A stretch of 64,000 nt of DNA from Rhizaria sp. SCN 62-66 (taxonomy: Eukaryota), in the NCBI GenBank assembly GCA_001724265.1, contig MEDY01000143.1, forward strand, positions 1 to 64,000, given 5' to 3'. Under the pieces are notes generated by a model. It saw nothing but the letters and a program-made list of their open reading frames with translations, had not been told where the DNA came from and made no database searches. The position numbers were made by a program, and so were the translations under genes. This document shows positions 1 through 64,000 of this stretch, one piece after another; position 1 is the first letter of the stretch; each line of letters begins with the position of its first letter.

Positions 1-411
1 ACACCACCTTGCAACACAGGGGATGGATATGCATGGGTGGTGTTTTTCCCGGTCAAATGCTGTGATGCGTCGGTTTTATGCTGATTGTCGGAATTCACAA
101 AGCTCGATTTCATGTCGATACTGCATGTTAATGTAAGGACGACGTCAAGAGTGTCGTCGTCGACAGACGTCGCCCTTTCTCTAGTCGCTGGCCATAGTGA
201 GTCGCGACTACTAGTCTCATTATAAAACACGTGTTACAGTCCGTGCTAGGAATTGATAAGGGGATTCACATTATGCCAATGTGTTAAAAAATTGTTTTAA
301 ATTTCAAGTACTTCTTTATCTGCTGATTTGAATGCGTAATGACTCTTCTAAAATCTCATCCTCACACCGGTTTTATCGCCGACACCTCGGTCATATCTAG
401 CCCACTAAGCG

Positions 412-2206
412 ATGTCTTCCATCACCCCCGAGGACTTCAAGAAGTTCAATGAGAAGATGCTCTACCGCCGCGTCGGTAACTCTGGTCTCTGGGTCTCTGC
501 CATCTCGTTTGGCACCTGGGTCAACTTCGGCATCGAGGTCGCTGGCACGGGCGCCAAGGAGCTCGTCCAGTCCTGCCTCAACGCTGGCATCAACTTCTTC
601 GACACTGCCGAGACCTACCAGGTACGCATCTTGAGCTTGTCGTAGCCGTTTTTCTAGCAATGCGTTTTCAATGACATGACACATCCTTCTTATTTGCTGA
701 TGCTAGCTTCACGATGAGTTCGTCCTACAAAATCAACGGCCACGGTCCAACACTCGGAGTATTATATCAACCTACGTATCGCAGAAGCTGAGTCGATATT
801 TATTGCTCATATATGTTGACATTGTTTTTTATCCTTGATATTACGTGACTGATTCAGGATGGCGCGTCCGAGATCACTCTCGGCAATATCTTCAAGGAGC
901 TCAACGTTCCCCGCTCCGACCTTGTTGTCGCCACCAAGATCTTCTGGGGCGGCGCCGACCGCAAGAACCTCAAGGTACGATCACCACACTAATAATAGGT
1001 ATACCTTTTAGAGACTAGGTTCTATTAACTACGAACTCTCCTTTGTATCTGCAGAAAGGATATCCTGTTCTCACGCCATGAGAATCACTTGTTTTGTTCT
1101 TTCCTTTGCTAGCCCAACGACGTCGGCTGCTCCCGCAAGCACATCATCGAGGGCACTAAGGCGTGCCTCGACCGTCTCCAGCTCGAGTACGTCGACATCC
1201 TGTACCTGCACCGCCGCGACCCGCACACGCCGCTCGAGGAGACAGTGCGCGCGATGAACTACATCATCACGCAGAAGGGCCAGGCCATGTACTGGGGTAC
1301 CTCCGAGTGGGCCGCCGACGACATCCGCGAGGCGCAGCTTATTGCCGAGAAGCTCGGGCTTATTGGCCCCATTGTGGAGCAGCCGCAGTACTCGCTCATT
1401 GCGCGCAAGCGCTTCGAGGTCGAGTACCGCCAGCTCTTCGACCGCTGCGTACGTCAACATAGCTAGTGCGAAACGTGAGTATTAATGACATTGCTGACAA
1501 AATCAAGTTGCCATTGCATTGCTCACAAAACATTGATGTTTTTTCTTAATGTTTGTTTTGTGTATATTGTTTTCTTAGGGCCTCGGCTCGACCGTCTGGT
1601 CCCCTCTCGGCGGTGGCGTTCTCACTGGCAAGTACAACAACTGCTCTCGCGACTCGCTTCCCGAGGACACGCGTCTCACGCTTGACCGCCTCTCTTGGCT
1701 CACTCCTCTTATTCTTAACGGTGAGAGCAGCGGTATCCCCTTCGAGGCCCTCCAGGTCAGGTACGTTCATGAGTGGAACGAAACAAATAATTAATGCGAC
1801 GCACTCGCCGTCATTATTTGATATATGGACATTTACACGTTTATTAGTTGACCTAAATTATGTTATCCGCTCTTAAATTTTTCGATGTTTATTATTCTAA
1901 CTTACTTGTGTTTGACCTTTTTGTTTTTTGTTTACCGCGCTTAGGCTGAAGGCTCTCGCTGCCCTGGCCGCCGAGCTCGGCTGTTCCCAGGGCCAGCTTG
2001 CCCTCGCCTGGGTCCTCACCAACAAGAACGTCTCGACCGCTATCATCGGCGCCCGCAACCTCACGCAGCTTCTCGAGAACCTCGGCGCGATCGAGTTCGT
2101 CTCCAAGGTTGACGACTCGGTCAAGGCCAAGATCGAGACCATCATGAGCAACAAGCCAGAGGGCTCGACTGACTTCACGCGTCGCAACGAGCGTGGTGGC
2201 CTCTAA
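412..2206 (+). CDS. Aldo-keto reductase, voltage-gated K+ channel beta-subunit (AKR6/Kv-beta) family; 5 exons: 412-621, 858-974, 1113-1448, 1579-1760, 1945-2206
   Basis: The spliced product reads MLYRRVGNSGLWVSAISFGTW...GINFFDTAETY|DGASEITLG...DLVVATKIFWGG...SRKHIIEG...LQLEYVDILYLHR...AMYWGTSEW...EQPQY...WSPLGGGVLTGKY...QLALAWVL...STAIIGA...LLENLGA, which are typical Kv-beta/AKR motifs. Four AT-rich GTACG...AG introns keep the frame. Ends in TAA. Confidence 0.93.
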
Positions 2207-3064
2207 GTGCTTTCTTGGAATAATTAACTCGCTTAGCACCTTGGCGGAGTGAATGAATAACCGTGTAAAATTCAAGCTGAGGGCGTTTTGAGTGTACACG
2301 CACTGTACATGGCTTTTAGTAAGCTTGCATGTACATGCATGGACAAAAATGTACATTATAAATAAAATTTATCATTATTAATAGTTATTGGCATGTTTAA
2401 TTGATTGAAACGAAGGCATTATCTCTCCCCTGTCTGATCTAGTAAGCTTATGTTTGATTTCTCACTCGTTAGGGCAAGCTTACCATGGTTATGGCTACAA
2501 TAGCGCTAGCGACAGCGAGTCTGACACGGAAGATTAGGAGGAGTTAGTGAAACTAAGCGATGTGAGCTTCTTTTTTACTTTTTTTTGTCAACGAGGAGTG
2601 TAAGTTTCTAAGATGGGGAGATTAGAAGTAAAAGTATATGAAATTTATATGCTATTAGACCAAGAGATATGCTCAATTATGCTGTATATTGAAGACTGTA
2701 TTGAAGGGGAATAAAAATTAAGTTTGTACGTACTGTAATTTCCAAGACTTTGAACTTGGGTTGACATATTTGGTTACATGGATCTGGATTTACCAGGGTA
2801 ACGCGTGGGTTGTACACACGCGGGTCATATATTTGTTTGGACTCATCCTGTGCGTTACGGAGAATTAAAAAAATGTATTCATGTAGTTAATCTTCATGAT
2901 GTTCGCAAATTATACCCAATAAAAATAAACCAAAAACCATTCAGATTTCGCCTACTAACACCGGCACTTGCGGCCCTGTCGTTCAATAATAAAATCCAGT
3001 GCGCCTCGCGCTTCATAGATCTCAATTATGCTGCTCCTGCGCACGAGCCTTTTGCTGCATGAGC

Positions 3065-5580
3065 TCACGGCTGCTGCTGCTGCTGCTGCTGCTGGTTAGG
3101 CTGCTGCAGCTTCTTTGGTCAGCCAACTCCAATAGATCTCAGTTAAACGAGAAGACCGCCCGAACTTAAGCATATTATTCAGGCGAGGAAAAGAAACTAA
3201 CGAGGATTCCCTTAGTAACGGCGAGTGAAGCGGGAGGAGCTCCTCGCGCCCCAAGTTGTGTGCTGGAGACGTGTTGTCAGAGCGGCAGGCTGACCCGCTG
3301 ACGCATTTGTTGTTTGAGAAGTTCACGTTGCTTGAGCTTTTCTCGCTTGCGCAATGCTTCGTCTGCGCGCAACTTCACCAGGTCCTGGTGCGTGTCGGGC
3401 ATGGTGACATCGCGCTGCAGCTTTACCTGGGCAGTTATAAGCGCATGCGCATGCCGAAAGAAGCCCGCCAGCTGTTGCTGGTCGTTCGGCGACGACGCTC
3501 CTCGAGGCGGGGCGCCGTCCTCTAGACCCTGGTGGCCGTGATGCTCAAGCTTGCTGCCGCCATGCTGTGCATCTTGATCCGCGCCTGCGATCTTCCGCAC
3601 AACCTGAACCAGTCGCGTGAGCGACTCGCTTAGCGGCTCGCACACGACGGTATCGTAGCTGGCGCCGGAGCCCGATAGCAGCGCGTGTGCACGCCGCAGC
3701 TCGGTCCAGATGGCTGTGCAGCGGGGCGCGTAAAGCGAGCGCGTGCTGTTGTCCGTCGCGCAAAGGGGGTCCTCGATGAGCAACTCCGCGCGGCGATGAT
3801 CAACGCCCTTGAAACGGCAGGGCATTGTCTCAACGCCGGCGCCGTGATCGGGCGCAGAAACGCAAACCTGCGCGTAGCCGTGTGCGTTGTCAAGCAGCGG
3901 CTGGCGCCAGACGAGGTGACCCTGTCGCACAGAAACTGCGTGCACGGCGGGGTCAAAGGCGGTCGCGTAAAACGCGAAGAAGCCTTTAACAAGTGCCCCC
4001 AGGCTGCCATCGTCCTCTTGGTCATCGCTCGGCTGAGCCGCAGTGTCATTGCTCTCCGTTGCGCGAGCGACCGCGATCGACTCGGGCGCGCGGCGAGGAG
4101 CGTCGAGGATGTCGAGCATGTGCTCCGCAGGCTGCGCGTCGAACAAGTGTCCGTTCGAGTGCGAAACGATGGCGCGTGCGCCACCGATGACGGGGCCGAA
4201 GAAGACACGGTGGCGCTCAAGGTGCTCGCACACCGTTTGCGCCATGGAGCTGCCACCGCATCTGCTCTGCTCAGGACGCGGACCCTCCGCAGCGAGAAGC
4301 GACGCCTCTGCAGCCGAAAGCAGCGATGACGTCGCGTCCAGCTCCACAGCGGCATGTTCGTTGTTGTTCGTGTTCTTGGCTACAACAGCAACATCGGCGT
4401 CGTCGGCAAAATGCGAGGCGCCGCGGATTGCGCACTTGGCCTTGTCTTCCGGGTCCACAGGGGTGGCTTCTTCCTCTGCCTCGTCCTCGTCGTCTTCGTA
4501 CGCGTCGTCGTCCCCGTCCTCGGCGTCGTCGATGTCGGCATCGCCATGGGCGTCGCTGCGCGCGGCCTTAACGGCGCGGCACACAGCGGGCGAGCCACTC
4601 ACGAAGCGCTGCATTGCGTCGGCCGCGGCCTTGGAGCGGAAGACGTACGGCGGTAGCTTGGCCACGGCGGCGGCCGCGGCCTCGTCCGTCGCGGGGCTAG
4701 CGAGGTCGACGAGCTCAAACTCCTCCTCGTCGGGAAGCGCACTGCGGGCGCTGCTGTGCTTGCGCGCGTATGCAAAGGGGGTGGGTTGAACGATGCCGAG
4801 CGGGCTCTTGACGCGCAGCTGGAGGTACTGGATCACGAGCAGGAGGAGCGAAAATGAGTTGAGCAAGTGCTCGCGGGCGTTGATAAGACAGCGCGCCTTG
4901 GCCCACACCTTGACGGCCTTGAAGAGCGGGGCCGCCAAGGGGTACTTGCGCATGAGACGCCGAATGAGCTGCGTCTTGACGTTGACCTGGTCCTCGCTGG
5001 AGCTCACCTGCAGCTGCACGGGCTTGTCGCCGTGGTAGTAGTACATCGTTGACACGGGCACGCGCGGGCGCGTGAGCGCGTTCTTGACAAAAATCCGATC
5101 GTTTTTGATTGAGAGGCACAAGTTGCTGACGACCCTCTTGGCCACTGTTTTTGCCAACGGCCCTAAGCCCTGTGTGCGCACGATCGACACGTCGACATCG
5201 GAGCCGTTGTCGTCGATGCCCCAGGCCGTCGAGCCGAAGACGATGGCTGAGTACTCGCCCTTGTACTTCTTATGTAGCAGCTTTGAGATTAGCTGCACAG
5301 CAAGCGCGCGTCCCTTGCTCACGTCATTCGACACAGCGTGGGAATCGATTAGAGCTTGCGCTTGACGAGAAAGTTCGGACAGCGACAACGGCTGCGGCGT
5401 CAACTCAGCCGCGTCTGCCACGCTAAGTTCTAGGACCATGTCACGCACATGGGGATCAAGATCAATCGGCATAATTGTACCGGACAAGTTCTACACGTTT
5501 TTACTAATCTTTGACAGCTTCTAGTTGGCAATTGCAAGCTGCTGGGTGGACAAGTGGCCATTGGGCGAAGCGGCGCTCAT
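3065..5580 (-). CDS. Cid1/TENT-family (pol-beta-like) terminal nucleotidyltransferase (non-canonical poly(A)/poly(U) polymerase) with PAP-associated domain; probable start ATG 5580 with two in-frame TAGs; ends at TGA 3277 (unspliced) or TGA 3065 (if 3113-3294 is an intron)
   Basis: Motifs FGSTAWG...SDVDVSI, RPRVPV, VKVWAKARCL...LNSFSLLLLVIQYLQ, LGALVKGFFAFYA..FD...VSVRQG and LLIEDPL...NS. Upstream of the listed ORF the frame continues as MSAASPNGHLSTQQLAIAN*KLSKISKNV*NLSGTIMP with only TAG interruptions. The family call is firm; the termini are less so. Confidence 0.82.
3071..3094. repeat. (CTG)8 microsatellite; encodes Q8 on the minus strand in the candidate last exon of the nucleotidyltransferase
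   Basis: ctgctgctgctgctgctgctgctg, read directly. Confidence 0.85.
3117..3295. repeat. 8-bp inverted repeat (GGTCAGCC 3117-3124 / GGCTGACC 3288-3295) bracketing the rRNA-derived insert
   Basis: Read directly from the sequence; the two arms are exact reverse complements. Confidence 0.75.
3135..3287 (+). rRNA. Isolated fragment of the 5' end of 28S/LSU rRNA (not a full rDNA unit); clear match 3135-3242, weaker D1-like continuation to ~3287
   Basis: ACCGCCCGAACTTAAGCATATTATTCAGGCGAGGAAAAGAAACTAACGAGGATTCCCTTAGTAACGGCGAGTGAAGCGGGAGGAGCTC aligns with the conserved eukaryotic LSU 5' end (LR0R/NL1/ITS4 primer region: ACCCGCTGAACTTAAGCATATCAATAAGCGGAGGAAAAGAAACTAAC...GGATTCCC.TAGTAACGGCGAGTGAAGCGGGAAGAGCTC). 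Confidence 0.9.
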
Positions 5581-6273
5581 GGGATGAATACGCGAGCAGC
5601 TTACTGCCTCGGATTAAAAGAACCAATCAAAGAAAGGCAAACCAACATGGGATTTAGAAAATGAGTGAGGCGAACACATTTTTTGTTTCCATCGCAAGAC
5701 AGTGTAGTGAGCAAGAAATGACCATGAGTCAGGTGGCACTCGGTGGACACTTTCGTGGATTCGAAGCTGACTAAGCATTTAATTCACGAGGCTAGCGTAA
5801 TTCAATGCATGCATTGTGTGGTAACTATGTAAAAACTCGTAAATTAAGTTAGTTTCTTCGGATTTGCGCCTTGGTCTCAACTTAGGCAGATGTAATATTG
5901 GTGGAAAGCACAGTTCCAGCTTCACAGCTTGATGCAGGATTGTAGGTCCAATCCTGGATCACAGAATGACTCGCCACAAAATGAAGATTAAAATTAGCAT
6001 AAAAGTAACTCATTCAAAAATAATAAACAACGTAAATTCTCTCTGATGATCAAAATCATACATAAATGCTTGTACAAAAGTGACGTAACTGCTCGCCTTG
6101 CGGTTGACGGCGGTGGACGGCCAGCCAATTCGTGGACGCGATCACAGCTTCACGGTCACCCGTGATCATGGTCACCGAACCGAGAGGGCTTGTACACGAT
6201 GACATAGGAGCCATGTCCACCATAATACTACACAACAGCGCAGTATAAATTTGCAGACTGCACTATGACTGTA

Positions 6274-6357
6274 ATATAGTCAGTAAAGTCGGTTGATTGG
6301 GGGTTTTGTGTTGTAAACAAGTGTCTTGGAACCCAGACTTTATACTACTGACTATAT
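6274..6357. repeat. Intergenic inverted repeat / potential hairpin
   Basis: ATATAGTCAGTA (6274-6285) is the exact reverse complement of TACTGACTATAT (6346-6357). An inner AAGTC (6286-6290) / GACTT (6336-6340) pair extends it across a bulge. Confidence 0.6.
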
Positions 6358-6443
6358 GTTATGCAATATTGACATCAATTCCGGCGCTACCAATGGCTTC
6401 TACATCGTCGCTGATATTAATGCAGTACTAAGCGCAAAATACA

Positions 6444-6828
6444 ATGTTTTCATTAAACCGTGAGCTTAACTCACAAAGCACGAACGAACCCGCGTCGGTT
6501 TTGCACGTGCGCGCGATGGACGACTATAAGCCTAAGCAGGTCTACGCGGCGATGGCCGTCGTACAGGGCTTGTCGACCAACCTTTCCGACTCACGGCGCT
6601 TGTGGCCTCGATTACCGAACTGTACACGAACCGGACCGATACTTCAAGACTCACGAAGTTATAGTGACGCACAGTTATGATATCACTGAGCTGCTGTCAC
6701 GGATGCTCCAACTTCCGAGGGGCACCGATGTTGACGTGCTCCAACGCGCTGAGAAGCTGTAGAGCTCGTCGAAGGTGGATATTTACGTGTTCGCAATGCA
6801 TGTGTGCATGTGTGCAACAGGTCCGTAA
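6444..6828 (+). pseudogene. Possible degenerate or frameshifted small gene of unknown function
   Basis: A locally GC-richer island with two overlapping ORFs (6444-6680, 6460-6762) that look protein-like in complementary halves, with a frame switch near ~6595. The second ends in TAG and would extend to TAA 6828 on readthrough. No homology recognised. Confidence 0.25.
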
Positions 6829-7220
6829 AATGATTGATTGTGATGCGAGCAAAAATTTATTGTTTTTGGTTGCAATTCCTATAGCAATTGTGTGAATTGA
6901 TGATGATAACTCAACGTACTTACTTGCATCACAGCATTGCGTGACATCAGCAGTTGCAGGAGTGCATGGTTTCGGGAGCTACTACGGGTGACTGCGTCTC
7001 TTCTGCATGTCATGCATTGCATACTTGGGATATGACATCGTAAATTTATGTCTTTATGTCTACGTCAACAAATTATAATATTGGTTCATACTTGTAAGCT
7101 TATTCTTTGTGATGTTGACACTACCAGTTATTACGTTTAGGAAGGGAAGGAAACAACCAGTTTCTAAAGGCTGCGTATAAAAATGCAGTTGCTAAATAAT
7201 TTGGTTTTTAAAAAGATGAA

Positions 7221-10200
7221 TTAGAATTTGGGAGGTAATAACACTTCCGTCACGTAAACAACTTCAACGTCAATAAATGGTGACAACAGCTCCAACCACG
7301 CGGTTTGTTGTGTACTCAGTTCGTCCCTCGGTCCCTTCACTTCAATCAGCTTGATGAACGACGGGCGCTGCTTTACTAAAGCAGCACCGTGGCCACAGAG
7401 TGCCGAGATGCGGTTTGTAAGAGTGCGGATGGAGCGCGCAGATGCTTCATAGTCAAATGCTGCGGAGCCGGGGGCCTTAACAGGTGCTGCGACAGATTCG
7501 ACAGCAGTACTCGCATTGTTCGCCACTGATTTTGCCGCCGCATCATTTACGGCAGGAGTGCAAACAACAGTCGTTGTTGCCCTCACAGCTGTCTCAGAGT
7601 GCTGTAACTCCTCCATGCATGCCTCTTTTTGAGTGTGCGAAAGTGCCGCGAGAACTAATGGGTCAGCCATCCAACGCGATAACGCGGGAAGTGCTGAGAC
7701 AGCCTCAATCACACTCGTCACATCTTCAATCTCGCTCGCAGCACTGGTACGCGCACTTGCACTCGCTGCTGTCGCTGATAGCGCGAGATGGAGGGTACAC
7801 GCACGCAGCAGCTTCGTTGTCGACAGAATCTTCGCCGGGCTTGCGCGTACCTCAACACCAGTTGACAAGATAGTTCCAAAATTCATGCTGCTTTTAGAAT
7901 GGATTCTTTGAGCAGAGCTACTGTTGCTGTCGGCAAATGCAGCGCCGCCGTTGATGGTGGCGCGCACGCGTTCCATAGAAATATCATTCGATAGCTCTGT
8001 CGTGATCTCCCGTGCAAGCAGTGACACCTTCCGTGACGCGCGCTCGACAGACGCGTTAATAACGCCAGAAAGGCTGCTTGGAGCTGAAAGCGGAGAGTTG
8101 GTGACTGCGAAGGTGCTTGTGTTCGCGGCCGTGAGAGGTGTGATGTGAGCGTAGAAGTAACACTTAAGACCAGTTGCATTGACATGACTCGCGTTGTTGC
8201 TACCCTCGCACGCACCAGCATTTGCATTCAGACCAGCAAGGATTTTTTTTTGACTATTCTCGTTAAAATCAACATCTTTTGTCACGTTCGCAAACGCTTT
8301 ATGTGTGCAGTGTGTGTCGTCGTTGCTTTCAGAGCTGTGCTTATTCTCAAGCTCGGATTTGGTGCCGACGTTGATTTTTGTGTCGAGGCTGGTTTGGATA
8401 ATACCAGCAACAGCCCTCTTGATGCGTGGACTCACAGCAAGCTCGTCACTACTCACGGTCATCTCGGCACTGAGAACAGTCACTTCGGTATAGCTCATAG
8501 TCACGCTGTTGCTACTCGGGGTCACCTCATACGACTCTGAGCGAAACTCGCGCTTCACCGTGCGGTTTACAGCATGAGCATCAGTAGCATCAGTATCACG
8601 AGCGTCTTGGTCATCATCACTGTCAGTCAACGTTAAGTCGCATAAGATTGATGTTGACCTTTGTCGTGCACTGCTTTTATCACTCTCGTTAGTGTTTACG
8701 CTCTTGCTTGAGTTTGCTTTGCTGCTGTTCTTGCCCCTCTTAGCCGGAGTTTTGAACACAGCCCCGTTATCAGCACTGGTGCCAGCGCCACTGCCACTAT
8801 CAACACCATGAACACTGCCTGACGTTATCCCAACAGCACTGCGCTTGTTCCCACTGCTGCGAGTCCGCCGCTGCGAGTCCGCCGCAGTCAGATCGCCACC
8901 GGCTTCATTTACAACCTCTGTGACAACTGTCGAGGCAGTGGGGTTCTCTGTAACGGGGCGTGCAGAAGTCACTGCAGCCGTTGTAGTCACAGAAGAAGAC
9001 GTACCTTTGCTCATGTTGTCGTGGTCATCGTCGTCACTGAGAATAACAACATCAGAGTCCGAGTCGGATTCAGAGCTGCCTTGCGCTGACTTTTTACGGC
9101 TCGTAGCTCTGCTGCCGTTGTTCCTCGCCTTAGGTGTTGTCTTCACGCCAGTGTTCTTGCTCGTGCCAGCATCATCACTCATTTTCTTCATGCCTTTCGC
9201 GCGACCGGCACTTGCGCGCGGTGTGAAAGCAAACGGATCGAAGGAGTGACTGTGGGCACCGCCGATAGTAATCCCGCCAGTCTTTGTGCCAGCGTTAGCA
9301 CTAGCAATGCTGTTCGTGTCCGCGTCATTAGCGCGGCGAGGAGCAGGAGTAAGGAAGCCCTTCATGAAGCCACTATTCGCAACACTACCTGCACCTGCAC
9401 TCGCACTCGCACTCGAGTTGTTGTTATTGTGGGACTTCGGTGTCGGACTTGCGCACGGGCTAAACATGGTGTTTGTCTTAGACTTGGTTGCAGGCGTAGC
9501 ATAAGCAACACTAGTTCGAGTCTTGATCGCACTCGAAGTCACGGTGATACCAACATTTACACCGTCCACGTGTGACCGCGAATATGACTGCGGCGGCAGA
9601 CTTTGTTGAGCCCGAGTTGCAGCGAAAAGTATAAGGGGATACTTAAATGGCATTGGTGACACAGTCGCAACGGAGGCGGATAAAATACCAGTTTGATGAC
9701 TACCATTATCTTTGATGCAGATTTTCTTGCCCGTATTCGTGTAGAACTGCGTTGTTACAATTGGAAAATAAACACCACCCTGAATGCAAGGAAACAGCTT
9801 ACTTTTATGACGGCACAGGCTGCCAGTGCTGATTGCAGCAAGGGGAGCTTCTCCAAGAGCAAACCCAGCACTCGGGGCTAGTAGCTTACCTTCAGCAGCG
9901 ATGCGAGGCTTAACTTCATGCTTCACGCCAATAGTATTGTTGTCAGTATCTTGCATCGGCATGAGTGGTGACTGCAGCAGTGAGAGGTAGCTTTTTTCAC
10001 TGGGGTCGCAGGTATTATGGGCGTTCACCGCACCTTTAACACCGAAGCTACTTGTGAGACTCTGGTGCTGCTCTTGCTGTTGTTGAATGTGACGTTGACG
10101 ATGCTGCTTCGAGGTTAGACGCGATGTCAGCAAACAGACAAGGCGGCTTAGCATTGATGCCCTCGCGGCAAGTGACTGAGAAGGAGAATGCGCATGTGAG

Positions 10201-13200
10201 TGATCAAGTGATTGTAAACACATTGACTTATGCGGAGACACCGGGAGACTATCCAGACTCAATTCACACCCCAAGAGTCGGGCAGCACAAGCAGTATCAC
10301 TTGTGTCGTGGGGTGCAATCGCATTGGCGCTAGTGGTAGCGCTGGAGTCCGAGTTGATGGAGGTACCTGTGGTCTCATTGATTATCATCTTAGATGCTGT
10401 GGTTGTGCTAAAGTGAACAATCCCCCAAACGTGAAAGTGCATTTGCGCTACCGATGCGGATAAACTTTCAGCAGCGGCCTGACTGGCACTACTCGCAAGG
10501 CGGTGTAACACAGCAACGAGAGGTGACGACGCAGCGTTGGCAAGCATCGATAGTATATGCGGCACGGAGTTTGTGTCTTCATTGTTCAGTGCAAATGCTG
10601 TTGAAACCGAGTATAAGTCAACATTGCAGCAACGTGCAAGAAGCAGGGTCGCAGCAACACGGCGTTGCTCACAGTCGTTACACAATTCATCAGCGAGCAA
10701 AAAAGGCACGGCTGCACCCATCTTCGAGCTAACACCAAGACTGCCATTGCCAGAAGCATCAAGACCTAACATGTCATCCAAAGAGCAGCCGTACACACAG
10801 TGACCGCGACGAGCATCCGAGGCTCTAGCACTCGAGCTAGAGTTAGAGCTGAAATCTGACTGAGAGATGAAGTTGTTTTTAGTCTCCGGAAACACTACTG
10901 CGAGAACGGAGAAAAGCATTCGCGCATGTACAGGTAGGCACTGAACACCGTCATTCGTGACTGTGAGCAGAGACGAGACTGCCGCTGCAAAAGCAGAGTC
11001 AGGAACCGACACAAGCCACTCCCGAGCACACGCAATCTCGTTGCGATCATCGACAGCACCACAATGCGTTGTCGATTGCAATGACGCTAAGTTGCCACCT
11101 TGCTGGCGCTTCACATCGCCGCCCACGTGCAGCGGCGCCCTTGCAAGCGGCGCCAGCACAGGACACACGGCGCGCGCCGCGAGTGTCGCGCGGTCCGCAG
11201 AGGCGCGGAGCAGCACGGTCGCAACTGTGAGCGCGGACGGCGGGCACAAAGCGGGCGCGGTCCACAGCGACTGCAATAGAAGTCGTGCGGGGAGTACGCC
11301 AAGCGTGTTCGTCTTGCCGCCGGGGATGAGTGTGAATGATGTTGGGTGCGTAATGCGATGCTGTTCTAAGTACATTCCACTCATTGTAACGTTGTTACCC
11401 GTATTAGCTGGATCAGAACGATAAGTATTATTCACATTGTTGCAGTTTGCGTTGTTGCTTAGCACCAACGCGGCTGTGAGTTCTGAGACAGTGACAGAGC
11501 CAACCCAACTCGTACTGTCAGCCTTGGTCTCGGAAGTAACTGCGGGTAAAGTGTGGACACAGTCACTTGCGACAAGTACACGGTCATTGAACGCGGCACT
11601 AACAGAGTCCCCTTGTCGAGGCGCAAGCTCCCCACATGTCAGCGTGTCAAACAAACGAACAGCCTCAAAGAGCTTCGGTTGCCGCGGCGCGACATCATCG
11701 TCAGTGGACAGCTCTGCACAACGGCAAGATTCTATCTCACGAGCGGTCGGGCTAGAGCGCGTGATATCGCTGCTGCCGTTTACACTGTTGCTCGTGGGAA
11801 AGTCGCGCCACAGACAGAGGTCCGGCAGGCCGCCCGACCAGTCGCGGGCGCCGCCGGCGAATGCGGCGCACACCACCGCCGTCGCGACGGGGCCGAGGCG
11901 CTCGGCCAGGCCCTGCAGCAGGGCGAGCGTAAACGCGGAGCCCGGCTCGGGGGTGGGCAAGGGAGGCGGCATCGGCAACGCAGAGCGAATGTGAGCTGCC
12001 GAGTTGTTACTATGCGCAGAGCCTTGGCCAGCCGTGTCTAAGTGTTCGGCTCCACCTAAGGGTGGCCAGTAAACGCCACGCATGCGGCGGCCGTAGTGCC
12101 GAGCCCACTGTGCTTCAATAAACTGTGACAGCGATTGTTGGCAACGTGGTCGAGAGCAAGAACTGCACAGTAACTGTTGTGTGCGATCGTTGTTGTTGTG
12201 ATCGTAGCATTGAAGGATAGTGTCGAGACGTGCTTGAATTGCACTCGCGCGCAGTTGAGCAAACGACCCTGAGTCGAACAAGAGGGGCGCATCTTGCGAC
12301 TCGTTCTGACTGTGCATAAACACGCTGACGTCGTCGGAGACATCATTAGCGTCAGTGCCGCTGTTATCAGGTAATGGCCAGAGGATGTCGGCAAACATGA
12401 TCGAAAAGAGCGTGAAGAAAAGTCCGTTTTCGGCATGCGCACCGGCCCAAGCCCCTTCCTCCGGCCGCGCAAAGTGGTCAAGCACGAGCTGCTCGACGCT
12501 GACGGGCGCGGGTAAGTGGAACGGGTCCACCCTTACACCCAGATCAGTCTCGGAGTCACGGCTGTAGTGCGGCGCAGTGTTAAGGAGAAGCGCATTTCCA
12601 CCTTTAAGGACTTCAGGTTCCCGGGGTAACAATACACCGTATAGCCGAGTCTCCTCAGCCTCCTAAGCAGTAAACATATCGCCATAGAGGCTGTCACCAG
12701 CATTCGCAGTTGAGCTGCCGCTGCTATTGATCGCGCCCGTGTCGCTGCTGCTGGAGCCGAGTCGCGCGGCGGCGTCCAGCTTCCGGATCAGCGTCCGCAG
12801 CGCAGTGCCAGAGGGGTCGTTCGAGGTTAAGCCGCTCAGGAAGCGTGACTTGACTCCGATGCCGCCGGACGGCAGCGCGATGCCGGATAGAGTGCGCACA
12901 GTCACAAGCGACTGCGAGCAGAGACGGCGGAGCAAAGCGGGGCGGGACATAGGCAGTGCGAGCGGAAACAGTGAGGGACGTGATGTCAACCTCTGTGTTA
13001 GTGCTGCTGTAGTGGCCGTTGGCGTTGTCCGAGCCTCATCATTCATGCGATTCTGCAGAGTCTGGAAAGGGTATAGGAGTGACATGATCGAGTTGACACT
13101 TGTGAAACTGGAGCGGTAAGCAGCGCCAGCGTTACAAAGAGCGGAGCTATCGTCACAAACAGTAATTGTGAGTGAGTTAAGGAAGGAAAGGCCAACAACA

Positions 13201-16200
13201 TCAACATGGTCACTGCCAATGGCAACGTGACTTGCAACACTCGCGGATGGGTGACCGGTGCTCTCAGTTGCACAGTCAATCTTGACACTGCTGCTGGCAG
13301 CCGTATCAAGGTTCGGGATGGCAATGCTTTCAGTGCCAGACATGATAGTCACGCCATTCTCATCCATATCGACATCTTCGTCGTCGGAGTCAAGATTCAC
13401 TGAGCTCCGCTGTTGCTGCTTCTTACCGTTCGCGTCGGGCTTCGTGTTCCTGCTGCTGCCACAGCCAGTGCCAGTGTGAGTGGGCGTGGCGGCTGACCGC
13501 CCACGGCCACGCCCGCGGCCCCGGCCACGTGCTGTCGGGCTCGCAGCCATAACAGTGTCATCCTCGTCGTAGTCGCACTCACTATCACTAGCTTCACTTG
13601 CATCATCACTGCTGGAGCTTGAGCCAGAGTCTGTACAAAATTCGCTATCATCGCTGATAGTAGCTGAGGCCGCAGCAGCAGCGGCAGCGGCAGCCTGCCT
13701 GGCACTGGTCCGGCCCTTAGATACGACCGCCGCCGGCTTGGCTTTACTGGCGATCTTGCAATCAACGCGAGCGTCATCAGCGGCGCCCTTCGTCTTACGC
13801 CCCCCACTGGCTCCATTGCGCTTATAGCTACTGCTCTTGGCGTTGTTCGTGGTGTCGCCTTCGGAGATCGAGTTCGCGCTTGCGCTCGCAGCCGTACTCT
13901 GCTTGCAATTCGCACTCGCTTGCTTCTAAGTCTGCTTCTTAGCACCTTTGCCCTTGCTCTTCGCCTCTGCTGTTGCAAGTGCAGCGGCGGCTGCTTCCTC
14001 GGCGTCAACACCTTCAGACAGCTTCTTGGTCACCTTGCTCCATAGCACCATCGCGCGGTCCTCAAAGTCAAGCCGCCCTCCGGCCGCCGCCATCGCGCTC
14101 GTGTCGCGCAGCGCAGCAACGGCAAACGCCAAGGCACCGGCGCCCGCAACCGGGACCGGTGCAGCAGCAGCGGCTGTGACAGAGGCGGGGACGTAAGCCG
14201 AGTGGCCAGGAGAAGCAGCGGAGGCTGAGGCTAAAGCTAAGTCAGAAGCAGAGGAGTCGTTGCGCGCCGCGCTAGCGTCACTGCCGTGAGCAGAAAGAAT
14301 AGTGACAGTGGGCAGTGTGACCGTGTCGAACGACTTCATATGGGCGGATAAACACACAAGAGCGCGGCAGTAGAGCTGAGAGCGGCGGTGAGGGATGAAA
14401 CCAGTGTAACCCACAGTAGACTGCTCAGAGTCATTTCCCGTGTTGTTGCTGCTTTGCGCGAGCAGTAGCATGCGTGCAACGCTTGCAGAGAGCACAAACG
14501 CTTGCTCGTACGCCTTCGCTTTCTCGAGAACCTTGATTGCAAGGATGATAACGCGGGCCAAAATGTCAACAGCGTCCAAGCGTGCAGGCAAGTGCAGCGC
14601 GGCATTGCAGCTGATCGCGGAACCGGCACTTGCACTGCGTCTGTGAGCGCTATTGTTGCCGCCGACCGTAGGCATCGCTGCTACCGTAGGCATCGCTGCT
14701 GCTGTAGGTATCGCTGTTGCCGGCAACAGTGACTGGAACACGCCATGCGCGAGTGACCGCAAATCGGGAGTCGCAGTCTGTGTTTGAGATTGCTCACAGC
14801 CAATATCAGCCTGGGCAGAGCTAAGTGGCAGCGGGCACATGCTATGTACGGTCTTAAGCACCATATCAAGCGTTTTTCCGGCGCTCAACCCAATCGGTCG
14901 GGCGCAGAAAGTTAAGCCGCTCGGCCACAGCTCTCCAGTTTCACAGTGACTCCTACCACTGCTCTGTACACTGTTGTTGTGTTTCGCAATGATAAGCCGC
15001 AGAAGCGAGATCGCTACATCAGCAACGCGCGCAAGCGGAACCAAGTCAGGGGGCAAGATGACTGTGGGCACGGTAACTGCGGACGCTGCTGCGGCGCTCA
15101 GCGTTGTCACAGCCATCGTCACTGCACTGTCATGATGTTGTGACAGTACATTGGAGTCAGTGTTAGTCACTGAAAGCGTGCTACTATGATTTTGAGCATT
15201 GATAGCTGCAGCAGCAGCAAGGACAGCTGATGCAACACTTGCGTTGTTATTGCGGTTCTCAGTTAAAGAGTCACTACTGTCCGCAGTCAACAATAGAGGC
15301 GTATTGCCAGACTGCTTCACTTGCTGTTGCTGTTGCTGCCGTTTGTGTTGCAGTTGCTGTAGCTGCTGCAGCTTTTTCCCTTGCCTGCCAGTAACTACGC
15401 CGTCAAAGTTCAGCCTCACACTGAGCGTTCCCTTGCTGCCGTAGCGAAGTGATCCCTGAAACTTAGATTTGAGACTCAGTGCAATGCGCGCGTAATACCA
15501 CGATAGCGGGATAGTAAAGGCGAGTTTCACCCTATCTGCCAGTGTGACCGGGTTATACGGCACCGACCGCCAGAGGCCACTGCAGTCAGCGCCGGAGAAA
15601 CCCCTGCCAGAGCGCCCGCTGATCACGGTCACAGCGCGGGAGGAGGCGACCCCAGAGCACTCGGTTACACTAAGGCTGCTCGCGGCGAGAGAGCCGTTGA
15701 CATCGCCCACAGCAGTTGGGGTTGATCCTGAAGGGCTATGTAGAGAGCCCAAACTACTGTTAGTGATCTTCGTACTCAAACGCAAGTTCGACACAGAACG
15801 CTTATTGTTACCCTTTGCGTTCGTAGGCTTGATGTTAGCATCAGTATCAACACAAATCACCTTATCATCACCATCATCGTCAACGTCGTCGACAACAAAC
15901 GCAGCCTCATCAATCTCATTCGCACCCGCATAATCACGCGCACGAGAGCTCGTTCCAGCGCCAAACTTTGACCCAGCGCGAGACTTCGAGCCAGCGGCAG
16001 ACTCGCGCGCCGCACTGGGCGTTGCAGCTGCCGCAGCAGTCACGCTGCCGGTCAAAAGCGCGGCCTCCGCCTCCGCCAGTGCCACCTAAGTCAGCAGTCC
16101 CACAGTGCCCGCCGTGGCCGCCCCTGTCGCCGCCGTGGCCGCCGCCGTGGCCGCAGTTGTCGCTGTCGACGCCGCGGCAGCTCCGGAGGCCGTGGGCAGC

Positions 16201-19200
16201 GGGAGCACCGTGGCGACGGCGCGGACGGCTGCCGTGGCCGCCGCCCGCTGCGGCGCGGCGCCTTGCCACGCCGCGGCCGCAACGACGCCCGTGGCGCCGC
16301 CGACGTGCCCGACCGCGAGCAGCGAGGCGCCGCCGCCGGGCTCGGCCGCAGCCGAGGCGCCCACGGTCCAGGACGCTGCGGCGGGGGCCAGACCCAGGGA
16401 GGCCGAGAGCCCGGGCTCGTTAGCCAGGGTGCTCGCAAGGTACAGCAGACGCAGCGAGAGGAACAGCAGCGGGGCGGAGACGAGAGGTGTCACTACAGTG
16501 ACCGACGCCAAGTCAGATGTTGAAGCCGCGCCAGAGCTAAAGCTGGCACTAGAGCTAGAGGGAGAACTAGAGCTAGGGCTAGAGCGAGTACCACCAAGTG
16601 CTACCTTGAGCTGCGATGTTTTGCGGGGAAAAAGCGTGGCTTGCGGCGAGAAAAGTGAGTAACTGCGCGCGAAGTGCTGCGGAAGAGAGTAGCGACCAAG
16701 GGCCAGGAGCGCTGAGGCAGGGGTGACCGTGAGCGTCAGTGGCGTATTTACCGTGTTGTTGATGTGCAAAGACTGTGGTGTCATGAAGGCGATACCGACA
16801 GGATCGGTCGTGTGACAACTGCTCTGTGAAGAAGACAAAACTGCAAGTCGAGCCCATAGCTGTGGGTTCTGCAAGCGGACATACAACGCCAGAGGGTTAT
16901 CCAACGAGAGAAATGGTAACAAAGAGCCAAAATTAGCACTCGCACTGTGACAGTCAATGCTGTAATACGTGCGGGGATACAGCGGACTTGTGCGTTGAGT
17001 AACCGTAAGCAAGCGATCATCACAATTCGCGCTCACACTTGCACTCACACTCTCACTGAAGCTAGAGTTGCTGTGAGAGTTGTTGTTGTTATTGAAGTCG
17101 AGGTCGTTATCTTGCTCTTCCTCCTCTTCCTCGTTATCATCACCATCAACAACATCCGCACTCGCGCTCGTACTCGTGCCAGTCGCATTTGGGCTGCTGA
17201 TGCCGCTGCTACTAATGTCGTTGTCGTTCCGCGCTGTTTGCGACGCCATCACTGCGGTGACGCGCAGCCCGTACCACGCCTGGAACGGCGTCGGCGACGG
17301 CACAGTCGTCGGCAAAGCACTGGCCAACAATGGCCAGACCCAACGGGGCGGCGGCGGCGGCAAAGATGGTGACGGCAACAGTGATGATGATGAGGCAGAG
17401 TCAAGTGACTGCGAGCTCGTGCTTTCGTTGTTAGGTGACTGTGACGCAGGCAAATTGCTTGCATTTGTCGCAGGACTGCCAGAATTAGCACGATATTGCC
17501 ACGTTTTGGGCTTTGTTGCAGAGAGAGTTGCGGTTTCGTCGACAGTATCAACATCGACGAAGTCATCGTCATCATTCATCGCAGCGACATTCGCAGCATG
17601 AGCGTCCGTTAGCAGCAAAACCTCATCGCCAGTAGCCTTACTCTTGCACGCGATGTAACTGTCCCTATTATTGCAATCGCTGTTAGCATTTGTCGCGTCA
17701 TCGACGGCGTCGGCGTAGGCGTCGGCGTCAGGCCTGCCCAGCACCACCGACACCGCGGACGCCAGCGGTGGATGCAGCGGTGGCAGCGCAGTCGCAGCGG
17801 CAGCACCGGCCACAGCAGCCGCAGAGCTGAGCCGAGCCGCAGCCGCAGCGGCGGCCGTGGCGGCGTTTACCGAGTCTGAGACGTTGCCACGCAAAGTAAC
17901 ACCAGAGGTTTGGAGGTGCTGTTGACGTGTCTGCAAATACTGCGTCACAGCGTTAACCGCCGTTGACAGAGCGTCGCGTGGCGCACTGTGGTGCGCGCTA
18001 AGGCCGATTAACCACGAGCCGGCGGCCGTTGCCAGTGCGTCCGCCGCGGCCTCGACCTCCGGCTTAGCGTTAACAACAACAGACGCAGCCTCATCATCAG
18101 CGCCGGCAGCAGCATCCACGTATTGAACACCGTCGCTAATAGCAGAATTATTGCTCTTGTTGCTATTACTTTCGCTCTTGTTCACACTGTGTATGCCGGA
18201 GATCGAGTCAACGCTGGCAAGTGTAACGAGTGTGCGAATGCTCTCAGCGTCCAGCCCGAGCGGTGCCGCGGGCGCCAGTGACGTGGCGAGCGTGCCCAGC
18301 CACACGCACTTGCTCAATAGTGAGAGCACGGGGGGCGCGATGCGGAAGACAAGCCGCGAGCTTAGACTGGCCCGCAGATAGGAATAGATGTGCGGAGCGT
18401 CGAGCAGTAAGGGCATCGTTGTGGGGGACTGTAAGGGGCTACTTAGACCAAAATCAGTCGGCGGTGAGTTGGGGCTTGCAATCACGCTGGTGTTGCCGAA
18501 GTAAGGCTGTTTGGCTAAGTACAGCAGCAGAGCGCGGCGAGTCTGGCTCGCAGTCATCGCTGTTGTCGCTGCTGCAGCTGTGGCACCAGCGTTGTTGTTA
18601 TTGTTATTGTTCTTGTAGCTTGGGCTAGAGCCATTCTTATTCGCGCTATTGTTGTTAGCGGCATTGCCAGAGGTGCGCGATCCACTAGAGCCATTGCTAG
18701 AGCTGTTTTTGCTCCCGCTGCCACCGGCACTACTTGCAGTGTCACTGCTGCCGGTTGAACCAGCTGCAGCAGTGGCAGCGCAAAACAACGCGATCAACGA
18801 AGACAACGACTGCTGCTGTTGTTGTTGTGGGTACATACCGCTGCTGTTATGATGACCGTGAGCCGGGGCAGAAACCGTGGACTGCAGGGGATCGAGCTTG
18901 GTCGCCGCGCCGTTGAGCTGCGCCAGCTGCTGCGGTGTGAGCTTCAAGCGCCTGATCACGCCGGTCAAAGCGGCGTTAGACAGCAAAGACACGAGCGTGA
19001 GGACCTTGAGCCGCTGCGGCGTCAAGGAGCTTTGCTCAAACTCCGTTGCGTAATAAGGACTGTCGGAATTGTAAGGGGATTGGGCGTCTAAGTAGGACTG
19101 TGGCGCCGTGAACGCCTGGTCAAAGGCCTCGATGAAGACAGGAGTCGCAGTTGCATCTGCTGCCGCCGAGCCAGCTGTAAGTGCGAGAGTGCGTGATTGC

Positions 19201-20168
19201 GCGTGCGACTGTGCACTGTGCGAGCTATCTGACTCTGGTTCTGCCGCGGCCGCTGACGCCACGGTCACCGACGGGAAAGTGAGAGCTGTGATGTGTCGTT
19301 GCAGACCTGAGAAAACGAACGCGTTACTCTTGGAGTCGCTCTCGATCTCATTGCTAGTATCGTTGCTGCTGTTGCCATCGCTGCTGTGGCTACACAGGTC
19401 GCTATACGCGGTGTCCGAGAGCAGCGCACTTGTGGTGATGGCAATCAGCGGCGCTAAGTCGTGGCAAAGCAGCGCCTCCTCCTGGTCAATCTCGCTCTCA
19501 TTGACTGCATTGACGCCAAATCCAGCGCCACCAGCACTGTTACCCGCATTGCGGAAGCCGTGACTGCCTCCGGAACTCGCACTCGCACTGTTTTGACTGT
19601 TGCCGTAACTGGTCGTGTTTGCAGTTGCGTTACTGCTGTTTGAGGTACTGTTCGCGTTACTGTTTGCGTTGCCGTTGCTGTTGCTGGAGCTTTGCCGCCG
19701 GCGCTGCGCCGCTACCGCCGCGCTAATAGTGCGCGCGGCCAACTCACGACTCAAGACCCACTTGCCGATGGCATTGCGCGTGAACAGCAGCTTCGCGACT
19801 GCTGCTTGCGAGGGCAGCGGAAGATAGAAGAGGTGCGCTAGAAGCTGCCGCTCACTCGCGGTGAAGAGCGACGGGTACTTAAGAAACGCGGGCAGGGCAA
19901 GGTGCGCGAGGTGCTCGACGTAACGCAGAGATGTGGGCGGGAGGCGCCGGGTCGAAGCGGCCGCGGCCGCGTCAGTTGCAGTGTTGGAAGGCTGGGAAAC
20001 CTCAGAGGAAGACTGAGACGCGGAGGAAAGCGCGGATAGATACTCGAACACGGTCTGGCTGTGCGCAATCGCAGTGTCTGCTGCGCTGCAAAGATCGGTT
20101 GGTAAAGATGTGATAGTGCTGGGGTTGGGGGGTGGCCAGGGGCCGTGTTGCAGCCCCGAGGAGGACAT
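7221..20168 (-). CDS. FAN1: FAN1-like (Fanconi-associated nuclease 1, VRR-NUC) protein, ~4,315 aa, single reading frame with three in-frame TAG codons (16088-16086, 13928-13926, 12665-12663)
   Basis: N-terminal YVEHL...PSLFTASERQLL..LFYLP..SQAAVAKLLFTR...KW; TPR-like KVLEKAKAYEQA...HRRSQLYCRALVCL..H; VEQLVLDHF...GAHAENGLFFTLFSIMFADIL; WSGGLPDLCLWR; C-terminal KLIEVKGPRDELSTQQTAWLELL...VEV. These occur in FAN1 order across four listed ORFs that share one frame (12,948 nt, divisible by 3). Ends in TAA. Confidence 0.88.
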
Positions 20169-20344
20169 CGATGAACTGCTCTGATAGCGGAGAGGAGAAA
20201 ATATGAGATAAGTGGGTTTCAAAGATGAATTAAGAGATATAATAATAGAATTAAATTAGAAATTACATGGGAATTCCACTCTATTAGCCATGTGCGAAGT
20301 GACGGAACTTTCATCGAGCTGCGTCTCTTTGAAGATATGTTGAA

Positions 20345-20362
20345 TTGGCGGGCGCTTGGCGC
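20345..20362. promoter_or_regulatory. Tandem E2F-like motifs (TTGGCGGG, TTGGCGC) ~180 bp upstream of the FAN1 start
   Basis: They resemble the E2F consensus TTTSSCGS, in a position that suits a DNA-repair gene. Short motifs, so they may be chance. Confidence 0.25.
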
Positions 20363-21376
20363 AGTTGACAGAGTCGGACCGAGAAGTCCACAACATTTCT
20401 GAGGTTAGTGAAGCAAGATTGCAACTTAAAAAGTTATATGGCAGCGATGTTATTAAAAACGCACCGCTACATATCCCGCTGCATTATTTTGAGTTGGGTC
20501 TTATATTAAACTGAGGAAAATCTGAATGAGGCATCCCTACATCAACTCAAGAGTATTCAAACCGCTCACTGAACTGCAGACTAGCACCATTTTCGAGGGC
20601 TACATGGAGATACCACTAGCATGTCCATGTAGTATGTATACGCACATATTGTAATCCAAAACTTTTCTGTCAGGATGTCATTTTTCTACGAATATCGACG
20701 CTGATTAGCACTGATGTCGCATTGTTACACAAAACTAGACAAACTTATACAAGTCCAGATATCCTTTATGAAAAATGCCCTTTGAAGTTTCATAATCACT
20801 TCACGAATTTAAAAGATATTAAATTTCCTTATCCTTGGTTTTATAGCCTAAATCCTTCGTTGAAGCAACATATGACTCATATAACTCCCTTCTTGTCGCA
20901 GTCATACGACTTGAAATTATACAAAGTCGTATAGCCGGCGTATTGAACAAATGACAAACAATAGCTGAAGCATTACATAATATGATTAAAGAAGTGGATT
21001 ATATGAAAACCGTTAAGATTAGCAATGATACAACTGTTTTATGTTGGATTCATGCTTAGACGTCGCCCTGCGAGTATTCCTTGTCATTGCTTTGTGGTGA
21101 GACCTGGAGACTCGACCAGTAAGAAGTATTTTGAAACTGGTCCGTTGGAACCCGTGAAGACACAGCTCCACTGCCACCTGACAGCCGTCAGCAATCATTT
21201 AGTTGATCTTTCCATTAAGAACACGGACATATATTTATAATATTTAAGATTCATTTTTTACTCTTACATTCTTCCCTTTCATTTCCCCGAAACTTTTCCC
21301 CGTCCTCCCCAGCTCTCGCCCCCTTTCCCTCTCCCTCACTTCCCTCGCTCCCCCGTCCCAGCCCCCACTCCGCACA

Positions 21377-24300
21377 ATGTGGCGCGTAGGCTCCGGCTCC
21401 TCCGGTGGGTCAGACGCGCCCCCGGGCGGTGACCGCGCCGCGCTCGATAAGCTAAGCCGCATCAACTCGACCGCGCTCCCTGCCCCCAGCAGCTCTCACG
21501 CCCCCACCAGCAGCAACAGCAACTACCGCCAGAGCACTGCCGCGGGTTCTGCTGCCGCCCCCGGCCGCGGCTACGACGAGTACGACCCGTACGGCGACGA
21601 CCGCGACTACTACGACGAAGGCGGCAACGATCACACCGACGACAGAGACGACTACAATCCCCCCAACAACAACAACGGCTACCGTGGTAGTGGCGCTGGC
21701 GCTGCTGCTGGCGCCGGCTCGAGCGACGCGGCGGACATCACTTACGAGGACGACGACAACAGCGTCATCAACAACTACTACCGCAAACACATGCCGTCTG
21801 CCGCCACCGCCGCGGCTACCAACACGAACACTCGCCCAGCCGCTGCGACTGGCGCTGGCGCGGGCGTGGGCACTACTGGCACTAGGAATGAGTTCTTGAC
21901 CAGCGGCGAGTACCGCGATGTGTACGATAAGGCTACCGCGTTTATGCGCGCCGCCGGCAGCAGCAACACCCAGCTTCCCCCGTCAGCCGCCGCCGGCGCC
22001 GGCGCGAATCGTTTCACGAGCAGCAGCAGCAGCAACAACAACAACCCTGGCGTTGGCGGTCACAACGAGACGACCGACAGCCTCAACGGCGACAGCGGCT
22101 ACGGCAGCGGCCACGGCCACGGTCATGGCAACGACGACGACTACTACGACGACGATTACGCGGACGACGCCAACTTCGACGACAGCGCGCGGCAGCCCTC
22201 CGCCGCCGCGGCCGCCGCCGTCGCCGCCGCCGTGGCCGCGGCGGCCGCCACGGGCCCCGGGATCAACATCGGCGACGGTTACACGCCCCGCGGCGGCGCC
22301 AAGTCCTCCGCGAACGGCGGCAACGGCGCGAGCGGCGGCGGCGGCGGTGTAAGTGGGCCCCAGGCGGCGTCTAAGAGCGCCTATGGCAGCCACGGCGGCG
22401 GCGTGTGGGCCGATAAGTACACCACCGGCTCTAAACATCCGCAGCAGCACTCCGGTCACTACGCGGTCGGCGACGACGACGAGGACGAAGGCGACTACAA
22501 CGTCAGCTATGATGAGTACGCTGACGACGGCCACAACCAGCACGCGCCCCATAACAACAACCAGCACCACGGAGACACTGGCGACGATGGGGGTTACGGC
22601 GATGACTTGCCGTACGATCTGGACCCCCGGTACGACGGCGACGCCGGTCTGCAAAGCGGCAACCACACTGTGACCGAGACGGAGATCGACGTCACAGACT
22701 CCGGCCCCAGCCACTTCTACGGCGGCAATAACAATAACAACAACGTGACGATGCTCGGCAACACCAACACGACGCTCAATACGGGCAAGAACCTCGCGGG
22801 CGCCCATAGTAAGCAGGCGGGGAGCACCGAGAGCGGACTGCTGTTCCGACTGACTGCGGGCCGCAGCGGCGGTGCACTGCCCCCGCCGCCGCCGCCGACG
22901 ATCGCGACCTCGAGCTCGGCCGTCGCGGCGGCTGCGGGGCGCTTTGCCCGCCCCACGGTCAGCCCAACGGGTGACGCTGAGCAGCAACAGCAACAGCAGC
23001 AGAGTGGGAGCAAGAGCGGCGGGGGGAACAACTTCGCGATGACTGGCGGCAGCAACGTGATCGACGACTACAGCTACACTGCGAGCGCCAACACTACTGC
23101 GGTGACTCAGAGCGACGCCGCCGCTGTGGTCGGCACGCACGGGGGAACGCCTGGCGCTCACGGTCACTTCAGCGCCGAGTCCAAGGGCGACCACGGCGAC
23201 GACGACGGCGAGGAGATCGAGGTCAGCGTCACCGCCAGCAACAACACCAACGGCGGTGGCGGTGCAGGCGCCGCGAAGTACGGGGGCGGTCTGGCCCCGC
23301 CTGTCGCGTCCGCGGCCCTGGGCGCACTGGGCGGCGGCCTGCGTGACGGCGAGTACTCTGGCTACGACTACGACGACGGCGACAGCACACTGCACGACGC
23401 GGCAGCGAAGCCGCACGCACACGGCGGCGGCCGCAATAACAACGGCTACACGGATGACAGTGGAATGATTTCGATCGATATAACCAACAACACGACTGTG
23501 TTCACCGGCTCTGGCACCGTCCTCGGCTCAGCTCAGGCTCCCAACTCTACCAAAGCGCAACAACAACAGCAACAACAGCAGAAGGCAGTGTCTAGCAACA
23601 CCCTTGCCCTGCCTAGCTCCAGTTCGCACGGTCACCAGGGCCAGACCAACGCGTCCGACGCTAGCATCAACATCAGTGTATCCGTCGCAGATGTTTCCGC
23701 AGTCAAGCCCAGTCAAGCCGCCGCCGCCACTGCTGGTGCTGCTGCGGTGGCCAAGCCGGGGCCGCCGCTGCCTCCAGTACCCGCGCACCTTGCTAACAAC
23801 AACAACAATAACGCCAACCGTAGCACTGCTACTGGCGCTGTTAGTGTGATCCCCAACAGCTCGAGCGGCGGCAGCACAAGTAGCAAGAATGCTAACGAGG
23901 ACGACGACGAAGACGTTGAGATCGAGCTTGATGATGATGACGACGACATGAACGTGGCTGCTCCAACCGCGATTGCAAACTCCAACAGTGTCGTGAAACA
24001 GCCAGGGAATACCGCTACTGCTGCGGCGGCGTACAACGGTGGTTTCGAGGAGGAGGAGGTCGTCTCTCTGCCGACGGCCAACAATCCCGTCATTCGCCAC
24101 CTCAATGCCAACGCCAATAACGACCGTGTCAACGGCCTGCTGGGGCTGCCCACAGCGGTGGGCGCTGCGAATGCAGAGGCGAGCGCGATCGAGATCTCTA
24201 TTGGCGGCGACTCTCCGTACCGCGGGCCCCGCGCTCTGCCAGCGAACAACAATAACAATAACAACAAGCCAGTTGTAGGCAGCAATAACAACAACAAGAA

Positions 24301-26305
24301 CGCCGCCGCGCTCAATGCCAGCGACACCAACGCTAGCGTGATCATTTCTCTGTCAGACAGCTCCACTCTGTTCGACGGCGCCCGCCTCGGCTCTAACCAC
24401 GCGAATGCTAATGCCAATGCCAATGTAAACACTCAAAAGTCTCAGCACGGCGGTGTGGTCATCCCAAAGCTGCCGTTAGCCTCCGTCGTCGCGCGCCCTC
24501 TCGCGAACACCAATACTCACATGAATGCTAAGACTACGACTCCTGTTGTTGTGAGCAGCGTTGTCGGCGACGGCGAGTACGAGGACGACTTCGACGATGT
24601 TAGCACCAAGCGCACGGGCCCTCAGACCAGCGGCGGCGGCGCTAAGGGGGGCAAGGGCACCGTGCCTGCGAGTGCGAGTAACAAGAACGACGACTATGAC
24701 GAGTATGCGGATGACTTTATCACCACGCCTCACACAGTCCATAACAACGCTAACGTGAACGCCAATCACCTTCATAATGCGAATAACGCGAATAGCCGCC
24801 CCGCCGCGCCCACGGTCACCGTGAACGACAAGTCTAAGGGGCAGGGCCAGGCCGCTTACCCGACTGCCTGGGGCCCTTACCCGCCGCCCCCCCACGCTGC
24901 TGGGGCTGGTGCTCACGGTCACTTCGGCGCCCATGGTCAGTACCCCCCTTACATGTACCCGCCGCACCCTTACATGGCGCCCCCTTATCCGTACCCGTAC
25001 CCCCCTTACCCGCACCCTTACATGCAGGGCGGCCACCCTTACCCGTACCCTTACCCGCATCAGCAAGGCGGCGAGTCCAGCCCTGACGCCGAGTCAGCGG
25101 CTGTCACAGGCTCGAAGGGCAAGTCTAAGGGGCCGCAGCCGCAGTCATCTAAGGGCCCCGGCTACGCCTTCGGTCCCCTGGGTCTTGAGCCGTACTCTGA
25201 CACTCACTCCCACGCCCGCGCCCACGCGAGTCAAACTGGCGGCTCGAGCGGCAACGAGAACGTGAGTGCACAGCAACAGCAGCAGCCGTACCCACCGTAC
25301 CCTTACATGCCCTCCGGCGGCCCTTACATGCCGCCCTTCTACCCCCCCGGGCCGCCAGTGCAGCACATCACCATCAACCTCAACGCACCCCCGCCGAGCT
25401 CGAGCAGTGGCAGCGGCGCCTATGGCCGCAACGACACCGCTGCGAAGGGCCCTGTGTCGGCCATGGCCATCCTTGAGTCGCTGCTGCCGACGCTCGCGCT
25501 CACGCCGACTTATACCCACGGCAACGCTAGCAGTATTACTGGCGCAGTCGCTGGCGCTGGCGCTGTTGCTGGCGGTGGCAAGCCCCGCCCCCGCTCGAGC
25601 CGTGTTTCACACAGCAAACCTGGTCACGGTGCCGTCGTCGTCCCGGCCGGCGCGCAAGGTGCCAGCGCTGCAGGTGTCGTCATCGGCGGCGGCGTCCCCA
25701 GCGATCCGGACCGCATGTTCGCGGTCGCCGTCGACACAGCCACTCGAGCAATGCAGTCCAGTGCCAGTGCCAGCGCGAACCCAAATCCCGGCAGCGCCGA
25801 CGGCGGTCGCGCTCGTCCCCGCGCCCGCGCCCGCGCCCGCGCCGGCGCCGATGTCAACGGCAAGAAGTCTGCCAACCGCGGCTACGCGAGCAAGGCACAC
25901 GCTCACAGTGGCGACAACTATGATGGTGACGGCAATGTTGCTGAGGACGGCAGCGCTCTAGCGGGCGCGAACGCTCACAGTGCGGCGCTGGCCACCGCTG
26001 CGGCCGCGGCGACGAACGCGACCGTGAGCCTGCCGCGCACCGCCGCCGCCATCCAGGCCGCGTGTTACGAGCTGCTCGAGGGGCTGCAGCGGACTCGCGA
26101 CGCGGCCGACGCTTACACCGCGGCCACGGCCCCTTATGCCGCCGTTCGTGCCGATGACCCCAAGGCGACTGTGAGCATGAAGGAGGGCGATATGTATGAG
26201 AGGATGAATATTAAGCCGCCTGCGTGGAGCGTGGCGCGGGCGGGCTGGGAGGAGCGGCAGCGGCAGCGCAAAATGCAGCAGCAACAACAACAACAACAAC
26301 AATAA
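21377..26305 (+). CDS. Hypothetical 1,642-aa intrinsically disordered protein (Asp/Tyr-, Asn-, Gly-, Ala-rich tracts; Pro/Tyr/His-rich PYPYPP segment; C-terminal poly-Q)
   Basis: Long uninterrupted ORF with strong GC3 bias, pyrimidine-rich leader before the ATG, TAA stop then AT-rich DNA. No domain recognised. Confidence 0.8.
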   Translation: MWRVGSGSSGGSDAPPGGDRAALDKLSRINSTALPAPSSSHAPTSSNSNYRQSTAAGSAAAPGRGYDEYDPYGDDRDYYDEGGNDHTDDRDDYNPPNNNNGYRGSGAGAAAGAGSSDAADITYEDDDNSVINNYYRKHMPSAATAAATNTNTRPAAATGAGAGVGTTGTRNEFLTSGEYRDVYDKATAFMRAAGSSNTQLPPSAAAGAGANRFTSSSSSNNNNPGVGGHNETTDSLNGDSGYGSGHGHGHGNDDDYYDDDYADDANFDDSARQPSAAAAAAVAAAVAAAAATGPGINIGDGYTPRGGAKSSANGGNGASGGGGGVSGPQAASKSAYGSHGGGVWADKYTTGSKHPQQHSGHYAVGDDDEDEGDYNVSYDEYADDGHNQHAPHNNNQHHGDTGDDGGYGDDLPYDLDPRYDGDAGLQSGNHTVTETEIDVTDSGPSHFYGGNNNNNNVTMLGNTNTTLNTGKNLAGAHSKQAGSTESGLLFRLTAGRSGGALPPPPPPTIATSSSAVAAAAGRFARPTVSPTGDAEQQQQQQQSGSKSGGGNNFAMTGGSNVIDDYSYTASANTTAVTQSDAAAVVGTHGGTPGAHGHFSAESKGDHGDDDGEEIEVSVTASNNTNGGGGAGAAKYGGGLAPPVASAALGALGGGLRDGEYSGYDYDDGDSTLHDAAAKPHAHGGGRNNNGYTDDSGMISIDITNNTTVFTGSGTVLGSAQAPNSTKAQQQQQQQQKAVSSNTLALPSSSSHGHQGQTNASDASINISVSVADVSAVKPSQAAAATAGAAAVAKPGPPLPPVPAHLANNNNNNANRSTATGAVSVIPNSSSGGSTSSKNANEDDDEDVEIELDDDDDDMNVAAPTAIANSNSVVKQPGNTATAAAAYNGGFEEEEVVSLPTANNPVIRHLNANANNDRVNGLLGLPTAVGAANAEASAIEISIGGDSPYRGPRALPANNNNNNNKPVVGSNNNNKNAAALNASDTNASVIISLSDSSTLFDGARLGSNHANANANANVNTQKSQHGGVVIPKLPLASVVARPLANTNTHMNAKTTTPVVVSSVVGDGEYEDDFDDVSTKRTGPQTSGGGAKGGKGTVPASASNKNDDYDEYADDFITTPHTVHNNANVNANHLHNANNANSRPAAPTVTVNDKSKGQGQAAYPTAWGPYPPPPHAAGAGAHGHFGAHGQYPPYMYPPHPYMAPPYPYPYPPYPHPYMQGGHPYPYPYPHQQGGESSPDAESAAVTGSKGKSKGPQPQSSKGPGYAFGPLGLEPYSDTHSHARAHASQTGGSSGNENVSAQQQQQPYPPYPYMPSGGPYMPPFYPPGPPVQHITINLNAPPPSSSSGSGAYGRNDTAAKGPVSAMAILESLLPTLALTPTYTHGNASSITGAVAGAGAVAGGGKPRPRSSRVSHSKPGHGAVVVPAGAQGASAAGVVIGGGVPSDPDRMFAVAVDTATRAMQSSASASANPNPGSADGGRARPRARARARAGADVNGKKSANRGYASKAHAHSGDNYDGDGNVAEDGSALAGANAHSAALATAAAAATNATVSLPRTAAAIQAACYELLEGLQRTRDAADAYTAATAPYAAVRADDPKATVSMKEGDMYERMNIKPPAWSVARAGWEERQRQRKMQQQQQQQQQ

Positions 26306-26824
26306 GAGCAGCACTAGCAAACTTCGGCAAAGCAGAAAGAGTGCATTGTTGTTGTGTGCATTGTTTTACATTATTGATTGATATTTAGCTTTTCTATTAT
26401 GTGTAGTGTTTGAATACAATATGGAATATTCTCATAACAACTGACAAACCACAATGATTTCGAATGGTTAGATGCAGTGTATTGACAATGTTTAAGACAC
26501 AAAAAGCAACACATGACGAGTACATGTGACGTTGAGTTGAACAACAGTGATAAGTGTGCTTAAACAAAAAAGAAAACCAATGACAAGAGAACATACGATT
26601 ACTAGTGACGATATAACAACGACTTAGACTGTCAGATAAGACTAAAAAAAATATGCTAAAACGAAAAAGCAACAGAGAATCAATCCAATATACACAAACT
26701 AAAGAGAAAACAACTAAGAGACGCTTTCATATCGCAACAGCAATACTCACAAAATTAAACTACTCAACAAAAACACAAACAAAGAGATAGAGACATTCCA
26801 AAGCAAGTACTCAGACGATGTTAC

Positions 26825-29800
26825 TTAGACGTCTCCGAAGGTGATGTCGACGGTGAAGTCCGAGCCCTTCTCCTTGTTGGCCTTGTCCATGTCGCAGCGC
26901 CGCAGCACCACGCGGTCCCCTTCCAGCTCGACGAACTGCGAGTGCAGCCAGAAGGAGAAGACACACTTTTGCCCGCCGAGGAAGCCGGTCTTCATGAACT
27001 TAACGTTGAAATCGCCGCCGACCACGAACGTGTCGCGCGCGCCCGTGACGAGCACACCGCCCGTGTTGGTCGCGTTGCACGCGTACGCCTTGGGCAGCGC
27101 GTTGGCGTCGGCGGCGGGCGCGGTCGTGTCGTGGACGCTGTTGCCCGGGAAGCCGGCGGGCATGCCGCTGCCGGCGCGGCCCGGGACGCGGGGCTTGACG
27201 CCCACCACCACCGCCGCCGTTGGGCCAGCAGCACCGGCGGCGGGAGCGCTAGCGCCGTCGGTGACGGTGGCGGTGTTGGGGGCCGGCACGAAAAGCCCGC
27301 TCTTGACCTTAGTCATGCTGAAACCTACGATGTTCTTGTCCTTGGAGGAGCGGATGGTGCCCATGACGGCGCCCGCGAAGGACGGCGACAGCGCCTGAGT
27401 CTCCGGCGACGCAGGACAGGGACACGTGATGATGACCGTGTCGAACGAGGGCGCCTCGGAGGAGACCTTGATGGAGGAAATGTACTTGAGGCGCGGTGCG
27501 GGCAGGCCTGTCGCGGGGAAAATGGTCTGCGAAGGGCTCAGAGGGCTCGCGGTCGGGGCGCTGACGGCGCTCACAGGCGTCGTCGCAGCGACTACTGCAG
27601 TTGCAGTTGCAGCAGCGGCAGCAGGAGCGGCAGCAGTGGCTGCAGGAGCGGCAGTGCTTTTGTCCGCGCTATCAGACTTAGTCTCGGTGCTCGCAGCCGC
27701 AGCCGCATTCGCAGCCGCAGTAGCGCTGGCGTCGGTCAGACTGCTAGTGCCGGCGCCGGCAGCCGTCGTGGCAGCAGCAGCAGCAGCGACAGCGTTTGCG
27801 ACGGCGGCGGCGTAGGCGTCCCGCATGAGGACGTAGTTCTCGAACATAAACACCCAACGCTGCTGTGAAGCGATCGTGACGCCCTTCTGGTTCTTGGTGC
27901 GGACCGTGGCGTAGTAGCGCAGCGCGTCCTCGGAGCGGTCCCACATGCGCACGTAAGTCATGAGCATGGTGATGATGAGCCCCGTGCGGCCCTTACCCGC
28001 CTTGCAGTGGATGCCCGCCACGTTGCGCGGGTCCGCGCGCAGCCAGCGTGCGATGTCAACGATGCAAAACAGCACGTTCTGGAACGGCGGCGGGTTGTGG
28101 TCGTCGAACGGGAAGTGCAGGATGCGCTGGAAGGACGACTTAGGGTACACGCGTTCGGAGCAGAGGTTGTAGATCTTGTAGTGGCCAGGGTGCCTGGTCT
28201 CGAAGAAGCGCACGACATCCTTCATGTCGTTGCGGTATAGCGCCTCGGTGCCCACAGAGGGAAAGCCCATCGCGATCACGCGCGCCGTGATGTAAGTTAA
28301 ATCGAGGTCGAACGAGTCGAGCGTGAAGCGGCGCTTCTTCTTGCTCACCTTGGACTTGATGAAGTTGCCCTTCTTGGTGTTGCGATCTGTCGAGCCAGTG
28401 ACGAAACTGTCCAGCGTCGCGTTGGCCGCGGCCGCGCGGGCCGTGCTGTTGTTAATGTTGCTGCTCGCCGTGTTGTTGTTGGCGTTGCGCGTCTTGTTCG
28501 CCGTCGGGCTCGCGTTGCCGCCGTTGCCATTGCTGGCGGCATTAGCGGCGTCGTCATCGTCGTCGTCGCTGTTGCCAATGGGGTCGGTGTCGTCGCCGTC
28601 GTCGTCCTCGGCGCCCGTGCCCGCGCTCGCCGCCGCTGCGGCGACCGCCGCGAGCGAGGCCGCAGTGAGGTCCATGCCGAATTTGCGGTCCGCGGCAACG
28701 GGGATGTCTGGGATCGAGGGCAGAACACCCGAGTAGTAGCGCGCGTGTCGTTGCAACACGGCGAGCCAGAGCATGCGCAGCGCGGCGTCGGCGCCCGCGG
28801 AGAAGAGGAAAAACTTGCCCTTGTTGCTCGCGTTGGGGGCGAGCGAGGTGGTGTTCTTGAGGTAGTGTGTGAAGCAATTCTTCTGATCGCGGACGTCGGG
28901 CGTGGCGAGCGTGACCGTCTGATGCAGATGGTGGTACGACAGCTGCGTGCGCTCCAGCCGGTTCATCACCTCCTGCGGCAGCGTCACGTTGGCGAACACA
29001 GACGCCGGGCGGCTGGGGCCGGACGCCGCGGGCTTGAGGCCGCTGGGCAGACGACCCCCCGCGGCCACTGTCGCCGCTGCGCCGGCCGCCGACAGACCGG
29101 GCTCGGCGGCCTGTGCCGGGGCCGGGGCGGGGGCCGTGGGGGAGGTAAGGGGGGACATGGCGTCCGCGCTCGATTTGCACCCCAGGCCAGCCGTCCTGAA
29201 CGAAAACAAGAGGAGAGAGAGAAAAACATTCGGTGCGGTTTGTGGTCTGTGGTGAGAGTCGTAAAAAATGATTATATCGACAGTACAAAGATAGATTCAC
29301 ATAAAACAAGAGCAAATAAAATATCATTCCAAATTTCAATATGATAATATAAATAAAATTTCGCAATGAAACAATATAACCGAGATACATCCATCCAAGC
29401 AGAGACTTGTTCAAGTCAGTCTCTTTGCGTACCTGGTGAGCGCCTCCAGCTCAGCGTGCGCCGAGGTGGGACCCGCAAGCCTGGCGTGCCTGCGGAACTC
29501 GTCCACGGCGTCGACGGTGTAGAGCTCAAGCCCCCAGTCGCGGATGACGCCGTAGCGCAGCTTCGCTGGTTTGGACGACGACGCCGGGTCGCACACCCAG
29601 ATGGGCGCGGCGAAGGCGATCACGCCCAACCCGTCGGTCTTCTCCAGCGCGTCGATGTCCACCACCGGTGCGTTGGCGCTGGCAAGGCGGCGGGACGTGC
29701 CGCTGCGGCCCGTCGTGGGCGTCTTGACCGCGGCCGCGCCGGTGACGGCGGTGCTCACAGTCCCAACCCCGTTGCCATCGCCAGCACCAGTGCCAGTGGC

Positions 29801-30484
29801 GGCGGCGCCGTTGGCGGGGGTGGCCGGCACGGTGACCGTGAGCGCGGTGGCCGAGCCGCCCGCGGCGCCGGCGGCGGCAGCGTTGGAGGACGACGGCAGT
29901 GTGAGATTCGCAGCCTTCGAAGAAGAGCTCGAGTTGGCGTTGGCGGTGTTCTTGTTGATGTGCGAAGTGGCGACGTTGGCCCCGCCCTGGGCGAGCAGCT
30001 TGAGGTACGCTGCCTTCTCCTCGGGCGCGGTGGTTGCCAGGACGCTGCCGTTGACGGCGAAGACGCTCGCGCGGTCGAAGCTTCCGTCAGTGTAGTCGGC
30101 GACGGACGCCTTGTTGATGGCGAGGCTCGACTGGGGCGGCGCGGTCGCCACTGCCAGCGCGTTGTCGAATAGCAGCAGACTGACCGGAGTTGCGCTCGCG
30201 GCCGCCTTGTCGCTCGCAGCGGCGGCGGCGTTGGCGGTGGCGATGATGCAGTAGTTGCGGTCCCAGTGGCCCGTCTCGGGCGACAGAGCTGACACCCAGC
30301 CTTCTGCGAGGATCAGGGCCGACGAGTTGTGGATGGCGCCGGAGGCCAGAGAGCTGGGCGAGCCGACAAGCACGGCCGGGCTGTTGCCGCCGGCGCAGCT
30401 CGCGTCGGCCGCATTGGCGCTGTTGCCGCTGTTGTTGTTGAGGCTCGAGGAAGAGGAGCCCAGGTCGGAGGAGAGCGATGACAT
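26825..30484 (-). CDS. PTEN: PTEN-like phosphoinositide phosphatase with N-terminal PH-like domains and C-terminal C2; exons 30484-29433 and 29195-26825 (intron 29196-29432)
   Basis: VSKKKRRF...DLDLTYIT.RVIAMGFP, YKIYNLCSER.Y, FPFDDHNPP, catalytic HCKAGKGRTG, GVTIASQQRWV, and C2 remnants GGDFNVKF...FSFWLHS.F...DMDKANK. A GTACGC...TTCAG intron joins the two listed ORFs in frame (LT-R-TAGLG). Ends in TAA. Confidence 0.9.
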
Positions 30485-31910
30485 CTTCTTGCGTTCGTTG
30501 ATCAAGGGTTTGTTGGGGCCGAGTGTTGTTGCGTCGCGATGCGGAACGAAGCAATCAAGCAGTCAGTCAAACGAGCACAGAGGCAAGTGTCGGTGTGAGT
30601 TGGTAAGGTAGCTGTGCCCGGCGCTCGCAGTGTTCGTCACCAGTTCGGCGCGAAGCAAGAGAAGCGAAGTGTTGGGGACAGCAGCGAAGCAGCACAGTGG
30701 GGCACTGCTTTGTTTTCGTTGGGTGACACACAAAGCACAAAGCGCACGCAAGATTTGGCTTGAGCGGTTGCTCTGGCGTGCGGCGTGCGCGCAGCGGAGA
30801 GCTGGGGGTGTCGGTGTAGTGCTCCTGTGCTGGTGGAGACACAGGGGAACGAAGCTTGGGAGACGAAGCAAGGATGAACAGGCAGGTGTACGAAACGCTG
30901 CGTAGAGGGCTGAGAAAAGTAGAAATGGAGGTACAAGAAAGACATAAGATGTAAACGTGTGTGGTGAGTGATAAAAACAATGATTTGTTGTGATAGAGCG
31001 TTGATGTCAGGCGAATGAGCGTCGGAAAGGATGAATGAGGAGGGGGGCAGGACGTCGGGCCAGATACCACCACGTTCACCAAAACCAGGCTAGAGCACGC
31101 AGAGCCTCGTGAATCAAAGCACAGGTTACGGATCAGAGAAATAAGCATCGCTTGTGCAGTATAGTCAAACGGTCGACCATAGACTGATTGCGAAGGGTCA
31201 TTTCGACGAGAGAAAGTTCAGGAAGCAGCGAGGGGAGTGTGAGGCCGCCACGCGCGCTTCAACACGCATATGTTGTGCAAGCCACCACTCGTGCAAGAAA
31301 CCCAAACGAAAATAAGTATGAAATTGTAAAGTGATTCACCTAGTCGTGCAGCGAGAGACCTACTTTTTGCCTTCTCGGATGCGTAAATCAATTCGCCTCT
31401 ACGAGCCAAAATGGGGGCAGAAAACGAGCCAATCCAGGCCCAAACGCGTGCATCTCCATTATTTTCAGATTTCCCAGTCATGCATGCAGCAATAAAGAGA
31501 TCCACTCCCAAGGATCGTTGGAAAACATCATATTGTAAATGAACATCCGAAGTTTTTTTCTTAAGTCAAATTATGCGACTGCAAATTAGTAATCTTTTGA
31601 ATGCTCACGGTCACTTGAACGCGAGAGGCTCCGACCGCGTCGCTCTCATCCAACACATTTCAGAGGTGCAAAGTGGCGTATCATAACACAGTATCGACAT
31701 AATTAGAATATGATATGGAAATATTGTCAATACGTTTTCATTTGAGTCCACAGCTAATTTGGCGATCATTTGCGCTCACAAATCTACTTTCTGTCTTGTC
31801 CTCAGCTACTTTTCTCTCCGAGTTCAATCCCCTAGCCAAGCCTCGCCGGCGACCACGTCCTTGTCAAGCCTCGGGTTCCACTGCGCGTCACTTCGCCGCC
31901 TTTTCACGCC

Positions 31911-34900
31911 ATGGGCGACCATTTGCTTGGTGCGCTCGTCTTCGTGTCGGGCCCCAGCGGCAAGCACTTGCTCACAAGCTACCCCGCCTGGCTGCCCCCC
32001 GCGGAGTCGCTTATTCTCGAGCAGGACATCGCGGCCGCGCGTGTCAATGCAAAGCACTTTAAGCGAATGCGCGACGCTGTTGTCGAGGCATTCTCCGCGG
32101 AGGCCGCGCTAGAAGCTGAGACAAGCGCACCAGCAACGGCAGCAGCTGCGGCAACGACTGCAGCAGCGGCGAGCCAGCACAGTGCGACTGACAACATAAG
32201 CAACAGCAGTACAGCAACAGCTGCACCTGTGACGAGTGACGCACAGTCGGCGGTTGCAGGACTCTATTACCAACGTAAGCGCGCGCTAGCAGCCGCCGCA
32301 GCGGAGAGGTCGGTCGAGAGCACGCTGCCTCCGTACCTCTTGCCAGCTTCTACAACGAAAACAGAAACAGACTCTCGTGCGACTGCAAAGGAGATCTCTC
32401 CACCTGCGACTACAGCAGTTGTTGCCGCCGCCGCTGCCGCCGCGTCCTCCGTCGCGCTCTCCTCCCGCGCGCTGCTGCTTCCGCTGTTGCTGCCGTCTCT
32501 GCCGCCGCTGCCGTCCTGGGTCGCCGCCCCGCTGCTGCCGCCGCACAACCTGCCGCTCGACGAGATCACGCGCATCTTCTCGCGACACGTCAAGCCGCAG
32601 GCGCCGCACGCGCCGTTCTATGTTAAGCCGCAGTTCTGCAATCTGCGTTTGCTGACCGGAAAGAATCTCCGCAGCTCGATTGCGACTGATATGCTTTCGT
32701 TGCCGTCTGCGACTCCCATCGTGGCGACGATTGGCGGCTTGACTTTTGTCGGTGCAACCGCGCCTATTGTCACAACACATTGCAGCAGTAACAACAACAG
32801 CATCAACTCAAACAGTTCCGGTAGCAGCAGCAACAACGCGAATTCCAGCCCCGTCACCCCCGGGACCACGATTGCGACCGGTGCGACTGCGCCTGCTGAG
32901 GCGACTGCTGAATGCAGGAAGCACCGCCCCAGTCACAATGCTTCTACGGGTGATTCTGCTGAAGCAACTGTGAGCGCGGCGGTTGCGACTGCACTTGCCT
33001 CTGTTAACAACACGCACAGTAACAGTAGCGCGAACAGTAGCGCTGTCATTGACAGCAACAGCAACACTGCGAACAACGACAACAGTTCAGTCACATCAGG
33101 TGCATCGTCGTTGAACAACAACGCCGGCAACAGCTCTACTTCTAGCTCTATATCTACCTCTAGCTCTAGCTCAAGCTCTAGCTCGAGTGCAAGCTCTAGT
33201 TCTAGTTCTAGCGGCAGCAGCTCTAGCCCAAGTGCGACCGACGACGCGCACACGTCACAGTACACGCAAATTACCGTCGTGTTTATTCTCCGCCCCCCCA
33301 ACGCGCCGCCCAGCATCACCGGCGGAAACACGACCACCAGCGCTGCCGCGGCGGCTGCGGCTGCAGCAGCGGCAGCCGCGGCAGCCGCCGCCACAACGGG
33401 CTCCAGCTCCAGCTCCAGCAGCAGCAGCAGTGGCGGCGGCGGCAACGCTGGGGCCGTCGCCGCGGGCGGCATTGGCGGCGGCAGCGCGCTTGCGGTGCTC
33501 TCGTGCTCCAGTGCACAGTACGCAACAAGTAGCGACATCCTGACGCTGTCGACGGCGTCCACGACGGCCGGCGCAGCGGGAGCGGGAGCGGGAGTGACTG
33601 CAGCGGGCGTGGCCGCGGCGCCAGCAGCGGGAGCTGTGAAGGCGGTGACGCATTCGTTTGCGCTCGCTCCGGTGCATTCGGGCGACACGTGTGTTGACTC
33701 TAACATCAGCGGCGGTCTCGCTGATTCCGTCTCGGCTGCGGCGACTGCTGCAGCTGTGCGTGCTGCGAGTGCGAGTGGTGCCACTCAGCAACAGAGTCAG
33801 CAGATTCACGCAACAACAGCAGCAGCGGCAACAGCTGGAACAAGCACGAGCTCGGTCTCTGCTGCTCACAGTGAAAACAACACGACTCAAATTAACGCAC
33901 GGGTCAGTGTGAGCCAGAGTACTTGCTCCAACGCAGCTGCTACTGCTGCAGTCGCGGCTGCTCTCAACGCAGCTGCCTCCGTATCTGCCTCAGCTTCTCC
34001 TTTAGCATCACCGACACCGACAGCGAATGAGACCAACGACTCGGCTGCCTCCGCAACCTCATCTTCAACCTCTGCAGCAGCAGCCGCCGCCGCAGCTGCG
34101 GTCGCGTCGACAACAGCGACGGCCGCGGCGGCAGCGATCCCTACCGCAGCCTCTGCCACAGCCGCCGCCGCTGCCGGGCGCGGTCTGGTGTCGACTGCGG
34201 GCGCTGCCGCACCTGTGCCGCGCAGTGTTATCTCGGTTTTTTCGGTCCTCGCTGTTAAGTGTGCCGAGGCTGTGGCCCACGCAGAGAGCGTGTATAAGGC
34301 GAAAGAACAGCAAAAGCAGAAGGATATTGCGAGTGTCATCACGGCAGCTGTGACAAAGTCCGCCGTTAACACACTCGACAAAATCACCAAGAGCAACAGC
34401 GACAAGGAGACAAGAACTGATAGCAACAATCGCGGTGTCGATTGCCGCATAAGTGCTTGCGAGAGCAATGTAAGTACCTGGGTCGTTCCCCCTCCGCTGA
34501 GCTCTCCGGAACTGACTGTCCTTGCAGCTGCTGCCCAGGCTGTTTCGAAGCTAAGCCGCACTCCGGCGCCGTTGCCGATCCCGATGCACCCGCGCTTGCT
34601 CGCACAAACAACAACAGACGCGATCGTCTCGGCGACCAACACTCTGAACAGCGCTCTTCGTAATGACGACGAGAGCAACCCAAGCGCTAAATCCAGCTCC
34701 AACGCGATAGTCGGCGGCGTTTTTATTGGTTGCGGTGGCAGTAGCAGTCAAACCGAATGGCAGCAGCAACTCACTGTCCGTCTTGTGTCGCTCACTTGCA
34801 AGACCAGCAGCAGCAGTGCTCGTGAGAGCAGTGCCTTTGCGACTGACGCGAGCGCTGGTGCGGGCGCAGCTGTTTCATCGGCCGCAACTGCGGCTGCTGC

Positions 34901-37900
34901 GACCGGCGTGGGCGCTTTGTGGCAAGCGCACACTGACAGCGAGAGTGCCTGGCAAGTCATGAGCAGCACCAGGAAGCGCGCCAACGCAAACGTCGCTCTC
35001 GGCCGTCGGCGCCGGCGTCATTGCACGAGTGAAAATACTGAAAGGCTTTCTGTTACGGACAAGTTGCCCGCGGTTGTTTTGCCGTCTAGCGGCTCCCCTC
35101 TCGACCGCTCTCGCTGGGGGGCCGCCTCGGCCGCCGCGACCGCCGCCGCTTACGTCACGGGAATCCGCTTGCCCTCCGTGACGCCCGCTGCCGTCGCAGT
35201 CGCCGCCGCCGCTGTTGCGGCCGCGGTGGCGGGCGTCGCGCAGTGTGTGCGCGAGTATGAGCGTCTAAGTGGGAGGCACGCGCGCGGTGTAAGTAACCTG
35301 AAGGAGAAGCTCGGCGAGGTTCGGTTTCTGAGGACGAAAATGACGCTGGGCACAGTTGAGAGCGTGATCCTAGCAACGCTCAGCAACGACGCTGCCAGTG
35401 GTAGCTCTAATGCTGATGTCGACGGGGAAGCTCTTGTGAACCGTGCTATGGGCAATGCCGTGTCGACTGCGATTACATCTGCGGTGAGCTCTCTTGCAGC
35501 AACGAGCATTGCCAACGCAGATAACGCTGCTGCGGTCACCGCTGCAACTGTGAGCAGGCGGCTTATGACGACCGGGTCCTCGGATCCCTCTAATCAGTGC
35601 TTTAACGACTCTGATACTGACCGCGTCGATGCGCTGTTTGTCTCATTGCCAACGGCAAGTGCAACTCTTGTCGCTAGTTCCAAGACGAGCAGCAACGGAT
35701 CTGATGGTACAGAAGACAGTAGCAAGAACTGCACAGCTCTCCCTTTGTCATCGTACCTCTCTGTCGTGACTCCTCCTCGAAGCACATCTTCGCAAGTACT
35801 TACACCTGCGCAGGTACTTACATCCGCGCCGCTCCTCGCACACTCCGCCCACAGCGAGTTTCTGCTGCGGCTGACCGGGCGCTGGTACGAGCCGCCAACT
35901 GCGACCGCGACGACGACTACGACTGCCACGGCGACCTCCAGCTCCTCGGCAGCGGCCGCAGCAGGCGCGGCTGCGGGCGGCGCCAGCGGTAGTGGAGCAG
36001 CAGCAGGGTCGGCAGCGACCGCTGTGGACTCGAGCGGCAGCAGCTCCAGCTCTAATACGGCCGCAAACAGCAACAGCGGCAGCGCGGGCAACGCCGGCTC
36101 CTCGGCCGCCAGCGGCGCTGGGGCGTCGACGGCAACGACGACGACAACGGTGGTCACCTCGGCCACGGCGCCGTTGCTTGGCCCTGGCGCTTTGGCTGGC
36201 ACTGGTGTCGGCCTTGCATCGTCGATCGCTGCGTCAGGATCGACCTCGCTGCCTCCTCCGATTGGCAATCTTGGGTCTTCTTCTTCATCTTTCAACGCCG
36301 TTAGTGGCCTGATCAGTGCATCAGTTGGTGCAACTAACCCTTGCAATATCATTGCGAGTGTCCCTAAGGTTGTGCTGTGTGCGCCGTTATCGGTTGCCGC
36401 GGCCGCAGCTGCAGCAGCCTCTGCCGCCGCCACTGTTCCGTGTTTGACTGACATTGTCTCAGCAGCGCTCGCGAACAGCACCGCTGATGGCACTGTGACC
36501 AATGATGTTTCGACCGCTGCTGTAACCGCGGCAATCGAGGCGGAGACGGATGCCGTAGCCGCTTCGGTTTCTCTTGCTGGCACGGCTGCCGCGGCGGCTG
36601 GCGGCTCGGGCGTCCTTGCCCGCGTCTTGACTCGGTTACTCTGCCAAAACAACATTATCGCTCAAAGCTCTACGATTTGCGCGAGCAACAACAATGGTGT
36701 CAACGCCAGCAGCAATATTAGCCGCTCGAGTTCTAATCTCAGCGATGCTGCGTCGACTCACGACAGCAACTCTGATACTGCGAGCAGCAGTAACACGAAC
36801 GCGATCACGAACGCTGTCGTGAACGCGAAGAGTACAGCGAGTGAAGCAACTGCTGCCGCTGCTGCCGCTGCTGTTGCTGCTGCTGTTGCCTCCGCCTCAA
36901 CCCAGTCTTTGCAGGCGCTTCTCTCTGCGGACACTGTCGCAACCGCTGTCGGCAACGACTGCAGTCTGCCGCTGACGCCCTACGCGATCCCCGCCAGTAT
37001 GATTACTGCCCTCTCGTCCATCGCCGCCTTCGTCTCGCTGCCCCCGGTCCCGAGCGCCTCATTTGCTCACGGACACTCTTCGCTTCCGCAACAGCAACAC
37101 CAGCTATTGCCACAGCCGCCTCTGCTGTCCGCGCTTTGCTCACGGGCTGAGGCGCGCACAGCGACAGCGTTGCGTGCGCACGCGCGCGCCGTTGTGGTTG
37201 TCTGGCGAGAGCTCGTTACGAAGCTGACGCTATTGGCAGCAGCGGCAGCGGCGACGGAGGCTGCTGCTGGCGTCGTTGGAAAAGTTGTTGTCGCGCTCAC
37301 AACGGCTGCAGAGCCCGCCGCAACAGCAGCAGCAGCAGCAGCAGCGGCAGCGGCGGCAGCAGCGGCAGCCGCGGCTGCAGCGACGACGACTGCGGTTGTG
37401 GTGACAGCTGGCAATCCATCACTGGCGGCCGGCAACGCTGACCCCGAAGTCACTTTCATGGCGAGCTCAAGTAAACGCGCACGTCAGCTACAACCTTCAA
37501 CTCCTCTAAGCAGCTTGAGCGTCGGCGTGGGCACACACATGACAGTTATCAATCGCGGCAGCATTGGCGTTTACGGTCACTCGCATACCCTCAGCCCCGG
37601 CGCTAGCCCGCGGTCGAGCCCTCGCGTCAGCGTCACGCGCAACCGCTCCCGCAACAACACCATGGACAACAGCAACGCTGCCGGTGCTGCGGGTGCGAGC
37701 GCGAGTGCGTGTAGCGTCGGGTGGTGGTGCCCGCCGGAGGCCGCTGCCGCCGCGACGGCGACTGCAACCAGCCCGGCTGCGCACAGTCACCTCAATAGCG
37801 CGAGCGTCAGCGCGAGCGCGGGCAGCGGCGTCGGCGGCTCTCTGGTCTCGCTTCGCACGGGCTACCAGTTTGCTCTGGCGTCACTGGCGCTCGCCAGCGA

Positions 37901-40900
37901 TCGGCACCGCGGCTGCCCGATCACCGCAATGCTGAAGACGATCTACCATAGTTTCAAGTCGCAGAGCCCACCACGTAAGCTACTTACACTGCAGAAGTCG
38001 CGGCGTCAGCGCAATGGGATGTCGAAGGACCGTCAGTCCTTGGACGGTGGCATCGTGACCGTGAGCATCGGCGTCAACTCAGACACAGACTCCGATTCCG
38101 AGTCAAACTCCGAGTCTGACGCAGATTCGGACTCTGATGAGAGCGACAGCGAGTGCGGTGGCGGCAGTGGCGGCGACAGCGACAGGGACTGTGAGCAGAG
38201 TGACTGTAGCTGTGCTTGTGATTGGGGCGTTGTCGCGTGCCAAGCAGAGAGCAAGAGTCGCTTCCATCGCTGGATCCGGCATTTTAAGCAGCGCCGCGAC
38301 AGTCGGAGCGCCGACTTGAGCAGCGCTAAGAAAGACGTCGACACCAGGAGTAACGATAGTAAGTTACTCGCATCGCTTCGAATTCGTGACTGTGACGCCA
38401 ACGATACTACCAGCTGCAATCAGAACTGCAACAATAAGCGTGATAATTATAAGTGTGACAAACGGGCTTTCCGTGTTTCCTTCTGCCCGTCCGCTTTCTC
38501 CATCTACTCATCTCTCTCCGCGAACAATATCTCAAGCGCTGGCATGAGAGCTGGCGTCACGGACACGACTGCAGCAGCAGTGACTGCAGCAGTGTGGCTT
38601 TCAATCTTTCCTTCAACTAACACACGCTCGCAGCACGTGCACTCGTCGAAGTGGAGCTTGGTCAAGAGACACCTCCAGTCGTGCTCGCAGTCACAAGCAC
38701 TGCTTCAGTCGCAACAATTGCCGGCATTGCTGCCCCATGCATTTCACAACTCGTTCGCAGCGCCACACGCAACAACAAATGAGCTCACTTCTGCGAGGAG
38801 CCGAAACGATGTTGTTTTGAAGGCGCTGGCTGCTGCTCTTACTGCGACTGCTGGCGATGCTAGCGCGAGTGCGAGCGCGATTGATGCGAGAAGTCGAGTG
38901 CTGAAGATGAATATGACATGGAATGATCTCAACACACTCGCGGTCGCCGTTACGAACTCATTTCCTCATCTTAACACACATTCGGACACTAACAACGAGG
39001 GCGTTGTCAGCGTTGGCTCACAGACTGCTGCCAACGGAGTAACGTCTGCTAATGATGGATTGGTTTGCGGCTTAGATCCTGATAGCCCGCTGCTCCTTCT
39101 TGTACCTATGTCGAAGCTTGCGCAATCACTCGAGGCCAGCGACAATGCCACCGGTAGCAGCTCTGACTCGCTGCCGCTGATGCTCGCTGTCGCGGCACAT
39201 AGCCACCCCGCTCTCACCCTGCGCACCACCGCGGCGACCCTGCGCTTGCCCCTGCCTACGGTCGCGGCCGCCGCGGCCGCCGCGGTGTCGCACGGCTGGC
39301 TGCTGCCGCTGCTGGGCGGCGGCTGGGGCAAGGCGACCGCGCTGACGGCGGGGGCGAATCTACGGGGCGCCGGTGTCAGTGGGGGTGGCGCAATGTGGCT
39401 ATCTGTGTTGCGGCGCGATCGGGAGATTGCTGTGGCGAAGGCGGAAATGATGAAGACGAAGGCCAGCGCGAACAGAGCGACGTCTAACCCGGCAACGGCC
39501 ATCACGACCATGACGGCGACTAACTCCAGGTCGAACGCGACTCAACTTGGTCTCATCATCACAAGACCTGACTCGACTAATGGCTTCAGGAGTCCTAGCA
39601 AAGGACAGTCAAAATCGTCTTTGCAGTTGCACGTGTCGACTCAGATGCCGTCGCTTCTGAGCACCCCGATCTACCTCAGTGCACCGGTAGCGAACGCCTC
39701 ACAGTTCTCGCAATTGTCATCTCGCTCTGGTTCTGGCTCTGGTTCAAGTTTTCGTTCAAGCTCACGCTCACAGGCTCTTGCAAGCATGACGATGAGTAAC
39801 GCGTCTCTGATGTACCTCTCAGCCTCACGGCAATGCCGCGCAATCACCGGCGTCGCGTTCCCCAGTCCCACGCTCGCTCACGCCATCGAGTGGCTTCTGC
39901 GACCTACTGCGCTCACGGTCACCAAGACCAGGAGTAACACGCATGCAGGCGCTTGGCAGTCCGCGGGCTCACAGGCCGCAGTGACGACTCAAGATCAGCT
40001 CAGTAGTGGCTACAGCAGACGCGGCAGTCTCAGTAGAGGCAACTTGTCTGCTACCACGCAGAATAGCAGCTCTGCTAAGACCAACAACAGCGAGAGTGTG
40101 CGTCCGGAAGCGACAGCCTCTACATCGAGGAGTGCGAGTGACCGTGATTTGGAGGGCGACCTAACTTTAGGTGGGCTAGCTGCCTTAGGTGCACGCCGTC
40201 ACTCTGCAACGACCGCTGCTGCCGCCGCCGTTGCAGCCTCTCGCAGCCAGGCCAAGGCAAACATGGCTTCAAACGCTCGCGGTCACCCGACAACTCCATC
40301 TGCTGCGACAGCCCACAGTCCCTTGGACTCTGCGTTCGAGGAAGCCGCGCTGAGGCAGGCGGCCTACCTTATTGCGCACGGTTGGGCCGAGCGGCAGCAT
40401 ACTGTGCTTCTTGATATTGGCACTACGACGATGACGACGAGTGCGGGCAGCAGCAAGATCAGCAGTGTCGGCGTCGACAGTGTTGTTCACGAGATTGTTG
40501 CGACTTTAAACACTCTCACCGACTGTACCAACATCAACACGAATGCGAGCGCTGATTCAAGCGCCAATGAGAAGAGTGCCAAGAGCAAGAGCGACGGGAA
40601 CAACAGTATTAGCAGTGCAAGCCGTATTGCCAACAACAGTGACGCGCGGAAAGACGCTATCCCCAGCTCGCAAGCCAAGGCCGCCGCGAAGGCCAAGGCC
40701 AAGGCGGCCGCCACTGCGTCCGCACTGCGCGTGCTGGCAGTCCTGTTGCGCCGCGTGCTATCGCAGCCCGTGCTTGCCACAGTCATCAGCAGCAACGCAG
40801 ACAGTGGCAACGGCAGCAGCTGTAGCGGTGCAGGCGGTGTTGTTTTGCCGAGTATTAGCAGGAACATTGGTCAATATGAGTCTCTCCTGGGGCAAAACAC

Positions 40901-41168
40901 TGCTGCGTCTGTTGCAAGGCGCTTGTACCACGCGTGTCTTCTCACGATCTCAACTGCTGCGAGAGTCGCCAACGAGCAGAACAATACCAGTAAGTACACG
41001 AGTGGCGTGATTGCTGAAGCTGAGGCCCTCTGTGGGTTAGGTGTCGCTTGGACTGATGCGTCTATTGCAAAATCTCTGCTCACGGTTGCAATCACAGCGC
41101 TGCGTGCGTTGGAAGGACCCGGTGCGCTTGTTGAAGCGCGGCTTAGTTTCCCGCAGTACCCTTGGTAA
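31911..41168 (+). CDS. 3,085-aa low-complexity-rich protein, probably an expanded NPRL3/Npr3 (GATOR1/SEACIT subunit)
   Basis: The N-terminus LLGALVFVSGPSGKHLLTSYP resembles the NPRL3 longin start (ILVSSGSRGNKLLFRYP). Later MLKTIYHS, PDSPLLLL and P..TLRTTAATLRLPLPTVAAAAAAAVSHGW resemble NPRL3 blocks in the expected order. The ORF is certain; the family call is tentative. Ends in TAA. Confidence 0.55.
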   Translation: MGDHLLGALVFVSGPSGKHLLTSYPAWLPPAESLILEQDIAAARVNAKHFKRMRDAVVEAFSAEAALEAETSAPATAAAAATTAAAASQHSATDNISNSSTATAAPVTSDAQSAVAGLYYQRKRALAAAAAERSVESTLPPYLLPASTTKTETDSRATAKEISPPATTAVVAAAAAAASSVALSSRALLLPLLLPSLPPLPSWVAAPLLPPHNLPLDEITRIFSRHVKPQAPHAPFYVKPQFCNLRLLTGKNLRSSIATDMLSLPSATPIVATIGGLTFVGATAPIVTTHCSSNNNSINSNSSGSSSNNANSSPVTPGTTIATGATAPAEATAECRKHRPSHNASTGDSAEATVSAAVATALASVNNTHSNSSANSSAVIDSNSNTANNDNSSVTSGASSLNNNAGNSSTSSSISTSSSSSSSSSSASSSSSSSGSSSSPSATDDAHTSQYTQITVVFILRPPNAPPSITGGNTTTSAAAAAAAAAAAAAAAAATTGSSSSSSSSSSGGGGNAGAVAAGGIGGGSALAVLSCSSAQYATSSDILTLSTASTTAGAAGAGAGVTAAGVAAAPAAGAVKAVTHSFALAPVHSGDTCVDSNISGGLADSVSAAATAAAVRAASASGATQQQSQQIHATTAAAATAGTSTSSVSAAHSENNTTQINARVSVSQSTCSNAAATAAVAAALNAAASVSASASPLASPTPTANETNDSAASATSSSTSAAAAAAAAAVASTTATAAAAAIPTAASATAAAAAGRGLVSTAGAAAPVPRSVISVFSVLAVKCAEAVAHAESVYKAKEQQKQKDIASVITAAVTKSAVNTLDKITKSNSDKETRTDSNNRGVDCRISACESNVSTWVVPPPLSSPELTVLAAAAQAVSKLSRTPAPLPIPMHPRLLAQTTTDAIVSATNTLNSALRNDDESNPSAKSSSNAIVGGVFIGCGGSSSQTEWQQQLTVRLVSLTCKTSSSSARESSAFATDASAGAGAAVSSAATAAAATGVGALWQAHTDSESAWQVMSSTRKRANANVALGRRRRRHCTSENTERLSVTDKLPAVVLPSSGSPLDRSRWGAASAAATAAAYVTGIRLPSVTPAAVAVAAAAVAAAVAGVAQCVREYERLSGRHARGVSNLKEKLGEVRFLRTKMTLGTVESVILATLSNDAASGSSNADVDGEALVNRAMGNAVSTAITSAVSSLAATSIANADNAAAVTAATVSRRLMTTGSSDPSNQCFNDSDTDRVDALFVSLPTASATLVASSKTSSNGSDGTEDSSKNCTALPLSSYLSVVTPPRSTSSQVLTPAQVLTSAPLLAHSAHSEFLLRLTGRWYEPPTATATTTTTATATSSSSAAAAAGAAAGGASGSGAAAGSAATAVDSSGSSSSSNTAANSNSGSAGNAGSSAASGAGASTATTTTTVVTSATAPLLGPGALAGTGVGLASSIAASGSTSLPPPIGNLGSSSSSFNAVSGLISASVGATNPCNIIASVPKVVLCAPLSVAAAAAAAASAAATVPCLTDIVSAALANSTADGTVTNDVSTAAVTAAIEAETDAVAASVSLAGTAAAAAGGSGVLARVLTRLLCQNNIIAQSSTICASNNNGVNASSNISRSSSNLSDAASTHDSNSDTASSSNTNAITNAVVNAKSTASEATAAAAAAAVAAAVASASTQSLQALLSADTVATAVGNDCSLPLTPYAIPASMITALSSIAAFVSLPPVPSASFAHGHSSLPQQQHQLLPQPPLLSALCSRAEARTATALRAHARAVVVVWRELVTKLTLLAAAAAATEAAAGVVGKVVVALTTAAEPAATAAAAAAAAAAAAAAAAAAATTTAVVVTAGNPSLAAGNADPEVTFMASSSKRARQLQPSTPLSSLSVGVGTHMTVINRGSIGVYGHSHTLSPGASPRSSPRVSVTRNRSRNNTMDNSNAAGAAGASASACSVGWWCPPEAAAAATATATSPAAHSHLNSASVSASAGSGVGGSLVSLRTGYQFALASLALASDRHRGCPITAMLKTIYHSFKSQSPPRKLLTLQKSRRQRNGMSKDRQSLDGGIVTVSIGVNSDTDSDSESNSESDADSDSDESDSECGGGSGGDSDRDCEQSDCSCACDWGVVACQAESKSRFHRWIRHFKQRRDSRSADLSSAKKDVDTRSNDSKLLASLRIRDCDANDTTSCNQNCNNKRDNYKCDKRAFRVSFCPSAFSIYSSLSANNISSAGMRAGVTDTTAAAVTAAVWLSIFPSTNTRSQHVHSSKWSLVKRHLQSCSQSQALLQSQQLPALLPHAFHNSFAAPHATTNELTSARSRNDVVLKALAAALTATAGDASASASAIDARSRVLKMNMTWNDLNTLAVAVTNSFPHLNTHSDTNNEGVVSVGSQTAANGVTSANDGLVCGLDPDSPLLLLVPMSKLAQSLEASDNATGSSSDSLPLMLAVAAHSHPALTLRTTAATLRLPLPTVAAAAAAAVSHGWLLPLLGGGWGKATALTAGANLRGAGVSGGGAMWLSVLRRDREIAVAKAEMMKTKASANRATSNPATAITTMTATNSRSNATQLGLIITRPDSTNGFRSPSKGQSKSSLQLHVSTQMPSLLSTPIYLSAPVANASQFSQLSSRSGSGSGSSFRSSSRSQALASMTMSNASLMYLSASRQCRAITGVAFPSPTLAHAIEWLLRPTALTVTKTRSNTHAGAWQSAGSQAAVTTQDQLSSGYSRRGSLSRGNLSATTQNSSSAKTNNSESVRPEATASTSRSASDRDLEGDLTLGGLAALGARRHSATTAAAAAVAASRSQAKANMASNARGHPTTPSAATAHSPLDSAFEEAALRQAAYLIAHGWAERQHTVLLDIGTTTMTTSAGSSKISSVGVDSVVHEIVATLNTLTDCTNINTNASADSSANEKSAKSKSDGNNSISSASRIANNSDARKDAIPSSQAKAAAKAKAKAAATASALRVLAVLLRRVLSQPVLATVISSNADSGNGSSCSGAGGVVLPSISRNIGQYESLLGQNTAASVARRLYHACLLTISTAARVANEQNNTSKYTSGVIAEAEALCGLGVAWTDASIAKSLLTVAITALRALEGPGALVEARLSFPQYPW

Positions 41169-42166
41169 ACAAACACACATCGACAGGTGGACTGTATGAA
41201 ACACTTGTTTTCGGCTTCAGACATCATACTTATGATATAATAAGATTATATTACATAGAATATTTAAAATTATATAGTATACGTGAGCCTTATCGCGTTG
41301 CAATACATATTTATGCATGATTATGTCAAATTGAGGCGTTATTATGCTGTTTGATCATGAGTAACCAGTAAAAGTACAGGTCTTGATAGAAGGTCATACA
41401 GTGTGATACGATTAAATTATGCAATTTTTAGCTGTTTGATGTAGTGAGTTCTATCAGCAATATACATTTTATCTCGCACAACTCGATATCTATCAAGCAT
41501 TCGAGGTTTCTTGAGTTGTTCGGTGTTGATTCGGACCGAAAAATGGGAACTCTGTGCCGAAATTCAAGGCGTTGCTATCCACAACGAACACTTATGAATG
41601 AAATAACCAATTATATAGTGTAAATCAAACATTATATATACAATATACATTATTAGTCCAAATTGAAGATTGTATGTGCGAGATATCGCATTAATCAAAG
41701 ATATCACCCCCGTGGACCGAAAAAGTCGGGATGGCAGTGACTGTGAGCGAGTGAGAGTCCGACTGGCTGGGGAGCGGCCGCAGTGCGTGTCCCCGTCCGC
41801 GTCATTCCACGAGCAAAAGGAGTAGAGTGACACAATATCAATGCTTGAGACTGTTTTTGTGGTGGATAGAGTATTTACGTAGTCGTGTATTTAGATTAAT
41901 TGTGTGTTGTCTCTGCTGATTGCTTTACAGTGTGCAGTGAAGGTTGCAAAACAGTGGTGAGGGCTGCGGAGAATCATATCGCCGACCTTATCTCGCCATC
42001 ACGATTCTCTCCTCGCTCGCACTTCCCAAATGAGATTTACTTCAAAATTATACTACCAACGCACACTCTCTATCAAAATATTATGCTTTCACCTTCTCAC
42101 AACTTATTTTATGTCCTCTATTCCCTCTATTCCGTTCTGCCTAAAACAGACCCCTCGTGAGTCGCG

Positions 42167-43498
42167 ATGCTTAAGAAGGCTCTCGCTCGCTCGGCGCGCG
42201 CCACCACCGGCCTGCTGGGTTCCGCCGCCACTTCCCTTCCCTTCCGCCGCATGCAGTCGACCTGTGTGACGGGCACCGTAGCAAAGTTCCCCGGTGCTGT
42301 CGCGGCCTACACGGACGACCTGGCCCTGACCATGCCGACCCCTGGCATCCCCATCTATCGCGTCACCGACAACGACGGCGCTGTGATCAAGCCCAACTAC
42401 ACCATCAAGCACTCGAACGACGAGCTCGTCAAGATGTACAAGACCATGGTGCGTCTCAACAATCTCGACAAGGTTTTCTACGACGCCCAGCGCCAGGGCC
42501 GTATTTCGTTCTACATGACTTCGTTCGGCGAGGAGGCCACGCACATCGGCTGCGCGTCCGCTCTGTCCATGGACGACGTCATTCTCGCGCAGTACCGCGA
42601 GACGGGTGTGCTCATGTGGCGCGGCTTCACGCTCCCCAACTTTGCGCACCAGTGCTTCGGCACGCACTACGACCTCGGCAAGGGCCGCCAGATGCCCGTC
42701 CACTACGGCTCGCGCGCCCTCAACTTCCACACCATCTCCTCCCCGCTCGCCACGCAGCTGCCTCAGGCCACCGGCGTCGCCTACGCGCTCAAGCGTGCCA
42801 ACAAGAAGGCCGTTTCGGTCTGCTTCTTCGGCGAGGGCGCTGCGTCTGAGGGCGACTTCCACCCCGCTCTCAACTTCGCGTCGACGCTCGATTGCCCCGT
42901 CATCTTCTTCTGCCGCAACAACGGCTACGCAATCTCGACCCCGTCCTCGGATCAATACCGTGGCGACGGCATCGCCGGCCGTGCCGCGGGCTACGACATC
43001 CGCGCCATCCGCGTCGACGGCAACGACTTGCTCGCCGTGCATGACGCGACTAAGTACGCGCGCGACTACGCGCTCGCCAACAACCGTCCCGTGTTCGTCG
43101 AGGCGATGAGCTACCGCGCCGGCCACCACTCGACCAGCGACGACGCCACGCGCTACCGCTCGGCCGAGGAGATTGCGTACTGGCAGACGCAGAACAACCC
43201 GCTCATCCGCACGCGCAAGCTGCTCGAGAGCAAGGGCCTCTGGGATGAGGTCCGCGAGGCGGAGGAGCACAACAACGCCCGCAAGGACGTGCTCGCCGCG
43301 CTCGCCGACGCTGAGAACACCAAGAAGCCCGCGCTGTCGCAGCTCTTCGAGGACGTGTACGCCGAGATGCCCCACCACCTGCAGGACCAAAAGGCTGAGT
43401 GGGAGGCGCACATCGCCAAGTACGGCCAGAACTACGCGCTGGGCGACTTCCAGCCCGAGGACCAGTACGCCAACCCCGGCAAGCTCGTCCAGGAGTAA
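42167..43498 (+). CDS. BCKDHA: Mitochondrial branched-chain 2-oxo acid dehydrogenase E1 alpha subunit (443 aa, intronless)
   Basis: AQRQGRISFYMT.FGEEA, QYRETG, GKGRQMPVHYGS, ISSPLATQLPQA.G, TPP-binding GEGAASEGDFH...CRNNGYAIST and phospho-loop YRAGHHSTSDD. Arg/Ser/Ala-rich presequence. Ends in TAA. Confidence 0.97.
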   Translation: MLKKALARSARATTGLLGSAATSLPFRRMQSTCVTGTVAKFPGAVAAYTDDLALTMPTPGIPIYRVTDNDGAVIKPNYTIKHSNDELVKMYKTMVRLNNLDKVFYDAQRQGRISFYMTSFGEEATHIGCASALSMDDVILAQYRETGVLMWRGFTLPNFAHQCFGTHYDLGKGRQMPVHYGSRALNFHTISSPLATQLPQATGVAYALKRANKKAVSVCFFGEGAASEGDFHPALNFASTLDCPVIFFCRNNGYAISTPSSDQYRGDGIAGRAAGYDIRAIRVDGNDLLAVHDATKYARDYALANNRPVFVEAMSYRAGHHSTSDDATRYRSAEEIAYWQTQNNPLIRTRKLLESKGLWDEVREAEEHNNARKDVLAALADAENTKKPALSQLFEDVYAEMPHHLQDQKAEWEAHIAKYGQNYALGDFQPEDQYANPGKLVQE

Positions 43499-44397
43499 GC
43501 GACGCGCCGCTCGCTGCTCTCTGCGCACAATATGCGAGCACGCAGCTTAGTCAGCGCTGCTGTTTTTGAGCTTTGGAGTTCGCGGAGTATGAAAGACGAA
43601 GAAAACATATTTTGTTTTCTTTTTTTATCTAGACCTCAAAGTCTTTCACACCATTGCCTCTTTTATGTAAAGCCGTAAACACTGCGCGTGACTCTCGACC
43701 TGCTGTTGTGTTTGCGTCTTGCTCGTGATCGTGGCCATTCTCTATCTATTTCTGCATCTGCTTTCGCGTGAATGGTGCATGCACTCGCGCTCGCCACTCA
43801 ATCAAAACACATTGACCTACATTGGTACGTTCATTTTATCACATCGTATTCATGTTTAGTATACGCTTCATGTTGTATTAAGTGAGTTTATCGGGTGGCG
43901 AAGATGATAATTGGCTAGTTGCCACCGGCGCGACAGGGGCCCAAAACCCTTGGCTGAGTGATCCAAATGTATTCGTACTGGCTGAGTTACCCTTTAATTA
44001 TTTCTTATTTACAATTTCAACATTTAAGCAATGTATGTGCTCTTCGATCATGAATAACTTCATCATCCTTGTCTCTTGTTCTCTCCTTTTTACGTGTAGA
44101 AAGCAATAATCGCACGATGTTGCGCTTCGTGTTGGCCTTGTTTTTTGTTTGACATTCATTCACTCCCAGTCTTTCTTTACTTACGTTAGTTCTATCAAAT
44201 ATATGTTTATTCTTTCTTGTTTAGTTTTTCTTTCTCAGCTTTCTATCTATAAATAGTATTCTATCTAATACCAATACAACAACAAGCTTTCAACAAACAT
44301 ACTCACGACCATCATCACTGTTACTGAAACTGTGACTCACATCACTGCAATGCCACTCTTGTCACTGCGCTTTGACGAGTGAACTGAAGCACGTAGC

Positions 44398-46183
44398 TCA
44401 CGCCCACTCGTCCCAGTCCGCCCGCTTGCCGTCGTTCTCAGTTCCCTTGGCCCCCGCGTTGGCGCCGGCCCGCACGGTGCGCTCGCCCTTGCTCGTCGGC
44501 GGCTTGAAGAACCGCTTGCCAGGGCCGCCGCCGGTGGAGGCGAATTTGCGCCATGAGGCGACGCGGTCGTCGCGGCCGTCCTCCCACTGCTGCGCGCGCT
44601 GCTTCTCACTCTCAGCTGCAGCGATCCTGAACGAGAGCAAACGAGACGAGGAGATGAAGGAAACAAAGGATCATATGAGCATCATGGTGGTCATAAACAC
44701 ACAGTGGGAGATAATGACGTACATATGCGAGATTTAGATTGGGAATATATTTTTAGACGACTAAAGAACAGATACATTGAATAGTCAAGTTGGGTATCAA
44801 ATATTTATCGGAAAGTGGAGATATATCCTGTTTTGCGACGACTTGCGACACGTACCTCGCGGTCCTCTCGGCGGCGGCCTCGGCCTCCGCCCGGCCCGCC
44901 TCGCGCTCAGAGTGCGCGCGCCGCTGCTCGTCGTCCCACAGCAGCTCGCGCAGCGCGGCGCGCACGGCGGCGTCGAACGCACCCGGCTGGTGCTGAGCCC
45001 AGACGGGGAATGCGGGCGTGGTGCCGTTAGCGACGCGCTCGCTGAATGCGAACAACCACGAGGAAGCATCAGTATAAAAAAGCATATAGTGTGAGTCAAT
45101 TAGAACAAAGCCTTGATGGCGTAATGATAATGAATAGAATAATACATCACTTAACAGAGAATTTCATTGATATGCGTTTATATGATTGACACAAGGCTCA
45201 TTTGTTGATCGTAAAGGCAAGACGTACCTGATAACGCTCTCGACAACGCTGGCGGCCGCGAGAACTGCCTCGGTCATCGTGGCCGCAGTCGTAGTGGCCG
45301 GCAGGGGCGGGATAACAATGTTGCGGCGCGCGCACTCGGCGCGGTTGTTCTGGGCAATGACGAGCGCGCGCGCGGTGGTGATGAAGCCGGCGAGCTTCGC
45401 CCTGTAAACGTACGACGAATCCGAGAAAAACGAGGAGGGAAAATAAAAAGGACGATTCAAGACATATATGTTAGCTTCAAGAATTACAACTCAACTATAG
45501 TATAATTAATATGCACATTCATTCAAATAATGGAGGAACTGTGACTGATGCAAGATATGGAGTGGAATTAGCGCGTACCTAATGTCGTCATCGAGAAGGT
45601 CGTTCTTGGCCTTCGTAATGAGCGAAAATGCCTGCTGCGCGCGCGGCACCATATTCCCAGCGAACCTGTCGGGGTGCACGCTAAGCGAGAGCAGGCGGTG
45701 CTGCTTGCGCACGTCGGCGAGCGTGGACGCGGGCGAGAGGTCGAGCACGTCGTAGGGGTTGAATGCGTGGCAGGCGAGGATGCGGTCGAGCTGCTGCCGA
45801 CGCTGCTGCTGCGTCCGCTCGGCCGACGCCGCCGCCGACTCGGCGTCAAAGCCGGCAACCGGGGTCGCGGCGGAGACGGGGGAGCTACTGCTTGCCGCGT
45901 CCGCAGAGACAGGCGACGCAGTGGAGCCGTCTGGGCTGCTCTCAGCGCCAGCGCCTTGAGCGTTTGCGTCGTTGCGGCTGGCGGTGGAGCTCAACGGAGC
46001 ACTGCTCGGCGCAGCGGACTCATTTGCGGCAGAATCTGCAAAAGCGCCCGCACCTAAAGATGAGGCCGGAGCAGACAGAACAGCTTGATGGGTGACAGAA
46101 GAGGCAGTGGCGCCAAGAGCAGAGGCAGAAGAGTCTGCTGCGACTGCTGCTGGGGCGGTTGCTGGAGTCGTTGTCGTGGACAT
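44398..46183 (-). CDS. DNAJC8: J-domain protein DNAJC8/Spf31-like; exons 46183-45579, 45401-45228, 45041-44856, 44626-44398
   Basis: FNPYDVLDL...VRKQHRLLSLSVHPDR...AQQAF..I.KA...L (J domain with HPD) plus the C-terminal WEDGRDDRVASWRKF typical of DNAJC8. Three GTACG...CAG introns keep the frame. Ends in TGA. Confidence 0.85.
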
Positions 46184-46588
46184 CGGTTGCGGTCAACGAT
46201 GCAAGATTGGAGATAAGTGGAAAAGGTTGGTTATATAAATGTGCAAGGGAAAACCTGGAAGGAGACTTGTACAGGATTTGACGATGTCTGTGTGCCACAA
46301 ATGAAACTGAAGTCTGGGCGAGTTGTCTTGTTCGTTCCGTCGCTTGGGAGCGGTCGCGAATGTGTCGACACATTCGCAACTTGTTTTGCAGCTGCTACAT
46401 CAGAATGATCGTCTATCGTACCACCATACTCTGATCTGAACAAAATATCTACTTTTTATTTGAAAATAATATTTTGAAACGTGTTAGAAAACTCAGTTTA
46501 ATGCTCTATACGCTCATTTCCTCACTCACTGTAACGGCTCCCTCCGATGTTTCTTCACTCTTCCTCCGCCTCCCTTCCACAACAGACC

Positions 46589-46997
46589 ATGGACATTTCC
46601 CGCAGCGCCCCCTTGTCCACGCCCGCGTCCTCTGAGCCGCACGTGTTCTACCACGAGGGTGTCGCGATGCCGCGTGACGAGCTCTGCGACTTGCTCGATA
46701 AGATCACACAGAAGAACGACGAGGTCAGCGTCTCGCGTCAAAAGTGTCACAAAGGTGCGCATAACTCACTACCTGCACAGCTAGCTCATCACATGGCATG
46801 AAATATGTGTTTAATTAAACTTTTTTTTGTCTGCGCATCTTAAATATGATATCTAGTGCTCATGACAAACTTTCTGCTCTCTGCTGCTGTGTGTTGCTTT
46901 GAATGACACAGAGCTCGAGGGTCTTCGCGCGTCGACCAAAGCGCTGCGCAAGGCCACAGAAGACATGTTTCGCGCCCAGAAGAACAACCGTGTTTGA
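46589..46997 (+). CDS. Small (83-aa) predicted helical/coiled-coil protein; exons 46589-46754 and 46912-46997
   Basis: A GTGCGC...CACAG intron (46755-46911, AT-rich) joins MDISRSAPL...DELCDLLDKITQKNDEVSVSRQKCHK to ELEGLRASTKALRKATEDMFRAQKNNRV-TGA in frame. Both exons show coding-like GC3 bias. Confidence 0.65.
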
Positions 46998-47400
46998 GCC
47001 CCTCATAGCTATTGAGCCCTAACACTGCTTTGGCTGTGCTTGAGAATGATAAACGAACAGAACACACACACTGGAGGCCTCTCATTGAGACCACTTAACC
47101 ACGATATATAGCAAGCACAATGAAACTTCAATCATTCAATACACTAATTACATAGTTATAGAAACACTGACGCAAGTCAAGTGGCTTGTGTGAAGCATTC
47201 CGGATGATGTGGACAGCGGTGATCTGAGCACCATCTGGACCCCAGGAGTGGATTGGTTGCAATATCTTTGTTTATTTTGTATTTACGAGTATTATAGCAA
47301 GTTATCCAATATATGTCACTTCAGACAGGTTGAAGCTAGTCATCTTTGATCGCTGTGAATTCGTCTTCACACGCGAGTACAAAAAATTAGCCCAGTGGAC

Positions 47401-50022
47401 TTAGTCCTGAATTAGATCCCTCAGCACCTCGATCCCGTCCGGCCACATCTTCTTCACGGCCATCTCAAAGAGCGGGATGTCGCACAGCACCCGCAGCGGT
47501 TCCACCACGCTTACGCGCAGCCAGCGCCGCTGGAACGCCGTCAAAGCCTGCGGTTGACCGACTTCGCCGTCCTCTGTCTCGCCGGCTGCAGCGATGTACG
47601 GCTCCACCATGCTTTGGATACAGAGCATCATCGTCCCAAGCAGCCACTCGAACTGGTTCAGCGGCATGTTGTCCAACCCCCCGCGCCGCGTCGCGGCGGC
47701 GAGCAGCGGGAGCAGGCCCGCGCGCAGCAGCAGCGGCGTGCCCTCCCAGCCGGGAACCGCAAAGCACTTATCTGCCTTCGAGTACTCTATCAGGACGGAC
47801 GCAGCCTGCAAGATGGTCGCATAGTCGCCGGTCTGCAGCAGCGCCAGGACGGCGCCCAGGGGCGACTGCAACAGGTCCACCGCGGCGGCGAACTCGTCGC
47901 GCGGCACGGGCGGCTTGTTGGGCGCGCGCCGCGCGAAGCCATCCTGCCAGCGCTCGCCCGTTGCGGTGTCGTTGGCCGTGAGCGGGCCGCGCGTGGCGGG
48001 GCGCAGCGAAGCCAGACTCGCCAGAACCTTGATGTGCACGACCGCGCGGTTCGCAAAGCGGTGGCCCCTGGCCCACAAGGAAGGCGCCAGAAGGCGATGG
48101 AAGGCGAATGCGGCGCCGCTACGAACCGTTGCCAAGAGGGTGTCAAACGTGACAGCAGTGTTGCTAAAGCAAGTCATTAGCGAGTCCCAAGGGCTAAACG
48201 TGCTGATGTCAAAGTACTTAACTGGCGCCACTGGCAGCAGCGGCAGGAGACTCATCACGTTCGCGGTCAGCGCGCCGGCCGAGAGAAACGCCGCGAGAGG
48301 ACGGGCCGTGAGGTCGACAGGGGGAGGTTTCTTATTCTCCTCTAAAGTCCTTACGTACGCAATAAAGGCGTGGTTAAATGCGTACAGATTGGCCTCTTCA
48401 CGCTTTTGCACCTCAACAATTAGTGCCGCCACGCCCGGCGCCATCGAGGCCCGCACGGCAGCGTCAGCGGCGTTGCAGGCCTCGCGCCAGGCGTCCGCCA
48501 CGTGCTTCTTGTTCTCCCAAAGCGCATTGTTAAATTTGTCGTACAGGAGCGCGGACATAGCCTTGGGCTCCTCAAACGGGAGCTTTACCCCTGTGTCATT
48601 GTTGATTTGACTAAGCATGCGCATCAACTCGCCCGAGATCTCGAACACTTGCAGCAAGCGCCGCCTGTGGTGTGCGTTCTTGACATACAGATTGCGTTTT
48701 GCCCTCGCACTCGCATCGGCCGCAATGATAGCCTTCGAGGCTGCAGTTGCAGCAGCATCAACATTGTTCTCGTTCACAACAATGGACGCAGTTGTGTCAC
48801 CGAGCAGAACCTTGCACACCAACCCTGTGAGAGGGGCGACCACGAACGAGCGCGCAGTCAAACGGGACACGGCGTAGTGTTGCGAAATGCGCTTTTTGCG
48901 AGCGAACGACGTGATCACATACTCCTCGCCGCCGCGAATCTCCATGGCAACCGCGCTAGCCCTGACAAGCGCAACAAGCATATCGGTGTACGCGCTCTCT
49001 GTGCCACAGGGCAGCGTGTGCAGCGCGCGCGAGACCAGTCGCAGCAGCCTGATCTCAACGCAGTCGTCGAACGAGCTCGGAAACAAGTCAACTGCGGCGT
49101 CTGAGTTGTCTAAATCGCTCGGGTGCAAATACTCGCGGGGCTCATACTCGTCGTCTTCATCATCCGCGGATTGACACTCGTTGTCTGGATGCTCACGGGG
49201 AGTATATTCGGAGCCGAGAGACTTGTCGAAATAGTATCGCGGCTTCTTGCGGCCCGGAGGTAGCACTGCCACCGGGCTACCCACAGCAAACAACGCATAC
49301 AGCGCGCTCTTGTCCATTTCACAGTAGCGCTCCAGGCAGTTGGCCAGCGCCTCCACCATCATCGGGCTCGTCAGCGGCGCCGCCACCAACGCCTGATATA
49401 CCGGCACTGCGAACGACTGCGCGAGGCGGGCGCTGTGGCGGTGCGAAACGCTTGCCAGCCCACGCAGCGCCACAGCTGCCAGCGTTGCAGTCGGCTGGTC
49501 CGGCAAGGAGAGTAGCGGCATGAGCGCGTTGTGTGTGGCGGTGACCGCGGCGGGCGTGTCGTAGAAGTGCTCGAACCGGCGGCGCAGACAATGCAGGACA
49601 CGTTTGCAGAGGCAGTCGTAGGAGAGCTAGCTTGCGCTTGCGCGGATTGCGGCCGCGCTGGTGTTGTTTTCTGCCACGTCTTCGGCCTCATCCTCTGCGG
49701 ATATATAGTCGTTGACGACGAACTGGACGTAGAGATGCAAGAGGTTGCCCACCACGTCGGCCGCAGCAGCGAGCCGCACGAGGGTGCTGTGCAGCGCGCT
49801 GGGATCGCTCGCAGCCGCCAGCTCGTCCGCGTGGGGCACTTCCGGAAGGTTGAAGTCAAGCATTTCAAGTAGCTCAGCGGCAGAGATCGGGAAACCCGAG
49901 TATGGGTCAGATTGATGCGTTTTGATGAGCTGTGTACCGCGGGCGAGTTGAGTGGCGGCCGCACGAGCAGAGGATGACAATACGCCACCAATGGCCTCAC
50001 GGACAGCGAAAGTGACCTCCAT
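47401..50022 (-). CDS. Hypothetical 873-aa, largely alpha-helical protein; one reading frame with an in-frame TAG at 49629-49627
   Basis: Listed ORFs 49627-50022 and 47401-49521 are in the same frame, joined by 35 open codons (ASAS*LSYDCLCKRVLHCLRRRFEHFYDTPAAVTATHNALMPLL). AT-rich DNA lies upstream of ATG 50022. Ends in TAA. Confidence 0.75.
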
Positions 50023-50430
50023 TAGTCCACGGACACCGATCTGTTAGAACATATGACTGTTTAATCTGTTGTGCTCTTTTCTATCGCTATTCCAAGTGAA
50101 TGTGTTAGAGAGTGAGGAGGGAGAGGTGTAAAAATACGAACGATACGGAAGTAATCACGAAATATAGTGCAATATAAATACAGTTGAGGCTGTCTGCAAT
50201 CGATGAATTAATAAAACTGTCAGAAAATACATTTTTACATCGCAGTAACTTAGCGGAAAGTCGGTGTTTTAACGGCGATTTGCCGCGTTTGGCTCACCAC
50301 AAACGCTTTTTGTGGTCGTCGAATGGTCGGTCGGTCTGGCTGGCGGATGTGGGGGGACTGGAGGAAGTTGACCCAATGCGGAGCATACTGTTCGCCGTAG
50401 ATTCCGTCACCAGTAATAAGCTTGGTGCGG

Positions 50431-53331
50431 ATGGATCCATTTTCGAGTGTTTCTATTGAGGATCAACTCGAATTACTCGGCATTTCTTCCCCACTGCGTT
50501 CTACTCCTCGCTACTACGACGGTGAGGACGACGACGGCGATGACGACCGCGTTTACCAAGACAGCTCGTTCTCCTCCGGACTGCCCGTTCGCTCCCACTC
50601 CAGCGACAACGACAACGATGACAATGACTCTGACCCGTTATCGAACTCCGCGTTCCTGGCCTCTGCAGAACTGAGCCACCGCGCCCGGCTCGCGCAGGAC
50701 CAGGCTGCGGACGACGACATGTTTGCGCACCTCCATCACAACAACAATCACAGCTCGCCACGCTTTCCGTCTTCCGCGCTCGCCGCATCCCCGCCTTTTG
50801 TCTCTACGCCCACCGCGTTCCCGTCTCCGCAACACTCCAGCAGCAGCGCCGGCGCAGCGGTGGCTGGCGCAGTGTCCGCGGCCGCGGCGGCGTCGGTCGC
50901 GACGGACGCGGCGGCGCTCGCAGTGTGGAGCCGCGACTGGGCCACCGTCTGCCCCGCGCTTGCGCTTGCGCCCGCTATCTACAGCAAACCCTACAGCAAG
51001 AGCCGCGGCGCAGAGACGGACTCCTGTAGCAACAATAGCGACAACGTCATGGCAGCAGCTGTTGGCGACGGGAGTCTCGATGACAGCAGCGTTGCGGGTA
51101 TCGCGATCGCTGCCGCAGCCGCGGCCGCGCCCCCTGCACTTACGCCCCCGATCTCCGCGCAACACGTCCTGGCTTACCTCACCACACTCAGCTCGAGCGG
51201 CAGCTCTAGTTCCAGCGCTACGAAGGCTGGTAACGGGAGTGCGAGCGTTGCCAAGAGCGGCGCCCTCGCTGGCTACCGCGCGCTGCTCTCCCCCGCCGCT
51301 CTCGCCGCCGCGTTTGTGTACCTGGTGACCGTGGCGCGCGCCGTTGACGAGGGGCTGCTCGCGGTCGCCGCCCTTGCGCTGGTGGTCAACTTCGCGGTGC
51401 CTGCGGCGCTGTCCGTGGCGATGGGCGAGGACGCCGGGCTGATGCAGAGCGCGGTCACGACCGTGGTCGGCAACATCACCAACAACATCAACAGTAACGG
51501 CAACCGCGCGCACGGCAAGACAAAGAGCAAGAGTAAGAGTGTCCGCGGTTCTGGGCCGAGTCACAACGACGAGAGTGAGAGTGAAAGCGATACCGCGCTC
51601 ATGATTAACTCTGACGGCCACCAATCTTCGGGCAACGTCGGCAACGCAGCTTCTGCGATTACGGCAGGCGGCCTGACTTCGAGTTGGCTGACTGTGAGCG
51701 CAGTGACCCGCGAGGCGTCGGCACTGGCGACGGGCGTCTATCGGCAGCTGTCCGCCTTCGCAGCCTCGGCGGCCGCTGTCGCAGACGCTGAGTCCGCCGC
51801 CGACTCGGCCGCCGCCCCTCATAATCCTCTCGCGAATGAAGTGTCAAACTCTCTCAGCGCAGCTGCAGCTGCAACTGCTGTTTCTGCCGCCGCCACAGCG
51901 ACAACGACTAACAACAGCAACAGCAGCTCCAGTGTCAGTGCCAGTGCCAGTAGCGCGAGCAGCGCGACTGCGGCCGCGACTGCGCTCGCCAGCGGCGTCG
52001 GCGCCGGCAGCAACGCGGTGCTCCCGACCTTTGAGTGGGCCAAGACGCTGCCCGCGGCCCCCGCCACTGCAGCCGCCGCCCGCGCCGCCGCCGCCGCCGC
52101 CGCCGCTGCGGCCGCGGGCGCGGCGGCGACGGCCGCAGCAGGCGGTCCCTCGGTCGCCGCCGCCGGGCTGCTTCTGCCCCTGGCTGCGGACGTGGTGTTA
52201 GGCCGCATGCCGCTCACGGTCGCTGACGCGGGTGACCGTGAGCAGCAGCAACAAGAGAGTAAGAGGAGTGGCTGTGAGCACGTTAGCGAGCACGACCGCT
52301 ATCTACAACAGCAGCAACAACAGCAGCAAAAGCAACTGCGGAGTAGTGCCGTCAAGGGCAACGCGTTCATTGTTGTTCTAAAGAGCAACTTGACCTCAAT
52401 CGGACACATGTACCGCTGGTTTGTGTTTTTCTGCGTCGTGTGCCGCAGCACCCCGCTGATTCCGCCCTCGTACCGCTTCCTGCCGACTCTCGCGTCGCTC
52501 AACCCGGACAACAACTACAGCACGCACGCGAGCGCCGAGGCCGACGCGAACGCTGGCGCTGGCCGTAAGCTGTCGCGGCCGGTTTGGACCGCCTTATCTG
52601 TCGTTTTCCCGCTGTTTTGTCTGTACATCACAGCTCTGATGCGAATCTTTGCTCCTTTTTTCATGATCCTCGTGAATTGGCCCAGCTACGCGTTCTTACC
52701 GTCGCTCACAAACAGTATCGGCGATCCGGGCAGTAGTGCTAGCGCAAGCTCCACCACTCCTGCGTTGATGCCACTCTTTTCAGTGGCAGACTACTTGCCC
52801 AAGGCGGTGACGGAGGCGCTCACATCCCTCGTCCCGCCCCTCCACCTGCGCCCGCTCACTCTCTACTACACCCTCAAGACGCTCGCGCTGCTCGCGCTCA
52901 CAGTCCCCTCGGCCGTGGTTGTGTGCAGGTACTTCTCGCGCAAGTATGACGTCAACGACGCCGACGGCGCCGCGCCGGCGTTAGGCTCGCTCGGCTCCAC
53001 TCTCACCGCGCTCACCCTGAGCAAACCCACGGCTACCACCGCGAACAACAACAACAACGGCGGCAGCGGCAGCGGCGACGGCGTGACTGTGAACGCTGCG
53101 GTCGTCTCCCCTGTGCGTCTGCCCCCGCGTCCGGCGCCGCCGTCGCGGCTGATGCTCTGCTTCGTCGGCTTCATCAACGTCCTCGTGCTCACGCTCGCTG
53201 ACCTGGCGGCGCTGCGCTCGATTGCCGTCGTCGTCATGGCCGGGCTCGTCGCCGTGGCCGCGCACGACGACGTCAAGCGGCGCGGCAAGCGCGGCGGCGG
53301 CGGCGTGGGAGCGCAGAGGCACTACTACTGA
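50431..53331 (+). CDS. Hypothetical multi-pass membrane protein (~966 aa) with low-complexity loops
   Basis: Long ORF from ATG 50431 to TGA, with hydrophobic stretches such as LAAAFVYLVTVA, LLAVAALALVVNFAVPAAL, VWTALSVVFPLFCLYITALM, LALLALTVPSAVVVC and LMLCFVGFINVLVLTL. No family recognised. Confidence 0.7.
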   Translation: MDPFSSVSIEDQLELLGISSPLRSTPRYYDGEDDDGDDDRVYQDSSFSSGLPVRSHSSDNDNDDNDSDPLSNSAFLASAELSHRARLAQDQAADDDMFAHLHHNNNHSSPRFPSSALAASPPFVSTPTAFPSPQHSSSSAGAAVAGAVSAAAAASVATDAAALAVWSRDWATVCPALALAPAIYSKPYSKSRGAETDSCSNNSDNVMAAAVGDGSLDDSSVAGIAIAAAAAAAPPALTPPISAQHVLAYLTTLSSSGSSSSSATKAGNGSASVAKSGALAGYRALLSPAALAAAFVYLVTVARAVDEGLLAVAALALVVNFAVPAALSVAMGEDAGLMQSAVTTVVGNITNNINSNGNRAHGKTKSKSKSVRGSGPSHNDESESESDTALMINSDGHQSSGNVGNAASAITAGGLTSSWLTVSAVTREASALATGVYRQLSAFAASAAAVADAESAADSAAAPHNPLANEVSNSLSAAAAATAVSAAATATTTNNSNSSSSVSASASSASSATAAATALASGVGAGSNAVLPTFEWAKTLPAAPATAAAARAAAAAAAAAAAGAAATAAAGGPSVAAAGLLLPLAADVVLGRMPLTVADAGDREQQQQESKRSGCEHVSEHDRYLQQQQQQQQKQLRSSAVKGNAFIVVLKSNLTSIGHMYRWFVFFCVVCRSTPLIPPSYRFLPTLASLNPDNNYSTHASAEADANAGAGRKLSRPVWTALSVVFPLFCLYITALMRIFAPFFMILVNWPSYAFLPSLTNSIGDPGSSASASSTTPALMPLFSVADYLPKAVTEALTSLVPPLHLRPLTLYYTLKTLALLALTVPSAVVVCRYFSRKYDVNDADGAAPALGSLGSTLTALTLSKPTATTANNNNNGGSGSGDGVTVNAAVVSPVRLPPRPAPPSRLMLCFVGFINVLVLTLADLAALRSIAVVVMAGLVAVAAHDDVKRRGKRGGGGVGAQRHYY

Positions 53332-54358
53332 ACGAGTGAGTGGCCTTGTCGATATATGATAGTAGGAACCTTTGTCTGTGCAGTGTGCTTTTAAAACTCA
53401 AGTTGGTTACTTAACAACATGATTTATACCTAGTTTTGATATTTAAGCAATACATGATCTATATCTGATTTCATTGCACCTTTGCCTATCTGCTATGATC
53501 TAATGATGTATGTTGCGGAGCTCCAGAAAGCATGTTGTTGAAATATAGTTGGAGAAATGTGTATTGCTGTAGGTTTTACTCCTCCTGAAACACGGAAAGT
53601 ATAAACTGAACTGAACTGATGATGCACATATGATTGGGAATAGCTACTATTCGGATTATGAAAGGTGATATGATTGTGATTATAAAATTAAACCGGTACT
53701 GAAGAGCTCGGTTGTTGATGATTGTTGGAATGGTTACAATATGATTCTACTTCTGGTCATGTTGTGAGCATGTCTAGTGCTGATGACAGCATGACATGGT
53801 CATTTGGTGCACAGGAATCCTTCAAGGAGGCCGTGAGAAATGGGTCGCTGACGAGCATCATAAGAGTAATAGTTAAAGATCAGTTACTCGTACGTAAATG
53901 CTTAACGTAAATACTATGAATAACACAAATATGAAGACCCATATTAGAACACTACTGATAATACTTGCATGAAATGACAGAGAACACGACAACTGTACTG
54001 CAACGATGCGAGTAGCAGTCGTGTAACACTGTGTCAAGTAAAAATGCAAGAATGCACAACAAATAATAACAAGGAACAATCAAGAAACATAACGACTTCA
54101 TGAAGACAAAGACAAAACATAAATATATCCAGACACAGACACAGATGTAAACACCGACAACATAACAATAAAATGTAGCTCTGAGTTAAACGAAACGAAT
54201 TCCTCTCACCAAAATGGTCGTCAAACAAAATACGAAATAAAAGTTCTCCACACAACTCAACGTTTCTCGAACACAGAAACAAAGAACAAGTTCACAATTT
54301 AACTGGTTACTCGAGCAAAGCGTCACATCGGCCCGTACGTATCCATAATACATCCAGC

Positions 54359-57300
54359 TTACCAGCGCCCAGTCTCCTTGAGGTACTCGATGACCTGCGC
54401 GAGTACCGGTGGGCAAGCCACAAGTACGGCGCCCGAGTCGTCCATGCCCTGCGCCACCGCGCTCGCCGTGCGGTCGCCGATCTTGCTGCGGCGGCGCGCG
54501 CGCAGCAGCACGCTGGCGTAGAGCTGGCTGTACGCCGCCGGCTGCGGTCGGTCCAGAATCTCAAACCCCAAGCCCAACGACAGCAGCCGCGCCGCGGTCA
54601 CGAGTGGGCACCGCAGCAGCCGCGGCCGCTGATCATTGCCTCCGCCACTTCCGCTTGCGCCGTCGCCGCCGCCGTCGCCGCCAGGGGTGGAGCCGGCGTT
54701 GGCGCCGTCGGCGTCGGGGCTCCAGAGCACAGTCTCGCCGAACGCGCCTAGCAGCGCGACCTCCTTGCTCAGGTGGCGGTCGCTGTTGCGCATCTCGTAC
54801 CCGGGCCGCGGCCGGTACCCGCTGCTGGCGCTGGCGCCGCCACCCAGCGGGCAGCCCAGCGTCGCCGCGGCGGCCGTGGCGGCACCGTGCAGACGGGTTT
54901 GCGCCAGCACCACGAGCTGCTCTGCGACGGAGGACAATACGGCTGAGGAGTCGTAGGGTGTGAACAGGCCGCTGTGAGGGCCGGGGCCGAACACGGTCAC
55001 GCCATGCGCGTTGGTCTTGGCGTTAGGACCGTTGCTGTTGCTGGTGTTATAGGTCGGGAAAGGGGACGGGGTGGGGATGTTGCGTGTCATCGGCAACGCT
55101 GACCAGAGCAGGCTGGCCGCCATCGCCGCGCCGTAAGTCAAGCCGCCCGGCGCGGAAGTCAGGCCGCCCCGCGCGGCGCAGTGCAGCGCCTGGTAGTAGT
55201 GGAGCGAGCTGACTGTGGCCGCGGGCGCGGCAGAGCAGGCGACGGTGGTTGCGCTCGAGACCGAGACAGTGCCGGGTGCGCCGACGACGGTGTTGCCGTG
55301 ACTCGACGCAGCGCCCGCGCCGCTCGCGGCGTTGTTGGTGACGACGACGCTGTTGCTGCCGCTGCCGTTGCCGTTGCCACTGCTATTGCCGGCAGCAGAG
55401 CTGCTGGGGACTAAGGTGGGCGCGGTGACCACGGCGGCGTCGGCGGTCGGCACGGCCAGGTGCAGCGAGAGAAGCGAGTAATACACAAACGGGCTGCCGC
55501 AAAAGAGGTCTGACATGCCCTGCGCCAGCTCTTCCCGCATCGACAGCGACGCGATGCCGCCGCTGCCGCCACTCGCGTCTTCGCCACCATCACCGTCGCC
55601 GTAGCCGCTATGAGTATGCGCGACGGGGCTATTGGTCGCGGTAGAGCCGGGGACGGGGCCCGCGAGCGCGGCGTAGAGCGCGGCGACGACTGCGCGCTCG
55701 ACGGGCGCCGACAGCGGGTGCGGGCGCAGCACGGGGAGCGCGCCGGTCCAGCCGATGCGCTGCGCCACGCGCACCGGCGTCGCGATGAACGCACGCGCTA
55801 GCAACACGGGCGGGCAGCGCGAGCGCGGGAACAGCGGTGCAAGGCGCATCGGCGGCAGCGAGAGCTCGATCGCGCTGTTAGCGGCAGTACCGCTCGCGGA
55901 TGCGGTCGGGGTCGGGAAGTTGCCGTTGTTGCCGTTGTTGCCGTTGCTGTTATTCGCAGTAGCGAGCGATGCCGTGGACGAGAGGAGAGCGAGGGTGCGG
56001 GCTGCGGTGCTGGGCGTGGGAGGGCAGTTGAGACGCAGGGCGGTTCCGAAAAAGTCGTTACTAGAGTTCGCGCTACTGCTACCGCCAGTGGCAGCAATGT
56101 CAGCTGCAGTGAAGGAGCTCTGGCTGCTACGGCTATTCGCGGCGGTGCTTGAATGAACGCTCTTGCTCGGCGTCTGCAGCACCTGCAACAGAGACAGAGC
56201 ATGCGAGGGGGGCTGCGATGCGTAATGTAAGTACTGCTGCTGCAAGTGTAAGGGGAGGACAAGTGAGGCCGCGCTCGGCGGACACGCGCCGCCAACACCG
56301 ACGCTTACGTTCGTATTTACAGCGGCGGCACCAGAGGTACTTACACCGCCGGACTGCTGTAAGGGGCTGGCGCCGGCGCTGAGGTACGCGCGCGCCAAGT
56401 CCAGGTCGATGCCGACTGGATCCCCGCCGTCGATGCCCCGCATCACCCCCCGCACGCCGCCGCTGCCACCTGCGACGGCATAGTTGGCGCCAGCGGCGAC
56501 GTCGGCGCTCGCGTCGGCGTGCGGCGGTGTCGCCGTGATCGTGGTGATCGCCCGCAGCGCGGCGGCGTCGTCGCCGCCCGCGGCGTAGGCGGCCGCCAGC
56601 GCGTCAGCCTCTTGGACCAGCCGCCACCCCGCGGCCAGCGAGACCGAATTGAGCCCGCCCGGCGCAGTCTGTTGCCCCGAGGCGGCGGTGAGGCCGCTGA
56701 ACGAGTCACCCGGCTTGGCCAGCAGCGCGGCGGCCATGGCCTGGTACGGATCGCTGGTGAGGGCGAGCGGGCCAAACACGCTCGCGTACCCGTCGTTACA
56801 TAGGCCGGCCGCGGCCGTGGCCAGCGTACGGCGCGTCAGGCTGAGGTAGAACGCCGTGGGGCGCGGCGGCTGCGGCAACGATGGCAAGGGCGCGGCGGCA
56901 GCGGCGGCGGCGGACGCGGCGGCGGCGGTCGCGGCGGCGGCGGCGACGAAGGCGGCCGAGGCGGCGGTCGTCGCGGCGGCGACCAGCGTTGCAAACTCAC
57001 GCAATTCGAGCTGCTTCTGCATTCCCCCATCCCCTCCGTGCTGCTGCTGCTCTTGCTCTTGCTCTTGCTCGGCCTGCAGCTGCTTGTAGGTACGCGCGAG
57101 CGACTGCGCGTGCGCGTGCGCCCTGGCCGCGCGGCGCCGTGCCCTACCCGCCGCCGTCGTCGCCGCCGCGGCCGCCGCGCGCAGCCTGGCCTTGCCGGCC
57201 GCCGCGGCGCGCTTGAGGGCGGCGTGGCGGGCGCAGGCGCGCGCGTAGGCGGCCGCCAGTGCACCCGCATCAGTGCCGTTGGAGCTGTTGGGGCTGGGGC

Positions 57301-60300
57301 TGGGGCCGAGGGAGAGGGCGGCGGCGGCGGCGGCGGGCGCGGGCGCGGCGAGCGCGACCCAGCCCGGGGGTAGGATCCCGCCATAGCTGCTGCTGCCGCT
57401 GATGTTGCTATTGCTAGCCGTTCTGGCACCGGCGCCAGTGCCGCGGGTGACCGCGGCCAGCGCGAGGAGCGCGATCGGCGACGGGCCCTGCTGCTGTTGC
57501 TGCTGTTGCTGCAACATCTGCTGCTGCTGCTGCTGGGGATGACCGTGGGCGGCACGGGTGCGCGCGGTACGCGCGATGTGCCGCGCCTGCTTGTGCGTCG
57601 CGGGCAGGACGCTTGCGTGCAGCCAGGTGAGGGCGGCAAAGGCGGGCAGCGCGACCGTGGTCACGGGGTTCAGCAGCGGGAGCTGGGAGCGGCTAAGGGG
57701 GTATTTAGAGTTGAACTTGGACTTGGCATGAGAACGAGACGTCGACGTCTTAGACTTGTTAGAGGACGTGGACTGTGACTTAATCGAGTACTTAATCTGA
57801 GGGAAGTTCGTGTACGCTGCGGGAATGTAAGGGGTAAGTCCCCACACAACATTACCACCAGACTTCGAGCTAGCGCCGTCAATGTAAGACCCATTCTTGC
57901 TGCTGCTCACAGTGTAGGGGGCCAGGAAGAGCGTCGTAGTGCCAGCGTCCCCGGGACTGTATGGGAGGGCAAAGCGGCTCAACCTCGAGTCGGGCCGCGA
58001 CGCGTGCGGCCGCAGAAGAGACACGTTGCCGCTGCTGTTATGCACTGCGACTAGGCTACTAGAGCTGTTCTTGGTCGAGTTGTTCTCGCGGTCACTTTTG
58101 CTGCCAGCGTTGCCCTCTTCTTCGTTGTCGTCGTCGCTGTCGCCGTCGCTCTCTAAGAGCGACATGTCACCCTTAGACGCAGCAGCCTTGCCTCCCTTCG
58201 CACTCGCGCTCGCGCTCGCGCTCGCAGCGGCTGCGGCGGTGTTGGCAGTGACTGTAGCGGGCGTCGGCGTGAGGATGTTGCTGACGGCGTAAAGCAGTTC
58301 GTCGCACTCGACCGCCGTCTGCGACAGGGGCACGATGAACTGCGGTGTGTACAGGTGGCTCGCACCGGAGTATGCACCGTTGTCGCTCACGCCACAGCCG
58401 CTGCCGTTGCCACAACCGCTGCTGCCATTGCTCGAGAGCGCGGGACCGAAACCAGTGATCGTGTTGCTGGCGGCGGGGTTGCCGGCGGTCACGGCCGCGA
58501 TAGCCGCTGCGACCGCCGCCGCCGCGGCCGCAGCCGCCATCCCGGCGATCGCATCGCCGTCGGCGTCCGCGGCGCCCGCCTCGCTACAATGGACGGCGCG
58601 GTATGCGCTCTGGCCAGGCGCGTGCGTGTTGGCGCTGGCGATGGCGGTCAGCGCGGCGCGGGCCGTGGGGCAGTCCTGCAGCGCGGCGAGGAGGTAGTGC
58701 GCCGGGCGCGGCTTGCGGGGCCGCGGGGGCAGCTCAAACACGAACGGCTCGAAGGGCTTCTCGCCAGAGTCGCCAGCAGTACCAGTGGCGTCACTGTTGC
58801 TGCTGATGCTGATGCTGGTGAGATTGCTCTTAGAGCTGTGGGCATCAGTGTTGCTGTTGTTGTTGTTGTTGATGTTGTTTGTGTTCGTCCGCTTGGGCGC
58901 GTGCGCGTGGCCGTGGCTGAAGCTGTCCGTGTCGCCAAACGTCGGTGACGCGCAACCGACGCGGCCGTTAGCCGCATCGCCGGCGTCGTCGCCGTCGCTT
59001 TCGCTGTCGCTGACGCTGACGACAACGCTGCCACTCACCCTCACGCTCCCAGTCGCATTCACACTAGCAGCAGGCGCAGCAGCAGCAGCAGCAGCAGCAG
59101 CGGCATTGGCACCGGCAGTCTTGGCGTCGTGAACGTTGCTTGCGCCGCCGGACACCATGCGGTTGTAGTGCTCCTTCTGCGCCGTCTTGCGGGCCTTGAG
59201 TGCCGCCGAGTACACCTCCCTCGCGGCCGCGTACTTGAGTCTCGCCGCCTCGAAGCTCGCCGCCGCGGCGAAAACCCGCCCGCGGAGCGCGCCGCGGCAG
59301 CTGGCGGCAACGGCGAGTGCTAGCGCGCGCGCGGCGTTCTCGCACGCCAGCGGCGAGAGCGACGGGTGCGGCTGCGCGGGCCGGCGGTCGAGGCCGGTGA
59401 CGATGGTGACCGAGGAGCCAGTGAGGGCGTGGGAAGGCACCGTGACGGCCGTGGCGGCAGCGGCCAGAGCGGCCGCGGATCCACTGCGGTCGTCGATGCC
59501 GCCGTCAGTGGTGGTTTTGCTGTTGTGGCTGAGAGTGGTGGCGGTGGCGAGGGGGTTGGTAGCGGTGAGGGTTTGAAGGTGGTCGGCAATGATGGCCATG
59601 TCGACATCGTCCTGAAAAGCACAAAAGAAAGAACAAAGTGGGATATGTGTGAGATACTGCATGTAAAATTGTGGCGAAGAATGAACAAGAAAGTGGAAGT
59701 GAAAACGTACCTCAGTACTCGCCCACTCCTGCGAGCTCCCCGCAGCAGTGTTGCTGCTGTTGTTGCCGTTGTTGTTTGTGAGAGCGAGAACCGCCTTGGG
59801 CAGCACGGGGACGGCGCTGGCTCCCGTCGCGGTGCACGCCTCGGCCACGTGCGCAACCTTGAGCAGCGACGACGCGTACAGACGCAGCGCCTGTGCGCGC
59901 CTCGCGGAGTCCAAGTCAAGCCGCGCCGCCGGGGCGGAGGACAAGTTAGGCCGCGCCGGGTTGTCCCCGCCGTCCTTGGTGTTGCTGAGAGAGAAAAGCG
60001 GCAGGGTTTGCGCATCGTTGTACGCCGTCTCGGCAACGACGGAGTGGGCCACGGATGTATTAGCAAGCGCCGTCACAGTAGCGCTATGCATTGTCTGCGC
60101 ACTGGCGCTCTTAGCCCCGCCGCTGCCGCCGTTACTGTTGCTGTTGCTGTTGTTGTTGTTGTTGTTGTTGTTGACGGTGAAGAACGGGGGCAAGGCGCCG
60201 GTGCCCGCGCCGGCGCCAGTGGCCGCAGTGGCGGCGGCAGCAGCGGCAGCCGCGGTGGCGGCCGCGGTGTCATCATCATCCTCGTCATTGCATGACTTGG

Positions 60301-63300
60301 GACAATTGGGCTGTGGTAAGAGGCCGAGGAGACTATGAGGCACGATGTAAGTACCCTGCACACTGACATCGCCAAAAGCAGCAGCAACAGTGTCAACACT
60401 GTCAGTGCCGGAGCCCTTAGACTGTGGCAGCGATGCAAGTGTCTTTGCGTACGCGGTCGACAACGCAGGATCACTGCAGTTCTCTGTCAAGTCGAGCGCG
60501 TAGGGGTCGACAAAGCCCTGCGCGAGCCGCAGCAGCGGCAGTACGTCAAGGGGCAGCGTCGGCAGAATAGACCGGCCCACGGTCACCTGCTGAGTCAGCA
60601 CGCCGTCGCTGCGGGCGGAGAGGGCGCCCACTGTATGCTGCTGCTGGAGAGTGCTCTGAAGCGCCTGCGAGCGCAGCGCGCGCGTGAGGAACGGGTTCAG
60701 CACGGTGGAGCCGGGCGCCGCGGCCGCGCGAGTGCTGCTGAGGGGGACGAAGCCGGGGGGCAACACGGTCACAGAATCAGAACTAGAACCAATAGAGTCA
60801 TCCGCAGCATTGCTGCTCTTGATGCTCTTGAGGTTGCCGTTGTTGTTGTTGTTGTTGTTGTTGCGAGGGGAAAGCTCGGAGTCACTCTTCCGCTCACACT
60901 GGTTAGCGGCAAATCTACTCGTGCTCGCAGCGGTGCCGAAAGCGGTGTTGGTAAGCTCAGACATGAACGAATCGATCTCAGCATCAACAGCAGAGTTACT
61001 GGGATCGTTAGAGTCCTCAGTCTCGCTTTCGCACTCGTCAAAGCCGTCGTCATAGTCAGCATCACTCGGCGCGCTGTAGTTTAAAGAGGCCGAGGGCGAG
61101 ACGAAAATACCAGGGATGTGGTCGGAAGGTAAGCCGCCACCGCCGCTGGAAGTTAGGCCGCCGTTGCCCGCAGTCAGCGCACTGCCGCTGCTACGCGCTA
61201 AGGCGCGTGCGACGACCGCAGTCGCAGCGCCCGCGCTCGCGCTCGCACTCGCGGTTGACGAAACGCGGGCGTTGCTGTTGGACTTGAGGAGCGCTAGCAG
61301 AGCGGCGGGCGTGGCCGGAAGAGGGACGCCGACCGACGATAGGGCCAGCCGCCAGTTGGCCAGCAGGGCCACGTCGCGCTGGCTGACGCCGCTCGGCTTA
61401 CCGGGACGGCGACTGCTGCTGGAGTGGCGCTTGGAGCGGCGACTGACGGGACGGGCGCGATTGGACTGGGGGTCGGTTTCACTGTCGCTAGCACTGTCAT
61501 TTTCACTGTTGTTAATGATATTGTTGTTGTCATTCTTGTTGTTGGAATCAGAGTCGGAGTCACTGCTGTTGAAGTCAGTCGTCTCACTATCACTCCCCCG
61601 ATCGTCATCGTCATCATCGTCATTGTCGCTTTCGTCGTTGTTATCTTGCTCACCGTCAGTTGAGTCACTCTCACTCTCACTCTCGCTCTCGCTGCCGCAC
61701 TGCTCCAGACTCCGGCCCTTGAGCTGGCTCTGGCGCTTCGCCCGAGACCGCGCCAGCGACTGCGCCTGCGCCAGTGACAACGACTGCGCCTGCGCGTCGC
61801 CGTGGCCCGTGGAGGTGCTGTCGCCGCGGACGCTCTCGAGCCGCAGCATGTAGTTGAGAAGCGGGTCGAACTCGACCGCGGCCACCGACGCATACAGCGT
61901 GTTGGTCACCGCCGTCTCGCTCTCGGCCGCCGACATCAGCGCGGCGGCGACGATGTCAGAGCCCACGAGGATGGGACTCACGCCGGCGGGACTCGCGCTC
62001 GCATTCGCATTCGCGTTGCTGTTGTTGTTGTTGTTGTTGCTGTTGTTGTCATTGTCGCTGGCGAGAGCGGAGATGGCTGCGGCAATGACGATGGCTGCTT
62101 CCTGAGGTGAGTCGATGCCCCTTACAGCGGTCGTGTAAGTGACACCCTTAGAGTGGCCGCCATTGTAAGTACCCCGCGGCTTCTGCTGAGTCAGTGCACT
62201 CGTCATCGCCGTCGACGACGGGGCAATGTAAGTGCTCTGCTTGGTACTTACAAGTGTCATGGCCCTGCGCATGGCTAAACGCACGCGCTTGCGGAGGCCC
62301 TTAGACTTTGCTTGGTGCTCTGAGAAGCACTTAGACCGCGCGGCCACGAGCGCCTCGTGCTGCTGTTCTAAGTACTCCTCCTCCTGCTCCGGGGTCATCT
62401 CCCTCTGCCTCTGCCTTTGCTGATCTTGCTCCTGCTCGAGGTCGCGCTCGCGCTGCTGCTGCTGCAGCTCCAGCGTCCGCTGCAGCCGCTCCTGCTGCTG
62501 CTCTTTGACGGCCGAGAGCACGGCATCCTCGGTGCCTGCGGCGAGCTCGGTCGCCTTGCCGTCTAAGTACCCGTCCAGCAGGGTAAGTACGCTCAGCGCG
62601 GCCAGCGTGCGCCGACCAGCGCCCGCCGCGGCCTCCGCCGCCGCCGCCGCAGCAGCAGCAGACGCGGCCATCGCAGCAACCACGGTCGCGTCAGTCTTGC
62701 TCTTGCTGTCACCGCCGGCAGCACCGACCGTGAGCAAGCGGCTTAACTTCCCGAGCCCCAGCGGAATGCCCTCGCTCTCGCCGCCCACCGCACCCGCGCT
62801 GGCGCTCGAGTCCGCGGGGTCGCTGGAAGGACTACTCCCACCGGCGGCGGCCGCGGAGGACTCCGAGAGGAGCCACTGGCGCAGCTGCTGCCGGTAGCGG
62901 CGGCAGCGGACGCGCTCGACACACCACGCCGGCAAGTCCCACACTACGACGCCGCGGCCGTCAGCCTGCGCCGAGGCCAACGTGGTCACGAGCGCCGATA
63001 GCGACTGGGCGTACTGCGCGGCGGGCAGGCGCAACAGGGCCAGGGGCTGCCGCAGCTGCTGCTGCTGGTGCTGTTGCTGCTGTTGTTGCAAGGGTGCCTG
63101 AGAGGCGGTGAAATCAGAGTCGGCTGCTGCAGCGTTGGGAGTGTTGGCGGCCGAGTCAGCGTTATCACTATTGTTGTTGTTGTTGTTGCTATTGTTGGGA
63201 GTTGTGGCGTACGAGTCGTCGAGCGACAAGTCAAGCCGGTGATCGAAGTCAGGCCGCGCTTCGAAATCAAGCCGCCGGTCCACCGCACCGTCAGCGACAC

Positions 63301-64000
63301 CGACACGAACACTCTCAGCAGTCTTGCCGTTCGCCGCAGCATTCTCATCCCTAGTACTATCGTTGTTACTGTTGTTCGCGGTGTTGTTGATCGCGTTGCC
63401 CCCCGTCGAGCCGGTCAGCGTCGCGAGCGCCTGCGCCAGACTGAGGCTGACGCCGCTGTCACTAACCCCGCCCGCGGCCAGGGTGGGCGTCGCGCCGCCC
63501 GCGCCCTGGACGTCGCGGCGGCGGCAGCTCACGCGCGGGGTCCCTGGTAGAGGCAGCGGCAGCGGGGGCAGCACCATCACCTGCGACTGCGAATGCGTTT
63601 GAGAACTGTCGGTGTTGGTCGCACTGTTGCTGTTATTATGGATGTTGTGAGACGTAAAAGCGGGAGGGTTCAGGGTGCCGCTGAAGGAGAACGAGTCAGC
63701 GTCAACGACCCCACCGGTGTAAGCACCCTGTGCGGAGGCACTTACATTTCTGGGCTGAGCGGCCGAGGCGTCGCCGATGAGGTCGCCGTCCCGGTCGCTC
63801 ACACTGCCATCGCCAATAGAGTTCGCGCTCAGGCTAGCGCCCGCGTTATTGCTGTTGTTGTTGTTGCTGTGGATGATAGAGCGGCGTTGCAGTAACACAG
63901 ACGAGCCAGAGCTGCTATCGCCGACACTGTAGAAGCTGCCACTTGCACTCGCGCAAACGTTGCCAGTCGCATTAGAGCTAGAGCTAGAGCTTGGGGTAGC
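54359..64000 (-). CDS. Very large (>3,100 aa) low-complexity protein, 5' end beyond the window; one 99-nt intron at 59612-59710
   Basis: The frame stays open from 64000 (ATPSSSSSSNATGNV...) to TAA at 54359. An AT-rich in-frame GTACGT...TTTTCAG segment is a probable intron. Only the C-terminal ~90 aa look globular; no family recognised. Confidence 0.8.
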   Translation of the reverse strand, partial: ATPSSSSSSNATGNVCASASGSFYSVGDSSSGSSVLLQRRSIIHSNNNNSNNAGASLSANSIGDGSVSDRDGDLIGDASAAQPRNVSASAQGAYTGGVVDADSFSFSGTLNPPAFTSHNIHNNSNSATNTDSSQTHSQSQVMVLPPLPLPLPGTPRVSCRRRDVQGAGGATPTLAAGGVSDSGVSLSLAQALATLTGSTGGNAINNTANNSNNDSTRDENAAANGKTAESVRVGVADGAVDRRLDFEARPDFDHRLDLSLDDSYATTPNNSNNNNNNSDNADSAANTPNAAAADSDFTASQAPLQQQQQQHQQQQLRQPLALLRLPAAQYAQSLSALVTTLASAQADGRGVVVWDLPAWCVERVRCRRYRQQLRQWLLSESSAAAAGGSSPSSDPADSSASAGAVGGESEGIPLGLGKLSRLLTVGAAGGDSKSKTDATVVAAMAASAAAAAAAAEAAAGAGRRTLAALSVLTLLDGYLDGKATELAAGTEDAVLSAVKEQQQERLQRTLELQQQQRERDLEQEQDQQRQRQREMTPEQEEEYLEQQHEALVAARSKCFSEHQAKSKGLRKRVRLAMRRAMTLVSTKQSTYIAPSSTAMTSALTQQKPRGTYNGGHSKGVTYTTAVRGIDSPQEAAIVIAAAISALASDNDNNSNNNNNNSNANANASASPAGVSPILVGSDIVAAALMSAAESETAVTNTLYASVAAVEFDPLLNYMLRLESVRGDSTSTGHGDAQAQSLSLAQAQSLARSRAKRQSQLKGRSLEQCGSESESESESDSTDGEQDNNDESDNDDDDDDDRGSDSETTDFNSSDSDSDSNNKNDNNNIINNSENDSASDSETDPQSNRARPVSRRSKRHSSSSRRPGKPSGVSQRDVALLANWRLALSSVGVPLPATPAALLALLKSNSNARVSSTASASASAGAATAVVARALARSSGSALTAGNGGLTSSGGGGLPSDHIPGIFVSPSASLNYSAPSDADYDDGFDECESETEDSNDPSNSAVDAEIDSFMSELTNTAFGTAASTSRFAANQCERKSDSELSPRNNNNNNNNGNLKSIKSSNAADDSIGSSSDSVTVLPPGFVPLSSTRAAAAPGSTVLNPFLTRALRSQALQSTLQQQHTVGALSARSDGVLTQQVTVGRSILPTLPLDVLPLLRLAQGFVDPYALDLTENCSDPALSTAYAKTLASLPQSKGSGTDSVDTVAAAFGDVSVQGTYIVPHSLLGLLPQPNCPKSCNDEDDDDTAAATAAAAAAAATAATGAGAGTGALPPFFTVNNNNNNNNSNSNSNGGSGGAKSASAQTMHSATVTALANTSVAHSVVAETAYNDAQTLPLFSLSNTKDGGDNPARPNLSSAPAARLDLDSARRAQALRLYASSLLKVAHVAEACTATGASAVPVLPKAVLALTNNNGNNSSNTAAGSSQEWASTEVRFHFHFLVHSSPQFYMQYLTHIPLCSFFCAFQDDVDMAIIADHLQTLTATNPLATATTLSHNSKTTTDGGIDDRSGSAAALAAAATAVTVPSHALTGSSVTIVTGLDRRPAQPHPSLSPLACENAARALALAVAASCRGALRGRVFAAAASFEAARLKYAAAREVYSAALKARKTAQKEHYNRMVSGGASNVHDAKTAGANAAAAAAAAAAPAASVNATGSVRVSGSVVVSVSDSESDGDDAGDAANGRVGCASPTFGDTDSFSHGHAHAPKRTNTNNINNNNNSNTDAHSSKSNLTSISISSNSDATGTAGDSGEKPFEPFVFELPPRPRKPRPAHYLLAALQDCPTARAALTAIASANTHAPGQSAYRAVHCSEAGAADADGDAIAGMAAAAAAAAVAAAIAAVTAGNPAASNTITGFGPALSSNGSSGCGNGSGCGVSDNGAYSGASHLYTPQFIVPLSQTAVECDELLYAVSNILTPTPATVTANTAAAAASASASASAKGGKAAASKGDMSLLESDGDSDDDNEEEGNAGSKSDRENNSTKNSSSSLVAVHNSSGNVSLLRPHASRPDSRLSRFALPYSPGDAGTTTLFLAPYTVSSSKNGSYIDGASSKSGGNVVWGLTPYIPAAYTNFPQIKYSIKSQSTSSNKSKTSTSRSHAKSKFNSKYPLSRSQLPLLNPVTTVALPAFAALTWLHASVLPATHKQARHIARTARTRAAHGHPQQQQQQMLQQQQQQQQGPSPIALLALAAVTRGTGAGARTASNSNISGSSSYGGILPPGWVALAAPAPAAAAAALSLGPSPSPNSSNGTDAGALAAAYARACARHAALKRAAAAGKARLRAAAAAATTAAGRARRRAARAHAHAQSLARTYKQLQAEQEQEQEQQQHGGDGGMQKQLELREFATLVAAATTAASAAFVAAAAATAAAASAAAAAAAPLPSLPQPPRPTAFYLSLTRRTLATAAAGLCNDGYASVFGPLALTSDPYQAMAAALLAKPGDSFSGLTAASGQQTAPGGLNSVSLAAGWRLVQEADALAAAYAAGGDDAAALRAITTITATPPHADASADVAAGANYAVAGGSGGVRGVMRGIDGGDPVGIDLDLARAYLSAGASPLQQSGGVSTSGAAAVNTNVSVGVGGACPPSAASLVLPLHLQQQYLHYASQPPSHALSLLQVLQTPSKSVHSSTAANSRSSQSSFTAADIAATGGSSSANSSNDFFGTALRLNCPPTPSTAARTLALLSSTASLATANNSNGNNGNNGNFPTPTASASGTAANSAIELSLPPMRLAPLFPRSRCPPVLLARAFIATPVRVAQRIGWTGALPVLRPHPLSAPVERAVVAALYAALAGPVPGSTATNSPVAHTHSGYGDGDGGEDASGGSGGIASLSMREELAQGMSDLFCGSPFVYYSLLSLHLAVPTADAAVVTAPTLVPSSSAAGNSSGNGNGSGSNSVVVTNNAASGAGAASSHGNTVVGAPGTVSVSSATTVACSAAPAATVSSLHYYQALHCAARGGLTSAPGGLTYGAAMAASLLWSALPMTRNIPTPSPFPTYNTSNSNGPNAKTNAHGVTVFGPGPHSGLFTPYDSSAVLSSVAEQLVVLAQTRLHGAATAAAATLGCPLGGGASASSGYRPRPGYEMRNSDRHLSKEVALLGAFGETVLWSPDADGANAGSTPGGDGGGDGASGSGGGNDQRPRLLRCPLVTAARLLSLGLGFEILDRPQPAAYSQLYASVLLRARRRSKIGDRTASAVAQGMDDSGAVLVACPPVLAQVIEYLKETGRW

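Follow-up and report, generated by a model that had tools for sequence, protein, structure and literature searches.

TAG codons lie within conserved and otherwise intact genes of an uncultured eukaryote from wastewater, and also of a close relative, so both organisms probably translate TAG as an amino acid. The best reading of the data is that the ribosome passes TAG in at least two genes of the window (the whole 64-kb stretch of DNA that was analysed) and in one gene of the relative. On balance, we consider it likely that UAG is not a dependable terminator in either organism, that ribosomes insert an amino acid at it, and that UAA and UGA end all genes. The reassignment of UAG suggested in the initial annotation is thereby retained in part: passage through TAG in these genes supports it, whereas two of the sites on which it relied are poor evidence and TAG makes up only four of 16,078 codons.

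In-frame TAG codons and gene ends in the window

Six in-frame TAG codons are located on the minus strand of the window (16086-16088, 13926-13928, 12663-12665, 5521-5523, 5491-5493 and 49627-49629; each is named below by its highest coordinate). Their positions and flanking peptides are as quoted in the initial annotation. Four of the six are strong sites: three in the frame of a giant FAN1-like gene and one in gene 47401-50022. TAGs 5523 and 5493, in a nucleotidyltransferase gene, are not good evidence. Coding-like sequence, reported earlier after every TAG, flanks the four strong sites on either side: codon-usage log-odds there are positive in the gene's own frame, between +8.9 and +47.8 per 100 codons, and negative in the other two frames. 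The 100 codons upstream of TAGs 5523 and 5493 score -6.3 and -6.9, because just 19-29 of those codons can code.

The nine ORFs counted, with the nucleotidyltransferase taken from a downstream ATG, comprise the 16,078 codons and contain four in-frame TAG, no TAA and no TGA, in line with the earlier statement that premature TAA and TGA are absent. On average there are 0.25 TAGs in 1000 codons; should TAG mean Gln, it would account for about 0.7% of the Gln codons. Two or three of the 12 genes in the window bear a TAG, and it is absent from three ORFs that are 1685, 3110 and 3213 codons long. No TAG occupies a strongly conserved residue, and the long genes concerned carry their TAGs where the sequence is of low complexity or little conserved. 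Of the nonsense changes that could arise in these ORFs, about 58% would produce TAG, the commonest route being C-to-T at CAG. The chance that all four in-frame stops are TAG is about p = 0.11, and the all-TAG pattern taken alone is weak. The six frames of the window contain 38 junctions at which one stop lies between open stretches that are each 100 aa or longer; both flanks reach at least 400 aa at only three of them, which are the three FAN1 TAGs, all in the same frame.

The terminators of 12 gene ends are TAA (eight) and TGA (four), never TAG. This tally agrees with the earlier one after two corrections: the end of the DnaJ gene was placed at the TGA near 44400, past three introns, and ORF 30567-31217 was left out because it is non-coding in appearance. 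The chance of observing no TAG among 12 terminators is p = 0.014-0.069 for assumed TAG shares of 20-30%. The 64-kb window contains neither tRNA genes nor eRF1.

The FAN1-like gene and gene 47401-50022

The giant FAN1-like gene (7221..20168, minus strand) begins at the first ATG of its frame, which is residue 30 of P0001, and ends with a TAA; three TAGs are its sole interruptions. With TAG read as X, frame 7221-20255 (minus strand) gives 4344 residues without a break, X falling at 1390, 2110 and 2531, and the TAG-delimited segments are 1389, 719, 420 and 1813 aa long. The first TAG (16086..16088, LLT*VALAE) has coding log-odds of +32.5 on its upstream and +47.8 on its downstream side; for the second (13926..13928, KKQT*KQASA) the two values are +35.2 and +45.9. 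The third (12663..12665, FTA*EAEET) is followed 53 codons downstream by the conserved FAN1 nuclease core. Segment 4 has its first Met 88 codons past this TAG, so that a start under the standard code would fall within the conserved core.

An insertion of about 1480 aa divides the VRR_NUC nuclease domain of the FAN1-like protein. The N-part of the domain, in segment 4, matches human FAN1 chains (E=0.0015), and the C-half lies at P0001 residues 4273-4336. The closest relative, the giant FAN1-like P0010 (2637 aa), combines counterparts of segments 2 and 4 within one protein; its matches to segment 2 are collinear and weak (E 0.013 and 0.029). The assignment of FAN1 motifs to separate segments in the initial annotation is thus verified only in part: the nuclease parts lie in segment 4, segment 2 has its weak counterpart in P0010, and the N-terminal motif of segment 1 has no PDB match.

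The lineage-specific gene at 47401..50022 (minus strand; product P0003) belongs to no Pfam family. Its single in-frame TAG (49627..49629) immediately precedes the most conserved block of the gene (LSYDCLCKRVLHCLRRRFEHFYDTPAAV), with no ATG in between, and the alignment of the homologues P0005, P0006 and P0007 runs across the TAG. Identity to P0007 is 26/35 in the block versus 405/696 in the remainder. The ratio of window-specific to relative-specific changes is 4:2 for the block and 76:63 for the remainder (p=0.44), which indicates no relaxation of the block behind the TAG.

The nucleotidyltransferase gene and alternative explanations

The Cid1/MTPAP-type nucleotidyltransferase gene (3277..5580, minus strand) is counted here from an ATG kept by relatives (MSAAS...). 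Its two TAGs, both weak sites, interrupt an N-terminal stretch that relatives conserve: 5521..5523 is opposite TCG (Ser) in relative L001 and AGG (Arg) in L002, and 5491..5493 is opposite CAG (Gln) in both. An ACG to ATG change in the window has created an alternative start right after them (5470-5472, minus strand). Lineage-specific changes in the N-terminal 37 columns number seven in the window and none in the relative, versus 29 and 32 in the core (Fisher p=0.0086), and dN/dS of the N-terminus is 1.95 (34 codons). The N-terminus looks as though it evolves without constraint in the window lineage; together with the new downstream ATG, this is what would be expected if TAG stopped translation there.

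Relative L001, about 80% identical to the window (78-83%), has a TAG of its own in this gene (L001 nt 2683-2685), opposite a CAG (Gln) of the window (3529..3531, minus strand). Past this TAG the L001 frame is open for 146 codons, to the contig end, and the first 83 codons contain 64 residues identical to the window. L001-specific versus window-specific changes in the tail are 2:4, its dN/dS is 0.60 (83 codons), and its codon-usage score of -3.4 is the top of the three frames, yet not positive. A 723-aa product ending at the L001 TAG is recorded from seven contigs. This TAG, independent of those in the window, is new evidence for a sense reading; the tail behind it is equivocal, and the TAG may be a very recent nonsense change.

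Extended to all sites, recent nonsense mutation would mean that TAG still signals stop. FAN1, gene 47401-50022 and the nucleotidyltransferase tail of L001 would then be pseudogenes of recent origin, genes cut short, or null alleles that persist in a clonal or polyploid population. The share of TAG among random nonsense changes, the C-to-T route at CAG and the decay-like acceleration of the nucleotidyltransferase N-terminus are consistent with this explanation; each TAG may also postdate the split from the available relatives, which would make recency compatible with conservation. We nevertheless regard it as unlikely. It would need hits in two or three of the 12 genes of the window plus a gene in the relative, and no TAG is seen among the terminators. 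Three nonsense changes in FAN1 would imply about 110 substitutions, against which its 13 kb of low-complexity sequence contain no frameshift, no TAA and no TGA (P of zero frameshifts 0.025 or 0.00065 at an assumed indel:substitution ratio of 0.05 or 0.1). In addition, RNA contigs from a poly(A) metatranscriptome (records 29-32) are present on all four FAN1 segments, and the same ORF fragments are found on 4-7 contigs each, as well as in runs from different studies dated 2016 to 2025.

Leaky termination under the standard code seems quite improbable. UAG would remain the terminator and near-cognate tRNAs, e.g. tRNA-Gln, would read it through infrequently; enough of a low-abundance protein such as FAN1 would still be made, and genes with a usable downstream start would tolerate the stop. 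The rarity of TAG, its low-complexity or poorly conserved surroundings and the nucleotidyltransferase N-terminus, unconstrained in appearance behind the first TAG and followed by a new ATG, could all be accommodated. Three serial readthroughs in FAN1, however, would give a tiny yield unless each were efficient; moreover, TAG ends none of the 12 genes, and the block after TAG 49629 is fully constrained. The seven TAGs (six in the window and that of L001) share no 3' readthrough context, the base after them being G, A, G, C, A, A and G, and the downstream RNA folds are ordinary at the six TAGs folded (z from -1.65 to +1.17). Viral and cellular cases of programmed stop-codon readthrough come with context motifs. 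The TAGs described here resemble them in placing a stop within a continuing reading frame and differ from them in lacking a common 3' context, in their ordinary downstream structure and in the serial arrangement of three sites in one gene.

The four strong TAGs recur unchanged in contigs from other runs. DNA contigs from X3/X4 cover TAG 16088 (record 15, 15925-17934) and TAGs 13928 and 12665 (record 14, 12264-14663) with 0 differences; an X2 DNA contig (record 5) also covers TAG 12665, with one difference somewhere along the contig, and TAGs 5523 and 5493 recur in other-run DNA contigs with 0 differences. One contig of poly(A) RNA (X6 record 29, 12621-12958) crosses TAG 12665 with no gap and 0 differences, extending 42 and 293 letters on the two sides. 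TAG 12665 is unspliced and unedited in this RNA, a thin result from one contig of depth 2.6 and a library that could contain DNA. The donor is GTACG in 7/7 introns seen. The 400 nt before each of the three FAN1 TAGs contain no GTAHG or GTRAG donor, and the sole GTRAG in the 400 nt upstream of TAG 49629 is at -371. The four strong TAGs are neither assembly errors nor introns. Assembly or sequencing error, RNA editing that turns UAG into a sense codon, or short in-frame introns ending in TAG are therefore a highly improbable source of the TAGs, even though YAG is the usual intron end and, in the nucleotidyltransferase only, GTAAG occurs 81 nt upstream of TAG 5523: the contigs reproduce the TAGs, the strong sites have no donor-like motif upstream, and local GC at these sites is at least 0.45 with coding-like scores, versus 33-41% in the four introns measured.

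Known code variants and a possible mechanism

In the established UAG reassignments described in PMC11687900, 78-91% of genes hold UAG, which makes up 6.5-32% of its synonymous set. The four TAGs in 16,078 codons, in two or three of 12 genes, are far under this usage, and a complete, old reassignment is therefore unlikely. UAG alone encodes Gln (the NCBI table 15 type) in Iotanema spirale, Protocruzia tuzeti and the phyllopharyngean ciliates Hartmannula sinica and Trochilia petrani, for which UAG is given as 18.5-31.8% of Gln codons and as present in 78-84% of genes (PMC5304391, PMC11687900). As described for these taxa, the window has only UAG in frame, UAA and UGA end genes, and TAG exchanges with CAG, which is opposite TAG at two of the three sites with relative DNA. 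Unlike in those descriptions, window UAG would be a minute share of Gln codons, restricted to few genes and never at a deeply conserved Gln. Nor does the organism look like a ciliate macronucleus: its DNA comes as a 64-kb piece with 50-68% GC, its spliceosomal introns are AT-rich and have GTACG donors, and genes of 9-13 kb are intronless.

The rhizarian exLh and TARA phyllopharyngean MAGs translate UAG as Leu; for exLh, the sources list 56 UAA and 15 UGA terminators and UAG at 192 sites in 54 alignments, at conserved Leu (PMC5304391, PMC11687900). The window shares with exLh as described the separation of UAG from UAA and the use of UAA and UGA only as terminators. In contrast to the abundant UAG reported at Leu positions of exLh, Leu is opposite none of the four alignable window TAG sites in any relative. 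UAG encodes Ser in the green alga Scotinosphaera according to PMC11687900, beyond which a literature search on this case found nothing further. The affected codon is likewise UAG only, and TAG 5523 is opposite TCG (Ser) in L001; Ser is, however, found at just one of the four alignable sites, and that site belongs to the weak pair. Among the three best FAN1-core matches with a named organism, two are to the green algae Chlorokybus and Bryopsis, a weak hint at best. The ambiguous stop/sense codes of Condylostoma, karyorelicts and Blastocrithidia nonstop, as far as described, affect two or three stop codons, which occur densely in frame. A stop that is both read and avoided may fit the low UAG usage here, whereas in the window UAG alone is affected, is sparse and is not seen as a terminator at the 12 gene ends.

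Since UAG is extremely rare and lies in poorly conserved places, the change probably either happened recently or operates with partial efficiency, and the stage would correspond to an "ambiguous intermediate". The amino acid at UAG would likely be inserted by a UAG-specific suppressor tRNA with anticodon CUA, derived most simply from tRNA-Gln(CUG); as a possible addition, the release factor eRF1 may be weakened on UAG. Gln is a possible amino acid: the CAG and TAG exchange between close relatives fits it, and the initial annotation had likewise found it to fit the TAG contexts, with Leu as an alternative. The organism and its relative are probably a new lineage for an already known type of code variant, which, if true, would be a rare change of the nuclear genetic code.

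In-frame TAG codons and gene content

The window is eukaryotic nuclear DNA, and its appearance is not that of a ciliate macronucleus. An aldo-keto reductase gene (409-2206, plus strand) and a DnaJ gene (~44400-46184, minus strand) contain AT-rich spliceosomal introns, and an Atlas search with the protein of the BCKDH E1-alpha gene (42161-43498) places it no more narrowly than among eukaryotes, the closest clusters being those of Ascomycota, Chordata and Streptophyta (0.97-0.98). The introns, 130-236 nt in length, lie at 622-1944 (plus strand) and 44627-45578 (minus strand); they are confined to these two small genes and are absent from the genes of 5-13 kb. A GTACG donor is present in all seven, preceded by AG in most, and the GC content of the four measured introns is 33-41%; exon GC content is about 60% (range 50-68%). 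The window also contains very long low-complexity ORFs without introns, of 4344, 3110, more than 3213 and 1685 codons. The last three (31836-41168, plus strand; 54359-64000, minus strand; 21248-26305, plus strand) are rich in Ala, Ser, Thr and Asn runs and belong to no Pfam family. Few Pfam domains are recognised in the window (VRR_NUC, MTPAP/PAP_assoc, PTEN_C2/phosphatase and DnaJ), and it has neither tRNA genes detectable by ARAGORN nor Rfam matches, nor does it contain eRF1. Its sequence is present in runs labelled as bioreactor, wastewater and activated-sludge metagenomes.

Six in-frame TAG codons on the minus strand, together with their flanking peptides, were located exactly where the initial annotation had placed them: 16088, 13928 and 12665 in a FAN1-like gene, 49629 in the gene at 47401-50022 (the four strong sites), and 5523 and 5493 in a nucleotidyltransferase gene (the weak sites). 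Premature TAA and TGA had been described as missing, and indeed nine ORFs with 16,078 codons contain four in-frame TAGs and no TAA or TGA. The FAN1-like frame (7221-20255, minus strand, 4344 codons) is interrupted by its three TAGs only. Among the 38 junctions at which a single stop has at least 100 aa on either side in the six frames of the window, these three are the only ones with at least 400 aa on both flanks. At all four strong sites the coding score is found on both sides in the frame of the TAG and not in the other two frames.

The tally of 12 inferred gene ends was reproduced as well (eight TAA, four TGA, no TAG); the sample is small and covers window genes only, and the lack of TAG terminators has p = 0.014-0.069 if a TAG share of 20-30% is assumed. 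An open frame of 216 codons between two divergent genes (30567-31217, minus strand) was excluded from this tally for its non-coding-like composition, and TAGs upstream of the ORFs at 31836-41168 and 50401-53331 were left uncounted because of their UTR-like surroundings. Usage of in-frame TAG is low, 0.25 per 1000 codons in two to three of 12 genes, with none in the three ORFs of 1685-3213 codons. The four strong sites fall in two window genes, and one further TAG is found in L001, a contig from a relative that carries a homologue of the nucleotidyltransferase gene.

Sequences behind the TAG codons

The gene at 7221-20168 has two sequence features of FAN1, a C-terminal VRR_NUC domain and a FAN1-type region before it. 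VRR_NUC (PF08774) covers residues 4273-4336 of the protein and profile positions 54-115 of 116 (E=1.1e-09). The fourth of the segments delimited by the TAGs matches solved human FAN1 in two stretches, and all ten matched PDB sequences are FAN1 (E=0.0015-0.0025); no PDB matches were obtained in the upstream regions searched for SAP and TPR domains (segment 1, residues 60-260; segment 2, residues 1853-2109). If read with the standard code, segment 4 would have its first Met 88 codons behind the TAG, within the conserved core that starts 53 codons behind it. The two parts of VRR_NUC, the first half around GGLPDLCLW and the part with EVKGPRD, are separated by ~1480 low-complexity residues (7221-12662, minus strand; protein residues ~2811-4309).

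The nearest FAN1 relative among 1.84 billion protein representatives, apart from the gene's own fragments, is P0010, a giant protein of 2637 aa encoded on a 117,885-bp contig of the JGI collection and in this search similar only in the nuclease core; the same search listed 55 proteins at E <= 0.001. Segment 2 matches P0010 residues 1787-1850 weakly (E 0.013-0.029), segment 4 matches residues 2162-2364 (E 2e-27), and the C-terminus matches residues 2560-2596 (E 4e-12), all matches being collinear. At the position of the VRR_NUC split, P0010 has ~200 residues. The three FAN1 TAG sites themselves gave no alignment with any relative, and a word-index search with residues 1300-2900 and shorter lengths returned only three fragments of the window itself. 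Gene callers apply the standard code, and public protein collections accordingly list the gene in fragments of 1360, 295 and 1803 aa.

The TAG at 49629 is spanned by homologues from other assemblies, P0005 (47% identity) and P0006/P0007 (56%). Opposite RASAS-TAG-LSYDCLCKRVLHCLRRRFEHFYDTPAAV of the window, P0005 has REGAS-N-LKYVFLCKRVL... and P0006 has RAGAN-E-ISYLFLCKRVL... Conservation in the protein is highest in the block after the TAG, where 26 of 35 residues are identical to P0007 versus 405 of 696 elsewhere. With P0005 as the outgroup, the ratio of changes specific to the window to those specific to the relative is 4:2 in the block versus 76:63 elsewhere in the gene (p=0.44). Between the TAG and this block there is no ATG, the first Met following only after 35 codons. 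Constraint thus still acts on the block, and for this the TAG must be passed.

Homologues of the nucleotidyltransferase were found in a close relative, L001 (78-83% identity), and in a more distant one, L002 (56-61%). The scan of metagenomes for the relatives' DNA yielded two short contigs only (L001, 3124 bp; L002, 3510 bp), and none was found in the viral contig and genome contig collections; the upstream part of L002 has no synteny with the window. An in-frame TAG of L001 itself, at nt 2683, stands opposite the window CAG at 3529-3531 (CAC TAG GAT versus CAC CAG GGT). The frame behind it is open for 146 codons up to the contig end; 64 of its first 83 codons are identical to the window, with a motif that is also kept in the L002 protein. 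Changes specific to L001 and to the window in this tail are 2:4, thus giving no sign of decay. The dN/dS of the tail is 0.60 over few codons, and its codon-usage score is about zero, which is uninformative as composition dominates the scoring of a Q-rich tail. The 723-aa product ending at this TAG is recorded on seven contigs. At 2935-3124, the L001 frame passes without a stop the point at which the window and L002 proteins end, and the Gln-rich tail continues to the contig end. Both the DNA runs that carry the window's sequence and the poly(A) RNA run contain contigs with many differences from it at 3985-4852. We take them to come from the L001-like relative; if so, both species co-occur and are transcribed.

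The weak sites were claimed to lie in coding sequence, and this is correct for the ancestral gene, since both relatives share the upstream Met start (MSAAS..., 5578-5580) and keep the next ~37 residues. The TAG at 5523 pairs with TCG in L001 and AGG in L002, and that at 5493 with CAG in both. In the first 37 columns there are seven changes in the window lineage and none in L001, versus 29 and 32 in the core (Fisher p=0.0086), and dN/dS is 1.95 over 34 codons. The window lineage evolves ~4x faster at 5470-5580 (minus strand) than in the rest of the protein (7/37 columns versus 29/625). A new start codon (5470-5472) has arisen seven codons behind the second TAG (5493), where ACG of both relatives is ATG in the window. 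Such a pattern is expected if the N-terminus of the window protein has been given up; the loss of constraint is restricted to the first 37 codons. The weak sites thus add little to the case, and their pattern hints that TAG has some cost in this organism.

Sense decoding, nonsense mutation and readthrough

We consider it moderately probable that this lineage decodes UAG as a sense codon. The foremost alternative is that the TAGs are recent nonsense mutations. The exclusive occurrence of TAG says little against it, because 57-59% of the possible nonsense changes in the ORFs yield TAG and four of four has p ~0.11, which is weak alone. The lack of frameshifts is the stronger argument. Since nonsense changes make up only 2.74% of FAN1 substitutions, three hits imply ~110 substitutions, and P for the absence of any FAN1 frameshift then falls from 0.025 to 0.00065 as the assumed indel:substitution ratio rises from 0.05 to 0.1. 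The marks of a pseudogene, namely frameshifts, mixed stops and lost constraint, are not seen in FAN1 or in the gene at 47401-50022, in which, as reported initially, there is neither a frameshift nor a TAA or TGA. The main case against pseudogenes is the combination of the constraint behind 49629, the independent TAG of the relative, the RNA coverage and the recurrence across runs, and we hold an origin of the TAGs by recent nonsense mutation to be unlikely.

Leaky termination under the standard code appears quite improbable to us. Its classical programmed form is opposed by the varied base after the TAG (G, A, G, C, A, A, G), with no shared 3' context, and by ordinary folds: no stable structure was found downstream of the six folded TAGs (z -0.60, 0.50, -0.73, 1.17, -1.65 and -0.20).

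TAGs are also present in contigs from other runs. Those at 12665 and 13928 are covered without differences by a DNA contig (12264-14663) from the X3 and X4 runs, and that at 16088 by another (15925-17934). X3 and X4 are filed under different studies and have nearly identical contig tables, so we counted them as one source, suspecting a double filing of a single data set. In a run from another study, a contig without differences includes 5493 and 5523, and one with a single difference, its place not shown, includes 12665. The standard-code protein fragments created by the TAGs were each found on four to seven contigs. All four FAN1 segments bear contigs of the poly(A) metatranscriptome. One of these (12621-12958), a single low-depth contig for which DNA carry-over is possible, crosses the TAG at 12665 ungapped and without differences, and the RNA-level removal against which the initial annotation had cautioned, by splicing or editing, is not seen there. 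Among the matches listed, no records of this run cover 13928 or 16088; nine of 30 bins are uncovered in it, including the intergenic stretch and the TAGs at 5493 and 5523, gaps from which we draw no conclusion. Introns were rejected at the four strong sites, the FAN1 TAGs having no donor-like motif within 400 nt upstream and local GC being at least 0.45; upstream of 49629 a single GTRAG occurs, at -371. The TAGs at 5523 and 5493 may lie in an intron of 84 or 114 nt starting from a GTAAG, although L001 has no such donor there. Artefact, editing or introns are a very improbable account of the TAGs.

UAG decoding and known code changes

Gln is the simplest candidate for the amino acid that UAG would encode: two of the three TAG sites with DNA from relatives pair with CAG. 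The initial annotation had favoured Gln and left room for Leu. The first part stands in qualified form, CAG being also the commonest mutational route to TAG (~30%, an estimate from codon counts), and Leu occurs at none of the four alignable sites. The partners at these sites are Q/Q, S/R, N/E/E and Q, none in a deeply conserved column.

Different meanings of UAG and UAA are described for the nuclear codes of few lineages only (PMC11687900). The UAG-only changes listed in the cited accounts are those of exLh (Leu) and Iotanema (Gln) (PMC5304391, PMC11687900), Scotinosphaera (Ser) and Protocruzia (Gln) (PMC11687900), and, among ciliates, the changes of phyllopharyngeans to Leu and, twice, to Gln, with one oligohymenophorean case also known (PMC11687900). 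In the data reported for phyllopharyngeans, UAG is present in 78-91% of genes and makes up 6.5-32% of the synonymous set (PMC11687900), in contrast to two to three of 12 genes here, and 192 UAG sites over 54 alignments are given for exLh (PMC5304391). In both, the new codon is already heavily used (PMC5304391, PMC11687900), while UAG in the window is about two orders of magnitude rarer. Widespread use of the reassigned codon, a mark of the published cases, is thus absent from the window. Among the papers listed by our literature search, none describes a UAG change in a named GC-rich eukaryote from wastewater. The organism probably represents a further lineage with a UAG-only code change, unusual in its very low UAG usage and apparently independent of the known ones.

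As TAG usage is far below that of mature reassignments, we read the change of UAG to sense as recent or only partly efficient. More tentatively, a stop-to-sense change in progress in a non-ciliate eukaryote is possible. Two co-occurring sister species would already avoid UAG as a terminator, CAG and TAG would interchange freely at unconstrained sites, and a cost of decoding would hold UAG at ~0.25 per 1000 codons and account for the signs of decay behind some TAGs. Such a lineage would represent the "ambiguous intermediate" stage in nature, and extant relatives would flank individual codon changes.

If UAG is indeed translated as sense, the organism would provide a living test of the models of codon reassignment (codon capture, ambiguous intermediate and loss of release-factor function), and close relatives that differ at individual TAG/CAG sites would strengthen such tests.

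Follow-up and report, generated by a model that had tools for sequence, protein, structure and literature searches.

Two questions are raised by this locus: how a piece of ribosomal RNA came to lie, in antisense, across the end of a gene encoding a nucleotidyltransferase, and what the piece does to that gene. The locus is found in a contig of Rhizaria sp. SCN 62-66 (MEDY01000143.1), of which we analysed the first 64,000 nucleotides, hereafter the window. An earlier note, made from the letters alone, had described the piece as a fragment of the 5' end of the 28S rRNA that either became an intron, truncated the gene, or gave rise to an antisense RNA linking the expression of the enzyme to the levels of pre-rRNA. 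The gene is read on the minus strand, and the parts that matter for its present end are the following.

3277-5475, minus strand: coding sequence of the nucleotidyltransferase in its present form (ATG at 5475-5473, TGA at 3279-3277; 732 aa).
3065-3115, minus strand: remnant of the ancestral Gln-rich tail with its TGA (3067-3065), located past the new stop and shifted out of its frame by 2 nt.
3070-3094: (CAG)8 / GCT trinucleotide repeat (period 3, 8.3 copies, 100% matches).

On the gene strand, the sequence reads ..QQMRQR and then VSLPL-TGA (3279-3277), where both VSLPL and the TGA are supplied by the insert. Excising 3294-3113 joins the frame to KLQQPNQQQQQQQQP-TGA (3067-3065) and restores it. 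Both readings are as had been described. The coding sequence has an alternative start (ATG at 5580-5578) if TAG is a sense codon.

The core of the insert derives from the large subunit (LSU) rRNA.

3134-3242, plus strand (antisense to the gene): copy of the LSU rRNA 5' end, approximately model positions 1-110, identified by RF02543 and by exact rRNA contigs.

This confirms the match on the plus strand that had been seen in the letters. The eukaryotic LSU model (LSU_rRNA_eukarya, RF02543) matches at 3156-3235 on the plus strand, over model positions 24-103 (80.2 bits, E 3.5e-19, cmscan of 2900-3500), and the match is significant since the gathering score of the family is 50. It appears when E-value thresholds are used on a short stretch; the Rfam run on the whole window at gathering thresholds gave none, which is an effect of the filters. 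In the alignment to RF02543, two pairs of the first helix are swapped against the Rfam consensus in a compensatory manner, and the helix is kept, so that the source was a working rRNA. Abundant rRNA contigs, found in one public run (X2) and in a poly(A) RNA run (X5), are identical to the window over 3148/3151-3242, diverge from it on both sides, and have loose ends at 3151 and 3242; one rRNA contig has AGACCTCAG in place of the window's AGATCTCAG (3134-3142). This comparison places the LSU-like part at approximately 3134-3242, i.e., 109 nt out of an LSU model of roughly 3.4 kb, which is the low end of the 110-150 nt claimed before. The exact match to an rRNA contig spans 95 nt and comes from runs that also contain the window's organism (X2, X5). 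For this LSU variant, the prokaryote genome collection gave no hit to a 28-mer and the viral contig collection none to a 33-mer. Around the copy, Rfam gives only chance-level matches at 2980-3160 (E at least 0.94) and no family at 3236-3375. There is no other rRNA in the 64-kb window, and the copy stands in unique DNA, with coding sequence and 3' region as its flanks.

The comparison with relatives shows that the piece is foreign to the gene and alters its end, as the earlier note had proposed. Three proteins were retained among 8000 scored candidates in a protein search: the window's own, P0002 (78% identity), and P0003 (56%). In a scan of metagenome contigs, 174 stretches matched a pattern and two loci were confirmed. 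The contig L001 (3124 nt) is orthologous, with 79% amino acid identity and a conserved 5' region. Its homology to the gene strand extends to window position 3297/3295 (..CAGCGG) and stops there. Past CAGCGG, L001 continues in frame with at least 70 mostly Gln codons, up to the end of the contig, and lacks the rRNA piece at this site. The piece is thus not a conserved feature. In the window, the remnant of the tail reads AAG AAG CTG CAG CAG CCT AAC (CAG)8 CCG TGA (3115-3065), or KKLQQPNQ8P-TGA, in the frame of the L001 tail. It resembles L001 directly after CAGCGG (..CAA AAG AAG CAG..) and near the end of that contig (CAG CCG AAA CAG CAA CAG..), the resemblances being located at L001 2918-2924 and 3091-3116. 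Since the homology with L001 ends at ..CAGCGG and the window's tail resumes at AAG AAG C, which is also present in L001, the foreign segment extends over approximately 3116-3294. A search for longer proteins with the C-terminal 79 aa as query returned only the window's own protein.

With these limits, the insert and its surroundings comprise the following parts.

3116-3294: foreign segment of approximately 179 nt (right edge within about 2 nt, set by the end of L001 homology; left edge placed where AAG AAG C resumes).
3117-3124: left arm of an 8-bp inverted repeat, GGTCAGCC, at the left end of the insert.
3288-3295: right arm of the 8-bp inverted repeat, GGCTGACC, at the right end of the insert.
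3243-3294: 52 nt between the rRNA copy and the gene, containing the new stop (3279-3277, minus strand).
3230-3249: near-palindrome of 20 nt with a single mismatch, lying across the 3' edge of the rRNA copy (repeat search).
2988-3027: cluster of differences (8 of the 11 by which the X1/X4 contig departs from the window over 2400-3061).

At E up to 10, Rfam gives nothing for either strand of the 52 nt at 3243-3294, the window has nothing similar elsewhere, and a 22-mer from this stretch is not found in the prokaryote genome collection. At the near-palindrome, the 7 nt after 3242 are the reverse complement of the rRNA end at six of seven positions. Outside the insert, the repeat search finds a resemblance of 3001-3028 to the two edges of the rRNA copy (D4 at 13/14, D6, I3). 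An 11-mer at the left end of the insert (3124-3134), compared in inverted orientation with the L001 tail, was rejected as chance: 364 of 1000 shuffles equal the best local score.

The 8-bp inverted repeat that had been said to bracket the insert is present, exactly at both ends. Such a placement would fit a small mobile element with terminal inverted repeats, MITE-like or hairpin-ended, that carried the rRNA piece. However, the repeat has only 8 bp, and a stretch of 601 nt yields 14 inverted pairs of comparable quality, this one included. The repeat alone is thus within chance, and what stands out is its position at the two termini of the insert. No repeat that would make a target-site duplication is common to the flanks (..CTTT and CGCT..), and there is no second copy of the insert in the 64-kb window. 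A mobile element is therefore a very unlikely source. The left arm of the repeat closes the predicted fold in both the minimum free energy and the centroid structures, and the fold of the insert with its flanks (3105-3305) is of ordinary stability (z -1.19; 29 of 200 shuffles fold as well).

The contig comes from a metagenome, where an assembler can join two flanks through rRNA k-mers, and a chimera of this kind would explain the insert without any event in the genome. We compared the locus with independent cover, which consists of assembled contigs from four public runs (X1, X2, X4, X5) over 2400-6000. The left junction lies inside an exact X2 contig of 3592 nt (record 9), which covers 2400-3173 with no differences and whose depth is that of the flank; X2 may be the sample of origin. 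An exact protein of 731 aa ending in VSLPL is found on four ENA contigs, which implies the right junction. Among the junctions to be confirmed, the left one is thus bridged and the right one implied, whereas we saw no independent contig that spans the insert in full. This last point, together with the metagenomic source and the breaks at the rRNA core in contigs of other assemblies, speaks for a chimera. Yet the conserved rRNA core includes neither junction; the left one is within an exact contig at flank depth and the right one is required by the exact protein on four contigs, and both flanks are also neighbours in the relative (L001, X1 record 1). We thus consider an assembly chimera highly unlikely.

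Some contigs of these runs diverge from the window. Those of X1 and X4 have the same three differences from the window as L001 (3343, 3353, and 3366). One X1 contig, with a depth of 44.4, covers 2400-3061 and seems to cover 3308-3401 too, judging by the identical depth of 44.4 rather than by a listed record. Between these two stretches, the X1 contig has approximately 528 letters versus 246 in the window, none of them placed on 3126-3246. From the depth values, this geometry suggests a long tail without the rRNA piece. As these are contigs only, missing cover at 3126-3246 (X1/X4) or at 3243-3448 (this locus, X5) is no evidence of absence. Exact and divergent contigs are found at approximately equal depth in four of four runs. 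The two kinds of contigs may represent two haplotypes of one organism.

The intron proposed in the earlier note can be compared with three introns of a DnaJ gene in the window. These have 177, 186, and 229 nt, a GC content of 0.35-0.39, donors of the form AG/GTACG[CT], and pyrimidine-rich ends in ..CAG, and their exons join in frame. The word GTACGT shows no enrichment in the window (18 occurrences versus 24.4 expected) and marks donors only where the GC content drops. In the proposed reading, 3294-3113 is a newborn spliceosomal intron of 182 nt, whose excision would restore a short Gln-rich C-terminus in which ..QQMRQR is followed by KLQQPNQ8P. The ends are GT..AG, the phase is 0, the frame is restored, the length falls within the range of the three local introns (177-229 nt), and there is a CTGAC near the 3' end. 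There is also a precedent in Daphnia, where a new intron matches an rRNA gene (accessible part of PMC4202315), and one RNA joint at the masked repeat 3062-3103, which was left out of the contig comparison, may reflect splicing near there. The signals themselves argue against the intron. Its donor is GG/GTCAGC, when three of the three introns read have AG/GTACG[CT], a departure that the earlier note had rightly pointed out. Its GC content is 0.52, versus 0.35-0.39 in the local introns, its acceptor (..GACCAAAG) has no pyrimidine tract, and the adenosine of CTGAC is just 6 nt from the 3' end. Around the junctions, one GT and six AG are available, so that a pair restoring the frame is expected by chance. 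Finally, no RNA contig bridges the site among the contigs of the one poly(A) RNA run (X5). We thus find the intron, one of the readings that had been suggested, unlikely. We are equally doubtful of a composite history, in which antisense rRNA filler at a broken CAG repeat, in one haplotype or lineage of a host that apparently reads UAG as sense, would already be spliced from GT(3294) to AG(3113) and rescue a short Gln tail. The case would be weightier if raw RNA reads showed splicing, as dated intron births with a known source sequence are few.

The same RNA run is informative on the expression of the gene. It yields contigs of the window's variant over 3449-3714 and 3790-4623, with 0-1 differences, and the intergenic stretch 2400-3125 has a depth of 0. 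This contrast between the gene and the intergenic stretch indicates that the truncated allele is probably expressed.

One may ask if the antisense tract has a role that fits the function of the enzyme. The protein has two Pfam domains above the cut-offs, MTPAP-like_central (PF22600, 1.3e-07) and PAP_assoc (PF03828, 1.5e-06), which place it in the Cid1 family of nucleotidyltransferases; NCBIfam gives no match for it. The FGSTAW..SDVDV motif (the GS and DxD of the palm domain) is invariant in three of three sequences. The best solved relatives are GLD-2, TUT4, URT1, and Cid1, and all 17 distinct ones with E up to 0.01 are GLD-2, TUT4/7, URT1, Cid1, or trypanosome TUTases. None of the 17 is Trf4, contrary to the Trf4/Cid14 type assigned before. 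Hence, a link to rRNA surveillance or tailing is unsupported. By HMMER alignment alone, the Gln of VQLQVS, a residue that is kept in both relatives of the window protein, takes the place of the third catalytic Asp found in TUT4 (..GDIS) and GLD-2 (..VDLN). A Gln at the position of the third catalytic carboxylate would leave the activity of the enzyme itself uncertain.

These results bear on the idea of a functional antisense module, in which 109 nt complementary to the 28S 5' end, carried in the 3' UTR or in an intron, would tie the mRNA or the activity of the enzyme to pre-rRNA. The tract has the required orientation, but a random insertion would have it in one case out of two. It matches the complement of an abundant rRNA exactly over a long stretch, and the literature has considered complementarity of 3' UTRs to rRNA (accessible part of PMC4911919). 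Still, it is absent from the orthologue, no RNA from this locus covers it (contigs only), and the enzyme is of the GLD-2/TUT/Cid1 type, not Trf4, with a Gln aligned to its third catalytic Asp. The link to rRNA tailing and pre-rRNA levels that had been put forward is thus not upheld by the relatives of the enzyme nor by the orthologue, and a functional module is extremely unlikely.

We conclude that the insert is probably filler DNA of approximately 179 nt, acquired recently, in one lineage or allele, by the repair of a break in the tail-coding CAG repeat. The perfect (CAG)8 repeat, which lies next to the insertion, is likely a fragile site. A break in, or beside, the CAG/CAA-rich repeat encoding the tail would have been repaired by end joining, with the capture or the templated copying of a piece of rRNA or rDNA. 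The filler would thereby have entered the last codons of the gene, with the 109 nt of antisense LSU rRNA 5' end as its core. The short fold-back where the rRNA copy ends and the inverted 8-bp termini may be signatures of such repair, albeit weak ones, since the repeat is one of many similar pairs and the fold is ordinary. The frame now runs five codons into the insert (VSLPL) and ends at the TGA found there. The protein loses its Gln-rich tail, and neither the palm nor the PAP-associated domain is affected. With continued use of the old poly(A) site, the antisense tract would be part of a longer 3' UTR, where we presume it has no function of its own. From the earlier note, the capture of an rRNA piece that changes the end of the gene is thereby retained, and the intron and the link to rRNA tailing find no support.

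The gene also points to a possible change in the genetic code. The window's conserved N-terminal extension has two in-frame TAG, at positions where L001 has TCG and AGG and L002 has CAG and CAG. Conversely, L001 has a TAG at a position where the window has CAG, and the conserved coding goes on past it. Elsewhere in the window, a frame of 4344 codons that ends in a FAN1-like VRR-NUC domain is interrupted by three TAG only; a relative of 2637 aa matches it in the core and, weakly but colinearly, upstream of two of the TAG. The gene ends that were checked (12 among the 16 frames listed) are TAA in nine cases and TGA in three, and the DnaJ gene also ends in TGA. These in-frame TAG codons suggest, on sequence grounds, that UAG may be a sense codon in the window's organism. 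There are no tRNA genes in the 64-kb window, and hence no suppressor tRNA there. The organism is an uncultured eukaryote from sludge, and its gene for the E1-alpha subunit of BCKDH has opisthokonts as nearest named relatives (52-60% identity).

For annotation, the end of the gene should be given as VSLPL-TGA, the rRNA-like tract should not be called an rRNA gene, and the in-frame TAG codons of the contig require a check of the genetic code before gene calling. More generally, the locus is one more case of filler from abundant RNA or rDNA at a repaired break. It has little weight by itself, but the orthologue provides here a clean contrast between before and after.

The locus can be compared with several known systems. 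Like the enzymes of the Cid1/GLD-2/TUT4 type, the window protein has the palm and PAP-associated domains; it differs from them by the Gln in place of the third Asp, by long acidic and low-complexity inserts, and by its Gln-rich tail. Dispersed fragments of rRNA genes and rRNA pseudogenes occur outside the rDNA array, and the truncated copy of the window resembles them in that it stands in unique DNA with no other rRNA within 64 kb. Unlike them, it lies within a coding sequence and shows a presence/absence contrast to an orthologue that can be dated.

If the old poly(A) site is used, the window shares with the rRNA-complementary tracts of 3' UTRs a tract complementary to 28S rRNA in such a position. 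Those tracts, in the accessible parts of PMC4911919 and PMC3763539, are short statistical motifs, whereas the one in the window is a recent copy of 109 nt that is not conserved in the orthologue. New introns of Daphnia, as described in the accessible part of PMC4202315, provide another comparison: a newly gained intron matches the rRNA gene of D. pulex, and its gain was attributed to break repair. The piece in the window differs from these introns because it lies in the last codons and supplies the stop, because it is a candidate intron whose signals fit the local introns poorly, and because the repeats at its edges are inverted instead of direct. The two have in common a short piece of rRNA gene that is new in a nuclear gene and that close relatives lack, short repeats at the edges of the piece, and an inferred origin by break repair.

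The genetic code of this organism seems to depart from the standard one. In-frame TAG codons occur within conserved or very long frames, at the following positions:

5523-5521 and 5493-5491, minus strand: in-frame TAG codons in the conserved frame of the window's nucleotidyltransferase gene
L001 2683-2685: in-frame TAG codon in the conserved frame on an orthologous metagenome contig
16088, 13928 and 12665, minus strand: three in-frame TAG codons within the FAN1-like frame 20255-7224
7224-20255, minus strand: giant low-complexity frame, with a FAN1-like core and a VRR-NUC domain at its end

The three TAG codons are the sole interruptions in the 4344 codons of the FAN1-like frame. When the codons of the nucleotidyltransferase orthologues were compared, the position opposite TAG was CAG (Gln) at two of three sites and TCG/AGG at the other. 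The genes themselves end in TAA (9) or TGA (3) at the 12 ends checked among 16 frames, and the DnaJ gene adds one further TGA. These observations suggest that UAG is a sense codon, probably for glutamine, and that UAA and UGA still act as stops. No tRNA genes were found in the 64-kb window. The layout of the giant frame is shared by a relative of 2637 amino acids, several other frames of 1700-3200 codons had no Pfam matches, and the region looks intron-poor.

The locus is represented by two types of contigs in the public sequencing runs. Over window positions 2400-6000, each of the four runs contains both exact matches to the window and contigs differing from it by 7-10%, the two types being roughly equal in depth (identical and divergent contigs: 27/34.7 and 29.4/32.4 in X1, 5.4/4.76 in X2, 12.4/8 in X4, and 2.9/2.4 in X5, the poly(A) RNA run). 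The two types may represent the haplotypes of a single diploid organism; the rRNA-containing insert (3116-3294) would then be allelic. Across 2400-3061, the X1/X4 contig departs from the window at 11 positions, 8 of which fall in the 40 nt at 2988-3027. In the window, the overlapping segment 3001-3028 is similar to the rRNA copy at both of its edges, with a direct match to 3132-3145 at 13 of 14 positions and CCTCGCGC in common with 3242-3249. The pattern may be a collateral templated change produced by the repair event proposed for the insert.

Two segments show peaks of contig depth. At 3247-3367, summed depth reaches 2127.7 in X5 and 83.9 in X2, far above the adjacent gene bins and, in X5, also above the rRNA bin; none of the individual contig records listed accounts for this depth, and an Rfam search of this segment gave no match. 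At 2642-2762, depth exceeds that of the flanks 20- to 30-fold (1271 in X1, 199 in X2, 140 in X4) and several contigs depart from the window after 2729. The latter segment appears to be a repeat dispersed in the samples; Rfam gave no match for it, and no second copy was found within the window.

The window encodes a single copy of the nucleotidyltransferase. For its 78% identical relative (P0002) and for P0125, a member of the protein cluster of the 56% identical relative, the longest contig is in each case 162,512 nt in length; P0002 and P0125 may be paralogues on one contig. In the motif VQLQVS (about 5035-5018, minus strand), a glutamine aligns with the third catalytic aspartate of TUT4 and GLD-2. 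Both relatives also have glutamine at this position, and the family may be catalytically impaired.
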